Shown here: positions 1-64,000 of the stretch, one piece after another
Numbering within the stretch: position 1 is the stretch's first letter
Layout of the letters: each line of letters begins with the position of its first letter
Made by a program: the position numbers and the translations under genes
The notes under the pieces: model-generated
What the model saw: only the letters and a program-made list of their open reading frames with translations
What the model was told of the DNA's origin: nothing
Database searches by the model: none
DNA from: Squalus acanthias
Taxonomy: Eukaryota
Length of the DNA stretch: 64,000 bases
NCBI GenBank assembly: GCA_030390025.1
Contig: CM059431.1
Span: forward strand, 98,334,001 to 98,398,000
Direction of reading: 5' to 3'

Positions 1-903
1 AAGCTGTGCAGAGGACTCAAAGAACCTGCAAAGGGATATAGACAAGCTAAGTGAATGGGCAAACATTTGGCAGATGGAGTATAATGTGGGAAAGTGCGAG
101 GTTATACACTTTGGCCGGAAAAATAAAAAAGCAAATTATTATTTAAATGGAGAGAGATTACAAAATGCTACAGTTCAGAGGGACCTGGGGGTCCTTGTGC
201 ATGAAACACAAAAAGTTAGCATGCAGGTACAGCAAGTAATCAAAAAGGCAAATGGAATGTTGGCCTTTATTTCAAAGGGGTTGGAGTATAAAAGCAGGGA
301 AGTCCTGCTACAACTGTACAGGGTATTGGTGAGACCACACCTTGAGTACTGCGTACAGTTTTGGTCTCCTTATTTAAGGAGGGATATACTTGCATTGGAG
401 GCAGTTCAGAGATGATTCACTAGGCTAATTCCAAAGATGAGGGGTTTGACTTATGAGGTAAGGTTGAGCAGGCTGGGCCTATACTCATTGGAATTTAGAA
501 GAATGAGAGGTGATCGTATTGAAACATATAAGATACTGAGGGGGCACGACAAGGTAGATGCAGAGAGGATGTTTCCCCTCATGGGGAAATCTAGAACGCG
601 GGGGCACAGTTTTAGAATAAAGGGTCGCCCTTTTAGAACTGAGATGAGGGGGAGTATCTTCTCTCAGAGGGTCGTAAATCTGTGGAATTCTCTGCCCCAG
701 AGCTGTGGAGGCTGGGTCATTAAATACATTTAAGGTGGAGATAGACAAATTTTTGCAAGATAAGGGAATGAAGGGTTATGGGGAGCGGGCAGGGAAGTAG
801 CTTTGAGCCCTAGATCAGCCATGATCTTATTGAATGGCGGAGCAGGCTCGAGGGGCCAAGTGGCCTATTCCTGCTCCTATTTCTTATGTTCTTATGTTCT
901 TAT
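1..903 (+). mobile_element. CR1-clade LINE, 3' fragment (RT C-terminus + 3' UTR)
   Basis: ORFs 74-415 and 437-733 give KCEVIHFG, LVRPHLEYCVQFWSP, LEFRRMRGD and QRVVNLWNSLP. Ends in a (TTCTTATG)n tail at about 880-903. Confidence 0.95.
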
Positions 904-957
904 TTCTCCACCAGCCCCAATTGCACAGTCAGTTTGGTTGCTTCGCTAACATCAAAG

Positions 958-1090
958 ACATAAAAGATCCCACGACACTATTGAAGGAAGAGAAGGGAGC
1001 TCTCCCCGGTGTCCTGGGGCCAATAATGAGCCAATGACCAATTTCATTAAAACCGATTACCTGGTCATTTATCACATTGCTGTTTGTGAC
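958..1090 (+). mobile_element. Deu-domain SINE (family A), internal fragment
   Basis: TAAAAGATCCCACGACACTATTGAAGGAAGAGAAGGGAG...CACATTGCTGTTTGTG matches the body of the complete copy at 37371-38305. Confidence 0.8.
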
Positions 1091-1339
1091 ACTTTGGGAC
1101 AGTTTAGAAATGTGTCTTTCATTTTGTTTGTGAGGCCAGCAGGGACACAAATGTTCCTCCTGGCCCCACAAAAATCTTGTGGCCCAATTTTGTGCTCCCT
1201 CCATCACTGCCCCCCCGCCCCCCCCCACCCCCTGCTCCTTTTACACATACTTCGTTCTTCAGCTCTGCTGGATTCCCCAACCCCTCCCCTTCTTTTCAGA
1301 CTTAGTAAACATGGGAAATCTTCTGCCTGTGTTTACTAT

Positions 1340-1492
1340 GGGGTAAATGTTCTAACCCCGTGCTCCTGGCATAGAGTTATCCCCGGGGAGCGCACATTGG
1401 GAAATAGTGGGCTGCATGTGTAAGGGGTCCCAATGTGTACTGTCAACGAACAAGGCTCTGCATCTGGAACACACAGCAGGAAAGTTTACCCC
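1340..1492. mobile_element. Small MITE, Harbinger-type ends
   Basis: Imperfect TIRs GGGGTAAATGTTC / GAAAGTTTACCCC, flanked by TAT / TAC. Confidence 0.55.
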
Positions 1493-1534
1493 TACACTGT
1501 TAACCCATAGTGATCAGAGGGAGTCTTCCTTCTA

Positions 1535-2512
1535 CACTTAGAGCACTGTGCACAGTTCTGGTCTCCATATACCTTGGTTAGACCCTCCTTGGAGCACTGT
1601 GCACAGTCCTGGTCTCCATATACCTTGGTTAGACCCTCCTTGGAGCACTGTGCACAGTCCTGGTCTCCATATACCTTGGTTAGACCCTCCTTGGAGCACT
1701 GTGCACAGTCCTGGTCTCCATATACCTTGGTTAGACCCTCCTTGGAGCACTGTGCACAGTCCTGGTCTCCATATACCTTGGTTAGACCCTCCTTGGAGCA
1801 CTGTGCACAGTCCTGGTCTCCATATACCTTGGTTAGACCCTCCTTGGAGCACTGTGCACAGTCCTGGTCTCCATATACCTTGGTTAGACCCTCCTTGGAG
1901 CACTGTGCACAGTCCTGGTCTCCATATACCTTGGTTAGACCCTCCTTGGAGCACTGTGCACAGTCCTGGTCTCCATATACCTTGGTTAGACCCTCCTTGG
2001 AGCACTGTGCACAGTCCTGGTCTCCATATTACAGGAAAGGATATAGAGGCACTGGAGAAGCTGCAAAAAATATTTGCAAGATGATACCCGAACTGTTGCG
2101 GTTATAACTATCAGGAAAGATTGAACAGGCTGGGACTGTTTTCTCTAGAAAAAAAAAAGACTGAGGGGTGACCTAATCGCGGTCTTTAAGATTGTGAAAG
2201 GGTTCAATAGGGTAGACACAGAGAAGATGTTTCCACTTGTGGCGAGTCCAGAACTAGGGGCCATAAATATAAGATAGTCACTAATCAATCCAATAAGGAA
2301 TTCAGGAGAAACTTCTTCATCCAGAGAGTGGTGAGAATGTGGAACTCGCTAAACACATGAGGGAGAAAGGAATAGAAGGATCTGCTGATCGGTGAGATGA
2401 AGAGGAGTGGGAGGAGGCTGGTGTGGGGCAGAAACACCGGCACGGACCAGTTGGGCCGAATGGCCTGTTTCTGTGCTGTAGATTCTGTGTAATTCTATGT
2501 ACATTGTGTAAC
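1535..2512 (+). mobile_element. CR1 LINE 3' fragment with the 51-bp array at its 5' truncation point
   Basis: After the array come KDIEALEK and LGLFSLEK-type sequence, then the 3' UTR ending TGTGCTGTAGATTCTGTGTAATTCTATG. Small deletion near 2350 relative to the copy at 34610. Confidence 0.9.
1541..2028 (+). repeat. 51-bp tandem repeat (about 9.6 copies) derived from the CR1 RT segment LVRPxLExCxQxWSPY
   Basis: Unit GAGCACTGTGCACAGTCCTGGTCTCCATATACCTTGGTTAGACCCTCCTTG starts at 1541, 1592 ... 2000. The last unit reads directly into CR1 sequence. Confidence 0.95.
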
Positions 2513-3179
2513 ATGTGGTTTGTCGGTTCCCGTTTGGACCAGTCGTCCAGGTCCTCAGGAACTCCACTTGGCCTCAAGAACTCGAATACTTCCTCCCCCG
2601 AGGCTGGATAGTGATTAATGGCTTGGGCAGTGATGCTGCCACCAGTGTCTTTGACAGAGAGCTCTGTGCAACCTTGAGGGGCCCCCTTTGATATGCATTA
2701 GTTGCTCTCGTGCATTTCCACCCGGCCTTCTTTGGTTTAATGGCTCTGATTGGAATGCGGGGCAGGATGCAGTAACGCTCTGCCGCTCCAGGTTTTTAGT
2801 ACCTGTCGCTCTGGGTTAAGCAGCAAGCTAAGTCAATGAACAGAAGGACAGAACCTTTTTTAGTCAGCAAGAATGTCTAACCCATTCGTCAATTCAGCAA
2901 TCTGCATGCCTTGCCTATTGCAGGATAATGGAGACTGAAGTATAAATCAGTGATCCGACAGCCTGCACAGTGTTTTCCTTTTAATGTTTGTATTTCTGCA
3001 AGTAGCAACTCTGCTATCTTTTAGAAATGTGTTTGGCGTAGAAGAGTTAAATGAAGTCAAGCTGAGTTGAGAGAATAAATTGGCACAGCAGAGCGCCGTG
3101 AAGTACCTCAGCTTGCGAGCTGGGTGGTGCATTACTTCGCACTTTATTGCGAGTGTCGACACTACATTTTAATACCATT

Positions 3180-3433
3180 AGTGTCAGCTTGGCTCAGTCG
3201 GTCGCACTCTGGCCTCTGAGGCAGAATGTTGTGGGTTCAAGCCCCACTCGAGCTGATAATCTAGATTGACACTCCAGTGAAGTACTGGCGGAGTGCAACG
3301 CTGTCAAAGGTGCCCATCTTTCAGGTGAGACATTAAGCTGAGATCCTGTTCAGGTGGACACGGAACGGTCCCACGGTGCTCTTCACAAACCAGCAGGGTG
3401 TTCTCCTGGTGTCTCGGCCAACATTCATCCCTC
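3180..3433 (+). mobile_element. SINE family A, 5' part (tRNA-like head + Deu domain), single-unit form without array
   Basis: A box TGGCTCAGTCGG and B box GGTTCAAGCCC, then one copy of the AGTACTG...CTGTC segment and GGTGCCCATCTTTCAGGTGAGACATTAA. Confidence 0.85.
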
Positions 3434-3710
3434 TACATGTATAAATGCGAACCTTTCTCAGCACATTGTGTGTAGTGTTGATCCTACTCCGCTTACCAAG
3501 CACAGGGTGAACTTTCCTCTTGTGCCCTCCCGACTTGTAGTCTCGTCTGTCAGGGGCACCTATCAGGAATCTGTGGGCACTGGGGCGGGACTGAAAAGTG
3601 AAGCAGGCCGGTGGGGAATGAAGTCTGGGGGTGGGGAACCAGGAAATGAAGCCCTTATCTCTGGCTCCATCCAGGCTCTGCACTCGTGTCAAATTTCCCC
3701 TCCAAATCAA

Positions 3711-4014
3711 TAGAAAGAAAGACAGAACTTGCATTTCTACAGCACCTTTCAGGACGTCCCAAAACACTTAACAGCCAATGAAGTGGAGTCACTGTTGTAA
3801 TGTGGGAAACGCGGCAGCCAATTTGCGCACAGCAAGATCCCGCAAACAGCAACGTGGTAATCGGTTTTAGTGATGTTGGTTGAGGATAAATATTGGCACT
3901 GCACTGGGAGCATCAGCCTGGATGTGGTGCTCAAGTCTCTGGAGTGGGGGCTTGAACCCACGACCCTCTGCCCCAGAGAGGGGAGAGAGTGCTGCCCATT
4001 GAGCCAGGCTGACA
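3711..4014 (-). mobile_element. SINE family A, internally deleted copy
   Basis: Reverse strand has the tRNA head (4014-3900) joined directly to the 3' body and L2-like tail. Confidence 0.85.
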
Positions 4015-4298
4015 CGGATATAGAGGAGAGCAACGCATGGCAGCCGTCAGGATTTGAGAGCGGCACTCGGCATTTCACAGGAAGAGCCAGTTTGCTTTCA
4101 CTGGGATTAGAGACTGTCAGTAACAACTTATCAAATCATTTGGAGTGTGGGACTGAAGGCTGTTAGAACCAATCAGACTTTACTTTCTTCCGCGATCAGT
4201 TGTGTACAGGCTTAAAGTGAGCTGTTGGTTTCTGGGATTCGCAGTTACAGGTTCGTCTATTTGATGTTTGTGCTCAAAGAAAGTAAAAATAACAAATA

Positions 4299-4456
4299 AG
4301 GGAATTGGATAAATACTTGAAAAGGAGAAATTTGCAGGGCTCTGAGGAAAAAGCAGCGGGGGGAGTGGGACTAATTGGAGAGCTCGTTCAAAGAGCCGGC
4401 ACAGGCACGATGGGCCGAATGGCCTCCTTCTGTGCTGTATCATTCTGTGATTCTAT
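4299..4456 (+). mobile_element. CR1 3' UTR fragment
   Basis: GGAATTGGATAAATACTTG...GGGCCGAATGGCCTCCTTCTGTGCTGTATCATTCTGTGATTCT. Confidence 0.85.
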
Positions 4457-5143
4457 CATCTGCTAAAATGCAGCATTTTCAAAATGTTTCGCCGCCCCCA
4501 AAGGAACTCTGGGGATTGGGCAGCTGTTGTATTACGTCAGAATTATTTTCTTCAAGATTTGGTCAAAATTTTTTTTGGAGATAATGTTTGAAGCGACCTG
4601 CTCGGGTATTTCTGTCAGGAAAGGCAGCAGTCGTCGTGGTTGGGGAAGAAAATGGATCGGGTTTGGATTAATGGCCTAATTTCTAAAAGATGACACTGAC
4701 ATTTCCACTCAGTGAAACAGTAAGCCCAAACAGCTGAAAATCCACAAAACCATATGTTAAAAATCAAAGCCCTCTGCGAGAGTAATCTTCCCGCCCCCTT
4801 CAGGATTCACATGCCTGCCAATGGTTTCTGCTCTCACCACTGCCGCTAACTTTCATCTTTTTTTTCTGCAATAAAACTGGTTGACCACCTGCAGTTTAAG
4901 TTATGAGACATCTGTGTCCCATTGAACCTTCTAACTCCTTATCTGCATCTTTCACGCGGCCTGTATTCAGGACTGGGCTTCTTTTAGTGGTCAGCTTTAT
5001 CGAATCTGTTGGTCAGCTTTTGCTCGGCTTCCAGGTTATCATCCGTGGCATAGGCTGGAAATCTGGTGACAATAGTGGAGAAATATCTGAGGCAGCTGAT
5101 CTTTCCTCCACCCTCTATCTTGTTGGACACATTAGCCTAACCA

Positions 5144-5633
5144 GCAACAACAACAACAACCTGCATTTATATAGCGCCTTTAACGTAGTAAAACGTCCCA
5201 AGGCGCTTCACAGGAGTGTGATCAGACAGAAATTTGACACCGAGCCACATAAGGAGATATTAGGACAGGTGACCAAAAGCTTGGTCAAAGAGGTAGATTT
5301 TAAGGAGTGTCTTAAAGGAGGAGAGAGAGGTAGAGAGGCGGAGAGGTTTAGGGAGGGAATTCCAGAGCTTAGGGCCCAGGCAGCTGAAGGCACGGCCACC
5401 AATGGTGGAGCGATTATAATCAGGGATCCTCAAGAGGGCAGAATTGGAGGAGCGCAGATATCTCGGGGGGTTGTGGGGCTGGAGGAGGTTACAGAGATAG
5501 GGAGGGGCGAGGCCATGGAGGGATTTGAAAACAAGGATGAGAATTTTGAAATTGAGACGTTGCTTAACCGGGAGCCAATGTAGGTCAGCGAGCACAGGGG
5601 TGATGGGTGAATGGGACTTGGTGCGAGTTAGGA
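5144..5633 (-). mobile_element. L2-clade LINE 3' fragment
   Basis: ORF 5260-5676 (-) gives PITPVLADLHWLPVKQRLNFKIL...GGRAFSCLGPKLWNSLP...LFDQAFG. (GTT)n tail; matches the 3' end of 8186-10910. Confidence 0.92.
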
Positions 5634-5910
5634 CAAGAAAGACTACAGCGCCTTTCTCGACCTCAGGATGTCCCAAAGTGCTTTACAGCCAATAAAGTAT
5701 TTTTTGAAGTGTGGTCACTGTTGTAATGTAGGGAAACACGGCAGTCAAATTGCGCACAGCAAGCTCCCAGAAACAGCAATGAGATAAAGGACCAGATCAT
5801 CTGTTTTAGGCGCTGGTTGAGGGATAGATGTTGGCCAGGACACCAGGCAGAACTTTCCTGCGCTCCTGTTGAATAGAAGCCAGGGGATCTTTTACGTTCA
5901 GGTGAGAGGG
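5634..5910 (-). mobile_element. SINE family A, 3' half
   Basis: Reverse complement of the family A body and tail. Confidence 0.8.
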
Positions 5911-6062
5911 CAGTCGGGATCTCACCTGAGAACCAGGAACTGAGTAAGCTGGCACTATTATATTTCCAAGTGCAGCCAACAGGTGAACTGTACGTTCGCA
6001 AGCAACTGCACTGCTGGAATGTGAAAGAACCTTGCAATACCTTAGATATCGGTGTTTTACAT

Positions 6063-6345
6063 TGTTTTTCTCGGGATGTGGGCGTCGTTGGCAAGGCCGG
6101 CATTTATTGCCCGTCCCTAGTTGCCCTGAGAAGTGGTGGTGGGCCTTCTTTTGGAACCAATGTGTAGTGTGGGACATTAGTGAACCAGTTGGGTTTTTTA
6201 CGACAATCCGACAGCTTCATGGTCAGCTTTTTATTTGCAGAATTCTAAAACTGAATTCAGATTCTCAAACTGCCCTGGTGAGATTGGAACTCATGTTTTC
6301 TGGATCACTAGTCCAGGCCCCTAATCACTCCATCACTGTACCCGA
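6063..6345 (-). mobile_element. SINE family B, internally deleted
   Basis: Shares GGACATTAGTGAACCAGTTGGGTTTTT and the GGCAAGGCCGGCATTTATTGCCC tail with 56492-56905. Confidence 0.75.
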
Positions 6346-7162
6346 TTGAACTCGGTCCAGTTGGATAAGAGATCTGAGATGGATCGGGACAGTGCGACTC
6401 GAGGGAATGCACAGAAATTCCACAAGCAAAGAGTTAGTTTGGATTCCGGGATGTAAATGTTTTCTCAAACAGTCACCACTCTCTCGAACAAACTGACAAA
6501 ACATACAGTGGGCTGCAGTCCTTTAAAAGGGAATTTGACAAGTTCCTGAGAGAAAAGAATATTCCTACTTATAGAGGGCAAGCTGTAATTATCAGGAGTT
6601 CTGGGTTACCCAGGTCACTTGAAGCTTGCTTGATTGCCTTAGGGGCTGAGAGAGGAATTCACCAGTGTTTTTCCTGAATTGGACCCAGGATTTTGTTTTA
6701 AACCTCTGGCAGAAGATTGTGTGGTGGATGGGTGAACTGTATGGGGCAGGTTTGGTGGGCCTGATGGTCCCTTCGCCCTTCTCTTGGTGCAATCGCATGA
6801 CTTGCCCTTTACCGTTTAACAGAACGACCTCTGTAAACATGAGAGAGTGAGGAAACAGCCCGATGGTCATATTTATACAGGAGTTGCTTGTTCCCACTCG
6901 CTGTGAAAAGTCTTCTTCAGTATATTCTGGGCAACAAAATAACATTGATTTGGGTGGTGAAAAAAGTGAAGGAAAATAAAATGTTCGACTTAAAAAAGGT
7001 CCCTTTGTTTCCTATAAACGGAGACATCTGCATTGACACTGGGCTCACCAGCCGATCACAAGCCCACCAGGCAGTGAGCCCTAAGTTGGAATCTCTTATC
7101 AATAACAACGTGAACCAATCGTTGGTGATCCAGGCCTCAGTCAAAAGATATGAACATGCTTG

Positions 7163-7530
7163 ATGTTAGACGTGGCTCAGTGGGTAGCACTCGCGTCTCT
7201 GTGCCATGTAGGACATGGGTTCAAGCCCCACTCCAGAGACTCTAGGTACATAATATAGACTGACACTTCATGGCTGTGCCGTTGGAGCTGGTGTCTTTCA
7301 GATGACTGTCTTTTGCCCAGTCCGCCCTCTCAGGTGGATGTAAAAGATCCCATGGCACTATTTCGAAGAAGAGCAGGGGAGTTCTCCCCGGTGTCCTGGG
7401 GCCCTCAACCAACATCACAAAAAATCCAGGTGATCCGGTCATTATCACATTGCTGTTTGTGGGATCTTGCTGTGCGTGACCTTGTCACTCAGAGGCAAGA
7501 TGCTACCACTGAGTCACAGCTGACACATTA
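7163..7530 (+). mobile_element. SINE family A without array, followed by an inverted SINE head (7485-7528)
   Basis: A and B boxes at 7173-7230, Deu body to about 7478, then the reverse complement of the head GTGTCAGCTGTGACTCAGTGGTAGCA. Confidence 0.8.
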
Positions 7531-7892
7531 GTTTAAAATACAGCGGGAGGCTATGATGGGAGAGTTGGGGTACTAGAGGCGTGGGTTTTGATGCATTGTC
7601 TTGACTTAGTCCTTAGCTTCTATGCTTTAAAAATAAGAAACAAAATATTCGTAACCCTGATCCAGAGGAGTGTGAGCCCCGATCCCATGGGCCGCACAAC
7701 TGCCGCTTGTCAGAAAGGTTCACCTGGTGAGAACAGGTGTGTACAGGTGTGTACAGGTGTGTGTGTGTGCACTGCACTACGCCAGGTACTGACTGACGGC
7801 CCCCACCCCTGCCTTAGGTTCATGGACTTGTTGGGACAGAGGGAAGCTCCACCCGAGGGTTGGACGCATTCCTGGAAAGAAGGAAAAATGAA

Positions 7893-8185
7893 ATACAGAC
7901 TTGCATTTCTATAGCGCCTTTCATGACCACCGGACGTCCCAAAGTGCTTTACAGACAATGAAGTACTACTTTTTTTGAAGTGTGGTCACTGTTGTAATGT
8001 AGGAAACGCAGCAGCCAATTTGCGCACAGCAAGCTCCCACAAACAGCAATGTGCTAATGACCAAATAATATTTTTTTTTAGTGATCATAGAATCATAGAA
8101 TGGTTACCGCACAGAAGGAAGCCATTCGGCCCGTCGAGCCCGTGCCAGCTCTCTGCAAGAGCACTTCAGCTAGTCCCACTCCCCT
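7893..8185 (-). mobile_element. SINE A 3' fragment (7893-8085) abutting a CR1 tail fragment (8086-8185)
   Basis: Reverse-strand family A tail, then CATAGAATCATAGAAT, the reverse complement of a CR1 octamer tail. Confidence 0.8.
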
Positions 8186-10910
8186 ATTCCTCCGGAAGTT
8201 TCTCCTCCTTTGAGCATCTCACCTTATTCTACCTCTCTCACCTCTCATTTAAAATTCTCGTTCTCCACCGCCCACCCAAGTACCATAAAAATTTTATTAC
8301 TGAGATATCTTCACTGTTCTCCTCCCACAGCCTCTGCACCGAACGACTTCTCATCCTCGGTGATTTCAACCTCCATCTCAATTCATCATGCTCTCTCTCC
8401 TCTGAGTTCACTAGCCTCCTACCCTCCCTTAATCTCTCCCTCCATGTAAAGCCCCCAACCCATATTCACGGGCACCCCCTCGACCTTGCCAGTTTGTGGC
8501 CTCGCTACTCCCATCGTGTCAATCGCAGATAAGGCCATCTCTGACCACTTCCTCGTATCGCTCTCCACCCACATTCCCCTTCCACCCCACCACCAACCCT
8601 ACTTCCTTCTGTGTCCACGCCTGGAAAAAAACTCTCCCCCAACTCTCTTACAACTGCACTTATGAAATCCCAACTCTCCAGCCTTTGGCCCTCCATTCAC
8701 CATGACATTTCTGCAGCTACTGATCTGCTCAACCACACCCTCACCACCACCTTTGATGCCCTAGTCCCTATTAAAACAATTACTCTCTCTCACCCTGGCC
8801 TTTTCCCCTGGTACGGTTTTCATCTTCGCTCCCTTAAGTCCAAGGGACGCAGACTCAAACGGATATGGCAGACAACTGGTTTAGCCATTCACCGCCAGAT
8901 CTGGCTGGACCACACAAAGCATTATCGGGTCCTGCTCTCGTCTGCCAAAATTGCTCACTATTCCAGAATCATTCTGGAATACAAAGATAAACCCCGGCTC
9001 CTATTCCCTACTGCTAACCGTCTTCTTAAACCCCTCTCCCCTGTCGCCTCCAACCTCACCTCCGATAACAAGTGTGAGGAGCTCATGGACTGCTTTGTCT
9101 CTAAGATTGAGACCATCTGTTCAGCTGCCTCTGCCACTTCCCTTCCTTCCCCTAACCCACTGGGCCAAAATTCCTCTAAGATTCCCCCCCTGCCCTAGCC
9201 CTGAACTCACATCTTTATCCAGTATCTCTCCGATCTCCCCTCTTGACCTCTCTGCTCTCAGCTTGTCTGTGAGACCCACCTCCTGCTCCCTCGACCCGAT
9301 TCCCACCAAACTGCTGACCACCCAACTACCTTTTCTGGCTCCATTGTTGCTGACATTGTTAACGGTTCTCTCTCCTCAGGTACTGTCCCCCTCTCCCTCA
9401 AATTTGCCGTCATCACCCCTCTCCTCTAGAAACCAACCCTCGATCCCTCCATCCTTGCAAACTACCGCCCCATCTCCAACATCCCTTTCCTCTCCAAAGT
9501 CCTTGAACGTGTTGTCGCCTCCCAAATCCGTGCCCATCTTTCCCGCAACTCCATGTTTGAATCCCTCAATCAGGTTTCCGCCCCTGCCACAGTACTGAAA
9601 CGGCTCTCATCAAAGTCACAAATGACATCCTTTGTGACTGTGACAAAGGTAAACTATCCCTCCTCGTCCTTCTTGACTTGTCTGCAGCCTTTGACACGGT
9701 TGACCACTCCATCCTTCTCCAACACCTCTCCACCGTCGTCCAGCTGGGTGGGACTGCACTCGCCTGGTTCAATTCTTATCTATCTAATCGTAGCCAGAAA
9801 ATCACCTGCAATGGCTTCTCTTCCCACTCCCACATCATTACCTCTGGTGTCCCCCAAGGTCTATCCTTGGCCCCCTCCTATTTCTCATTTACATGTTACC
9901 CCTTGGCGACATCATCCGAAAACACAGCGTCAGTTTCCACAGGTACGCTGATGACACCCAGCTTTACCCCACTACCACTTCTCTCGACCCCTCCACGGTC
10001 TCTAAATTGTCAGACTGCTTGTCCGACATCCAGTTCTGGATGAGCAAAAATTTTCTCCAATTAAATATTGGGAAGACCAAAGCCATTGTTTTCGGTCCAC
10101 GCCACAAACTCCGTTCCCTAGCTACTGACTCCATCCTTCTCCCTAACATCTGTCTGAGGCTGAACCACATTGTTTGCAACCTTGGTGTCATATTTGACCC
10201 TAGAATGAGCTTCCGACCACATATCCGCAGCATAACAAAGACCGCCTACTTCCACCTCCGTAACATCGCCCGTCTCCGCCCCTGCCTCAGCTCATCCGCT
10301 ACTGAAACCCTCATCCATGCCTTTGTTACCTCTAGACTTGACTATTCCAACGCACTCCTGGCTGGCCTCCCACATTCTACCCTACGTAAACTTGAGGTCA
10401 TCCAAAACTCGGCTCCCCGTGTCCCAATTCGCACCAAGTCCCGTTCGCCCATCTCCCCTGTGCTCACTGACCTACATTGGCTCCCGGTTAAGCAACGTCT
10501 CAATTTCAAAATTCTCATCCTTGTTTTCAAATCCCTCCATGGCCTCGCCCTCTCCCTATCTCTGTAATCTCCTCCAGCCCCACAACCCCCCGAGATATCT
10601 GCGCTCCTCTAATTCTGGCCTCTTGAGCACCCCTGATTATAATCACTCAACCTTTGGTGGCCGTGCCTTCTGTTGCCTCGGCCCTAAGCTCTGGAATTCC
10701 CTGCCTAAACCTCACCGCCTCTCCACCTCTCTTTCCTCCTTTAAGACCCTCCTTAAAACCTACCTCTTTGACCAAGCTTTTGGTCACCTGCCCTAATTTA
10801 TCCTTAAGTGGCTCGGTGTCAAATTTTGATTGATAACGTTCCTGTGAAGCGCCTTGGGACGTTTTACTATGTTAAAGGTGCTATATAAATACAAGTTGTT
10901 GTTGTTGTTG
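8186..10910 (+). mobile_element. L2-clade LINE, 5'-truncated, ORF2 (partial APE endonuclease + RT) disrupted
   Basis: Motifs across frameshifted ORFs: LLILGDFNLH, SCSLDPIPT, SAAFDTVDH, SGVPQG, YADDTQLY, LDYSNALLAG, LHWLPVKQR. Ends TATATAAATACAAGTTGTTGTTG. Confidence 0.95.
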
Positions 10911-11070
10911 GTGTTGTTGAATCAATGTTATTTTGCTGCCCAGAATATACTGAAGAAGACATTTCACTGCGAGCGAGTATAAATATGATCATCGGGCTGT
11001 TTCCTTACTATCTTATGTTTACACAGGTCATTCTATTAAACGGCTAAGGGCAAGTCATGTGATGTTGATT

Positions 11071-11980
11071 GAGAAAGAAAAAAAGACTTGCATTTCTATA
11101 GTGCCTTTCATAACCACCGGACGTCCCAAAGAGCTTTACAGCCAATGAAGTACTTTTAAAGTGTAATCACTGTTGTAATGTGGGAAACTCGGCATCCAAT
11201 TTGCGCACAGCAAGCTCCCACAAACAGCAATGTGACAATGACCAGATAATCTGTTTTAGTGCTATTGGACCCCAGGGAGAACTCCCCGTTCTTCTTTGAA
11301 ATAGTGTCATGCGATCTTTTACATCCACCTGAGAGAGCAGACGGGTCCTTGGTTTAACATCTCATCTGAAAGATGGCACCTCTGACAGTGCAGCACTCCC
11401 TCAGTACTGCCCCTCCGACAGTGCAGTTCTCCCTCAGTACTGCTCCTCCGACAGTGCAGCGCTCCCTCAGTACTGCCCTTCCGACAGTGCGGCGCTCCCT
11501 CAGTACTGCCCCTCCGACAGTGCAGCACTCCCTCAGTACTGCCTCTCTGACAGTGCGGCGCTCCCTCAGTACTGCCCCTCCGACAGTGCAGCGTTCTCTC
11601 AGTGCTGCTCCTCCGACAGTGCAGCGCTCCCTCAGTACTGCCCCTCCGACAGTGCAGCGGTCCCTCAGTACTGCCCCTCCGACAGTGCAGCGGTCCCTCA
11701 GTACTGCCCCTCCGATAGTGCGGTGCTCCCTCAGTACTGCCCTTCCAACAGTGCGGCGCTCCCTCAGTACTGCCCCTCCGACAGTGCAGCGCTCCCTCAG
11801 TACTGCCCCTCCGACAGTGCAGCGCTCCCTCAGTACTGCCCCTCCGACAGTGCAGCATTCCCTCAGTACTGCACTGGAGTGTCAGCCTAGATTTTTTGCT
11901 CAAGTCCCTGGAGTGGGACTTGAACCCACGATCTTCTGACTCAGAGGCGAGGGTGCTGCCCACTGAGCCACGGCTGACAT
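11071..11980 (-). mobile_element. SINE family A, full length, with internal 33-bp array (11379-11872, about 15 units)
   Basis: Head, array of GCAGTACTGAGGGAGYGCYGCACTGTCRGAGGG, Deu body and tail are all present on the minus strand. Confidence 0.92.
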
Positions 11981-12073
11981 GTGTCATGAGGTTTCATCAC
12001 ATGACCTCACAGCTCCAGTGTCCCCGCCCGGGCAAACAGCCTTGATCCCCCGTTTCCAATATTTTTATAACTA

Positions 12074-12437
12074 CAGGAAACTCTTTATTAACCGGCACCG
12101 ACAGGACCGGCGTGGTGCCGGTTAATCAAAAAGTCCGGATAACGGAGAGTTATATCTCCCAACGTACGAGAGCCCCGTACACACTGACATGCGCCTGCAT
12201 TCGGAGCTCCGTCTCCCCGGGGACCGCCAGCTGACCATCTGTCGTGACCGCTGCCTACCCGGGCTGCACATTCCCCTCCCAATCTACATGCTCCGATACA
12301 AGGCAAATGCCTTGGGGTTTTTTTTAAAGTTATTTTTAAAGGAGAGATGAAGGAAAACCCCGGTTACCTACTCAAGAATTTTGCCGGTTAAGAGAGATTT
12401 CCGGTTATTTGGGTGCCGGTTAAAAGAGAGTTTCCTG
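12074..12437. mobile_element. Tc1/mariner (Tigger/pogo-like) MITE
   Basis: TA|CAGGAAACTCTTTATTAACCGGCACC ... GGTGCCGGTTAAAAGAGAGTTTCCTG|TA: 26-bp TIR with 2 mismatches and a TA TSD. Confidence 0.9.
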
Positions 12438-12939
12438 TAATTAAAACAAGAAAATGGGAAAAAAAGACACTTCATTTTTTTAACACCCCTATAACTTTTC
12501 TCCCAGGTCCAGGGAGATTAATCTATAATAACCCTACCCTGCCCCCTCCACCCACCCCCACCCCTGCCCCACACACAAAGCAACCACAGAACTCCCAACT
12601 TAAACGCACCCCAGCTAGGCCCTGGCATTCCAGCCAACTCCTTACGGAGCACGTTCAGCATTACAGCAGTGGCTTTTCAGCCCCATTCTATTCCAGTTGG
12701 TGACACAGAGCGGGATTAAAACCGAGTGTTTTATTTGGGAATTTGGAAAGAGTGGGAATTCGGAGAAGAGAGGGAAGGAGTTGTTGCTTTTTGCCTCCAC
12801 TACTTGTAGTGCTTTGTGTTACAGGTAGATATTTAATTTCAATACCTTTAACTTAATCTAGCTCAAGTAAGTAGTCAAGAAACCACACTGTAAACTAAGT
12901 TAACTAATTACAAATTTAATTAAATAAAAAAATATAGGG

Positions 12940-13887
12940 ATGGCAGTGCAGGTGGTGTGCCGCAACTGCAGCATGTGGGAGTTTATGGAGAGCATTGTGA
13001 TCCCGGACAACCACGTTTGCAGTAAGTGCCTGCATTTTGAGGAACTTCAGCTCAGAGTTTTTGAGCTGGAGTCTGAGGTGCAGACATTGCGGAGCATCAG
13101 GGATGGGGAGAGTTACCTGGACACTTTGATCCAGGAGGCAGTCACACCCCTTAGGTTAGGTAGTGGTACAGGTCTGGTTAGTGGTCAGGGACAGGAGGGT
13201 GTAACTGCAACTCAGGCAGGTAAGGGGACCCCAGGTGCAGTTCTGGAGGAGCCTCAGCCTTTGCCCTTGTCCAACATGAGGTTCTTGCTGCCTGTGTGGA
13301 TGAGGGAAATGCCTGCATGATGGTTGAGCAAGCTGACCATGGTGCAGGAGGCCATTCAAGTGGAGGGAGTGAAAGGGAATGTAGTTGTGGTAGGGGACAA
13401 TATAGTCAGGGGGATAGATACTGTTCTCTGCAGCCGCGATCGAGAGTTCCGAAGGTTGTGTTGCCTGCCCGGTGCCAGGGTTAAAGACATCTCCTCGCGG
13501 CTGGAGGAGAATCTGGAGTGGGAGGGGGAGGATCCAGTTGTCGTGGTCCACGTAGGAACCAACGACATAGGTAGAACTAGGAATGAGGTTCTGCTGAGGG
13601 AGTTTGAGGAGCTAGGATCCAAATTAAAAAGCAAAACCTCAAAAGTAATAATCTCTGGATTGTTACCTGAGCCACGTGCAAATTGGCATAGGGACAAACA
13701 GATTAGAGGTTTAAATGCGTGGCTCAAAGAGTGGTGTGGGAGGAAGGGGTTTCAGTTGATGGGGCACTGGCACCAGTACTGGGGAAAGAGGGAGCTGTTC
13801 CGTTGGGACGGGCTCCACTTAAGCCGGGCTGGAACCAGTGTCCTGGCGAACCGAATAAATAGGGCAGTAGACAGGGCTTTAAACTAA
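12940..13887 (+). pseudogene. CR1 ORF1: zinc finger/leucine zipper + SGNH/GDSL esterase domain, frameshifted
   Basis: CRNC...CSKC plus heptad leucines (12940-13320). Esterase blocks VVVGDNIVRG, VVVHVGTND and DGLHL (13324-13887). Frame disruption near 13275-13330; the GDS serine reads as Asn. Confidence 0.9.
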
Positions 13888-15998
13888 TGAAGGGGGGGTG
13901 GGAGGATTCAGGAAAGAGTAAATTTAAAAGCAGCGAGAGAAATGCCAAGGCTCTAGAGCAGAGCAGAGTTTTGGGTAAATATAAGCAGAGTGGGTCAGGA
14001 AGGGACAGAGAGAGTAACAAAGGTAATAAGGAATTAGTGACTAAGGTGATAGCAGGGAAAAAGAGAAATAAGTCAAAGCTACAGGCACTATATCTAAATA
14101 CGCGAAGCATTTGCAACAAAATAGATGAATTAATAGCGCAAATAGAAATTTATAGGTTTGATCTAATAGCCATTACGGAGATGTGGTTGCAATGTGGCCA
14201 AGGTTGGGAACTAAATATTCCAGGTTACTTAACATTTAGAAGAGATAGGCAAAATGGAAAAGGACGAGGGGCAGCCCTAATAATAAAGGATGGGATAAAG
14301 ACAGTAGAAAGAAAGGATCTTAGCTCCGAAAATCAAGAAGTAGAATCAGTTTGGGTAGAGCTAAGAAACAGCAAGGGGCAGAAAACATTGGTGGGAGTTG
14401 TTTATAGGCCCTCAAACAGTAGTTGTAATGTAGGGCAGAGTAAAAATCAGGAAATTAGAGGCGCATGTAACAAGGGTAATACAGTAATCATGGGGGACTT
14501 TAATCTACATATAGACTGGGCAAACCAAATTTGCAGTAATAGTGTGGAGGACAATTTCATGGAATGTATGCAAGATAGTTTTCTAGATCAGTATGTTGAG
14601 GAACCAACTCGGGAACAGGCTATTTTAGATCTAGTATTGTGCAACGAGAAAGGGTTAATTAATAACCTTGTAGTAAAGGGGCCTTTAGGGAAGAGTGACC
14701 ATAATATGATAGAATTTTATATTGAGTTTGAAAGTGATTTAGTTAAATCCGAAACTAGGGTCTTAAATCTAAACAAAGCAAACTACATAGGTATGAGGGG
14801 CGAGTTGGCTAAGGTAGATTGGGAAACTACATTAAAAGGTATGACGGTAGAGAAGCAATGGCTAGCATTTAAAGAATTAATACATAATTTACAACAAATA
14901 TGCATTCCTTTAAGGCACAAAAACCCCACAGGAAAAGTAGCTAACCAGAGAAGTTAAAGGAAGTATTAGATCAAAGGAAGAGGCTTATAATGTTGCCAAA
15001 AAGAGTAGTAAGGCTGAGGATTGGGAGGATTTTAGAATTCAGCAAAGGAGGACCAAGAAATTGATGAAGAAAGGGAAAATAGAATATGAGAGTAAAATAG
15101 CGAGAGACGTAAAAACAGACTGTAAAAGCTTCTATAGGTATTTAAAAAGGAAAAGATTAGCGAAAGTAAATGTGGGTCCCTTACAGGCTGAGACAGGAGA
15201 AATTATAATGGGGAATAAGGAAATGGCAGAGAAATTAAACAAATACTTTGTGACTGTCTTCATGGAAGAAGACGCAAAAAACCTCCCGGAAATAGTGGAG
15301 AACCAAGGGTCTAGCGAGAATGAGGAACTGAAAGAAATTAGTATTAGTAAAAAAATAGTACTGGAGAAATTAATGGGACTGAAAAGCCGATAAATCCCCT
15401 GCAGTTGACGGCCTACATCCTAGGGTTTTGAAAGAGGTGGCTATAGAGATAGTGGATGCATTGGTTGTCATTTTCCAAAATTCCATAGATTCTAGAACGG
15501 TAACCGTGGATTGGAAGGTAGCAAATGTAACCCCACTATTTAAGAAAGTAGGGAGAGAGAAAACGGGGAACTACAAACCAGTTAGCCTGACATCAGTAGT
15601 AGGAAAAATGCTAGAATCCATTATTAAGGACATGGTAACAGGGCACTTAGAAAATAATAACAGGATTGGGCAGAGTCAACATGGATTTATCAAAGGGAAA
15701 TCATGTTTGATGAAACTGTTAAGAGTTTTTTTGAGGTTGTAACTAGCTGAATATATAAGGGGACACCAGTGGATGTGGTGCATTTGGATTTTCAGAAGGC
15801 ATTCGATAAGGTGCCACACAAGAGGTTATTAAACAAAATTAGGGCTCATGGGATTGGGAGTAATATATTAGCATGGATTGAGGATTGGTTAACAGACAGA
15901 AAACAGAGAGTAGGAATAAACGGGTCATTTTCGGGTTGGCAGGCTGTAACTAGTGGGGTACCGCAAGGATCAGTGCTTGGGTCTCAGCTATTCACAAT

Positions 15999-16250
15999 GG
16001 GGCAGAAATTCGGGTCTCCACGGGTGAGTACGCGCTGTGTACTCACCCGTAGACCCAACGAAAGTGCCGGTTTCACGCATGCACTGCGCATGCGCTGGAA
16101 TCCGGAACTTCCGTTCCCTTGAAGGAAGGGGTTCGGAGGTCAAACGCGTGCGCCAGAGAGGCAGCGCGCACGCAGCGAACATCGTTTTATTTACAGGTTT
16201 TGAAGTGAGGGTAAGTCCCTGGCAGCTGTGCGGGGAAAAAGCAGACGCAA
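15999..16250. mobile_element. One-ended (truncated) MITE, Harbinger-type
   Basis: Begins GGGGCAGAAATTCGG right after RT codons QLFT. Similar to the reverse complement of 16820-17038; no right TIR seen. Confidence 0.75.
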
Positions 16251-16285
16251 ATATCAATGATTTGGATGAGGGGACCAAATGTAAT

Positions 16286-17038
16286 GGCCTAGAAATTCGA
16301 TTCGGAGGCTTGCCGCAGGGGTAAGGATCGTGCGCTCTTACCTACCGCGTCTGCCGTCCTTGTTTGCCCCTGCAGGAACTTCAGGTCCTGGGCCTCTCCC
16401 TAGTGCCGGCGTGCAGTGCTTGCGTGTTCCAGGGGCGCAGTTAGTGCGATGCGACCCCTGGGATCACGTGGGCCATGGAGAGCCAATGGCAGCAGACCAT
16501 CTTTCATTCATAGATTTGACAGGAGACCTGTCAAATCTGTGAATTAAAATCGGCCCCAAAAGAACAGCTAAACCTCAAATAAATTTAAAAAAAAAACCAT
16601 CACATTAATAAAATAACTATAGTTAAATAAATTAACCACTTTAAACAAAAATTTAAATTTTTGAAAAAATTAAAATTGTTATAAAAATAAACTTACCTTT
16701 CTTTAAAGTCTCTAAAAAAGATAAACCTGTTGAAAAAAATTTAAAATTTTACTTAATTAACGACTTACCTTGTTCAAAAGGGGTCTTACGCCTCCTTTTT
16801 ACTTGTGTAGAATCTTCAATACTTACCCTCGCGTTGAAACCTGAAAAGAAACCTAAGTGTGCTGCATGCGCGCAGCCTCTAGTGAGCACGCGGTTCACTT
16901 AGGAACCGCCCCCTTCGCCATACCGGAATTGCCGGTTTCCCGTGCATGCGCAGTGCATGCAGGAAAACGGCACTTCGGGAATGAATACGGGTGAGTACGC
17001 ACTGAGTACTCACCCAAGAACGGCCGAATTTTTGGGCC
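16286..17038. mobile_element. MITE, PIF/Harbinger-type, 753 bp
   Basis: TIRs GGCCTAGAAATTCG / CGAATTTTTGGGCC and 3-bp TSD AAT. Removing it restores the RT reading TKCN-ISKFADD. Confidence 0.88.
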
Positions 17039-18321
17039 AATATATCCAAATTTGCTGATGATACAAAGCTGGGTGGGAATGTAAGTTGTGAGGAGGATGC
17101 AAGAAGGAGGCTTCAAGGGGATATAGACAGGCTAAGTGAGTGGGCAAGAACATGGAAAATGGAATATAATGGGGAGAAATGTGAAGTTCTCCACTTTGGC
17201 AGGAAAAATAGAAAAGCAGGGTATCTTTTAAATGGTGAGAGATTGGGAAAGGTTGGTGTTCAGAGGGACCTGGGTGTCCTTGTACACGAATCACTGAAAG
17301 TTAACATGCAGGTACAGCAAGCAATTAGGAAAGCAAATGGTATGTTGGCCTTTATTACAAGAGGATTTGAGTATAAGAGTAAAGACGTCTTACTGCAATT
17401 ACATAGGGCCCTGGTGAGACCACACCTGGAGTATTGTGTACAGTTTTGGTCTCCTTACCTAAGGAAGGATATACTTGCCATAGAGGGAGTGCAACAAAGG
17501 TTCACCAGACTGGTTCCTGGGATGGGGGGATTGTCCTATGAGGACAGATTGAGTAGACAAGGCCTATATTCTCTAGAGTTTAGAAGAATGAGAGGTGATC
17601 TCATTGAAACATACAAAATTCTTACAGGGCTTGACAGGGTAGATGCAGGGAGGATGTTTCCCCTGGCTGAGGAGTCTAGAACTAGGAGGGTCACAGTCTC
17701 AGAATAAGGGGTCGGCCATTTAGGACTGAGATGAGGAGAAATTTCTTCACTCAGAGGGTGGTGAATCTTTGGAATTCTCTACCCCAGAGGGCTGTGGAGG
17801 CTCAGTCAGTGAGTATATTCAAGACACAGATCGACAGATTTTTGAATATTAAGGGAATCAAGGGATACGGAGATCGGGTGGGAAGGTGGAGATGAGGCAG
17901 AAGATCAGCCATGATCTCATGGAATGGCGGAGCAGGCTCGAGGGGCCGTATGGCCGACTCCTGCTCCTATTTCTTATGTTCTTATAATGTTCTTATGTTC
18001 TAATGCTGTGAACTGCTCTGCTACAGATTCACACGCCCCTGTCTGATATACTTACATTTAATCCTATTTACTCCTGCGCGTTGATATCATTTACGTAGAG
18101 TGACCTCTTCTCCCGGTGCAGCTGCTGAATTAACGAGTCTTCACGTAACACCCCCGGAACTCCAGCAGATGTTGGTGTGTAAACATGTTGGATTTGACCC
18201 CATGGATAAACGCACTGCATTCCCAGGCGGGAGGCTCGTTTCCTTGCAAAACTCTCCCAAATGTACAAGGGAATAATTTACCCACACCCTACTGCAGGTG
18301 TTTATATTAATATTAATAGTA

Positions 18322-19693
18322 AGTGTCAGCTTGGCTCAGTGAGTAGAATCTCGCGCCTCTGAGTCAGAAGGTCGTGGCTTCAAGCTTAGCTCCAGGATCT
18401 GAGCATATAATCCAGGCTGACACTTCAGTGAGGTACTGAGGTTGCGCCGCACTGTCGGAGGGGCAGTACTGAGGGAGCGCCGCACTGTCGGAGGGGCAGT
18501 ACTGAGGGAGCGCCGCACTGTCGGGGGGGCAGTACTGAGGGAGCGCTGCACTGTCGGAGGGGCAGTACTGAGGGAGCGCTGCACTGTCGGGGGGGCAGTA
18601 CTGAGGGAGTGCCGCACTGTCGGAGGGGCAGTACTGAGGGAGCACCGCACTGTCGGAGGGGCAGTACTGAGGGAGCGCCACACTGTCGGAGGGTCAGTAC
18701 TGAGGGAGCGCCGCACTGTCGGAGGGGCAGTACTGAGGGAGCGCCGCACTGTCGGAGGGTCAGTACTGAGGGAGCGCCGCACTGTCAGAGGGGCAGTACT
18801 GAGGGAGCGCCGCACTGTCGGGGGGGCAGTACTGAGGGAGCGCTGCACTGTCGGGGGGGCAGTACTGAGGGAGCGCTGCACTGTCGGGGGGGCAGAACTG
18901 AGGGAGTGCCGCACTGTCGGAGGGGCAGTACTGAGGGAGCACCGCACTGTCGGAGGGGCAGTACTGAGGGAGCACCACACTGTCGGAGGGTCAGTACTGA
19001 GGGAGCGCCGCACTGTCGGAGGGGCAGTACTGAGGGAGCGCCGCACTGTCGGAGGGTCAGTACTGAGGGAGCGCCGCACTGTCAGAGGGGCAGTACTGAG
19101 GGAGCGCTGCACTGTCGGAGGGGCAGTACTGAGGGAGCGCCGCACTGTCGGGGGGGCAGTACTGAGGGAGCGCGGCCCTATTGGAGGAGCAGCACTGAGG
19201 GAGCGTCGCACTGTCAGAGGGGCAGTACTGAGGGAGCGCTGCACTGTCGGAGGGTCAGTACTGAGGGAGCGCCGCACTGTCAGAGGGGCAGTACTGAGGG
19301 AGCGCTGCACTGTCGGAGGGTCAGTACTGAGGGAGCGCCGCACTGTTGGAGGGTCAGTACTGAGGGAGCGCCGCATTGTCGGAGGGGCAGTACTGAGGGA
19401 GCGCTGCACTGTCAGAGGGTCAGTACTGAGGGAGCGCCGCACTGTCGGAGGGTCAGTACTGAGGGAGCACCGCACTGTCAGAGGGTCAGTACTGAGGGAG
19501 CGCCGCATTGTCGGAGGGGCAGTACTGAGGGAGCGCTGCACTGTCAGAGGGTCAGTACTGAGGGAGTGCCGCACTGTCAGAGGGTCAGTACTGAGGGAGC
19601 GCCGCACTGTCGGAGGGTCAGTACTGAGGGAGCACTGCCCTATTGGAGGGGCAGCACTGAGGGAGCGCCGCACTGTCAGAGGGGCAGTACTGG
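18322..19693 (+). mobile_element. SINE family A head + 33-bp array (18433-19692, about 38 units), 3' body missing
   Basis: tRNA head at 18322-18430, then an uninterrupted 33-bp period (the 11-aa periodic ORFs). Confidence 0.92.
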
Positions 19694-20029
19694 GGGATTT
19701 GTGCACAGTTCACCACTGAAACGCTTGGAGCATGTTCCAGTATTGTTGGAATCTATGATTAATGTGAACATTGCATTTTATTCATCCAATTTGCTGAATT
19801 TTATTGTGAAACAGTCTCTGTTTCTCATTTGAGAATGAGTTATCTTCTTTAGATTTAAAAAATCTTTTTTTCCGGATTCCCATTGGTAGATGTTTAATCT
19901 CAAAAAACAAAAAGCAAAGAGACTTGAGCACCAGACCACCAGATCGCCCACAGTCCGTCCAATCTCCCACACCCCCGCCACACCCAGCCCACTCCGTTCA
20001 CACTCTGGCCCCTCTCGCTGGCCAGGTTG

Positions 20030-20270
20030 GATTTATTGCCCGTCTCTTGTTGCCCCGATAGCGGGTTTGATAGAAACTGAGTGACTTTACTCGGCCGCTT
20101 CAGAGGGCAGTTCAGAATTAACCACATTGGTGTGGGACTGGAGTCACCTATAGGCCCAGACCGGGTAAGGACGGCAGGTTTCCTTCCCGAAAGGACATTA
20201 GTGAACCAGTTGGGTTTTTACGACAATCCGACAGCTTCACGGTCACTTTTACTGAGACCAGCTTTTTATT
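20030..20270 (-). mobile_element. SINE family B fragment
   Basis: GGAGTCACCTATAGGCCCAGACCGGGTAAGGACGGCAGG...GGACATTAGTGAACC, as at 56640-56710. Confidence 0.85.
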
Positions 20271-20739
20271 TTGTTTTACTGGCGCCCTGCTGAACTCACG
20301 CTGAGCTCGGGAGTCTCGGGCTACACGCACTAATAAAGTCTGTTTCTTACACGTCTCCTAAAGTTTTATCATTGGGCAGAACAAGCTGAACGAGGATTTG
20401 ACGTCAAGAGAGAAATCTTCTGGCAGCTGAACGTGCTGTTTAACGGAGATGGGAGGAAAGAATAAGAAAGTAAGTGGCTGCAGGAAAGTGGCTCATTTGC
20501 TCTGAACAACGGCAGCTCCCTCGCCCCCATAGTCAGGCTCCGAGCCAGCTTCTGTTCTGAAGGAAACAGCCAGCTATGTTAGGACACTCAGCAGAAAGCA
20601 GGGAGAATTCAGACACCCACAGGCTCAAAACATCTTGAAGCCATTCAAAAAACTTAATTAACTTCTTGGTAGAATCTTGGGTTTCTGCAGAACAACACCT
20701 TCGCCTGATTGCGAGCCTACACTTCCACCTTCCCCCCCC

Positions 20740-21510
20740 ACTGTGGGTCAGAGTCCCACTCCAGGACTTGAGTCCATAATCCAGGCTGACACTCCCAGTG
20801 CAGTACTGAGGGAGTGCTGCACTGTCAGAGGGGCAATACTGAGGGAGCGCTGCACTGTCTGAGGGGCAGTACTGAGGGAGTGCTGCACTGTCAGAGGGGC
20901 AATACTGAGGGAGCGCTGCACTGTCAGAGGGGCAGTACTGAGGGAGCGCATCACTGCCGGAGGGGCAGTATTGAGGGAGTGCTGCACTGTCGGAGGGGCA
21001 GTACTGAGGGAGCGCATCACTGCCGGAGGGGCAGTATTGAGGGAGCGCCGCACTGTCGGAGGGGCAGTACTGAGGAAGCGCTGCACTGTCGGAGGGGCAG
21101 TACTGAGGGAGCGCCGCACTGTCGGAGGGACAGTACTGAGGGAGTGCTGCACTGTCGGAGGGACAGTACTGAGGGAGCGCCGCACTGTCGGAGGTGCCGT
21201 CTTTCTGATGAGACATTAACTGAGGCCCCGTCTAATCTCTCAGGTGGACGTAAAAGATCCCATGGCACTATTCGAAGAAGAATTGGGGAGTTCTCCATGG
21301 TGTCCTGGACAATATTTATCCCTCAACCAACATCAGATTATCTGGTCATTATCAAATTGCTGTTTGTTTGATCTTGGTGTGTGCAAATTGGATGCCACGT
21401 TTCCTACATTACAACAGTGACTACACTTCCAAAAGTACTTCATTGGCTGTAAAGCGCTTTGGGACGTCCTGAGGTTGTGAAAGGTGATGAAGAAATGCAA
21501 GTCCTTTTTA
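20740..21510 (+). mobile_element. SINE family A with 33-bp array (20800-21194, about 12 units)
   Basis: Partial head, array, GGTGCCGTCTTTC Deu body and L2-like tail. Confidence 0.9.
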
Positions 21511-22734
21511 TGCTAAAATTCAGATTTTTCTGCAAAAGTGTGAATCATTCTCCATTTGGATTTGGAAAAATGTTTCTGAACCGACCTCTCTGGCTGTATT
21601 CAGTTACTGTTTATTTCCCAGATTCCTAGATAACCTTGTTATCAGTGGTTAGTTACCAGGCACTGTCAAAAAGCAGCATTCACAGTTCAGAGAGCCGGAT
21701 CACTGACACCTCTCGATCACAACCCTCAAACAACTCCAAAAGAAAATTATTCGGGACTCGCAGCGTTTAAATGTCACCTGCTGCATCGGGCTTGGTACGG
21801 TGGCAATGTTTTCTGCTCCGTGTCCGATTTATATGCCGAGCGGTGACTCAGGCTCTGGGAAACTCTGGCCACTCATCCCTCGAACTTACTTTGCAGTAAT
21901 GTACTGTATTGGCTGTGGAGTGTTTGGGGACGAGCTGAGGATGTGAAAGGCGCTATATAAATGCCGGTCTGGGCGAGACTGGACTCTCAGTCTGTGTTTC
22001 TGCCTCTGATTTATCTCCTTGCCTTCACAACTAGAGGGGAGAGCCTGTACCAAACACCCTCTGCTTAGGGCACGGGATCAGAGACTTCCCAACAGGACGG
22101 GCGTGAGACTATTTCTCGATTACTGAGACAGACTAATACATTTCTTATTGTCTTCGGTCTGAGGGGAAATAACGTCACTGCCTGGCCCATTAGTATTTTA
22201 AACACCTTTTCTTGCAGTACTTGTGTGAGTGCACTTTGCTTTAAAAACCCAAAATTTAAATGTAACTCTCTTAACAACTGGTCAACAAATGCTGAAACGT
22301 GAATACCGTAGAAACACATTCCTCACAGTGCTCTGTAAATAATCTTTCCTCAGTTACAAAACACATACATTGGATAAAACAACATCTTTTACATTTCCTT
22401 TCCGTGGTTTGAAGCTTCCCACAAACAAACTATCACAAGTCTGTGGGTTGTGGAGACATATGTTTGATTTGCCCGCTCCGGATTCTGCTCCTCAGCTCAG
22501 AAGAACCATCAAAGGCAGCCTCGAGGTCACAAGCTGCTTCCCTCTTACCCTTTGGTTGCTGACGGAAGATGGTTCGGGGCCAGGGACTGGGCGCACCGAC
22601 CTCTACGCCTGACTTCCCGGCGTGCGCTCCTGGCTGTGCGCGGCTCAGTTGCTGGGAGCGCCGCATCTTAAAACATTCGCCCCCCCTTTTCTCTCTGGCC
22701 ATTGTACTTGCTGAGTGGCTGAAGAAGGTGCTGG

Positions 22735-23098
22735 GTGGGGTCGCCAACTCATTTGGGTATATTCCTGGAGGTTTCATCACATGACCACCCTCCGTGAACC
22801 GCCCCGCCCCCACACTCCCGCCATTGGTCCATCCTCCAGGTGCACTGCCTCCCCGCGGCCAATCGCAAAGTGAACAGACTCTTTGATACCCAATTGGGTG
22901 ATTCTTGACTGTCAGACAAACAGCCTTTTTGCCCCATCCCCAATATTTTTATAATTAATAAATGAAATCGTTTATAGAAAATTAAAAGACCACATTTTTT
23001 TTAACGCTCCGGTGATTTTTCTCCCAGGTTTGCTGGCGGCAGTGTCCTGGAGATTTATCTTCAGTTCCTGAGCCTCCAGGGCAATCCTGGAGGGTTGG
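22735..23098. mobile_element. Degenerate non-autonomous DNA element (hAT-like ends); related fragments at 11986-12510 and 57055-57250
   Basis: Ends GGGGTCGCCAACTC / GAGGGTTGG. Internal GAGGTTTCATCACATGACC recurs at 11988 and about 57087. Confidence 0.6.
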
Positions 23099-24589
23099 AG
23101 AGGATCTGGTATTAGGTCGCCCACATTATATATTTTGCTTCAAGGGATTTGTGCCAGGATTGTAACAAGTTTAAATTGGCTACGGTGATGACTTGCTGGG
23201 AAGTCACATCCATGGGCTTGCTGAAGGGGTTAGCGGGATCCCACAAGCTTCCAAAAGGAAGTGACTCAGCCCAGTTTATGTGGACGGTTTGTAGCCAGAT
23301 TCCCCTCAAGGCAAAGCAGTCTGATTGTTTAAACAGAAGCATGTGTCAGAGGGAGAGCAGCAAACTTATCACAAAACAAATAGTTGCAGGTTCCAAATCC
23401 GCCCAGGTCGCAGAAATAGTATTGCTCACTGCTGTCCTAACGGCCTCTCCCCAAGGCAGTGTGACACTTCCAATGGCCCCAGCCCTTTGACGGCCCATTA
23501 ACTGTGGTGGGCGTTGGTTCTGTTTAGCAAACTCACACTTTGTCCCTGAAGTTGTGTGGGAGGCCAGAGTCAAGGCTCCAAGAAACTGCCCCGACATTTG
23601 TAAAGGGGCTGAGTTTTGATCAATTGTGAATGTAAAGCTCCATCTTGTCGCAACCTGGATCAAAAGAACTGGCATTTCTCCAGCGTCTTTCACCACCTCA
23701 GGACGTCCCAAAGCGCTTTACAGCCAATGAAGTACTTTTGAAGTGTGGTCACTGTTGTAATGCATCAAAGGGGAGAGAGTATTACATCTGGGGCTGGTGA
23801 CTTGAACTGATCAGCTCCCACCTCAATGCACCACTAGATGGATCTGAGGCTGTAGGATCTGCATGAAAGCTTTTCGTCACAGACACATGGTCCAAATTAC
23901 AAAAGCTCCTGTAGGATTCTACCAGGAGACAAGACTTTAAATGTTTTGGAACTATTTAAAAGTACTGGTGAGAAATCAAGGGTTAGAAATTGGACCTTGT
24001 TGTGTCTGTTTTATGGGCGTAAATCGGGTGCGACGAGGGCCAATTTTGGGACCATGGTCCTGCGCCCTGAAAGAAGTCTGACCAAATATTGGGCCGGGCC
24101 ATTTTTTCAGGCGCCCAGGGTGGCCACCTAAATCGGGCATAAGGTCCTTTGCAGATATGCTAATGAGGGGCCTAGGCCCGCTCTGGGAAATTGGGCGAGT
24201 CTGAGCCGAGGGGTCATCGCTCATCCTTGCCACGCTATATCCTGGATCGGTTGTGAAGATGGGAATGATCCCTAATCGTAGAGAGTGCGGTCTTGCCTAA
24301 TGGAAGCTAAACTTCAGCGTGTGTGCAAATGAGAAGTATGAAGAGATACCAAATCAGAACAGGAGCATAGGGGCCAATGAGCAAGTGCTTGTGTGGACAG
24401 AGCATCGGCAAGTCTTATTATTTGTAACATTTGTTAGTTTGAAATCCAAATCCATTGGATAATAATCTTCCTCTCTTTTTGTCGAATCATATTAAAGAGT
24501 AGAAAACACAAACTGCATTAGTAAAATTAATCGTGTTATCGCTTTCTGCTCATCATTCCCCTGCTTTAGGTCACTCCATCGAGCCAGAC

Positions 24590-24995
24590 TTAGGAGCATA
24601 GGAACAGGAGGAGGCCATTCAGCCCCTCAAGCCTGTTCCGCCATTCAATTAGATCATGGCTAATCTGTACCTCAGTTCTATTTTCCCGCTTTTGCTCCAT
24701 ATCCCCCGATACCCTTACCCAACAAAAATCTCTCGATCTCAGTCTTCAAAGCTTCAATTGACCCCCCAGCATCCACAGCCTTTTTGGGGGAGAGAGTTCC
24801 AGATTTCCACCACCCTTTGTGTGAAGAAGTGCTTCCTGACATCACCCCTGAACGGCCTGGCTCTAACTTTAAAATCATGTCACCATGTTCTTGATTCTCT
24901 CACCAGAGGAAATAGTTTCTCCACATCTACTTTATCGAATTCTCTTTACATTTTAAACACCTCTATCAGATCACCCCTCAATCTCTTAGGTTCCA
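24590..24995 (-). mobile_element. CR1 3' fragment
   Basis: Reverse complement of the CR1 3' end; ORF 24678-24878 (-) LKTEIERFL. Confidence 0.88.
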
Positions 24996-25073
24996 GGGAC
25001 TTTGTCACTTCAGTACCCACCCAGAGAAACCTAGGGGACACTTTCTGCTCGAAGTAGTTCTGTCCGTGTGGCA

Positions 25074-26528
25074 TAAGAATATAAGAACATAAGAAATAGG
25101 AGCAGGAGTCGGCCATTCGGCCCCTCGAGCCTGCTCCGCCATTTAATAAGATCATGGCTGATCATCGACCTCAACTCCACTTTCCTGCCCGATCTCCATA
25201 TCCTTTGAATTCCCCAGAGTCCAAAAATCTATCGATCTCAGTCTTGAATATACTCAACGACTGAGTCTTCACAGCCCTCTGGGGTAGAGAATTCCAAAGA
25301 TTCACCACCCTCTGAGTGAAGAAATTCCTCCTCATCTCAGTCCTAAATGACTGACCCCTTATTCTGAGACTGTGACCCCTGGTTCTAGACTCCCCAGCCA
25401 GGGGAAACAACCTCTCAGCATCTACCCTGTCAATCCCCCTCAGAATCTTATGGGGGAAAAATTCAGTTGGTTGCGCCTCCCGTTAGCGCTTTAAGAGGGC
25501 GCTAATGGGGCGCAAAGCATCTAGCGCCCGGGCGCGGCGATGTTTGCGCCACTCGCGAAATTAACTAGACATTTTGCGGTGGTGCTAAACAGTACCGCCA
25601 CGATCTCCTGCGCCGGCAGATCGTGACGTCAGTCGAGTGCGCAACGCCCCGGTAGCGCCCCGGAGCGGATATTGAGTGGCGCCCCCTGCCTTACCGCCTG
25701 CCGCTAGCAACGACAGGTTGAGGGGAACGTTTTGCAGTCAGGAAGGGACTGGGGGAGCGCTATTTAAAGGCAAGAGCTTCCTGCCTTTTTTTGTTGGCGA
25801 CATTTTTGCACTACGCATTCTGAGAGAGAGAGAGAGAGAGACTTCTGGAGAGATTCAACGCTGTGTGAAGGAGTTTTGGGTACTGAGCAGCACTTTGCAG
25901 GTTAATTTTGATTTGCCCTTCCTTGTATGGATTTAGAAGAGACTGTGGGGGCTGCACTCTGAGCCCTTTCCCTGGGCCTCTCCATTGTTCTTTCCAGCAG
26001 ATTTGATGTATAGATCTCTCCAGGCCGAGATTCAAGGCTGCAATGAGCAGGATGTGGATGGAAAGCAAGATCAACCCTCCCCTTTAAGAACTGGCCGGGG
26101 CCATTGTGTGTGTGTTCCATTGCTGACTGACATCACATGAGCTTCGCCAGCGCTCTGAGTTAGCGCCTTGCTCCTCGGCCTTTGCGCCTTAAGACAGATG
26201 TGTAGCGCCTGATTTAGCGCTCCAATCACCTCCAGGGGCGATAAAAGTCAAGTTTGCAGTCGGAGGCGATAATTAGCGTCAGGCGCTAATCTTTGTGCCC
26301 GGCCGATAATTGCGCCCCAAACGGGGCGATACTGAATTTTTCCCCCTATATGTTTCAATGAGATCACCTCTCATTCTTCTAAACTCCAGAGAGTATAGGC
26401 CCAATCTACACAATCTCTCCTCATAGGACAGCCCTCTCATCCCAGGAATCAATCTAGTGAACCTTCGTTGCACCGCCTCCAAGGCAAGTATATCCTTCCT
26501 TAGGTAAGGAGACCAAAACTGTGCACAG
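25074..26528 (-). mobile_element. CR1 3' fragment split by a MITE
   Basis: ORF 26279-26482 (-) ...GDLIETY and ORF 25171-25410 (-) FPLAGESRTRGH...WNSLP. Tail (CATAAGAA)n at 25074-25097. Confidence 0.92.
25452..26346. mobile_element. MITE, PIF/Harbinger-type, 895 bp
   Basis: Perfect 16-bp TIR GGGGGAAAAATTCAGT / ACTGAATTTTTCCCCC, 3-bp TSD TAT, and repeated TAGCGC subterminal motifs. Confidence 0.92.
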
Positions 26529-26579
26529 TGGCGAAGGGCCTTTGCTCGCAGAACGTTCCTCCTGCTGCTGCCAGTTTCT

Positions 26580-27085
26580 GGTCTTGGGGAGGGTACAGAG
26601 GAGGTTTACCAGGATGTGACCAGGGACGAGGGACTTCAGTTATGAGGAGAGGTTGGAAAAGTTCAGACTGTTCTCCTTGGAACGGAAAAGGTTAAGAGCT
26701 GACCTAATAGAGGTTTTCAAGATGATGAGAGGTTTTGATCGAGTAGAGAGTGAAAAACTATTCCCTCTGGCGAGTGGGTCAATAACCAGAGGTCATAGAT
26801 TCAAAATCATTGGCAAAAGATCCAGAGGGGAGAGGAGGAGAATTTTTTCACTCCGAGAGTTGTGGGGATCGGGAACGCTCGACCTGGAAAGGTGGTGGAA
26901 GCTGATTCCATCAATAATTTTAAAAGGGAGTTGGACGGTTCTGGAGGATGAGCAACTCACAGGGTTACGGACAAACAGCGGGGGATGTGGGACTGAGCAC
27001 GACTGCTCGATCAAAGAGCCAGCACAGGCTCGACGGGCCGAATGGCCTCCTTCTGTGCTGTAAGTTTCTCTGATTCTATGATTCT
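26580..27085 (+). mobile_element. CR1 3' fragment
   Basis: LFSLERKRLRADLIEVFKMM...RGHRFK; tail TCTCTGATTCTATGATTCT. Confidence 0.9.
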
Positions 27086-27442
27086 GGGACAAACACCTCA
27101 CAAAGTAGAATTACACAAAGCAGACAAGCCGAGTCTTAGTGTTTACATCATACTCTTGGGTAATGTACTCAACATAAACACTGGCACAAGAAGGCACCCA
27201 AATCTTTCACAACTACTTTATAAACACCGGCTTTCTGTTTGACGCAGATACTTAGTTTAAATAAAGTTCACGCCAACGAGCAGACTGAAATGTAGGCCTG
27301 TGTTGATTATGTTGCTGCAGAATTCTGATGGTTTCATGGGAATGGTGTCCAAGATGATCAGCAGTGATTTTAATTGGATTAGATCTTTAAACCTATGATT
27401 TTGTTCTGATTTTGTTAGATTTTTCTATCATTTGATCATCGT

Positions 27443-27822
27443 ATGTGGGCGTCACTGGCAAGGCCAGCATTTATTGCCCATCCCTAGTTGCCCTTGAGAA
27501 GGTGGTGGTGAGCCGCCTTCTTGAACCGCTGCAGTCCGTGTGGTGAAGGTACTCCCACAGTGCTGTTAGGGAGGGAGTTCCAGGATTTTGACCCAGCGAC
27601 GATGAAGGAACGGCGATATATTTCCAAGTCAGGATGGTGTGTGACTTGGAGGGGAACTTGGAGGTGGTGGCGTTCCCATGCGCCTGCTGCCCTTGTCCTT
27701 CTAGGTGGTAGAGGTCGCGGGTTTGGGAGGTGCTGCTGAAGAAGCCTTAGCGAGTTGCTGCAGTGCATCTTGTAGATGGTACACACTGCAGCCACGGTGC
27801 ACCGGTGGTGGAGGGAGTGGGG
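27443..27822 (-). mobile_element. CR1/L2-group LINE 3' end (second family, ends HHHLLKGN); candidate partner of SINE family B
   Basis: ORF 27484-27933 (-): SLHHRCTVAAVCTIYKMH...SWNSLP...FKKAAHHHLLKGN, then the UTR CAATAAATGCTGGCCTTGCCAGTGACGCCCACAT. Confidence 0.85.
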
Positions 27823-28031
27823 TTGGATATTGAGTCCAGTGACAGGGGTGGGGGGGGGGTGGTGGTGGCCGATCAGTGGCCCACTGAGAATGCACAGCGG
27901 GAAATTGTGGGTTGGAATCCGAGCTGGGGGCACACATTCGGAAGACTGACTCTATCCCGTGTCAGCTTCGAGCTGTCCTCAGCTCTTGTGCTAACTTGCT
28001 TCTGGTTTGCTGTTGATTTTCTTTAACTATT

Positions 28032-28530
28032 GGGGGATGAGGTGCTTGAGTGGATTAGCACAAAGGCCCCTCATTTCTGGGACTTGGTTTAAAACCAGTC
28101 CTGGATACTGAAAAAAGACTTGCCTTTATATAACCCCTTTCACAATCTCAGGACATCCCAAAGCACTTCACAGCCAATGAAGCATAGTCACTGTTGTATT
28201 GTAGGGAAGCGCGGCAGATAACTTACGCACAGCAAGCTCCCACAAACAGCAATGTGTTAATGACCAGATAATCTGTTTGTAATGTTAGTGATGTTGGTTA
28301 TGTGATGGTGGGCAGATCCGGTGTCGTTGAGAGGCCTGAGGGAAATGAGCTTGGGCAGGCTGAAATTCAATACCTAGTGGGAATCACACAAACTGTCTCC
28401 AATGAATTCAATGACGGTCTCACTGAGAGAGGCCACAAGGTTGGTTTGTGTGAGAAATGCACAGCGAGTGGCCTACTGAGGTTGAGGTTAAGGTGCACTG
28501 TTGAAGAGAAAAGCCTAACTCTGGAATTGG
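28032..28530 (+). mobile_element. Old tRNA-SINE relic resembling LF-SINE, interrupted by a SINE A tail fragment (28110-28300, minus)
   Basis: Degenerate tRNA-like head, then GGCCTGAGGGAAATGAGC, CCTAGTGG and GTCTCACTGAGAGAGGCCA in the order I recall for LF-SINE. Not verified by alignment. Confidence 0.5.
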
Positions 28531-28560
28531 CCCTTTCCGTAAGTTGGTCTGGTCGACACT

Positions 28561-29182
28561 GAGGGTCAAGTTTCTGATTTTTATCGCTAGTTTTATCACC
28601 GCAATCCTGCCAGGATCGGCCGAACCAGAGCAAAAGATCGGGGAATTTTAAACGTAAGTGATTTACGCCTCAAACCACCCACGCTTGTGTTTTCCGCCAG
28701 TTCAAGATTCAATTGGCTGGGATCAGGCCCCGCCCACACTACTGGCCATGCCCCCAGGTCGATGTTGTGAGATTGCGTTGGTTCGGGACGGCTCTTCAAA
28801 TTACACTCACTCTCTTACAGGCGCACTGACACTAGTCGGCACGTTTTAAAAGCTTCTTCATATCAAAAAATATTTAATTTACTAAGAAACTGACTGGTGT
28901 ACACCAGTGAACCTATTAAACGGTTCAGTATTGTTTTGAAAGTCACAGGTGGTGGACTGGACACTCTGATTAAAAATGCTTATTTTTGGTGATAAACCCA
29001 TTTTCAGCGGCGTTAATCAAACTGCCCCAGGTTACCGTGCTGAAATATATCAGGGAATACTTTTTAATGGCAAGAGAAAGAAAGAAATGATTCCGTTCTG
29101 TCACGCTGCTCGATTGCGCCGGTTCGTGGATGATTTTACGTTTGTGATTATGCAAATGAATTTCAGCAGAAACTTGAAGCCC
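28561..29182. mobile_element. Degenerate MITE
   Basis: Imperfect TIRs GAGGGTCAAGTTTCTG / CAGAAACTTGAAGCCC with CpG-rich arms; TSD unclear. Confidence 0.5.
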
Positions 29183-29249
29183 GACCGAACCAACGCAATT
29201 TCAAGCGCATTTTGGGCACAATGTCCCGAATGCTGCAATGGCAGAGTGA

Positions 29250-30395
29250 GGGGATCTATTACATCTACCTGAGAGGGCAGATGGGGCCTCGGTTTAATGT
29301 CTCATCGAAATAACGGCACCACTGACAGTGCGGCGCTCCCTCAGTACTGCCCCTCCGACAGTGCAGCGCTCCCTCAGTATTGCCCCTCCGACAGTGCGGC
29401 GCTCCCTCAGTACTGCCCCTCCGACAGTGCGGCGCTCCCTCAGTACTGCCCCTCCAACAGTGCGGCGCTCCCTCAGTACTGCCCCTCCGACAGTACGGCG
29501 CTCCCTCAGTACTGCCTCTCCGACAGTGCGGCGCTCCCTCAGTACTGCCCCTCTGACAGTGCAGCACTCCCTCAGTACTGCCCGTCCGACAGTGCAGCGC
29601 TCCCTCAGTACTGCCCCTCCGACAATGCAGCTCTCCCTCAGTACTGCCCCTCTGACAGTGCAGCACTCCCTCAGTACTGCCCCTCCGACAGTGCAGCACT
29701 CCCTCAGTACTGCCCCTCCGACAGTGCAGCACTCCCTCAGTACTGTCCCTCCGACAGTGCAGCGCTCCCTCAGTACTGCCCCTCCGACAGTGCAACGCTC
29801 CCTCAGTACTTCCCCTCCAACAGTGCAGCGCTCCCTCAGTACTGTCTCTCCGACAGTGCAGCGCACCCTCAGTACTGCCCCTCCGACAGTGCAGCACTCC
29901 CTCAGTATTGCCCCTCCGACAGTGCAGCGCTCCTTTAGTACTGTCCCTCCGACAGTGCAGCGCTCCCTCAGTACTGACCCTCCGACAGTGCGGCGCTCCC
30001 TCAGTACTGCCCCTCCGACAGTGCAGCACTCCCTCAGTACTGACCCTCCGATAGTGCAGCACTCCCTCAGTACTGCCCCTCCGACAGTGCAGCACTCCCT
30101 CAGTACTGCCCCTCCGACAGTGCAGCGCTTCCTCAGTACTGCCCCTCCGACAGTGCAGCTCTCCCTCAGTACTGTCCCTCCGACAGTGCAGCACTCCCTC
30201 AGTACTGCCCCTCCGACAGTGCAGCGCACCCTCAGTACTGCCCCTCCGACAGTGCAGCACTCCCTCAGTACTGCCCCTCCGACAGTGCAGCGCTCCCTCA
30301 GTACTGCCCCTCCGACAGTGCAGCACTCCCTCAGTACTGCACTGGGAGTGTCAGCTTAGATTTTGTGCTCAAGTCTCTGGAGTGGGACTTGAACC
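29250..30395 (-). mobile_element. SINE family A, partial, with 33-bp array (29322-30340, about 31 units)
   Basis: B box at about 30385-30395, then the array and the start of the Deu body. Confidence 0.92.
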
Positions 30396-30397
30396 GA

Positions 30398-30712
30398 CTA
30401 GGGTAGAAAGAGAGAAACTATTTCCTCTGGTGGGGGGAGTCCAGAACAAGGGGGCACAACCTTAAAATTAGAGCCAGGCCGTTCAGGGGTGATGTCAGGA
30501 AGCACTTCTTCACACAAAGGGTAGTGGAAATCTGGAAAACTCTCCCCCAAAAAGCTGTTGAGGCTGGGGGTCAATTGAAAAGTTCATACCTGATGTCGAT
30601 AATTTTTTGTTGGTTAAGGGTATGAAAGGTTACGCAACCAAGGCGGGTAGATGGAGTAAAGCTACAGATCAGCCAATGGCGGAACAGGCTTGTGGGGCTG
30701 AATGGCCTCCTG
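30398..30712 (+). mobile_element. CR1 3' fragment
   Basis: Highly similar to 52695-53082 and 35300-35800. Confidence 0.88.
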
Positions 30713-31559
30713 CAGACCTCCCGAGAGGTGATTATGTTTGTGCGCTGGATCTGACAGAGAGTTACAGAGCCATTGTACTGGCTGCTGCTCCGATGGTTTG
30801 AGTTGCGCTGCCCACTGTTTGTGGAGGCAGAGTTGGTTCAAGTGAAGCGTTCCAACATGTTTGTCATAATCTACAAAATCTGCAGTGCAAACAGGAGTTG
30901 CTGGTGATTTCAGTCCGCTGCTTCTGACTGCTCAGGTTATAAGGCACCGAAAACTCCACACTGACTGCCAGTAAGAACATTAAATTTACCATGACGTGAT
31001 AATTCTCAACTCTGGCAGAGAATTGGTGGAAAATAGTTCCACGCTTGTTATCCTTTTCAAATATATCCCACTCGCAGAAAGAAATGCTGCAAATAGCAAT
31101 TCACAGCTTCCATATAAGGCTGTGGTAACAGATCACAGACTTTACTGAACTATCGGTAATACCAAGTGCCCAGACAGGTGAATAATGTTTTACGCAGCAC
31201 CCTGTGACTCAACAACTGCTAAAGGCTAAAACAGAAATTATGATTTCGGGTTTAAGTCTGGCTTGGCAGCTTCCAACAGAGCTGTGCAAAAACTGAGGAA
31301 ATCTTATGGCAGTGAGACTGTTGCTGGGTCTAGAATTCTAACAGTGCCATACATGCCCTGCTGATCGAGCAGACTGTACGTACCCTGCTACCATCTCAGA
31401 GCAATCCCGTGGCAGCTGTACCTCATTCTGCACATGGGTCCTGCCAGGTACGCTGTTCTCAGTTAGTCCTGTACATTCCTTTGTCCTTAGGCAGCAGTTA
31501 GTAGCTGCCATGTGCAGCTAAACTGCACGTGTTTAGCACTGGTGTGTGCTAACCTTTTA

Positions 31560-32362
31560 GAGAAAGAATGAACTTGCATTTCTATAGCGCCTTTCATAAC
31601 CTTAGGACATCCCAAAGCGCTTTACAGCCAATGAAGTACTTTGGAAGTGTAGTCGCTGTTGTAATGGGGGAAACACAGCAGTCAATTTGTGCACAGCAAG
31701 CTCCCACAACCAGCAATGTGATAATGACCGGATAAACTGTTTTAGGAATGTTGGTTGAGGGATAAATATTGTCCAGAACACCAGGGAGAACTCCCCTGAT
31801 CTTCTTCAAAATAGTGGCCATGGGATCTTTGACATTCACCTGAGAGAGCAGATGGGGCCTCGGTTTAACGTCTCATCTGAAAGACGGCACCTCCGACAGT
31901 GCGGCACTCCCTCAGTACTGCCCCTCAGACAGTGCAGCACTCCCTCAGTACTGCCCCTCCGACAGTGCAGCACTCCCTCAGTACTGCCCCTCCGACAGTG
32001 CGGCGCTCCCTCAGTACTTCCCCTCCGACAGTGCGGCGCTCCCTCAGTACTGCCCCTCCGACAGTGCAGCGCTCCCTCAGTACTGCCCCTCCGACAGTGC
32101 GGGGCTCCCTCAGTACTGCCCCTCTGACAGTGCAGCGCTCCCTCAGTACTGCCCCTCTGACAGTGCAGCGCTCCCTCAGTACTACCCCTCTGACAGTGCA
32201 GCGCTCCCTCAGTACTGCCCCTCCGACAGTGCAGCGCTCCCTCAGTACTGCACTGGGAGTGTCAACCTAGATTTTTGTTGCCAAGTCTCTGGAGTGGGAC
32301 TTGAACCCACAACCTTCTGACTCCGAGGTGAGAGTGCTGCCCACTGAGCCACAGCTGACACA
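31560..32362 (-). mobile_element. SINE family A, full length, with 33-bp array (31890-32251, about 11 units)
   Basis: Head, array, body and tail all present. Confidence 0.93.
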
Positions 32363-33369
32363 AGAACTGATGCATAGTTTATGCTAGGGCAAGGATTGCC
32401 TCAGTTCACTATTACACACACATACACGCAAAGGGAATTTTTACTCAGTGGGAGCACTGTTGGAAGAGTTGGGCGTGGCTGTAAAAATTCCCAAATCCGC
32501 AGCACTCCCGATTCTCTGGTCATTAACTGTAATCGCTGCCCTGGAGTCTCGGAATATTTACCCCCGCTGTGTGTAAATCACCTGGAAAGATCCAGAAATT
32601 CTCATTTGGTTTTATAATAAAACGGCAGTTTGTGCCGTGATGCTTTGCTGAAGGGGGAAGGAAAACCCACACAGTATTCCACAAGTTGTGGGAAATTTAT
32701 GGTTTGTGATTTATCTTCAGCAAAGCCTTTTGTTGCTGTTAACGTTTGCCTGTTGAGCTGGCTGCACAACAGAGGCAGCTGTTTGAACAGGTCAGATCAC
32801 AACTGGATAATGTAAAAATACAGCATTGTTCAACACACAGATACTCTCCTGTCACAGTCTGCGTTCCAACGCCTGAAACAAAGGTTTAAATGCAGAACAA
32901 ATGGGCACCCAGCGAGCTTAGATAGGGAAGTTCGGTTAGTATTTGTGTGTTATACCTCGACACATTAAAGGATTGAGCCCTGTCGCGTGCTAGATGCTTT
33001 CTGATTGGGTTATTTAAGATTCCCGTACTAAATTCGGATCCACACTATAGTTAGTCCTGGTTATGAGCTTGTCCTTACATTTAATCCACATTTTAGGGAC
33101 GGCCGATTGTAAAAGGGTCTTTTCTTGAGTCATCGAGCAGGACCCCAACCTCTCCACTGAAGTGCCACAGACTCCGACGAAATTCAGTGAATCCATTCTA
33201 AAAATGGAGGACTAAAAAATAGTGTGGGGATGGTTTGAAGAAAAGATTCACAAACCAAACCGAAATGGTTCTCTTCCGTAAGCATTTGCACCGCTCTAAC
33301 TTTGGCAGCGTCCCCGTTGCTGCCCCAAGGTAATTGCCGGTGTTGGAGGACTGATTCACACAGACAGGA

Positions 33370-33720
33370 TCTTGGCTGATCTTCTACCTCATCTCCACTT
33401 TCCTGCACTATCCCCGTATCCCTTAATTCCCTCAATATCCAAAATTCTATTGACCTCTGTCTTGAATATACTCAACAACTGAGCCTCCGCAGCCCTCTGG
33501 GGTAGAGAATTCCAAAGATTCACCACCCTCTGCGTGAAGAAATTTCTCCTCATCTCAGTCCTAAATGGCCTTATCCTGAGACCATGACCCTCCTAGTTCT
33601 AAACTCCCCAGCCAGGGGAAAACATCCTCTCTGCATCGACCCTGTCAAGCCCTCTAAGAATTTTATATGTTTCAATGAGATCACCTCTCATTCTTCTAAA
33701 CTCTAGAGAGTAGAGGCCCT
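33370..33720 (-). mobile_element. CR1 3' fragment, followed by a short L2 3' relic (to about 33850, plus strand)
   Basis: Reverse complement of the segment at about 17560-17910. Confidence 0.87.
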
Positions 33721-34609
33721 CCTATATTCACCTCTCTCCTTTCTCCCCACCTGTGACTTCAGCAGCACTGGTCCCTTCCTCTTAAAAAGCCTTATAAAAA
33801 GCCTTCTCAAAACCCATCTCTTCGACCAGTCTTTCACTCGCCCCTCCTAATCTCCCTGGTCCACCCTCCATCTTCCTTGCGCTTGTTCACAAACAGGCTC
33901 TCGGCACCAGTCACTGCTCTGTGGATCTCCTCCTGCAGTCTCTGAGCGCTGAGCTGTTTAAGCAGTCTCTTGTTTTGAGAGAGACCAATGCAGGAAATGT
34001 TCTCAGTTTGACCAGTTTTATTTAATGTTGCCCATCTCCGCAGGGCACCAACATTAACTAAGGAACTGATGGCTTTAGAGAAGCTTTCTGAGGTTTAACG
34101 CGCTCATGACGAATTTACCTGTATATTGGAATAAATTAAGTGACAGATTTACCTGTGATTTGAATAAGTTCATCCCAGATCATTTCTTTCTTTAATCTGA
34201 ATAAATTAAATATACTAAAAGATTTCTGTGACAGGAATTCTTTTTAACCTTTTCCCCCATCACCAAATATCCTCAGGAGATGGAGCTTTGTTGTTTTTGT
34301 CTCAAAGATTTGCTTCTTGCTGGAAACATAAGGGGAACAAACAGCAGAAGTTTCCGGCTCCACCAGTGCGGAGAAAAGTATTACATTAAAGAAACACGCA
34401 GTGCGAGTCCGCCCGGCCAGAACAGATGTATGAAAGGTGACCTGCTGCTTGACCACTCGTGTAAGGGTGACAGGAGACAGACTCACGCCACCACGTGGCC
34501 CTGGCAGCCTGATCCGGGTCTAATTAGACTGCTCCGTGAATCCAAAATGCCCAGAGATCGCTGATATTGTTTAATCGCAGAACATTCAGGGTCTTATAAC
34601 AAATATATA

Positions 34610-34960
34610 AATCCGATAGGGAATTCAGGAGAAACCTCTTTACCCAGAGAGTGGTGAGAATGTGGAACTCGCTCCCACAGGGAGTGGTTGAGGAGAATAG
34701 CAGAGATACATTTAAGGGGAAGCTGGATAAACACATGAGGGAGAAAGGAATAGAAGGGTATGTTGATGGGGTGAGATGAAGAGGGGTGGAAGGAGGCTGG
34801 TGTGGAGCAGAAACACCGGCACGGACCAGTTAGGCCGAATGGCCTGTTTCTGTGCTGTAGATTCTGTGTAACTCGATGTAACATGGAGAAAGCAAAGAGT
34901 TAGCACAGGCACCATGGGCTAAATGGTCTCCTTCTGTGCTGTAACCTTCTTTGGTTCTAC
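34610..34960 (+). mobile_element. CR1 3' UTR fragments (two tails in tandem)
   Basis: GGAATTCAGGAGAAACC...TGTGCTGTAGATTCTGTGTAA, then a second GGGCTAAATGGTCTCCTTCTGTGCTGTAA. Confidence 0.82.
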
Positions 34961-35299
34961 AAGGTCTGGGTACATTGGGGGTGAAATTCTATCTTGGGGG
35001 TGTTGCAAAGCGGACGATAACGAATCGACTGCCCGTCTCACATATTGACAGGGAACAGAAAGTTAAGAGGGGGTGAAAGTGGTTTACAGCGATAGCGCAA
35101 AGTGGCGAGAGCAAATCAGCAGACCCTTTACACCAAGCCCAATCTGGTTCCACCTTGTAGGAGATATTTTTTATATCTTAGAGCATTGGGCTTCCCAAAA
35201 ACACATTAGTCTAGAAACTCTTGCTTGCTCTGTTTTGTTGTGAAGTGTCCTTTAACCAGAGCCAATTATCCGTTGTACACTCACGCCGGGAGCCTCACC

Positions 35300-35800
35300 T
35301 TCTGGCAGTGTGACATATGGGCCTTGGAGGTGGGGCAACGCAGATTCACCAGAATGATACCAGCACTAAAAGGGTTCAATTATGAGGTCACAGACAAGGC
35401 TTGTATTACCTCGAGTGTGGAAGATTAAGGGGGGGGCGGGGGTCTAATTGAGGTGTTTAAGATGATTAAAGGATTTGATAGGTTACATAGAGAGAGAGAA
35501 ACTATTTCTTCTGGTCGGGGGGGGGGGGGCGGTCCAGAACAAGGGGGCATCACCTTAAAATTAGAGCCAGGCCGTTCAGGGGTGATGTCAGGAAGCACTT
35601 CTTCACACAAAGGGTGGTGGAAATCTGGAACTCTCTCCCCCAAAAAGCTGTTGAGGCTGGGGGTCAATTGGAGCTTTCAAGACTGAGAGCGATGGATTTT
35701 TGTTGGGTAAGGGTTTAAGGGCTACGGAACCAAGGCGGGTAAATGGAGTTAAGGAACAGGCTCGAGGGCCTGAATGGCCTCCTCCTGTTCCGATGTTCCT
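35300..35800 (+). mobile_element. CR1 3' fragment
   Basis: ALEVGQRRFTRMIP and FKMIKGFDR; tail TGTTCCGATGTTCCT. Confidence 0.88.
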
Positions 35801-36402
35801 GTGTGACGCGTGGTGAACGAGTGAAACGTCCCACTGTATCACATCCTCGGGAAACCCAGCCCCTAGTCTGGACAAAGTGAATTAATTTCATGATGAAAAG
35901 CGTCATGCATCTAAATTTGAAAACTCACTCAAACTCCTTAACTCGGGAGGCACTGATCAGTTGGTTCTGTTTCAAACAGATGTGATTTGTAGCTGGGATG
36001 GCAGATGATTTTCTCTGATTTTTACAGTGTAATTACACTCCAAGGATTGAAGAATTGCAATTCCATGTGATATCTGTTAGTTATTTCTTTGAAACTGATT
36101 CTCATAAGATCTGCTGTGGAATTTGGCAGTCCGTCCCTCAGACAACATCTTCATAACCTTCTCTCCACTCAGGGACCGCGTCAACCTCACAGATTCCAGA
36201 TTCCTTTCCTTCCCCATATTCCCAGTCACTCCTGCCTGGATAAGTTTTTGAAAAGTTGAGGTTGCCAGTTGTAATTGTCCGATTTTTTTACGTGGCAGCG
36301 CAATATTTTCAAAAATATATCCTGTCGGCTCTTGAATGAAAACAAATCTTCCTTCGGAAGGTTTCCTCTCAGGCGGTGTCCAACACATGACTTTCGAAAT
36401 TT

Positions 36403-36685
36403 CAACAACAACAACTTGCCTTTATACAGCGCCTTTATCGTAGTAAAACGTCCCAAGGCGCTTCACAGGAGCGATTATCAAACAAAATTTGACACTGAGC
36501 CACATAAGGAGATATTAGGACAGGAAAGAGGTCGGTTTTAAGGAGTGTCTTAAAGGAGGAGAGAGAGGTAGCGAGGCGGAGAGGTTTAGGGAGGGAATTC
36601 CAGAGCTTGGGGCCCAGGCAGCTGAAGGCACGGCCACCAATGGTGGAGAGATGGAAATCGGGGATGCGCAAAAGGCCAGAAGATC
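36403..36685 (-). mobile_element. L2 LINE 3' fragment
   Basis: GGRAFSCLGPKLWNSLPKPLR; (CAA)n tail on the plus strand. Confidence 0.9.
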
Positions 36686-37370
36686 AGGGGAGGAGGGGAA
36701 GGGAGAAAATTCTGGACAAAGAGAAAATGTAAAATATTGTGCAGCACAAGATTTGTGATATTTGGAAAAAAAGAAACATTTTTTTTTATATAAAGTGGAC
36801 CCTTTAGGAAGGGATGGTTCCTTAATCCTTACTCAGATTCTTCCTTTGCCATGGAACATCTGAAATAGAAGCACTGTTGAGTTCTTCCTCCTCCCTTTTC
36901 ACACTCGCTCCTCTCCACGTGGCCTGATCCAACTGACAAAACAAGAGAACAGCTGCAGCCTTTGTCCCTGACCCTCGGATACCAGCCCCTCTCCGGGGGC
37001 TGAGTACAGTCTTTAAACTGGGAGAGGAAAGAGCAGTTTTCCCCTGAAAGATTGGCCAAAGTATCCCGCTAGATAATGTCCTTTCCTGCGGAGTCCGAAC
37101 GTTTTGCCTTTCCTGGGGTACTTTCCAGTTTAGTGCTCATTACTCAAATGTGACATGGCTGTAAAAGCACTGATAACCAGAGCGGGCCAGCAGCTCTTGG
37201 ACTGTAGCTGAGGAACACGTGGACTGTTGGAAAGATCTGGTGGTGCTCTTATGGGGTGGGTGGTTAATGAGTACTTTCCAAGCTTGCGTTCCCACAGCTG
37301 GTCTGCAGTAATGAGGTAACGCTTGATATCAGAGCTGGTTTAATAAGTATCCTTCTTGTGCCTGCGCCTA

Positions 37371-38305
37371 ATGTCAGCCGTGGCTCAGTGGGCAGCACTC
37401 TCGTTTCTGAGTCAGAACATCGTGTGTTCAAGTCCCCACTCCAGAGACTTGAGTCCATATTCCAGGCTGATACTCCCAGTGCAGTACTGGGGGAGCGCCG
37501 CACTGTGGGAGGGGCAGTACTGAGGGAGCGCCGCACTGTCGGAGGGGCAGTACTGAGGGAGCGCCGCACTGTGGGAGGGGCAGTACTGAGGGAGCGCCGC
37601 ACTGTCGGAGGGGCAGTACTGAGGGAGCGCCGCACTGTCGGAGGGGCAGTACTGAGGGAGCGCCGCACTGTGGGAGGGGCAGTACTGAGGGAGCGCCGCA
37701 CTGTGGGAGGGGCAGTACTGAGGGAGCGCCGCACTGTGGGAGGGGCAGTACTGAGGGAGCGCCGCACAGTGGGAGGGGCAGTACTGAGGGAGCGCCGCAC
37801 TGTCGGAGGGACAGTACTGAGGGAGCGCTGCACTGTCGGAGGGGCAGTACTGAGGGAGCGCTGCACTGTCGGAGGGGCAGTACTGAGGGAGCGCTGCACT
37901 GTCGGAGGGGCAGTACTGAGGGAGCGCCGCACTGTCGGAGGGGCAGTACTGAGGGAGTGCTGCACTGTCGGAGGTGCCGTCTTTCGGATAAGACGTTAAA
38001 CCGAGGCCCGTCTGCCCTCTCAGTTGGGGGTAAAAGATCCCATGGCACTATTTCGAAGAAGAGCAGGAGAGTTCTCCCCAGTATCCTGGGGCCAATATTT
38101 ATCCCTCAACCAACATCACTAAAACAGATGGTCTGGTTATTATCACGTTGCTGTTTGTGGGAGCTTGCTGTGCGCAAATTGGCTGCCATGTTTCCTACAT
38201 TACAACAGTGACCGCACTTCAAAAAGTACTTTATTGGCTGTAAAGCACTTTGGGACGTCTGGAGGTGGTGAAAGGCGCTGGAGAAATGGCAGTACTTTTT
38301 CTTTC
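37371..38305 (+). mobile_element. SINE family A (tRNA head + Deu domain + L2-like tail), full length, with 33-bp array (37481-37974, about 15 units)
   Basis: A box TGGCTCAGTGG, B box GTTCAAGTCC, array, GGTGCCGTCTTTCGGATAAGACGTTAAACCGAGG...AAAGATCCCATGGCAC (Deu-domain-like), tail. Confidence 0.93.
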
Positions 38306-38479
38306 ACAGACAGTTTTTGCAAAGAGCTCAAAATGATTCTGTGTGATATCAGTAATGAAAGTGTTAACATGCAAACAAATTAACACTTACATTAAAACCA
38401 CAGACGAGGGTTTTGGTGCTAACCCTTTAGCAAGTTCCTCACTAATATTGCGCAGGATTTTTTATATTTGTTCTCAGCA

Positions 38480-39490
38480 TGTGGACGATGCATCATTGCC
38501 CATCCCTAGCTGCCCTGCGACGGTGGTAGTGGGGATTCTCCTTCAACCACTTCAATCAACGTCAGCGGTCATTGAATGGACCATGTAGTGTGTGGACTGG
38601 AGTCACGTGTAGGCCAGTGGGTAGAGCTGTAAGGATCTGTAAGGATATGGGTAGAGCTGTAAGGAGCTGTAAGGCCAGTGGGTAGAGCTGTAAGGAGCTG
38701 TAAGGATATGGGTAGAGCTGTAAGGAGCTGTAAGGCCAGTGGGTAGAGCTGTAAGGATCTGTAAGGACAGTGGGTAGAGCTGTAAGGAGCTGAGGTTAGT
38801 GGATAGAGCTGTAAGGAGCTGTAAGGATAGTGGGTAGAGCTGTAAGGAGCTGTAAGGATAGTGGGTAGAGCTGTAAGGAGCTGTAAGGCCAGTGGGTAGA
38901 GCTGTAAGGAGCTGTAAGGCCAGTGGGTAGAGCTGTAAGGCCAGTGGGTAGAGCTGTAAGGAGCTGTAAGGATAGTGGGTAGAGCTGTAAGGAGCTGTAA
39001 GGACAGTGGGTAGAGCTGTAAGGAGCTGTAAGGACAGTGGGTAGAGCTGTAAGGAGCTGTAAGGATAGTGGGTAGAGCTGTAAGGAGCTGTAAGGACAGT
39101 GGGTAGAGCTGTAAGGAGCTGTAAGGCCAGTGGGTAGAGCTGTAAGGAGCTGTAAGGCCAGTGGGTAGAGCTGTAAGGAGCTGTAAGGATAGTGGGTAGA
39201 GCTGTAAGGAGCTGTAAGGACAGTGGGTAGAGCTGTAAGGAGCTGTAAGGCCAGTGGGTAGAGCTGTAAGGAGCTGTAAGGCCAGTGGGTAGAGCTGTAA
39301 GGAGCTGTAAGGATATGGGTAGAGCTGTAAGGAGCTGTAAGGAGCTGTAAGGACCCCCTCCCTCAAGGACATTAGTGAATCTGCTGGATTTTTATCACCA
39401 TTTTTCCCTCCTCGTGCTCGACCTCAAAATTACCAGATTTATCCAATTCAGTTTCACAACTTGCCCTGGTGGAAATTTGAACTCAGAAAT
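38480..39490 (-). mobile_element. SINE family B, degenerate, with internal 31-bp array
   Basis: Flanks GGAGTCACGTGTAGGCCAG and AAGGACATTAGTGAA are near neighbours in the intact copy at 56640-56710. Confidence 0.75.
38612..39353. repeat. 31-bp minisatellite (about 24 units) with an internal duplicated 10-mer
   Basis: Unit CCAGTGGGTAG-AGCTGTAAGG-AGCTGTAAGG. Confidence 0.95.
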
Positions 39491-39814
39491 TCATTCGCTC
39501 ATAAAGGTTCAATACGGCGGGCTGCACGCGCCCGCTCATTCCGCGCCGGAAGTGCGCTGCCCGCCATATTGGATTGGGCTCCTCCACAGGCAAGCAGGGC
39601 ACGTGCTGGAAGCGTATAGAATGCTGATTATAATATTGAAATGACAGTCCTACGCTTGTTGTAGGACCCTTTCGGGAAATTGGGCTGCCCCAGCGCCGCA
39701 CTTGCTATCGGATAAACCCGCCCAGCAAATCACGGTGCTCACAGTCATCAAGGACCCGGCAGCAGCGCTATTTAAAGGGCCCATCCCCTCCAGACATTTA
39801 GTCGGACGGAATTC

Positions 39815-40040
39815 GGAGCAACCTTGCGACTTGGGTTAGTAATTGTTTGGAGGGTAGGAGGCAGAGGGAGGATAATGGAAACGTTCTCTGATTGGTGGGA
39901 TGTGAGAAGTGGTGTTCCCCAGGGATCTGTGCTGGGGCCTCCACTTTGCACCGTATACATTCATGACTTTGATGAAGGAACAGAGAGTTGCGTATCCACG
40001 ATTGCAGATGGCACTAAGCTAGGAGGCACAGTGAGCTGTG
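39815..40040 (+). mobile_element. CR1 RT internal fragment
   Basis: SGVPQGSVLGP...IADGTKLGGTV in ORF 39824-40066. Confidence 0.85.
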
Positions 40041-40550
40041 CAAGCCTCCCACTGATATATAAATAGCCATTGATTGCTTACCTATTGTTGTATACCTTCC
40101 AACTGGCTCCACTCTTTAGGATCGAGAAGCTGAACTTGGATTTGAGATTTCTGATTATAATGGAAAAGGTCATAATTCTCTCTGAGTCTGCGAAAAAGTA
40201 CATTGGAATTCTTGGAAAACGCCAGTGCTACAGATGTTTGGGAGGTGCTTCTCCAACTCAAACCTTCGGAGAGGGAATTGCAAAATAGCTCTGATGTTTA
40301 GACACGCAGGAATTGACTTCTGTAGTCAAGCTCGTCCGAGGAAAGGGCAGGAAAGTTTGACAATGTGCAGAGCGTCCCAGAGAGTGAAGGTGAATCCTAC
40401 AAATCCCCAGTGTGAGGTTAAAGATTACCTCCACTTCACACAATGTGAGAGTCCAATCAGAGCAGCCCACAGATTGCAGTCTAATCTAATCTAGAGCAAC
40501 CGGACATAGCTTCAGCTGCAATCTTCAACAAGCACCAGTGAAGACTCCTT

Positions 40551-40720
40551 GGGGTAGATCTTGACTTTGTGCGCTAGTGTAAACAGGTTGATGTTCAGCA
40601 GGCCGTTCTACATCTCTCCCCATTGACTTCAATGTCAATAAAACACAGGAGAGATGTAAAAGGGGCTGCCCATTCTCTCTCACCCGTTTTACACTAACGC
40701 GCAAAGCCAAGGTCTACCCC
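40551..40720. mobile_element. 170-bp fold-back MITE, Harbinger-type
   Basis: About 33-bp imperfect TIR GGGGTAGATCTTGACTTTGTGCGCTAGTGTAAA / TTTACACTAACGCGCAAAGCCAAGGTCTACCCC, with TSD CTT on both sides. Confidence 0.85.
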
Positions 40721-41669
40721 CTTGACTGTGTAGGATTGGAAAACATCCACCCGACAGAATGCCAGCTCCTGAATACCCAAAATAGCTGGGGCAGAATATA
40801 AAAATATCAAAAGTTATTAAAGCTCACAGCGAATACATTCATTTCATTGTCCACTTTAAATTCTTTGCTGAATCCAATTTGAGTGGATGGATAGATATAT
40901 AAAACATCATTTCAAACAGAACAAAGTGTCCTTTAAAGTTTCCGAACAGAAGCCTGCCTCATCTGAAATCTGTTTACTTGTTGACACAACGCAATGTTTT
41001 GTGCAATCGGGGACAGATCTTCAAAGTGTTCGGTTTTAGACTTTTTCTCGAGCAGGCTCACAGTTATTTTATACTTGAAGTAATTATTTTTGAGTTAAAC
41101 CTGCTGATCTTATGACAAACACGAGTCTTTGAGCAGTTTATTCCTTGGCCTTTGCTCAATGTTTCACTCACATCTGGTGAACTATAATAAACCGACAGTC
41201 CAGCCCAGATTCCTTCTCTTACCCGCAAACCGGCTTCACTAAGTTCTGTTACGCTCCTGCTCAATCCCGCTAGGAATATCGGGAAATCATGGGTAGGGTC
41301 CTCCTGCTTTTCCAATAGTGTGGAGTGTCTGTGATTTTCCAATAGATGAAATATCACCGGGAGTGGCCCTACAATCTCCTAATAGGTGCTCCTGTGGACA
41401 AGGTGCCACGTTTGAGAGAACGCATTCCTAAAATTTATCCTGCGCGCCAATTCTAACGTAGCAAAGCTCAATTTTATGGGATTTTGCAAAGCTCAGTGTC
41501 ATGTTTGTCGTTTAACACCTCTGGAATAATAGCTGCAGTTTCACTATTGTATCTCGTACATAAAAGTAACTGGACTCCCCCAAGCACCTGCTAATCTCAG
41601 AGATATCTCGGTGTGTAGGACATTGCTGGAGGCTGGGTATCACGCCACACTGACTGAGCACAACTTCAC

Positions 41670-41870
41670 ACCTAATAACCGCTCCATCACAAGACTGCCT
41701 ACTTCCACCTCTGTAATATCGCCCGTCTCCGCCCCGTCTCAGTCCACGTGCTGCTGGAACCCTCATCCATGCTTTTGTTACCTCCTAGACTCAACTATTC
41801 CAATGTTCTCCGGATCAAACTCTTACCTTGCACCCTCCATAACCTCCAGCTCATCCAAAACTCTGCTGCC
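41670..41870 (+). mobile_element. L2 RT fragment, degraded
   Basis: Parallels 10225-10415 (AAGACTGCCTACTTCCACCTC...CAGCTCATCCAAAACTCTGCTGCC). Confidence 0.8.
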
Positions 41871-41875
41871 AGTAT

Positions 41876-44526
41876 CCCGATTTACACCGCACCCGATTTA
41901 CACCGCACCCGATTTACACCCCCGATTTAAACCCCCCCGATTTACACCGCACCCGATTTACACCCCCGATTTACACCGCCCCCGATTTACACCCCCCCCG
42001 ATTTACACCGCACCCGATTTACACCCCCCGATTTACACCCCCCGATTTACACCCCCCGATTTACACCCGACCCGATTTACACCCCCCGATTTACACCGCA
42101 CCCGATTTACACACAATCGATTTACACCGCACCCGATTTACACCCCCCGATTTACACCGCACCCGATTTACACCCCCCGATTTACACCCCCGATTTACAC
42201 CCCCCGATTTACACACGCCCGATTTACACCCGGCCCGATTTACACCCCCCGATTTACACCGCACCCGATTTACACCCCCCGATTTACACCGCACCCGATT
42301 TACACCTCCCCCCGATTTACACCCCCGATTTACACCCCCCCGATTTACACCCCTCGATTTACACCCCCCGATTTACACCCCCGATTTACACCCCCGATTT
42401 ACACCCCCGATTTACACACGCCCGATTTACACCGCACCCGATTTACACCGCACCCGATTTACACCCCCCCGATTTACACCCCCGATTTACCCCCCGATTT
42501 ACACCGCACCCGATTTACACCGCACCCGATTTACACCGCACCCGATTTACACCCCCCGATTTACACCGCACCCGATTTACACCGCACCCGATTTACAACC
42601 CCCCGATTTACAACCCCCCGATTTACCCCCCCCGATTTACACCCCCCGATTTACACCGCACCAGATTTACACCCCCGATTTACACCCCCCGATTTACACC
42701 CCCCGATTTACACCCCGATTTACACCCGGCCCGATTTACAACCCCCCGATTTACACCCCCCCCCGATTTACACCCCCCCGATTTACAACCCCCCGATTTA
42801 CACCCCCCCCCCGATTTACACCCCCCCGATTTACACCCCCCGATTTACACCCCCCGATTTACACCCCCGATTTACACCCCCCGATTTACACCCCCCCGAT
42901 TTACCCCCCCCCCGATTTACACCCCCCCGATTTACACCGCACCAGATTTACACCCCCCGATTTACACCCCCCGATTTACACCCCCGATTTACACCACCCG
43001 ATTTACACCCCCCCGATTTACACCACCCGATTTACACCCCCCGATTTACACCCCCCGATTTACACACCCGATTTACACCCCCCCGATTTACACCCCCCCC
43101 GATTTACACCCCCGATTTACCCCCCCCGATTTACACACGCCCGATTTACACCCCCCCGATTTACACCCCCCGATTTACACCCCCCAATTTACACCCCCCC
43201 CCCCGATTTACACCCCCCCGATTTACACCCCCGATTTACACCCCCCCGATTTACACCCCCCCGATTTACACCCCCCCCGATTTACACCACCGATTTACAC
43301 ACCCCCCCCCGATTTACACCCACCCGATTTACACCCCCGATTTACACCCCCCCGATTTACACGTCCGATTTACACCCCCCCGATTTACATCCCCCCGATT
43401 TACACCCCCCCGATTTACACCCCCCGATTTACACCCCCCCGATTTACACCCCCCCCCCCCGATTTACACCCCCCCGATTTACACCCCCCCCCCCCGATTT
43501 ACACCCCCCCGATTTACACCCCCCCGATTTACACCCCCGATTTACACACCCCCGATTTACACCCCCCCGATTTACACCCCCCCGATTTACACCCTCCCGA
43601 TTTACACCCCCGATTTACACCCCCGATTTACACACCCCCGATTTACACCCCCCCGATTTACACCCCCCCGATTTACACCCTCCCGATTTACATCCCCCCG
43701 ATTTACACCCCCCCCCCGATTTACACCCCCCCGATTTACACCCCCCCGATTTACACCCCCGATTTACACACCCCGATTTACACCCCCCCGATTTACGCCC
43801 CCCGATTTACACCCCCCCGATTTACACCCCCCGATTTACACCCCCGATTTACACCCCCGATTTACACCCCCCGATTTACACCCCCCGATTTACACCCCCG
43901 ATTTACACCCCCCGATTTACACCCCCCGATTTACACCGCACCCGATTTACACCCCCCGATTTACACCCCCGATTTACACCCCCCGATTTACACCCCCCGA
44001 TTTACACCCCCGATTTACACCCCCCGATTTACACCCCCCGATTTACACCCCCCGATTTACACCGCCCGATTTACACCCGCCCGATTTACACCCGCCCGAT
44101 TTACACCCGCCCGATTTACACCCTCCGATTTACACCCCCGATTTACACCCGCCCGATTTACACCCCCGATTTACACCCCCCGATTTACACCCCCCCGATT
44201 TACACTCCTCCGATTTACACCCCACCTGATTTACACCCCACCTGATTTACACCCCCCGATTTACACCCCACCTGATTTACACCGCACCCGATTTACACCC
44301 CCCTGATTTACACCCCCGATTTACACCCCACCCGATTTACACCCCACCTGATTTACACCCTCGATTTACACCCCCGTTTTACACCCCCCGTTTTACACCC
44401 CCCGATTTACACCCACCTGATTTACACCCTCGATTTACACCCCCGTTTTACACCCCCCGTTTTACACCCTCGATTTACACCCCCGTTTTACACCCCTCGA
44501 TTTACACCCACCTGATTTACACCCCC
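41876..44526. repeat. C-rich minisatellite, unit mostly 13-17 bp (C)nGATTTACA, about 2.65 kb
   Basis: Near-invariant GATTTACA core separated by variable C runs or CCGCACCC. Confidence 0.97.
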
Positions 44527-45139
44527 TTGTTTTTTATCTGCCCGATGGTAAATGGAGCCAAAGGATACATAAACTCATTCAACCAAAAGTAGTTTGAACC
44601 CAACTCCAATTTAGTCCCAACTCCCTGCCCCCATTCAGCTGACCTGCCACTCTACTGGTTCTGAGAATCCGATTGCCTCTGGTACAATCTACATCAATCC
44701 TCTCAATCACTGGGCTCACCGTACTCATACTGACCCACCTGCTCACTCAGATTCAGGCTCACTCGCCTCAATGCCCCTCACTCAGTCCCCCTCTCACAGC
44801 TGGCCAACAGCTGGATTTCATCCTTGCTATCAGCGCAGCGGCTAAACAAGATATTGTTGGTAAGGGCTTTTGTAGTTCACTTTGAATTTCATCACTTTGG
44901 CCAAATGGATGCTGATAGTTTGCCAAGGCAGGTTTGCTTTGATCAATGTTTGTTTAGGGATTTCTTATAGACTCAGAGACTGTACCTAAACATGAAATAT
45001 TTGGGCCAGAGCCCATTTCATTATTCAGTCGAAAAATGAATGCAAATATATACAATTAATTCATGAATCTGTTTTTAGACATTTTGAAACATGGGTCTCT
45101 ACAAGAAAGCAGCTCTCAATCTCGCTTGACCGCAGCATG

Positions 45140-46352
45140 TTAATCCAGGCTGACACTCCCAGTAGAGTACTGAGGGAGCGCCGCACTGTCGGAGGGGCAG
45201 TACTGAGGGAGTGCCGCACTGTCGGAGGGGCAGTACTGAGGGAGCACTGCACTGTCGGAGGGGAAGTACTGAGGGAGCGCTGCACTGTCGGAGGGGCAGT
45301 ACTGAGGGAGCGCTGCACTGTCGGAGGGGCAGTACTGAGGGAGCGCTGCACTGTCGGAGGGGCAGTACTGAGGGAGCGTTGCACTGTCGGAGGGGCAGTA
45401 CTGAGGGAGTGCTGCACTGTCGGAGGGGCAGTACTGAGGGAGCGGGGCACTGTCGGAGGGGCAGTACTGAGGGAGCGCTGCACTGTCGGAGGGGCAGTAC
45501 TGAGGGAGCGCTGCACTGTCGGAGGGCAGTACTGAGGGAGCGCTGCACTGTCGGAGGGGAAGGACTGAGGGAGTGCAGCACTGTCGGAGGGGAAGTACTG
45601 ACGGAGTGCCGCACTGTCGGAGGGGCAGTACTGAGGGAGCGCCGCACTGTCAGAGGGGCAGTACTGAGGGAGTGCCGCACTGTCGGAGGGGAAGTACTGA
45701 GGGAGTGCCGCACTGTCAGAGGGGCAGTGCTGAGGGAGTGCTGCACTGTCAGAGGGGCAGTGCTGAGGGAGCGCTGCACTGTCGGAGGGGAAGTACTGAG
45801 GGAGCGCCGCACTGTCGGAGGGACAGTACTGAGGGAGTGCTGCACTGTCAGAGGGGCAGTGCTGAGGGAGCGCCGCACTGTCGGAGGGGCAGTACTGAGG
45901 GAGCGCTGCAATGTCGGAGGGGAAGTCCTGAGGGAGCGCTGCACTGTCGGAGGGGCAGTGCTGAGGGAGCGCCGCACTGTCGGAGGGGCAGTATTGAGGG
46001 AGTGCCGCACTGTCAGAGGTGCCGTCTTTCGGATGAGACGTTAAACCGAGGCCTCGTCTGCTCTCTCAGGTGGACGTAAAAGATCCCACGGCCACTATTT
46101 TGAAGAAGAGCAGGGGATTTCTCCCTGGTGTCCTGGGGCCAATATTTATCCCTCAACCAACATCAGTGAAACAGATTATCTGGTCATTATTACATTGCTG
46201 TTTGTGGGAGCTTGCTGTGCGCAATTTGACTGCCGCGTTTCCTACATTACAACAGTGACCACACTTCAAAAAGTACTTCATTGGCTGTGAAGCGCTTTAG
46301 GACTTTCTGAGGTGGTGAAAGGCGCTGTAGAAATGCGAGTCTTTTTTTCTTT
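45140..46352 (+). mobile_element. SINE family A lacking its tRNA head, with 33-bp array (45165-46019, about 26 units)
   Basis: TAATCCAGGCTGACACTCCCAGT, array, complete Deu body and tail. Confidence 0.92.
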
Positions 46353-46399
46353 TCCAACACTTCCCTTAGCCAATTACATCAAAACAGATTAACTGCTCA

Positions 46400-47040
46400 T
46401 TCATAGAACAGAGGAACAGGAGGAGGCCATTCAGCCCCTCGAGCCTGTTCCGCCATTCCACTAGATCATGGCTGATCTGTACCTCAACTGCATTTACCCG
46501 CCTTTGCTCCATATTCATTGATACCCTCGCCTTGCAAAGATCTATTAATCTCAGTGTTGAAAATATAAACTGACCCCCGGCATCCACAGCCTGTCGGGGG
46601 TGAGAGTTCCTGATTTCCATTGCCCTTTGTGTGAAAAATTGCTTTCTGATTTCACTCCTGAAACTTGAAGTTTGTGCCCCTTGTTCTGGACTCTCCCGCC
46701 AGAGGAAATAGTTTCTCTCTATCTACTTTATTGAATCCTTTTAATATTTTAAACGACTCGATTAGATCACCTCTGATTCTTCTAAACTCGAGGGAATACA
46801 AGCCTAGTCTGTGCAACCTTTCCTCATAACTTAATCCTTGGAGCCCCCGGTATCATTCTGGTGAATCTGCGTTGCACCGTCTCCAAGGTCAATATATCAG
46901 TCCTGAGGTGCGGGGCCCAGAACTGAATGCAGTTTCTCCAGAGGGGATCTAACCAGAGCTTTACACAACTAGAGCACAACTTCCACCCCTTTGTATTCCA
47001 GCCCCCTCGAGATCTGCGATTCCTTTTGATTATTTTGCGG
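46400..47040 (-). mobile_element. CR1 3' fragment
   Basis: ORF 46824-47051 (-) CIQFWAPHL...LETVQRRFTRMIP plus UTR. Confidence 0.88.
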
Positions 47041-47239
47041 TATTTGCACATTTGAAAATATTCCCATCGTGCTCACTCATCCTTCTTACAGCGAGATCTT
47101 TATTTAACTTCGAGCTTCCAAGCCAGTGGTCGGAGATATTTTCCCAGCATCTTCCCGCTGCATTCTTGTAATTGGTATTTTCTTTGGGTAATTGGTATTT
47201 TCTTTGTGCCGAGCTCGTTGTCTCTCATTTGCTAACTTG

Positions 47240-47910
47240 GCTGGGAAGTCTAGAACTAGAGGTTGCAGTCTCAATAAGGGGTCGGCCATTTAGGACTGAA
47301 ATGAGGAGGAATTTCTTCACTCAGAGGGTTGTGAATCTTTGGAATTCTCTACCTCAGAGGGCTGTGGATGCTGAGTCGTTGAGTATATTCAAGGCTGAGA
47401 TCGATAGATTTTTGGACTCATGGGGAATCAAGGGAGATGGAGATCGGGCGGGAAAGTGGAAATGAGGTCGAAGATCAGCCATGATCTGATTGAATGGCTC
47501 AAGGGGTCGAAGGGCGGAGCAGGCTCGAGGGGTTGAAGCAGGCTCAAGGGGTCGAAGGGCGGAGCAGGCTCGAGGGGTCGAAGGGCGGAGCAGGCTCGAG
47601 GGGTCGAAGGGCGGAGCAGGCTCGAGGGGTCGAAGGGCGGAGCAGGCTCGAGGGGTCGAAGGGCGGAGCAGGCTCGAGGGGTCGAAGGGCGGAGCAGGCT
47701 CGAGGGGTCGAAGGGCGGAGCAGGCTCGAGGGGTCGAAGCAGGCTCGAGGGGTCGAAGGGCGGAGCAGGCTCGAGGGGTCGAAGGGCGGAGCAGGCTCGA
47801 GGGGTCGAAGGGCAGAGCAGGCTCAAGGGGTCGAAGGGTGGAGCAGGCTCAAGGGGCCGAATGGCGGAGCAGGCTCGAGGGGCCGAATGGCCGACTCCTG
47901 CTCTTATGTA
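47240..47910 (+). mobile_element. CR1 3' fragment with 26-bp array (47492-47891, about 15 units) in the 3' UTR
   Basis: QRVVNLWNSLP. Unit GAAGGGCGGAGCAGGCTCGAGGGGTC corresponds to the UTR segment GAATGGCGGAGCAGGCTCGAGGGGCC. Confidence 0.92.
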
Positions 47911-48214
47911 TGTGGGCAGTGCCATTTTTTTCATCCTGCCCAATTTCTCATTATCATTTTATTCTTCCATATTAGGATTCAAACACAGAAAGGTCACACA
48001 CTTGCTGGTCGGCGCTTTGTAGAATCTTTGTAAGATAACTTCACTGTTTCCCACATTACAACAATGGCCACACTTCAAAAGTACTTCATTGACTGTAAAG
48101 CGCTTTGGGACGTCCGGTGGTCATGAAAGGTGCTGTAGAAATGCGAATCTTTCTTTCTCTCTGTTAGTTTCAGCTCTCCCATTCTCCTCACTTAGCAGAG
48201 AGGATGGTGAACTG

Positions 48215-48960
48215 TACCCAACAGTTTAAGGAAGGATATTAGGGCCATGGAAAGAGGATAGTGAAGATTCACTAGAACAAGATGAGGAATGAGATGGTAC
48301 AGTGATGAAAATCAGGGTTTGTCACTGGAACAGAGAATTACACAGAATATACAGCACAGAAACAGGCCATTCAGCCCAACTAGTCTGTGCCAGTGTTGAA
48401 ACTTTGCACAAGTCTCCTCCCATTCCATCATATGGGGGCTAAATTCGGTTGATTTGTGCCTCCCGTTAGCGCTCTAAGAGGGTGCTAATGGGGCGCAAAT
48501 CAACTAGCGACTGGGCGCGGTGCCGCTAACACCTCCCGCTCGGGGCGCTACCTGGGAAAATCGGCTGCAGGGGCACTATCTTTAGCGACACGGCCAAGGG
48601 GAGGCCAAGGGGGCGCTACCCAATTTTTACCCCATGACTCTATGACAAGTACGTGAGAGAAAAGGGAAGAGAAAGATACGCTGAAAGGCTGAGATGAGGC
48701 AGATGGAATGGGAGGAGACTCGTGCAAGGTTTAAACACCAGCACAGACTAGTTGGGCCGAATGGCCTGTTTCTGTGCTGTACATTCTGTGTAATTCTCTG
48801 TTCCAGTGACAGCAGGTCTTTCTCTTCCCTTTTCTCGCACGTACTTGTCTAGTTTCCTTTTGAAAGCATCTAAGCTACCACTTCCTGTGGTAGCGAGTTC
48901 CACATTCTAACCACTCTCTGAGTAAAACCATTTCTCCTTATTTCCCCTATTGGATTTATT
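48215..48960. mobile_element. Rearranged CR1 3' fragments (inverted duplication) containing a short MITE at 48434-48633
   Basis: 48321-48429 is the reverse complement of 48701-48810, and 48645-48676 of 48818-48849. The MITE left end matches the 25452 family. Confidence 0.8.
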
Positions 48961-49029
48961 GGTGATTAATAAATCCAAGATTGTTCCTACTAGTCGGTAA
49001 TAAGGAGAAATGGGCTGAGGATTCTCACT

Positions 49030-49290
49030 GGGAGAATGAAGGGGAATTGAGAAGAAATGTTTTCACACCGAGGGTTGTTGGAACAGGGAATGTTTTACCA
49101 CAAGGAGCAATTGAGGCGAAGACTGAAACATCATTTCAAGTGCAATTGAAGAAGGATTTGAAAAGGGAGAATATAAAAGGATACGAGGAACCAGCAAGGG
49201 GAATGGGATTGGGAGTAGATAGCTCCAGTTGAAGAACCAACACAGACACAGTGATGGTCTGAATGGCCCCCGACTATGCTGCAATTTCTA
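49030..49290 (+). mobile_element. CR1 3' fragment, degraded
   Basis: RRNVFTPRVVGTGNVLPQ plus UTR ending ATGGTCTGAATGGCCCC. Confidence 0.75.
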
Positions 49291-49320
49291 TCATACAAAA
49301 TCAAAGTGCATATCTCCTCA

Positions 49321-49707
49321 GGATTAGATACAGAGTAAAGCTCCCTCTACACTGTCCCATCAAACACTCCCAGGGCGGGTACAGCATGGGGTTAGAAACG
49401 GAGTAAAGCTCCCTCTACACTGTCCCATCAAACACTCCCAGGGCAGGTACAGCACGGGTTAGATACAGAGTAAAGCTCCCTGTACACTGTCCCATCAAAC
49501 ACTCCCAGGGCAGGTACAGCACAGGTTAGATACAGAGTATAGCTCCCTGTACACTGTCCCATCAAACACTCCCAGGGCAGGTACAGCACGGGTTAGATAC
49601 AGAGTAAAGCTCCCTGTACACTGTCCCATCAAACACTCCCAGGGCAGGTACAACACGGGTTAGATACAGAGTAAAGCTCCCTCTACACTGTCCCATCAAA
49701 CACTCCC
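49321..49707. repeat. 67-bp tandem repeat (about 5.7 units)
   Basis: Unit GGGTTAGATACAGAGTAAAGCTCCCTSTACACTGTCCCATCAAACACTCCCAGGGCAGGTACAGCAC. Confidence 0.95.
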
Positions 49708-49869
49708 AAAGAACTTCTGGAAAGAAAAACTATTAAAAATATTGTGTATACATGCACTTCCCATTGTTACGATTTTTGGGCACGTTTTTATAACATACAA
49801 CATTGAAACTCCCTATGTAAACATTTAGAATAGGAATTCTGGATGTAAACAGTCACTGTAACAGTATAG

Positions 49870-49898
49870 CTGCAGACTCTGGCCAGTAGGTGGCATTG
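49870..49898 (+). promoter_or_regulatory. Candidate CTCF site with upstream (U) motif
   Basis: CTGCAGACTC-TGGCCAGTAGGTGGCATTG fits the CCASYAGRKGGC core plus upstream TGCAG. Motif match only. Confidence 0.55.
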
Positions 49899-50999
49899 TG
49901 GAGCAGGTCTCTCTCAATCCTGTAACTATCTTGTGTATACTAATATTCAGCAACTTACTGTGCGTAACTCCACAGGCAATTTACTAGTTTGGGTATATTT
50001 ATTTGGCGCCTTACACTGCCTCTGAGAAACATCTCTAAGTGCTTCACACAAGTTACTTTTGAAGGGCAGTCACTGTTGTTATGCAGGACAATGTCACCGC
50101 CGATTTGCTCACAGTAAGATCCCACAAACAGTGCGAGTCCTGCGTTCAGTTCTGGGCACCGCACCTCAGCAAGGATATATTGGCCTTGGAGGGGGTGCAG
50201 CGTGCCCCTGAGGTTCGGCAGAGTTCCGCAGGTGGGAAGGGAGGGGAAGTCTGGGGAGACAGAGTCCCAGGAGGAGCGCTCCTGTGGGTGGGAGTCTGGC
50301 AGGTTTCACTGGTCGGAACGATCGGTAGAGATCAATGAGCCAGCCTTGAAATCCTCGCGGAGTGGTATCACAGTGACACCCGATTTCAACTCCCCTTCTG
50401 CCCAGCTTCCCCAGGGCGAGCGAGGTAAAATCGCCCTTCAATTGTTGCATTCTTTATTGCTGTTTTTTTTCCGGAAGTCTAGTAAATTCGGAACATTTCT
50501 AATTTTACGCTCTGCTAGGTGACCGAGTCAGACTGTAATCTCAGGTTGCATTCTTTGAATGTATTTCAAGCCGTGGAACAGTTGACAGGGTGAGGGGATG
50601 AGGCTGGATTACAGTCAAGAGTTCCTGCTATAATAGGGCCCTAAAACACAGGGGTGTGTGAGTCATTAGAAGCCCGAGATTACATTACAACTCACTCCAG
50701 TGCCAGTCAACTGCCTTTTATATAATATCCGATAATATTATTTCCAGGAGGCCAGACCAACAAAAAAAAACCAGAACAAGATTTAAAGGAACTCTTGATG
50801 ATAAATCTTGGCTTCCCACATCCCCGCCCTTTTCTCTCAGCGAGTAGGTGCTTCTCGCACCGATATTCACTAAATATCTACATTTTTACAGTGAATTTGC
50901 AGGAAGTGTTGGTCAATATTTCCACCAGGTTCCTTGCAAAGGATCAAGGTCCAAATGGGTCCATCACCCCACATTTCTGTACAGAGGAATCACTACAGC

Positions 51000-51330
51000 A
51001 GCTTGCATTTAGACAGCACCTCCGATGTCGAAAGAATATCCCAAGGTGGTCACAGAGTCGTCAGGAAAATAGACACCAAACCAAAGGGAGATATTAAGAG
51101 GGTTGGCCAAAAGCTTGGTCATAGAGCTGGGTTTTATGGATGGTCTTAAAGGAGGAGAGAGACATGGAGAGGCGGTTTTGGGATAGGAAATCCAGAGAGT
51201 GGGAGCAAGGTGGCTGAAGGGACTGCCACCAATTGTGGGGTGAAGGTAGAGTGAAATCCACAAGGGGCCCGGGTCAGAGGGAAGGGAGAGTTTGGAGAGA
51301 GGGAGCTGTCGGCCTGGGAGGGGGTTGCAA
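51000..51330 (-). mobile_element. L2 3' fragment, degraded
   Basis: TIGGSPFSHLAPTLW in ORF 51009-51263; parallels 5144-5500. Confidence 0.8.
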
Positions 51331-52694
51331 GTTATGATGCAGTGAAAGAAGAGGTTTCGAAAACCTCTGCACTCTCTGATCTGGGGTTTACAACAAGAAC
51401 ATCAGCTCCCATTTCTGTCCTTACAAAGAGATGTTTCACAGATGCTCACATCTAGCCCTAAGCACCCATCGTTATGTCACTGATTTTGTAACTTCCGACA
51501 ATCCTGAACCAGCGTGTGTTCTTGGACCATGGTACAAACGGTGGTAGAGCTGCCCCATATTTTGAAGATTCTTGGGAACCCCACGCAATTTCTCCCAGTC
51601 TCCCTGTGCTCTCAGCACCCAACTGAGTCACATTTATGACCTAATTGTCCGGTTCAGTTACCCTAATTGACAATACCTTGTACACAGGGGAAATACTATT
51701 ATCGTTTGTTTCTTGGACCAACAGAGACATGAAGTAGTTCACGGATGGGTAGCATGGAAGGTCTTCAAAGCAATCTAAAATGGGTGACTTGCCTACAAAG
51801 GGTAATTTCCCCAGACAAAATTACCCAACACAGCATGGTGTGGAAGCCAATCCTGAGGATCAGTTGACACATTACGTAAGAAGACATCAGTCTTGATAAG
51901 ACAGTGGGAGCCCAGCCTGGCTACTGCTCACAGGACCAGTAATTCTTGGAGCCTCCGGGCTTTGGTGAGTCAGCGGAGACCTTGGACACTGGTCAGATAC
52001 AATTGGCCCATTTCCAGTATTGCAGGAATGGAATCTGTCTATTTGGGGAGCATTCAGCATTTCAAACTATCTTTTCCTATCTCATGTTTTTTTTAAATTA
52101 ACTGTAGCTCAAGTTCATGCAACAGGACAGAATTTTGTAAGTTTCCATTCATTGACTCCGACAATGGAATGTTGCATGTTCCCGGGAGTTGAAAGGGACT
52201 TTGAAATATATGGAACAAGCTCACTGTTGGTGACGGTATGAAGAGAATGGCCACATTATATGAGACACGATGTTAAAAGACTTGTTACTGAATATTTGAT
52301 TATATATGAGTGGAGAGTAAAGAAAAGGGTTTTGTGTTAAGAGGACAGAGGCACCATTTGTTTGAACTTAAAAGTTTAGGATGAACTTTAAGAGGCGTAT
52401 TGATATGGTTGAGGTAATTGAGCTAATTTTCTATTAGTGGATTGAGGTACTGTGTTGGTGTCTGTCCCAATTTAATTGGGATGGGGAACTGAATGTGTTC
52501 ATTTCCTTCTTGTGTCTAGTGATGGGACTGGTAAGTCACGCAAGACAACGTGGCACAGTCCTGGCATTGTACTTGCTCTGGGGATACGATGCACTTGAAC
52601 AGGAGATTGTCATCTGCTGCATACCAGCTTCTCTCTTACTTGAAATGGTTTTTTTGACTTTTATCAGATACAGAAAAGCAAGTACTGTCATGTA

Positions 52695-53082
52695 GAAGAT
52701 TAAGGGGTGAACTAATTGAGGTGTTTAAGATGATTAAAGGAGTTGATGGGGTAGAGAGAGAGAAACTATTTCCTCTGGTGGGGGGAGTCCAGAACAAGGG
52801 GGCAGAACCTTAAAATTAGAGCCAGGCCGTTCAGGGGATGTCAGGAAGCACTTTTTCACACAAAGGGTGGTGGAAATCTGGAACTCTCTCCCCCAGAAAG
52901 CTGTTGAGGCTGGGGGTCAATTGAAAATTTCTAAACTGAGATTGATAGATTTTTGTTAGGTAAAAAGGCATTAAGGGTTACGGAACCAAGGCGGGTAGAT
53001 GGAGTTAAGATACAGATCAGCCATGACCTCATTGAATGGCGGAACAGGCTCAAGGGGCTGAATGGCCTCCTCCTGTTCCTAT
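52695..53082 (+). mobile_element. CR1 3' fragment
   Basis: GAAGATTAAGGGGTGAACTAATTGAGG...CCTCCTCCTGTTCCTAT. Confidence 0.9.
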
Positions 53083-53116
53083 ATAAACCAAGTCATAGAA
53101 AGAGTGAAAAACAGGA

Positions 53117-53815
53117 AATAAGAACATAAGAAATAGGAGCAGGAGTCGGCCATTCAGCCCCTCGAGCCTGCTCCACCATTCAATAAGATCATGGGTGATC
53201 ATCGACCTCAACTCCACTTTCCTGCACTATCCCCATATCCTTTAGTTCCCTTAATATTCAAAAATCTATTGATCCCTGTCTTGAATATACTCAATGACTG
53301 AGTCTCCACAGCCCTCTGGGGTAGAGAATTCCACAAAGATTCACCACCCTCTGAGTGAAGAAATTTCTCCTCATCTCAGTCCTAAATGGCCGACCCCTTA
53401 TTCTGAGACTGTGACCCCTGGTTCTAGACTCCCCAGCCAGGGGAAACATCCTCCCTGCATCTACCCTGTCAAGCCCTGTAAGAATTTTGTATGTTTCAAT
53501 GAGATCACCTCTCATTCTTCTAAACTCTAGAGAGTAGAGGCCTAGTCTACTCAATCTCTCCTCATAGGACAATCCCCCCATCCCAGGAACCAATATGGTG
53601 AACCTTCATTGCACTCCCTCTATGGCAAGTATATCCTTCCTTAGATAAGGAGACCAAAACTGTACACAATACTCCAGGTGTGGTCTCACCAGGGCCCTAT
53701 ATAATTGCAGTAAGACATCTTTACTCTTATACTCAAATCCTCTTGTAATAAAGGCCAACATACCATTTGCTTTCCTAATTGCTTGTTGTTCCTGCATGTT
53801 AACTTTCAGTGACTC
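53117..53815 (-). mobile_element. CR1 3' fragment, closely similar to the 3' end of the element at 12700-18001
   Basis: ORFs 53606-53797 and 53291-53593 (-) nearly match ORF 17159-17707. Confidence 0.93.
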
Positions 53816-55219
53816 AGAAAAGATGATAGTGGAGCATGATTCTTCCCATCTCTCACTGAAACCCCCTCTCTCCTTTTCTTCCTCTCTGTCATTTCCGGCA
53901 GACTCCTCCTAGTTTGATTAAGACTGTGTGCGGTTGATGGTCTGAAGATCTTTTATATCCTGTAAGATAAATCAAGCTGCTTGTGGTATTCTTGGCTAAC
54001 CTTTCCTAGTTTAGGTGTCTTTCCTCTTCTCTGCTCTTGTATCAAAGAATGTTAATGTGTTCTGCTGCTGTGGTTTGGAACCTAGATCGAAACTTCCAAG
54101 TTGTCACTTAAAAGACATCAGCCATCCCCAAACTCTCTGGCTTATGGCCCAAGGAAGAAGGAACTCACTACAGCCAAGTCCTGGGGTCTGTTACAGGACT
54201 AGAACTGATCATATATGAAGTTGTAGGTTAATTTCTCAAGCAAAAGATAATCAACATCCATGTGAATGGAAAATGGAAAAGCGATTTGAGCGAAATCAGA
54301 ACTAAAACCGGCAGAAGTTACGATGCAGGTTTTTAATCCGCAGGAATTCTTCCATTTCGGTTTTGAAATCAATGCTTCATTTTGACCAAGTGTGTCCCCC
54401 TCTCGTCCTGGAGACACACACCTGCGATTGAACCTGTCCTGCTCTGACTGCCGCTTTTCAGATACTAAGGTTTGGATGAGAGTTAGGGTTAGGACAAAGA
54501 TTTAAGGTAATTGGCAAAAAATCCAGAAGGGAGATGAGGAGATTTTTTTTTACGCTGCGAGTTGCTGTGATCTGGAATGCGCTACCTGAAAGGGCGGTGG
54601 AAGCAGATTCAATAGTAACTTTCAAAAGGGAATTGGATAAATACTTGAAAAGGAAAATTTCCAGGCTGCTGATCTGTAACGCAAGTTTTACACCCAGCGC
54701 CACGTTGAATATCTCCCTCAATTTCCTCATCCAATAGACAGCCTCTCCCCCAGGACTGTACAGGTACTGGTGGCAGGGTAGGTCACGGAGCTAAGCTTGC
54801 AGTGGGTCTTGAACCTACACCCTTCTGACTGAGGATCAAGGGGCTGAATGGCCTGCTCCTGGCCCTATATGTGAAAGCAACCACATTGCAAGTTATTTAT
54901 AGCAGTCAGCTACTGGAGAATGATCCATACCACAGTCTTTTAAGTACTTGGCCGTCAAAAGGCACATAAAATGACAGCATGAGTCCTCTCCAGTTTGTAG
55001 GCAGAAAACCCCAGCATAAAATAGCTCATTGCTTAATTGCATCCAAGTGCGCTCTGAATACTCTACAATTTACTGGCCTAGAAATGGTGTAGCAACAGAC
55101 ACGAACAGGGAGCAGGGAACGATCCCGGACCAGAACAGAGACTCCCGGAATAGAAAGAAAAGAAAGAACTTGCATTTCTACAGCGCCTTTCACAACCTCA
55201 GGACCCAAAGCGCCACACA

Positions 55220-56162
55220 CTGATTTAGACTTTGGAATCAAAAACGCAATTTCTAAATTTGCAGATGACACCAAATTGGGGGGATAGTCAATACTGAGGA
55301 GGACTGCAACAAATTGCAAGAAGACATGAATAAACTTGCAGAATGGGCATATAATTGGCAAATTAAGTTCAACACAGATAAATGTGAGGTATTACATTTT
55401 GGTAAGAAAAATAGGGAGTTCACATATTACTTGGAAAATAAGAATCTAAATGGGGTAGAGGAACAAAGGGATCTCGTTGTACAAATACACAAATCACTAA
55501 AAGTAGTGACACAGGTTAACAAGGCCATTAAAAAAAAGCAAACCAAGCACTAGGGTTTATTTCTAGAGGGATAGAATTGAGGAGTAGTGAAGTTAAGCTA
55601 AACCTGTATCGAACCTTGGTTAGACCACACTTGGAGTACTGCGTACAATTCTGGTCGCCATATTATAAAAAGGATATAGAGGCACTGGAGAGGGTGCAGA
55701 GAAGATTTACAAGGATGATACCAGAAATGCGAGGGTATACCTATCAGGAAAGGATGAACAGGCTGGGTCTGTTTTCCCTTGAAAAGAGAAGGCTGAGGGG
55801 TGACCTAATAGAGGTTTTTAAAATCATGAAAGGTTTTGATGGAGTGGATACAGAGAGAGTATTTCCACTTGTGGGGAAGAGCAAAACTAGAGGCCATCAA
55901 TATAAGATAGTCACCAAGAAATCCAATAGGGAATTCAGAAGAAATTTCTTTACCCAGAGAGTGGTGATAATGTGGAACTCGCTACCACAGGGAGTGGTTG
56001 AAGCGAATAGTATAGATGCATTTAAGGGCGATTAGATAAGCATATGAGGGAGAAGGGAATAGAAGGTTATGCTGATAGAGTTAGATGAGGAAAGACGGGA
56101 GGGGGCTCGAGTGGAGCATAAACACCGAATGGCCTGTTTCTGAGCCGTATATCCTATGTACA
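55220..56162 (+). mobile_element. CR1 3' fragment nested in a minus-strand SINE A (55150-55215 + 56170-56360)
   Basis: KFADDTKLG, KCEVLHFG, LVRPHLEYCVQFWSPY, WNSLP. The SINE tail and body resume on either side. Confidence 0.92.
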
Positions 56163-56491
56163 TCCAATTAAGTACTGTCACTGTTGTAATGTAGGAAACG
56201 CAGCAGCCAATTTGTGCACAGCAAGATCCCACAAACAGCAATGAGATAAATGTTTTAGTGATGTTGGTTGAGGGATAAATATTGGCCCAAGACACTGGGG
56301 AGAACTCCCCTGCTCTTTTTTGAATAGTGCTGTGAGAGGGCAGACGGGGCCTCGGTTTAGTGAGGCGAGAGGCGACACCTTCTTTCAATGATATTGACAG
56401 ATCTCTCACACAGAGGGGGCTTTCAGGCCAATGAATGCTCGACCTTACGATTAGAGTGTGGTGTAAACTCTAAATCGGCATTAGGGTAGAA

Positions 56492-56905
56492 ATTTTTTTT
56501 CATTCGTTCATGGGATGTGGGTGTCACTGGCAAGGCCAGCATTTATTGCCCATCCCTAATTGCCCTTGAGAAGGTGGTGGTGAGCCGCCTTCTTGAACCA
56601 TAGAGGGCAGTTAAGAGTCAACCACATTGCTGTGGGTCTGGAGTCACCTATAGGCCAGACCGGGTAAGGACGGTAGATTTCCTTCCCTAAGAAAAGGACA
56701 TTAGTGAACCAGATGGGTTTTTACAATAATCCAGTAGCTTTATGGTCATCATTACTGACACTAGCTTTTTATCCCAGATTTATTTAATTAACTGAATTTA
56801 AATTCCCCAACTGCCGTGGTGGGATTTGAGCTTGTGTCTCTGGATTATGAGTCCAGTAACATAACCACTACGCTACCGTACTCCTGCATTATGCTACCGT
56901 ACTCC
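56492..56905 (-). mobile_element. SINE family B, full length (tRNA-like head, LINE-derived tail)
   Basis: Minus strand: GGTAGCGTAGTGGTTA (A box), GCTCAAATCCC (B-box-like), body, GGTTCAAGAAGGCGGCTCACCACCACCTTCTCAAGGGCAA...poly(A). Confidence 0.85.
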
Positions 56906-57885
56906 TAAATAAAGCTAAGGCCGTGATAACTATCGTTAAAATACAAAGCAGTGTCTGGACAATGTTTCTGCTGTTCTTGGAAGCCACGGTGAGCTCATCC
57001 AGTTCCACACTCTGTGCCAAAAACACATTGGAAATGACTGAAGTGTGTACACTCGGGGTCGTCAACTAGGGTTGGACGTATTCCTGGAGGTTTCATCACA
57101 TGACCTCCCACCTCCAACACTCCCGCCAACTTCACCCAACACGACCATCCCCGCGGCAACCCTCCTTCCCACAGCCAATTGGAAAGCCAACAGACTCTTT
57201 GTTACCTGATTGGACGATTCTAGACTGTCAGTCAAACGGCCTTTTTAATCTGCCGCACTGCTGTCACTCTGAGCAGGTCCCAGGCAGAATGTTGAATTCT
57301 TAAAGCTGAAATTTTATCAGCCAACACACATAGCAGGAAGGAGGCTGGCCACAGGAGCCTGAGAACGGTCTCACTGCCAAGTCCTTGGTTTCAGAGTTTG
57401 GTAAAACCACAAACCCTTCATAAACTGTTTCACATGTTTGCAATGAGAAGACTTAGAGGCCAGTTACACTAGTCACAGCTTCCAAAAAAGAAAGAAATGC
57501 TTTGCATTGACTCAGGAACCAGAGGAGACCTCAGTTCCCAGGCACAGTGGGGCAAGAAGCCTCACCACCACCTTCTCAAGGGCAACAAAGGAATGGAAAT
57601 AAATGCCGGCCTTGCCAGTGACGCCCACATCCTGAGAATGAACATTAAAAAAATGACCTGAAAGATAACCCCCAGTGTTTCGCTGCCGGTTTGTGTTGAA
57701 TTGAATGAGCGACGGGCACCAATTGGAAGATTCTCTCTGGACTTTTCCCCAGGAGCCTCCCAGAGGTGTGTGTGCCTGAGAGGAGAGAGGTGCACCCAGG
57801 GTCATTGACCAACCTGGGCACCTTCTCACGGCTCACTCCCTGGTATGGTCTTGCACTGGGATTGAGGGGGACGGAAACAGCAGCA

Positions 57886-58668
57886 TAATGCCGCGGAATC
57901 TTTAGCGTCTATCCGAGAGGGCAGACCGTGCCTCGACTTAACGTCACAGCCGAAAGACGGCACCTCCGACAGAGCAGCGCTCCCTCAGTGCTGCATCTCC
58001 GACAGTGCAGCGCTCCCTCAGTGCTGCATCTCCGACAGTGCAGCGCTCCCTCAGTACTGCCCCTCCGACAGTGCAGCGCTCCCTCAGTACTGCCCCTCCG
58101 ACAGTGCAACACTACCTCAGTACTGCCCCTCCCACAGTGCGGCACTCCCTCAGTACTGCCCCTCCGACAGTGCAGTGCTCCCTCAGTACTCTCCCTCCGA
58201 CAGTGCTGCGCTCCCTCAGTACTGCCCCTCCGACCATGCGGCACTCCCTCAGTACTGTCCCTCCGACAGTGCGGCGTTCCCTCAGTACTGTCCCTCCGAC
58301 AGTGCAGCACTCCCTCAGTACTGTCCCTCCGACAGTGCGGCGTTCCCTCAGTACTGCCCCTCCGACAGTGCAACGCTCCCTCAGTACTGCCCCTCCGACA
58401 GTGCAGCACTCCCTCAGTACTGCCCCTCCGACAGTGCAACGCTCCCTCAGTACTGCCCCTCCGACAGTACGGCACTCCCTCAGTACTGCCCCTCCGACAG
58501 TGCGGCGCTCTCTCAGTAATCCGAGAGAAGAAGAGCAGGGGGAGTTCTCCCCAGCGTTCTGGGGCCAATATTTATCACTCAACCAACGTCACTAAAACAT
58601 GATCTGGTCATTATCACATTGCTGTTTGTGGGAGCTTGCTGTGCGTAGATTGGCTGCCGCGTTTCCCT
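57886..58668. mobile_element. SINE family A with 5' inversion; 33-bp array 57963-58518 (about 17 units)
   Basis: 57886-58518 is in minus orientation and 58527-58668 in plus orientation; the break points are adjacent in the intact element. Confidence 0.85.
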
Positions 58669-59020
58669 GTAGTTCAACCTAATTTCTGCCGATCCTTATT
58701 CTGAGATTGGGAGCCATGGTGTCCCACAGTATCCAGCATCATAGCAGCAATGGCATTTTCAGAGAGTGTAGACAGGAGTTTGTGGCTCGTTAGAAATAAT
58801 TGAATGGGGGAGACAGGGAAAGGCAGAGATAGAGAACAGAACCTTTCCCAGTGTGAATTAGTTCACCCTATTTTGAGGTCCCGAAGCTCTCGAGTGTTAA
58901 TGTCTGTGATTGTTCTGACATTAGCCCCGGTCATTGCCGTGCCTGAACTGGGAGCGGTGTTGGAATATGAAGGGTGTGTGTGTGTGTGAAGGACCAGAGT
59001 TTCAGAGATGTTCGTGCATC

Positions 59021-59039
59021 TGCTGCCCTCTAGTGCAGA
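59021..59039 (-). promoter_or_regulatory. Candidate CTCF site
   Basis: Minus strand TCTGCACTAGAGGGCAGCA. Motif match only. Confidence 0.4.
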
Positions 59040-59082
59040 CCCCAAAAAATACACATACAGGACACTAAAGAAAAGAAAGAAC

Positions 59083-59445
59083 TGGGGCCAATCTTTATCC
59101 CTCGACCCACATCACTAAAAACAGATTATCTGGTCATTATCTCATTGCTGTGTGTGGGAGCTTGCTGTCCACAAATTGGCTGCCGCGTTTCCTACATTAC
59201 AACAGCGACTACACCTCAAAAGTACTTCATCGGCTTGGGACGTCCTATGGCCATGAAAGGCGTCTGCTTCTCCGCCTCTCTCTCCTTTAAGTCGCTCCTT
59301 GAAACCCACCCCTTTGACTAAGCTTTCGGTCACCCTCCTACTCTCGCCTTCTTTGGCTCGACGCCCATTTTTGCCTGATAATCGCTCCTGTGCAGCCCCT
59401 TGGGATGTTTTACTACGATAAAGGCGCTATATAAATGCAAGCTGT
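59083..59445 (+). mobile_element. SINE A 3' half (59083-59260) followed by an L2 tail (59265-59445)
   Basis: Family A body, then CTCTCTCCTTTAAG...AAAGGCGCTATATAAATGCAAG. Confidence 0.82.
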
Positions 59446-59800
59446 GGTCGCCATTGGGAAGCCTCTGAGAGCAGGTGCACCGCGATTCTCAGTTGGAGGC
59501 TGGTGTGGGAGGCAGGCAATCCGAACTGAGGGAAAACTGACTAAAAAACGAAGGAGGTGAGGGGGTGACGAGGAACTGCATCTGTAGCAGTGCACACAGA
59601 CCATAACCAGTGACATTTGATTACAACAAATGCAGTTGCAACAAAGCTACCATTGAGAGAGTCTGTGTCCTACTCCTGGCTGAATTGTGATAGATGACAG
59701 TCCTTCACGAGAACAGCATCATTCTAACAATCAGCCATGTATAATGACAGTGTGGCCTCCCTCTGTTGCTCTCCTGCTGAGGGAGGTGTAAAGACACTTC

Positions 59801-59880
59801 AGAAAATGTTGGAAATACTCAGCAGGTCAGGCAGCATCTGTGGAGAGAGAAACAGAGTTAACGTTTCAGGTCCATGAGCT
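59801..59880 (-). mobile_element. Penelope-like element terminal relic
   Basis: AGAAAATGTTGGAAATACTCAGCAGGTCAGGCAGCATCTGTGGAGAGAGAAACAGAGTTAACGTTTCAGGTC, recalled as a chondrichthyan Penelope-like terminus. Not verified. Confidence 0.55.
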
Positions 59881-60096
59881 TCTTGCCTCCATGCCTCTCA
59901 TTCCCTTTTCCTCTCTACTTCTCTCCCCTTTCCCATTCTTCCTGATTCCGTGCTCTTCCCAACTCCCTCGTTCAATCCCCTCTAACTCATTCTCCCCCTT
60001 CACCTCCCCCGACACGTCCCCTAGGTTTTGCCTCCTTGTCATCGACCAGTAGGTGAACCGTAAGCTTTTAAATTGATGGCGTTGAGCTGGAGGGAG

Positions 60097-60709
60097 TGAA
60101 TCATAGAATGGTTACAGCAGGGAAGGAGGCCATTCGGCCCATCGAGCCCATGCCGGCCCATCGAGCCCCCGCCCTTTCCCCCTATCCCTGCAAATTTCTT
60201 TCCTTCAGATACTTATCCAACTCCCTTTTGAAAGCCGTGATTGAGTCTGCCTCCACTACCCTTTCAGGCAGTGCATTCCAGATCTTAACCACTCGCTGCG
60301 TAAAACAGTTTTTCCTCATGTTGCCTTTGGTTCTTTTGCCAATCACCTTAAATCTGTGTCCTCCTCCTTCACTATGTCTATGGCAGCATCCTCTTCCTTG
60401 GTGAAGACAGATGTAAAGTACTCGTTTAGTACCTCAGCCATACCCTCTGCCTCCATGCATAGGTCTCCTTTTTGGTCCCTAATCGGCCCCACCCCTCCTC
60501 TTACTACCCTTTTACTATTTATATACCTATAGAAGACTTTTGAATTACCTTTTATGTTGGCTGCCATTCTATTCTCATACCCTCTCTTTGCCCCTCTTAT
60601 TTTCTTTTTCACTTCTCCTCTGAACTTTCTATATTTAGCCTGATTCTCAGATGTATTCTCGACCTGACATCTATCATACGCGCTCTTTTTCTGTTTCATC
60701 TTACTCTCT
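60097..60709 (-). mobile_element. CR1 fragment (ORF2 linker fused to 3' end); continues at 63943-64000 beyond the Harbinger insertion
   Basis: ORF 60343-60855 (-): IKGNSKVFYRYINSKR...MAEVLNEYFTSVFTKE. CR1 UTR and tail at 60097-60360. Confidence 0.9.
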
Positions 60710-61237
60710 GGGCTCGATTTTGCCAGGCCCGAGGAGGCGGGATTGGAGGCGTGTGAGGTGTTAAAGTCACAAAAAATGGCGGGCGGGCCCAATCCCGCCT
60801 CCATCCCGCCTCCGAGCAATTTTCCCAGAATCGGGGTTTCAGACCTCGTTTCCATCCCACCTCCAAGAGGCAGGATAGGCCCTTAAGGCCCTTAACAACC
60901 AGTTAAGTGCCTCTATAATCCCATTTTGAGAGGCCTTTATGACTTTTAGACTTTTCCCCAATCCTACACGCCTCCTCTGGAACACGCCAGGTAATCCTGG
61001 CGGCCTCACAAGTGGATTGCTTACTAACAGCTGCAGCTCCACCATTAAAAAGGAGCTTTCAGCAATCATCATTTGCAGGTGGCAGAACTTTGTCGTCTCA
61101 GGTCTGAGGGAACTTTCAGCAGGCCTACTCATTGTTGTGGAAGTTTGGAGCTTGACACCCATCTCCAGTGTGACCTCCTGGGAAACCCCTCTCCACCTTG
61201 ACTGAGCGCTTCCTCAACTGAGGCATATACCAGAAGC

Positions 61238-61461
61238 ATGGGAACCATTTATTTCCTTTCCTCCTGGACATCAGATTCGGATGAAGACCAGCCGCAGCAG
61301 TAGAACCATGAGCAACAGCACCACCAACAGCAGCAGCAATAACAGGAGCGCCAAGCTGCTGCTCACCCACCTGAAGCTGCACAGGCCAGAAGGCGCCAGC
61401 GCGTGACCACATTGCTGCCCGGGATGCAAGGGACGCACTCATGTTGGCCAGATTTGCTTAG
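61238..61461 (+). pseudogene. Remnant of Harbinger transposase: N-terminus joined to C-terminus, DDE core absent
   Basis: ATG-GTIYFLSSWTSDSDEDQPQQ*NHEQQHHQQQQQ*QERQ...ARRRQR, then a frame change to HIAARDARDALMLARFA*, resembling HARBI1-like C-termini. AATAAA at 61681. Confidence 0.6.
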
Positions 61462-61719
61462 CCTGCACAATCAAACACTTTTGCCTCGCACCTTCTTACC
61501 ACAGCATCGACAATGGACAAGAACATGCGGATTCCTATCACTCTGACCACCATACTGACAATTGCAAGTCGCCCTAAGCCCTCAATGTGGAAATCCAATT
61601 TGCGAAATGACACAGGCCACAACATCAACAGTTTGCCATCAGAATTTTTTATCACAACAAGCAACTGATAGCATTTCAAAAATAAACACAACATAACACC
61701 CAAGTGACTACCCTTATGA

Positions 61720-63661
61720 CTACTTGTGCATTATCTTCCTCTTACGCATGCTCCTACGTGGTGCTTCCCCTGCGGCTTCAGCAGATGTGGAGGCCCCTTG
61801 CTCACTTTCTTGCTGCTCCTGTCTCGACACCTTTGGCGGGCGTCCTCTGGGTTTGCGAACCTGTGAGGGCTCGGCAACAGTCTGCTGCTCCTGCGGCTGT
61901 GCAGGGGATGAGACGCCCATCTCAGTTGGGTGAGGACTCTGGTGGGGCTCTGACCAAGGGCTTTGCAGTGGCATGGTCGTGTGAGCGCTTGGAGAGGAAC
62001 CCCCACTTCCTTGTTGTCTGTCACCAACATCCCTCTCATGGGTCAGCCCCACTTCAGAGCTAGCAAGTGGCTTGACAGCACCTTGCTGCACTTCAGGGGG
62101 GCCATGAGGACCCGTTTCTACACTGGAAGTCCTACTCCAGAGGACTTCCATGAAGGTCTGGTTTCTATGCTCAATAGATGACCATTGCTGCTCAAGAGAT
62201 GCCAGTCTATTCTGAACAATGACCATGTTTTCAACACTCTGGTGACTTAGCTTCTCCATGGCCGTAGCCATCCCCTCCTCTACCGTAGCCATCCTTTCCA
62301 CGGAGGTTGCCATCCTTTCCGTGGTGCTGCGTTCATGCGCCAACGCCTCCACAAAGGCTCTGCTCATGTTCGCGATGGACTCCTCCATTCGCTCCTCACT
62401 CGCAGCGACCCTGGAGACAAAACCTGCAAGAGCCTCCTGCACCTGTTCCTGGAGTTCCAGCACCGCTCTCCTTCTGGATGGACCCGGAGGCACAGGGTCG
62501 ACATGCAGCTGAGCCGAGCTGGGAGAGTCCTGCGCCCTCTGACTCGGACTCTCCACTGCTGTCCCTGTCTCTACCATCTGCTGATGCTCACTTGTGAGCT
62601 GTGATACACCAGGTGACAACACTACTCTATCTCGCGAAGGTCCCACCGAGGTGTGAGTGTCTGCGCTGGTGCTGGGTGCGCTGAATTCTGCTGACGTTAC
62701 GCCCTCAGAGGTTGCAGCTTCCTCTGAGGAGTCTGGAAGCTCAGGCTCTTCCTCCTGGACAGTGGGGACGGGGGCTTTCGATGGTCCTGTGGGGGAGTAA
62801 AGGAAAGAGTTAGACATGTGAGGTAAAGGTTGCATGCACATTGAATTGTGCAGATGATCATAAGTCAATCTGTTAGAGCATTAGAATCATTATCAGTCAC
62901 TCATGCAATGTCAATGAGAGAGATGCCAAACTATTCTGTCACCAGCTTGCTGTGATGCGCCCGTCTGTCCGTCCCCCACTTGCGAATCTTCCTCAACACC
63001 GGCGATTTCCAGGGCCGCCTCCTCCGAGGTGGTGAGCTGGGCTACTGAAGGTGGCCCTCCTCCTGTCCTCGCTCTTTCCCTCTTATTGTGGGCTCTCTTT
63101 TCCTGCAATGAGGGACACAAGTGGAGTTTAAGTGAGAACGAAGGAGTGAGTGTAGAGAATCCATAGCATAGATGCTTAGAAGGAGACAAAGGGCCCTCCC
63201 TGTGTGTTGTAAGTTGTTGTCATTGCATCACAGTGATAGGGAGTGTGAGGGCTGCATGGTCGAATAGTTAAGTGAATGTGACCATAGAGAGAGAGGGAAT
63301 GGGTAAGGGTGCAGGGATCTAAGTGTCAAGTGGGATGTGGAGGAAGAGGTTGGCAAAGCTGAGTGCTGGTGAGGAGAGGCGATGGGGATCAGATGGAGGG
63401 TGATGGGAAAGTCAAACTCACTTTTCCTGTGCGGAGAAGGTCATGAAACCTCTTCCTGCATTGTAGCCAGATTCTGCGGCACATAGACATTGAGTTGACC
63501 TCCTGGGCCACTTGCAGCCACACAGCTTTAGTCTGCTGGGGAGGCTTTTTCCTCCATGAGGAAGGGAAGAGCACCTCCTTATTTGCTCTTGCTCCCTCCA
63601 CCAGAGCTTGCAGGGCGGCGTCATCGAACCTTGGAGCACACTTTGGCCTACTGCTGGACAT
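61720..63661 (-). CDS. Harbinger Myb/SANT-like (trihelix) DNA-binding protein, 3 exons: 63661-63422, 63102-62943, 62786-61720; 488 aa
   Basis: GT-AG introns with matching phases (0 and 1). RFDDAALQALVE...W..VAQEVN...R.W.QCRKRFHDL then EKRAHNKRERARTGGGPP. Central coiled coil, AT-hook KPRGRPPK, basic C-terminus RRSMRKRK; no stops. Confidence 0.85.
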
Positions 63662-64000
63662 AGTTGCTGAATGAAGCGATCACAACAATGGCCATAAAGT
63701 TTGCAGTCTCCAGAAGAAGCAATGCTGCTTGCAGGCCTTAAATCCTGCAGCACTGATGACGTCATCGGAGGCGACTTTCAGGATGAAAACACTAATTGGG
63801 CCAGGGGTTTCCACACGCTGGAAATCAAGTGCCCAATTAGGGGAAAATCGCACTTTTTTCCCACTTCACATCGGAGTCAGGATCCTGACATGAAAACCAC
63901 CTGACACGCCCCCAACCCGCCCCCAATGGCAAAATCTAGCCCTCTATCTCTTTCATCATCCAGGGATCTCTGACTTTAGTTGCCCTGCCTTTCCCCTTAG

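What the first reader, a model, noticed from the sequence alone, without database searches (positions are those of the whole stretch)
11379..58518. SINE family carrying an expandable 33-bp hairpin array at one fixed internal position
Eight copies of SINE A hold about 11-38 tandem units (about 5.4 kb in total) between the tRNA head and the Deu body: 11379, 18433, 20800, 29322, 31890, 37481, 45165 and 57963. The copy at 3180 has one unit and the copy at 7163 has no array. The single-unit segment CAGTGCAGTACT-GAGGG-AGTGCTGCACTG is a 12-bp stem-loop bounded by the microhomology GTGCAGT/GTGCCGT. Inference: the SINE seeds minisatellites at many loci, and a Pol III transcript would be a multi-hairpin RNA of variable length. 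The arrays lack TTTT terminators.
Basis: partly seen in the sequence, partly recalled or inferred. Interest (0 to 1): 0.7.

Follow-up and report, generated by a model that had tools for sequence, protein, structure and literature searches.

The report
Shark SINE-derived 33-base minisatellite family
A common short jumping repeat in this shark-type genome has a 33-base piece that has grown into tandem arrays at many places, all sharing one tell-tale base change; this extends a pattern already described in snakes and lizards and is not a chain of RNA hairpins.

Summary
The eight arrays are real: 165 units of 33 bp, 5,440 bp, all ending or starting at the same site of a tRNA-headed Deu-SINE, exactly at the 5' border of the Deu domain. 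Only 3 of 8 keep both a full head and a full body. Contigs from runs of three coded organisms hold both the tandem junction and single-unit copies, so this is no assembly artefact.

First, 151 of 156 internal junctions carry G where both flanking microhomologies carry T, so the arrays look like descendants of one duplication, not fresh births at each locus. Second, that change breaks the 12-bp stem: it is perfect in 2 of 7 first units, and only 32 of 140 internal units form the hairpin.

Units of different loci are more alike (4%) than their host SINEs (13%), though the strictest test is not significant. Best reading: one array-bearing SINE lineage, spread by retrotransposition, then expanded and homogenised in place; ectopic conversion is the main rival. 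Closest known: SINE-derived satellites of squamates. Similar units stand unrecognised in a bamboo-shark satellite table. New member of a known kind.

The parts
11873..11980 (-). tRNA-like head (A and B box) of copy 11379
11379..11872 (-). 33-bp array, 15 units
11070..11378 (-). Deu body and LINE-like tail of copy 11379
18324..18429 (+). decayed head (A box only, about 18% from majority) of copy 18433; no body follows the array
18433..19697 (+). 33-bp array, 38 units plus a part unit; units 3-11 duplicated as units 12-20
20742..20799 (+). 5'-truncated head of copy 20800
20800..21194 (+). 33-bp array, 12 units
21195..21509 (+). Deu body and tail of copy 20800
30341..30394 (-). truncated head (B-box part) of copy 29322
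29322..30340 (-). 33-bp array, 31 units
29245..29318 (-). first ~75 nt of the Deu body of copy 29322
32252..32360 (-). head (A and B box) of copy 31890
31890..32251 (-). 33-bp array, 11 units
31561..31889 (-). Deu body and tail of copy 31890 (one TTTT inside the body)
37371..37480 (+). head (A and B box) of copy 37481
37481..37974 (+). 33-bp array, 15 units
37975..38310 (+). Deu body and tail of copy 37481
45141..45163 (+). last 23 nt of the head of copy 45165
45165..46019 (+). 33-bp array, 26 units (one of 32 bp)
46020..46352 (+). Deu body and tail of copy 45165
57963..58518 (-). 33-bp array, 17 units, cut inside a unit at the head side; the two junctions nearest the body carry T
57885..57962 (-). 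first ~77 nt of Deu body (about 20% from majority) of copy 57963
3180..3440 (+). old single-unit SINE copy; unit at 3279-3311
7163..7476 (+). SINE copy with a partly deleted, decayed unit; no array
3713..4014 (-). SINE copy whose unit and first ~115 nt of body are deleted

Best explanation
A SINE-derived minisatellite family with one main origin.

Step 1 (anatomy shown, event inferred). The 33-bp linker between the tRNA head and the Deu domain is bounded by a 7-bp microhomology and holds a quasi-palindrome, so it duplicates easily by slippage or unequal exchange.

Step 2 (shared base shown, single origin inferred). One duplicated lineage gained T>G at the junction.

Step 3 (inferred). Source copies with two or more such units were transcribed by Pol III (no T-run in the array) and copied by the partner LINE, which put the same junction at many loci, much as SVA or EhSINE1 carry internal repeats.

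Step 4 (block duplication shown, bias inferred). Each locus then expanded or shrank by unequal exchange. Identical neighbouring units exchange best, so the majority unit is renewed and arrays stay closer to one consensus than their hosts do. Collapse between the first and last unit would restore the single-unit form without a scar. No RNA function is needed.
For: G at 151 of 156 internal junctions in all 8 arrays, against T in 7 of 7 left flanks and 7 of 7 terminal units. The same G junction is the loose-end consensus in contigs of organisms A, B and D (1010, 649 and 535 records). Tail shared with the window's LINE 3' ends. A and B boxes in 3 array-bearing copies; no T4 in the arrays. Copies 20800 and 45165 lack the 5' part of the head but keep the full tail, the usual shape of truncated retrotranspositions. 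A nine-unit block is duplicated in 18433. Unit distance is below flank distance in 18 of 18 locus pairs, 4.3% against 12.9% (10 of 28 pairs dropped for fewer than 60 comparable flank sites). The one single-unit copy is decayed in its unit too (5 of 26 non-CpG sites).
Against: Neutral inheritance from a master predicts units as diverged as their hosts, so step 4 needs a bias that I did not measure. Old hosts (18433 head 18%, 57963 body 20%) carry young-looking arrays (3% and 5%), which fits conversion equally well. Variants shared between arrays slightly exceed a simple null (37 against 26.9 +/- 5.1, p=0.04). Single-unit copies are plentiful in the same runs (755, 1258 and 1288 head-joined loose ends). 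No target-site duplication was found in 5 of 5 copies checked. There is no transcript evidence, and no whole genome was available to count two-unit copies. With the strictest flank measure the age gap vanishes (3.2% against 2.7%, p=0.30).
Confidence: 0.47

Rival explanations
1. Array invasion by ectopic gene conversion. The G-junction array arose once and is copied into already inserted single-unit SINEs, and between arrays, by non-allelic recombination that uses head, unit and Deu homology. This gives concerted evolution across dispersed loci without retrotransposition of the array.
For: Units are more alike between loci than the hosts are (18 of 18 pairs). Within-array and between-array unit distances are nearly equal (0.053 against 0.055, permutation p=0.23). 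Old hosts carry young-looking arrays. A two-site junction variant is shared by 11379 and 18433. Hosts differ at sites that look subfamily-diagnostic (by eye). Squamate sSats show the same between-locus uniformity and are subtelomeric.
Against: The excess of shared variants is weak (p=0.04) and could be mutation hot spots. 45165 keeps only 23 nt of head and 57963 none, which leaves little homology on that side. Majority-biased turnover inside each array gives the same low divergence. Treating each array as one draw, the age gap is significant only if hosts are 5.5% or more from their master (p=0.045 at 5.5%, 0.14 at 4.5%).
Confidence: 0.3
2. Independent births with a sequence filter (closest to the first reader). 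Each locus duplicates by slippage to give a T junction, and only loci that later gain G there, making a second G-run per unit, expand, perhaps through G-quadruplex-driven instability.
For: With G the arrays hold about twice as many G3 runs, and loose four-tract G4 patterns appear (4-18 per array against 0-2 with T put back in silico). An unrelated 26-bp array from a LINE tail at 47496 also has G at 12 internal junctions, where its own edges (3) and six single-copy tails have T. T junctions exist: 2 of 156 in the window and a minor loose-end class in X1 (247 records, agreement 0.53).
Against: It needs the same transversion at eight loci and in three organisms. G4Hunter means are only 0.66-0.84, and at most 14% of windows reach 1.2. 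The bamboo-shark 33-bp satellite expanded with a T-rich junction (by eye), so G is not required.
Confidence: 0.13
3. Functional multi-hairpin Pol III RNA of variable length.
For: No TTTT in the arrays; two copies could be read through to the tail. Units with TG at positions 16 and 19 do fold well (z down to -6 in 29322).
Against: The junction change and the CG variants weaken the stem: 32 of 140 internal units form it, and 2 of 35 windows beat a tandem-preserving null. The whole copy folds at z=0.22. Stem strength follows C/T variation at CpG sites, the usual mark of methylated, decaying DNA. 5 of 8 copies lack a complete promoter. No Rfam or ARAGORN hit.
Confidence: 0.06
4. Assembly artefact.
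For: No read or contig spanning a whole array was seen: the stretch laid held only two units and the body, and no listed piece spans it.
Against: Units carry locus-specific variants and block duplications. The tandem junction is the deepest part of the stretch in contigs of three organisms; one of them, A, may be the assembly's own source.
Confidence: 0.02

Closest known systems
SINE-derived satellites (sSat1-3) of squamate reptiles (Vassetzky et al. 2023, PMC10702118; parts 1-4 of 5 read, supplements not read)
   Same: Tandem arrays of an internal SINE segment with SINE sequence continuing at the ends. One dominant variant over many loci and species (snake sSat3). Units more alike than the SINEs (89% against 64% in cobra). 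Locus-specific alternating variants.
   Different: Unit is 33 bp against about 70-290 bp. Here 6 of 8 arrays keep SINE sequence on both sides, a minor form in squamates. Another SINE family and taxon; the authors left open whether sSats occur outside squamates. Subtelomeric location could not be tested here.
SacSINE1 and related Deu-SINEs of cartilaginous fish (Luchetti et al. 2017, PMC5499810: parts 1-2 of 6 and a term search; Nishihara et al. 2006 not read)
   Same: tRNA-like head, Deu domain, tail shared with a LINE 3' end, single-unit length about 460 nt.
   Different: The paper has no mention of tandem, minisatellite, hairpin or VNTR. The SacSINE1 consensus itself was not available for alignment.
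EhSINE1 of Entamoeba histolytica (Huntley et al. 2010, PMC2996970; passages)
   Same: SINE with a variable number of 26-27 nt internal repeats at one place; two-repeat copies retrotranspose as such.
   Different: One to four repeats, never five or more; here 11-38. Not a Deu-SINE.
B1- and Alu-derived minisatellites and the Haber-Louis birth model (seen only as summarised and cited in the review PMC6947457; passages)
   Same: Minisatellites that grow out of a SINE at a site flanked by 5-10 bp direct repeats.
   Different: Other SINE types and units. A shared derived junction was not discussed in the passages seen.
Y-chromosome satellites 3951_rep269 and 2318_rep65 of the white-spotted bamboo shark (Wu et al. 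2024, PMC11406177, Table S6; first 400 characters of each cell seen)
   Same: By eye, a 33-bp and a 23-bp periodic sequence built on the same segment; GTACTGAGGGAG occurs in both rows.
   Different: T-rich junctions (GGAGGGGCAG not found in the letters shown), more diverged, listed as anonymous satellites with no SINE link. Compared by eye only, not aligned.
SVA VNTR of hominoids (recalled, no call)
   Same: A GC-rich VNTR carried inside a non-autonomous retroposon, varying in length by locus.
   Different: SVA is a composite, L1-mobilised element; no sequence relation is claimed.

Membership tests
Deu-SINE superfamily | Central Deu domain | tested here: met
   The Deu alignment in Kojima 2020, Fig. 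S4 begins at GTGCCGTC. By eye the window's majority body matches the AmnSINE1 row at 32 of the first 33 letters. Two short Deu motifs hit 6 times each, against 0.00 and 0.10 by chance.
tRNA-derived SINE (SINE2) | tRNA-like head with A and B boxes | tested here: met
   Both boxes in 11379, 31890, 37481, 3180 and 7163. No intact tRNA by ARAGORN or Rfam, so the parent tRNA was not identified.
tRNA-derived SINE (SINE2) | 3' tail shared with a partner LINE | tested here: met
   The last ~60 nt align with two LINE 3' ends in the window; an RVT_1 domain lies upstream of one. The clade name L2 is recalled and taken from PMC5499810, not tested.
tRNA-derived SINE (SINE2) | Target-site duplications | tested here: inconclusive
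   Longest shared words are 4-6 nt in 5 of 5 copies. Copies are old, and L2-type insertions often lack them (recalled).
SacSINE1 | Identity to the SacSINE1 consensus over head, Deu and tail | not testable with these tools
   No Repbase or Dfam. The supplement of PMC5499810 could not be read; that of PMC5804259 holds no Deu entry.
SINE-derived satellite (sSat) | [quoted passage not shown] | tested here: met
   9-36 middle units in 8 of 8 arrays; the unit equals the single-copy linker at 3279-3311.
SINE-derived satellite (sSat) | Terminal units continue into the SINE | tested here: met
   Both sides in 6 of 8, one side in 2 of 8.
SINE-derived satellite (sSat) | Units more uniform within and between loci than the SINEs | tested here: inconclusive
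   Met in 18 of 18 pairs and at 2.7% against 8.3%; not significant under the strictest flank measure.
SINE-derived satellite (sSat) | Subtelomeric enrichment | not testable with these tools
   No genome held. The window is 16% tandem repeat at about 49% GC, which fits but does not show it.
Retrotransposing element with internal VNTR (EhSINE1 or SVA type) | Multi-unit form is itself transcribed and inserted | not testable with these tools
   Needs a census of young copies and transcript data; only compatibility is shown.
Structured non-coding RNA | Stable, repeated, conserved stems | tested here: not met

The most novel reading that the evidence does not exclude
The G-junction array is a self-spreading passenger of the SINE. 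Born once, it converts already inserted single-unit copies and renews itself between unlinked loci by ectopic recombination, so that many dispersed SINE copies in several shark-type genomes evolve in concert at one 33-bp module while their flanks decay. That would be a natural system, with built-in dated controls, for measuring non-allelic gene conversion in a slowly evolving vertebrate genome.
Probability: 0.25. Interest if true: 0.62.

Novelty: new member of a known kind. Interest (0 to 1): 0.33.

Why it matters
It answers, for cartilaginous fish, a question the squamate sSat paper left open: SINE-derived tandem arrays are not confined to reptiles. It may name the source of part of the tandem-repeat load reported for small shark chromosomes and chromosome ends; this one family is 8.5% of the window. 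The shared junction base is a simple marker for telling single origin from repeated birth, and each array comes with its own host SINE as an age control. In practice the arrays give long open frames (up to 466 codons) that can mislead gene prediction, and they are candidate multilocus markers. No functional role is indicated.

Tried and rejected
Whole-genome census: no genome is held. Pattern scans of viral, metagenome and prokaryote contigs: 0 matches each. Protein search with an array translation: 2 weak, unrelated low-complexity hits among 7,999 candidates scored, so no taxon names came by that road. ARAGORN and Rfam: nothing.

Run X23 (raw reads): 67 of 10,085,944 reads laid, 6 with the go-back joint and 7 with head loose ends. 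This is trace material of unknown origin and is not used as support. Summed contig depth at the junction is 7.4, 2.3 and 3.8 times the best body bin in X1, X6 and X11, but the tool states that this is no copy number and that some counts were incomplete, so I use it for presence only.

G-quadruplex as the driver: weak scores and a counter-example. Twin-priming origin of 57963: the geometry fits, but the two pieces differ in age (19% against 6.5% from majority), so it is not used. A first tail alignment used wrong coordinates for one LINE end and was redone. Earlier findings by sequence and by relatives: nothing.

Not in print, as far as searched: ten full-text searches, one of them for three unit motifs (0 papers), found no description of this array in a shark SINE. 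Repbase, Dfam, subscription journals, bioRxiv supplements and the Luchetti supplement could not be seen and may hold it.


Full report
SETTING. The window is almost all repeats: LINE fragments with reverse-transcriptase, endonuclease and esterase domains, about twenty pieces of one SINE family and 10.1 kb (16%) of tandem arrays. That it comes from a cartilaginous fish is my inference from the SINE's make-up, from look-alike satellites in a bamboo shark and from earlier notes on this genome (unchecked). No call names the organism.

OBSERVATION. All eight arrays are present, with 15, 38, 12, 31, 11, 15, 26 and 17 units, 165 in all, 5,440 bp. They share one register. The left edge follows the head's CAGT in 7 of 8 and the right edge runs into the body in 7 of 8. 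The right microhomology is the first word of the Deu domain as aligned in the supplement of Kojima 2020 (PMC7245038, passages and Fig. S4). A 22-nt Deu-start motif hits six times, each at an array's last base, with none expected by chance. So the unit is the linker between head and Deu domain. The hosts are less complete than stated: 3 of 8 have a full head and body, 18433 has no body and 57963 has no head. Of 11 copies in which the site can be judged, 8 carry arrays, one has a single unit (3180) and two have lost part or all of it (7163, 4014). No unit lies outside a SINE in the window.

HOST ELEMENT. A and B boxes are present in five copies, three of them array-bearing. The last 60 or so bases align with the 3' ends of two LINEs in the window. 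This is the plan given for SacSINE1: tRNA head, Deu domain, L2-shared tail (PMC5499810, parts 1-2 of 6). I could not align to the SacSINE1 consensus, so 'SacSINE1-like' is as far as the tests go.

NOT AN ARTEFACT, NOT ONE SPECIES. Fourteen runs of five coded organisms in five studies hold at least half of the 102 words of one locus. I laid three contig runs (organisms A, B, D) and one raw run on the last two units plus body of copy 37481. 357,118 of 51.4 million, 279,313 of 48.5 million and 219,855 of 22.3 million records were laid. In all three the unit-unit junction is the deepest part. Loose ends behind the last unit continue as G plus another unit (1010, 649, 535 records), and loose ends before it read as the head (755, 1258, 1288), that is, most likely single-unit copies. 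The tool says that some counts were incomplete and that depth is no copy number, and A may be the assembly's own source. This shows presence in at least two further organisms, not frequencies, and no whole array was spanned.

THE JUNCTION. Both microhomology copies have T before GC: 7 of 7 left flanks and 7 of 7 terminal units. Plain slippage between them gives a T junction. Instead 151 of 156 internal junctions have G, 3 have A and 2 have T (one 32-bp unit left out). All eight arrays share the G form. The simplest reading is one duplication lineage. Against this, a 26-bp array from a LINE tail at 47496 shows the same kind of change (G at 12 junctions, T at its edges and in six single-copy tails), so a general bias towards G at such junctions cannot be excluded.

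HAIRPINS. The 12-bp stem uses four bases of the head and exists only in the first unit. It is perfect in 2 of 7 first units (-19.7 kcal/mol as RNA), imperfect in four and absent in one. The other 157 units have a median of -6.7. In four-unit windows the loop-closing pair is likely in 32 of 140 units; 13 of 35 windows beat dinucleotide shuffles, but only 2 of 35 beat a null that keeps the tandem structure. A full 801-nt copy folds like its shuffles (z=0.22, 20 shuffles). Folding strength follows C/T variation at two CpG sites. The palindrome may have helped the first duplication; it is not what the array preserves.

AGE OF ARRAYS AND HOSTS. Internal units differ from one global consensus at 109 of 3,996 non-CpG sites (2.7%), flanks from their majority at 172 of 2,078 (8.3%). 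In gap-free, CpG-masked pairwise comparisons unit distance is below flank distance in 18 of 18 locus pairs, 4.3% against 12.9% (10 of 28 pairs dropped for too few flank sites; pairs are not independent). The result is not bullet-proof. Counting only private flank changes gives 54 of 1,663 (3.2%), not different from the units (p=0.30), although that rule undercounts. Treating each array as one draw, the gap is significant only if hosts are 5.5% or more from their master. Within-array and between-array distances are nearly equal (p=0.23), yet local growth is plain: units 3-11 of 18433 recur as units 12-20.

HOW IT MOST LIKELY WORKS. Shown: a duplication-prone linker, one shared derived junction, local block duplications, an intact route for Pol III and LINE copying in some copies, and presence in three organisms. 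Inferred: one origin, dispersal by retrotransposition of multi-unit sources, then turnover that favours the majority unit (0.47). Ectopic conversion into existing copies explains young arrays in old hosts as well (0.30). Repeated birth with a filter for G (0.13), a functional RNA (0.06) and artefact (0.02) are less likely. The two leading routes can both act.

WHAT IS KNOWN. Vassetzky et al. 2023 (PMC10702118) describe SINE-derived satellites in squamates: arrays of an internal SINE part, one dominant variant across snake genomes, units at 89% against SINEs at 64%, subtelomeric, with both SINE ends kept only in a minority. They call it uncertain whether such arrays occur outside squamates. EhSINE1 carries one to four 26-27 nt repeats (PMC2996970, passages). 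B1- and Alu-derived minisatellites and the short-flanking-repeat birth model are summarised in PMC6947457 (passages); the primary papers were not read. Zebra-shark work reports more simple tandem repeats on small chromosomes, without naming their source in the passages seen (bioRxiv 10.1101/2022.10.17.512540). Passages of the whale-shark (PMC13100897), dogfish (PMC10468316) and MetaSINE (PMC4824008) papers do not mention the array. Table S6 of Wu et al. 2024 (PMC11406177) lists two Y satellites that, by eye, are a 33-bp and a 23-bp version of the same segment with T-rich junctions. So relatives of the unit are in print as anonymous satellites, the segment has apparently given rise to arrays more than once in sharks, and a G junction is not required for growth.

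VERDICT. A real, abundant SINE-derived minisatellite family, apparently undescribed as such in sharks (ten searches, listed under Tried and rejected; Repbase and Dfam not seen). It works like the squamate sSats and meets their structural tests, differing in its short unit and in keeping both SINE ends. The RNA reading is not supported. New member of a known kind; interest 0.33. It would be higher if conversion between unlinked loci were shown.

Noticed in passing
window 47496-47891: A 26-bp array grown from a LINE 3' tail (CR1-type by recall). Its internal junctions have G (12) where its edges (3) and six single-copy tails have T, the same direction of change as in the SINE arrays; mean G4Hunter 1.13.
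   Followed up: partly
window 1537-2029: A 51-bp array, 9.7 copies at 99%, made from a LINE coding segment whose sequence continues on the right: a recent locus-specific expansion.
   Followed up: partly
window 38611-39353, 41876-44526, 49324-49708: Further arrays of 31/10 bp, 14-15 bp (2.65 kb, starting inside a LINE-like end) and 67 bp; with the others they make 16% of the window. Their origins were not worked out.
   Followed up: no
window 57885-58666: Array plus first ~77 nt of body on the minus strand, joined to body positions ~81-221 on the plus strand: the geometry of a 5'-inverted insertion, but the two pieces are 19% and 6.5% from the majority. The two junctions nearest the body keep T.
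   Followed up: partly
window 5150-5918 (minus strand): A SINE body and tail run directly into the last ~500 nt of a LINE on the same strand. It may be a SINE-LINE chimera or two neighbouring insertions; earlier notes on this genome describe SINE-headed LINEs.
   Followed up: no
window 3903-3897 junction (minus strand): The deletion in copy 4014 starts at the end of the left microhomology, again pointing to this site as fragile.
   Followed up: no
window 61720-62880 (minus strand): A 386-codon open frame with no Pfam hit; possibly part of a DNA transposon, not examined.
   Followed up: no
all eight arrays: 33 is a multiple of three and five of six frames stay open over long stretches, giving ORFs up to 466 codons of 11-residue repeats: a trap for gene prediction.
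   Followed up: partly

Follow-up and report, generated by a model that had tools for sequence, protein, structure and literature searches.

The window analysed here, a stretch of 64,000 nucleotides (64 kb) of Squalus acanthias DNA, contains a PIF/Harbinger element at positions 60710-63942. It is a non-autonomous member of its family that lacks the transposase core. The features of the element are as follows.

60707..60709, no strand: left copy of the target-site duplication (TCT), read directly
60710..60725, plus strand: left terminal inverted repeat, 16-nt core, from the inverted pair; in a gapped alignment, similarity to the right end runs on to about 60770
60733..60864, no strand: left subterminal repeats of GGAGGCGGGATTGGA in both orientations, from a motif count; candidate binding sites for the Myb protein
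61238..61461, plus strand: transposase remnant, in which about 55 codons from the N-terminus are followed, out of frame, by about 17 from the C-terminus, DDE core absent; from peptide matches to relatives
61397..61402, no strand: deletion junction, about 1.0 kb of the transposase gene missing; homology to a related element stops and resumes here
61720..62786, minus strand: Myb gene exon 3, 1067 nt (1064 coding plus the stop codon at 61720-61722), from the gene model and shark-protein alignment
62787..62942, minus strand: intron 2, GT..AG; GT and AG both kept in 28 of 30 copies
62943..63102, minus strand: Myb gene exon 2, 160 nt, from the gene model
63103..63421, minus strand: intron 1, GT..AG; GT kept in 30 of 30 copies, AG in 28 of 30
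63422..63661, minus strand: Myb gene exon 1, 240 nt, start codon at 63661-63659; Myb/SANT-like domain at 63634-63425 by Pfam match
63927..63942, minus strand: right terminal inverted repeat, from the inverted pair with the left repeat and gapped alignment
63943..63945, no strand: right copy of the target-site duplication (TCT), read directly

Ends and Myb/SANT gene of the element

The two arms of the terminal inverted repeat (TIR) pair at 15 of 16 positions (94% complementary), and their similarity reaches about 50-60 nt when gaps are allowed. TCT stands at both edges of the element as a 3-bp target-site duplication (TSD). Both ends were located by a strict pattern in 15 of 30 family copies, and the 3-nt flanks were identical in 11 of these 15; a 3-bp duplication is therefore the rule for the family. 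The insertion site lies inside a LINE reading frame, and a search of the 64-kb window found no further Harbinger copies. With up to three mismatches, GGAGGCGGGATTGGA matches seven times in the window, as against 2.1 matches expected by chance, and four of the seven fall within 60733-60864. These subterminal GGAGGCGGGATTGG repeats are candidate sites that the Myb protein may bind. A preliminary description of this DNA had recognised a Harbinger element with a convergent gene pair, TIRs and a TCT duplication, and all of these identifications hold.

The Myb gene, on the minus strand, comprises three exons with a total length of 1467 nt (488 codons). It has no internal stop, and both introns are bounded by GT and AG, in agreement with the intact spliced gene described earlier; the previously proposed 62943/62786 splice junction is the correct one. 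The exon 1 product matches the Pfam profile Myb_DNA-bind_5 over residues 10-79 (E 7.5e-10; 39.1 bits, cut-off 21.7). The exon 3 product contains an acidic, Ser-rich region, 7-residue repeats and a basic C-terminal tail (61735-61758). It also carries an AT-hook-like KPRGRPPK at amino acids 445-452 (61831-61854), which is a motif call only, with no Pfam match. Alignments to shark proteins P0001 and P0004 run through the exon 2/3 junction. The only relatives of the product in the protein database are shark proteins that are 36-50% identical to it and belong to other Harbinger lineages. Contigs of nine small sequencing runs, which are only guessed to be RNA (90% likeness), cover the introns as well as the exons. 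Among the 15 joints listed for these runs (136 more exist), none lies at 63422/63102 or 62943/62786, and the runs are uninformative on splicing and expression.

The transposase deletion and the undeleted relatives

The transposase gene is reduced to a remnant of 224 nt with two stops and no catalytic core, as had been noted before. The first 20 or so and the last 17 or so codons of the remnant match the transposase N- and C-termini of a related element on C8 and of an undeleted relative, L057. The remnant is recognised only through such comparison: on its own it gives no Pfam match and no tblastn signal, and a Pfam search of all frames of 60839-61730 returned nothing. Thus the PIF-type DDE transposase (Pfam DDE_Tnp_4) is represented in the window copy by terminal remnants only. 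Both stops are private changes, with the T at 61301 present in one of 30 copies and the T at 61340 in three of 30.

In L057, a DDE_Tnp_4 gene occupies exactly the place where the window copy has its gap. Element positions 1-696 and 689-1364 both have counterparts in L057, where about 998 nt of extra sequence separate the two aligned parts, and the related element on C8 is likewise collinear with the window copy across a single gap. The extra stretch of L057 matches DDE_Tnp_4 with E 1.5e-27 (profile positions 43-158) and 1.3e-4 (profile positions 1-40), and its transposase carries a frameshift. L057 is the sole undeleted relative that was read, over 2.4 kb that cover the first 354 coding nucleotides of its Myb gene. 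Its right arm is 93% identical to the window element and its left arm only 85%; L057 therefore does not appear to pin down the direct parent of the deleted subfamily.

The family was counted across the genome with 30-mer probes at up to three mismatches, and the reversed-pattern control gave zero matches every time. The counts are approximate, since the junction probe is rich in CpG and cross-matches to related subfamilies may be included. The preliminary description had placed the deletion junction within 61380-61420 and suggested a search for further copies of it; the junction was found at about 61397-61402, and its 30-mer has 2,663 matches genome-wide. A probe for the start of the undeleted transposase has 2,982 matches. 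The sum of the two, 5,645, agrees with the family total given by probes for the left internal region (5,235), Myb exon 1 (5,535) and Myb exon 3 (6,187). The family thus has about 5-6 thousand copies and makes up about 0.5% of the genome, in which other families are larger. For the left 711 bp, 40 matches were scored; each of them runs across the junction, with an identity of 93-94%. The deleted form, at 90-91% identity, is also present at L053-L056, four sites of the exon 3 probe for which no junction match with 0-1 mismatches is listed. Judged from this shared junction, the loss of about 1 kb is one ancestral deletion that was then multiplied to at least 2,663 copies. The alternative raised in the preliminary description, that this copy is very young and its deletion unique, is wrong, since the deletion is family-wide and the window copy differs from the column majority of 30 copies by 2.8%. 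A further derivative, seen in contigs of two runs, skips 61372-62433 and is without the 3' half of Myb exon 3.

Open transposase frames are common among the relatives. By hand count, stop-free open frames of at least 409 amino acids contain 45 of the 150 scored transposase matches, and sources of transposase in trans are therefore plentiful. At three of 12 comparable C1 sites among the exact matches listed, the distance from the undeleted-transposase probe to the Myb exon 3 probe downstream of it is 1.63-1.66 kb. The most abundant transposase family, with a 391-aa product (L039-L050), was considered as a source and rejected, as it has no nucleotide similarity and no tblastn match to the element. 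The proposal that the element is the helper half of a split two-component family does not hold, because undeleted relatives roughly equal deleted ones in number, L057 carries the DDE_Tnp_4 gene at the site of the gap, and open transposase frames are abundant.

Neutral decay of the Myb gene

The preliminary description took the contrast between a decayed transposase and an intact Myb gene as a sign of selection on the Myb protein. The contrast gives no support to such selection, as it goes back to one deletion of about 1 kb that reached at least 2,663 copies, and not to a gradual decay of the one gene under protection of the other. The fate of the Myb gene was followed in a sample of 30 full-length copies, which are the best matches to the window copy and not a random draw. 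The frame is open in three of these copies and broken in 27. In a wider hand count, 49 of 115 scored exon 3 matches were stop-free. No internal stop is present in the column majority of the 30 copies; the Myb gene of the founder was therefore intact, and nothing more is needed to explain the occasional open copy.

The pattern of substitution is neutral. Exons differ from the column majority by 3.0-3.75% and are thus no less diverged than introns, at 2.2-2.4%. Singleton changes comprise 161 synonymous, 412 non-synonymous and 23 stop changes, compared with 156.7, 416.1 and 23.2 expected. The resulting omega for these copy-specific changes is about 0.96 (p 0.69); dN/dS among copies was a check named in the preliminary description. 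For shared, non-singleton variants omega is 0.87 (p 0.29), a shift toward weak purifying selection that is not significant. The window copy itself has 41 private changes, 30 non-synonymous and 11 synonymous, with 10.8 synonymous changes expected, and its probability of having acquired no stop is 0.19. Purifying selection on the Myb coding sequence was thus detected neither among the 30 copies nor in the window copy, and the claim that selection had kept the gene is unsupported. The open frame of the window copy is a matter of luck and not of preservation.

The most probable explanation (probability about 0.85) is that the window copy is an ordinary, high-copy internal-deletion derivative of a PIF/Harbinger family that is mobilised in trans and whose Myb gene decays neutrally. 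A single deletion of about 1 kb would have taken the DDE_Tnp_4 core out of a two-gene element and spared its termini, its subterminal repeats and the convergent Myb/SANT gene in full. As its ends are intact, undeleted relatives could mobilise the deleted element in trans with their transposase and presumably also their Myb protein. In this way it would have attained a copy number similar to theirs. After insertion each copy would decay neutrally, leaving the Myb frame open by chance in about one in ten.

Alternative readings and known systems

The 3.2-kb derivative equals the 4.2-kb parent in copy number, which size alone does not predict; the retained Myb gene may therefore have contributed. 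The Myb-only derivative might have been favoured as a source of the DNA-binding and nuclear-import subunit in trans, or as a modulator of transposition by dosage, so that retention of the gene aided its spread. The dosage variant may be loosely likened to the repressor-encoding deletion derivatives of other transposons. This reading is unlikely. It is in keeping with the intact Myb gene of the founder, with a single deletion form that makes up about half of the family, and with the omega of 0.87 for shared variants, but the departure from neutrality is not significant and 27 of 30 copies are broken. The similar counts for the left internal region and for the Myb exons also fit it, as they reveal no large class of shorter derivatives that retain position ~300. 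However, the derivative that has lost the 3' half of Myb exon 3 shows that the gene is not required in cis, undeleted relatives are so abundant that an extra supply of Myb protein is unneeded, and a star-like burst would leave almost no time for selection. The partition proposed for Caenorhabditis inopinata (PMC13668399) is comparable and counts in favour.

Early exaptation by the host, in which this locus would be kept as a Myb/SANT-AT-hook gene like NAIF1 and the MSANTD genes, was also inferred in the preliminary description and is highly improbable: in the window copy neither the ORF nor its start codon nor any of the four splice sites is damaged, and Harbinger Myb genes have been repeatedly domesticated in vertebrates (PMC9392472), but the private changes are split as randomly expected, the TIRs and TSD are intact, the element sits within a LINE reading frame, two further copies of the 30 are equally open, and the database relatives are only those distant shark proteins of other Harbinger lineages.

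Autonomous vertebrate Harbinger elements, for example zebrafish Harbinger3_DR, form a two-protein system, as reportedly described by Kapitonov and Jurka (2004) and by Sinzelle et al. (2008). The present family shares with Harbinger3_DR the TIRs, the 3-bp TSD, a Myb/SANT-like gene, subterminal repeats near the ends and, in its undeleted relatives, a PIF-type DDE transposase. The window copy differs in having no transposase core, and its Myb gene differs in its three exons and AT-hook-like motif. Classical non-autonomous DNA transposons that arose by internal deletion include Ds from Ac and mPing from Ping. The window element resembles them in its one internal deletion and intact ends and in its presumed amplification by the parent's proteins; unlike them, it has a small deletion (about 1 kb of about 4.2 kb), and a whole second gene is spared. 

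The requirement of Harbinger for both proteins is restated in PMC2836001 and PMC13668399. The latter (Sato et al. 2026) describes Harbinger-1M_cIno of C. inopinata, which has kept a Myb/MADF gene, has no DDE transposase ORF and has multiplied. According to the same study, the nematode has 258 elements, mostly short and MITE-like, and a single DDE locus is still intact; the MADF domain is preserved at 14 of 19 MADF-only loci, expression is seen for several MADF genes, and the two functions reside on separate elements. The window element is similar in retaining a Myb-type gene without a DDE ORF, in being amplified and in having to move in trans. In contrast to the nematode as described there, thousands of undeleted relatives exist here, the transposase frame is open in many of them, and the majority of Myb copies are broken. 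With 2,982 matches to the undeleted form, this family does not have the split arrangement proposed for C. inopinata, which would require two-gene elements to be absent or dead. NAIF1 and MSANTD2 are domesticated Harbinger Myb genes (PMC9392472) that share with the present gene a Myb/SANT-like DNA-binding domain and a Harbinger origin. They are single-copy host genes under purifying selection and without TIRs, whereas the Myb gene studied here is neutral, lies between intact TIRs and TSD and has thousands of copies.

Taken alone, the window element matters little, as it is a textbook deletion derivative whose open frame is explicable without selection, and Myb-only Harbinger derivatives are already known from a nematode (PMC13668399, 2026). 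However, it documents a very large and apparently fairly recent Harbinger expansion in an elasmobranch genome. The elephant shark, the one cartilaginous fish in which Harbinger elements had been surveyed earlier, had none according to PMC9179366. It is improbable, though worth stating, that thousands of Myb-only copies provided the DNA-binding and nuclear-import half of the Harbinger machinery in a distributed manner, or regulated its dosage, and so let the deleted element spread like its parent. If true, vertebrates would have a counterpart to the functional partition that has been proposed for C. inopinata, and the few open copies, the window copy among them, would be raw material for domestication of a Myb gene. 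The near 1:1 ratio of two-gene to Myb-only forms provides a natural data set for the question, already raised for nematodes in 2026, of whether retention of the Myb gene helps a Harbinger derivative to spread.

Structure of the element and its gene

The window element is an insertion with well-preserved ends and a complete Myb gene. Its main features are as follows.

Features of the window element
60710-63942: whole element, bounded by 16-nt terminal inverted repeats, GGGCTCGATTTTGCCA and TGGCAAAATCTAGCCC, paired at 15/16 positions
63661-63422, minus strand: Myb gene exon 1
63102-62943, minus strand: Myb gene exon 2
62786-61720, minus strand: Myb gene exon 3

On re-reading, the ends, the TCT flanks and the gene model of the preliminary description are exact to the base. 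Alignment with gaps allowed extends the end-to-end similarity to about 50-60 nt, and TCT on both sides forms a 3-bp target-site duplication. A strict pattern located both ends in 15 of 30 examined copies, and 11 of these 15 have identical 3-nt flanks, varied in sequence and mostly A/T-rich. The left subterminal 130 nt hold four of the seven GGAGGCGGGATTGGA matches of the whole window, in both orientations. From what is known of Harbinger3_DR, the Myb protein would bind these subterminal repeats. Around the insertion lies a LINE-like reading frame (60343-60709 and 63946-64000, minus strand) that the element splits in two; its peptide reads ...DPWMMKEIE to one side of the insertion and SKMKQKKSAYDRCQ... 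KVFYRYINSKR... to the other. A Pfam search of this 179-aa frame gave no match.

The three-exon Myb reading frame was confirmed at 1467 nt and 488 codons, with GT..AG introns and no internal stop. The first 80 residues of the product match Pfam Myb_DNA-bind_5 (E 7.5e-10), and Pfam gave no match beyond them. The remainder, acidic and rich in serine, carries a short 7-residue repeat, a basic tail and, near the end, an AT-hook-like motif called by eye (KPRGRPPK, aa 445-452). The exon 2/3 junction is supported indirectly; proteins predicted in another shark align across it without a break. Relatives of the exon 3 product in the protein database are four shark proteins only, at 36-50% identity.

A family-wide deletion of the transposase core

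Taken alone, 60839-61730 matches nothing in Pfam and nothing in the commonest transposase of the window's genome. The reduced transposase previously described here (about 224 nt, two stops) is proven to be a remnant by a relative. One copy of the family, L026, sits within a related Harbinger that is 73-77% identical to the window element and has a DDE_Tnp_4-type transposase gene exactly between window-element positions 693 and 823. The N-terminus of this transposase, MGTIYILSSWSSDSEEQQP, matches window MGTIYFLSSWTSDSDEDQP, starting at 61238, and its C-terminus, ...HTRDALIHARFA before the stop, matches window ...ARDARDALMLARFA before the stop, ending at 61461. The two stops are late private changes, found in 1/30 and 3/30 copies. 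In the alignment, left homology ends and right homology starts at about 61397-61402, and about 1,007 bp of the related element are missing. Since the remnant is 224 nt long, the deletion is out of frame. The nesting host belongs to an older two-gene family (L051+L052, contig C8 of the window's genome G000, about 21898500-21906900), whose copies are 85-92% alike; L026 sits inside its Myb gene, and a short derivative (left ~346 nt plus right ~214 nt) adjoins it.

The deletion is family-wide and not special to the window copy. Scored matches to the whole 3,233-bp element number at least 40, with 91-95% identity and mostly full length. With its left 711 bp as the query, the junction is crossed by every one of the 40 scored matches, at 93-94% identity.

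Matches to 30-mer probes in the 3.7-Gb genome containing the window (genome-wide, at most 3 mismatches; no match for any reversed control)
Deletion junction: 2,663
Myb exon 3: 6,187
Myb exon 1: 5,535
Left internal region: 5,235

Contigs from a public run follow the window sequence to 61402 and then diverge into other sequence, and a 30-mer of this undeleted form is found 2,982 times in that 3.7-Gb genome (control 0). Undeleted relatives are thus roughly equal in number to deleted copies. The sum of both forms, 5,645, agrees with the totals of the other probes, and the family therefore has about 5-6 thousand copies, around half of them deleted. Among runs X1-X15 (six organism labels, five studies), 19-69% of sampled Myb-gene words are present, and in two of the organisms, C and D, contigs read straight across the deletion junction. 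It may be that several related species share this family together with its deleted form.

The undeleted relative L057 is 85% identical to the window element over element positions 1-696 and 93.3% identical over 689-1364; about 998 nt separate the two aligned segments. This extra stretch matches DDE_Tnp_4 (E 1.5e-27 and 1.3e-4) and is split by one frameshift. The C-terminal half of its transposase gave 150 scored matches at 86-94% amino-acid identity, 45 of which (hand count) are stop-free within open frames of at least 409 aa. The contrast between its left arm (L057:81-729, 85%) and the segment right of the deletion point (L057:1727-2401, 93%) could be a sign of mosaic subfamilies or of recombination between them.

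A search for complementary transposase-only elements had been proposed, and no sign of such a class was seen. When 12 exact undeleted-probe sites on contig C1 were set against the exact exon 3 matches among those listed, 3 had exon 3 at 1.63-1.66 kb downstream, about the share expected, given divergence, if all undeleted copies carry the Myb gene. A second Harbinger transposase family, present in far greater numbers (L039-L050, e.g. G000:C8:102652042-102652500), has no nucleotide similarity to the window element. Its 63,885 first-look candidates include 150 scored DDE_Tnp_4 matches, all above the Pfam cut-off and mostly within frames open for about 384-392 aa; it may be young, as many frames look intact.

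Decay of the Myb gene

The Myb gene is not protected by selection. Its decay was followed in the 30 best full-length copies, a set that includes the window copy and was picked by likeness to it and not randomly. Start, splice sites and frame are all intact in only 3; in the other 27 the gene is broken by premature stops or frameshifts, or by loss of the start or of a splice site. By hand count, 49 of 115 scored matches to exon 3 are free of stops. Copies diverge from the column majority, the consensus of the 30 copies, by a mean of 3.0-3.75% in exons, 2.2-2.4% in introns and 3.7-4.2% in non-coding arms. Length-changing indels affect exon 1 (63422-63661, 240 nt) in 9/30 copies and exon 3 (61720-62786, 1067 nt) in only 1/30, possibly because of an indel-prone run in exon 1.

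Mutational opportunity was weighed separately for CpG transitions, other transitions and transversions. Singleton changes number 161 synonymous, 412 non-synonymous and 23 stop, against 156.7, 416.1 and 23.2 expected (omega ~0.96, p 0.69). Shared variants number 82, 161 and 5, against 74.4, 164.9 and 8.7 (omega ~0.87, p 0.29). The dN/dS among copies, a check suggested earlier, is in neither case significantly below 1. In the window copy, 41 coding positions depart from the majority; 30 of these changes are non-synonymous and 11 are synonymous, against an expected 10.8 synonymous. Placed randomly, 41 such changes leave the frame stop-free in 19% of cases; taken together with the indel-free and site-intact shares of the 30 copies, this is close to the observed 3/30. 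The anatomy in the preliminary description was correctly read. Its inference of selection or exaptation is not supported: the broken copies and the singleton omega speak against selection on the Myb protein, and the synonymous count of the window copy against host exaptation.

Origin of the deleted form

The window element is a non-autonomous PIF/Harbinger member and does not qualify as a domesticated Myb gene. In Caenorhabditis inopinata, Harbinger derivatives with only the Myb/MADF gene are described that have multiplied and rely on a DDE source in trans (September 2026, PMC13668399). Unlike the window family, that family has just one intact DDE locus, lacks any live two-gene element, and has mostly intact MADF loci with measured expression. 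A survey of Harbingers in fishes reports none in elephant shark and calls for a look at further cartilaginous fishes (PMC9179366). The literature searches made here, which covered Harbinger in sharks and in cartilaginous fishes generally, brought up no account of such a family.

It is possible, though unlikely, that the retained Myb gene helped the deleted subfamily to succeed. The column majority has no internal stop, and therefore the founder's Myb gene was whole; half of the family is one deletion form, and the shared-variant omega is slightly under 1. However, a further derivative, seen in contigs of two runs (X10 and X9), skips 61372-62433 (joint 61371/62434, ~1,063 nt), which removes the remainder of the transposase remnant and cuts Myb exon 3 down to its 5' half.

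In the most likely reading, which needs no such help, a two-gene Harbinger underwent a single internal deletion that destroyed the transposase and left the ends and the neighbouring gene. The undeleted relatives, present in their thousands, would have offered the trans requirements, transposase and presumably Myb protein, and the deleted form would thus have been copied in trans in the same burst. All copies have drifted since, and their distance of about 3% each from the common form suggests that the burst is not recent. The window element is, in summary, an ordinary finding.
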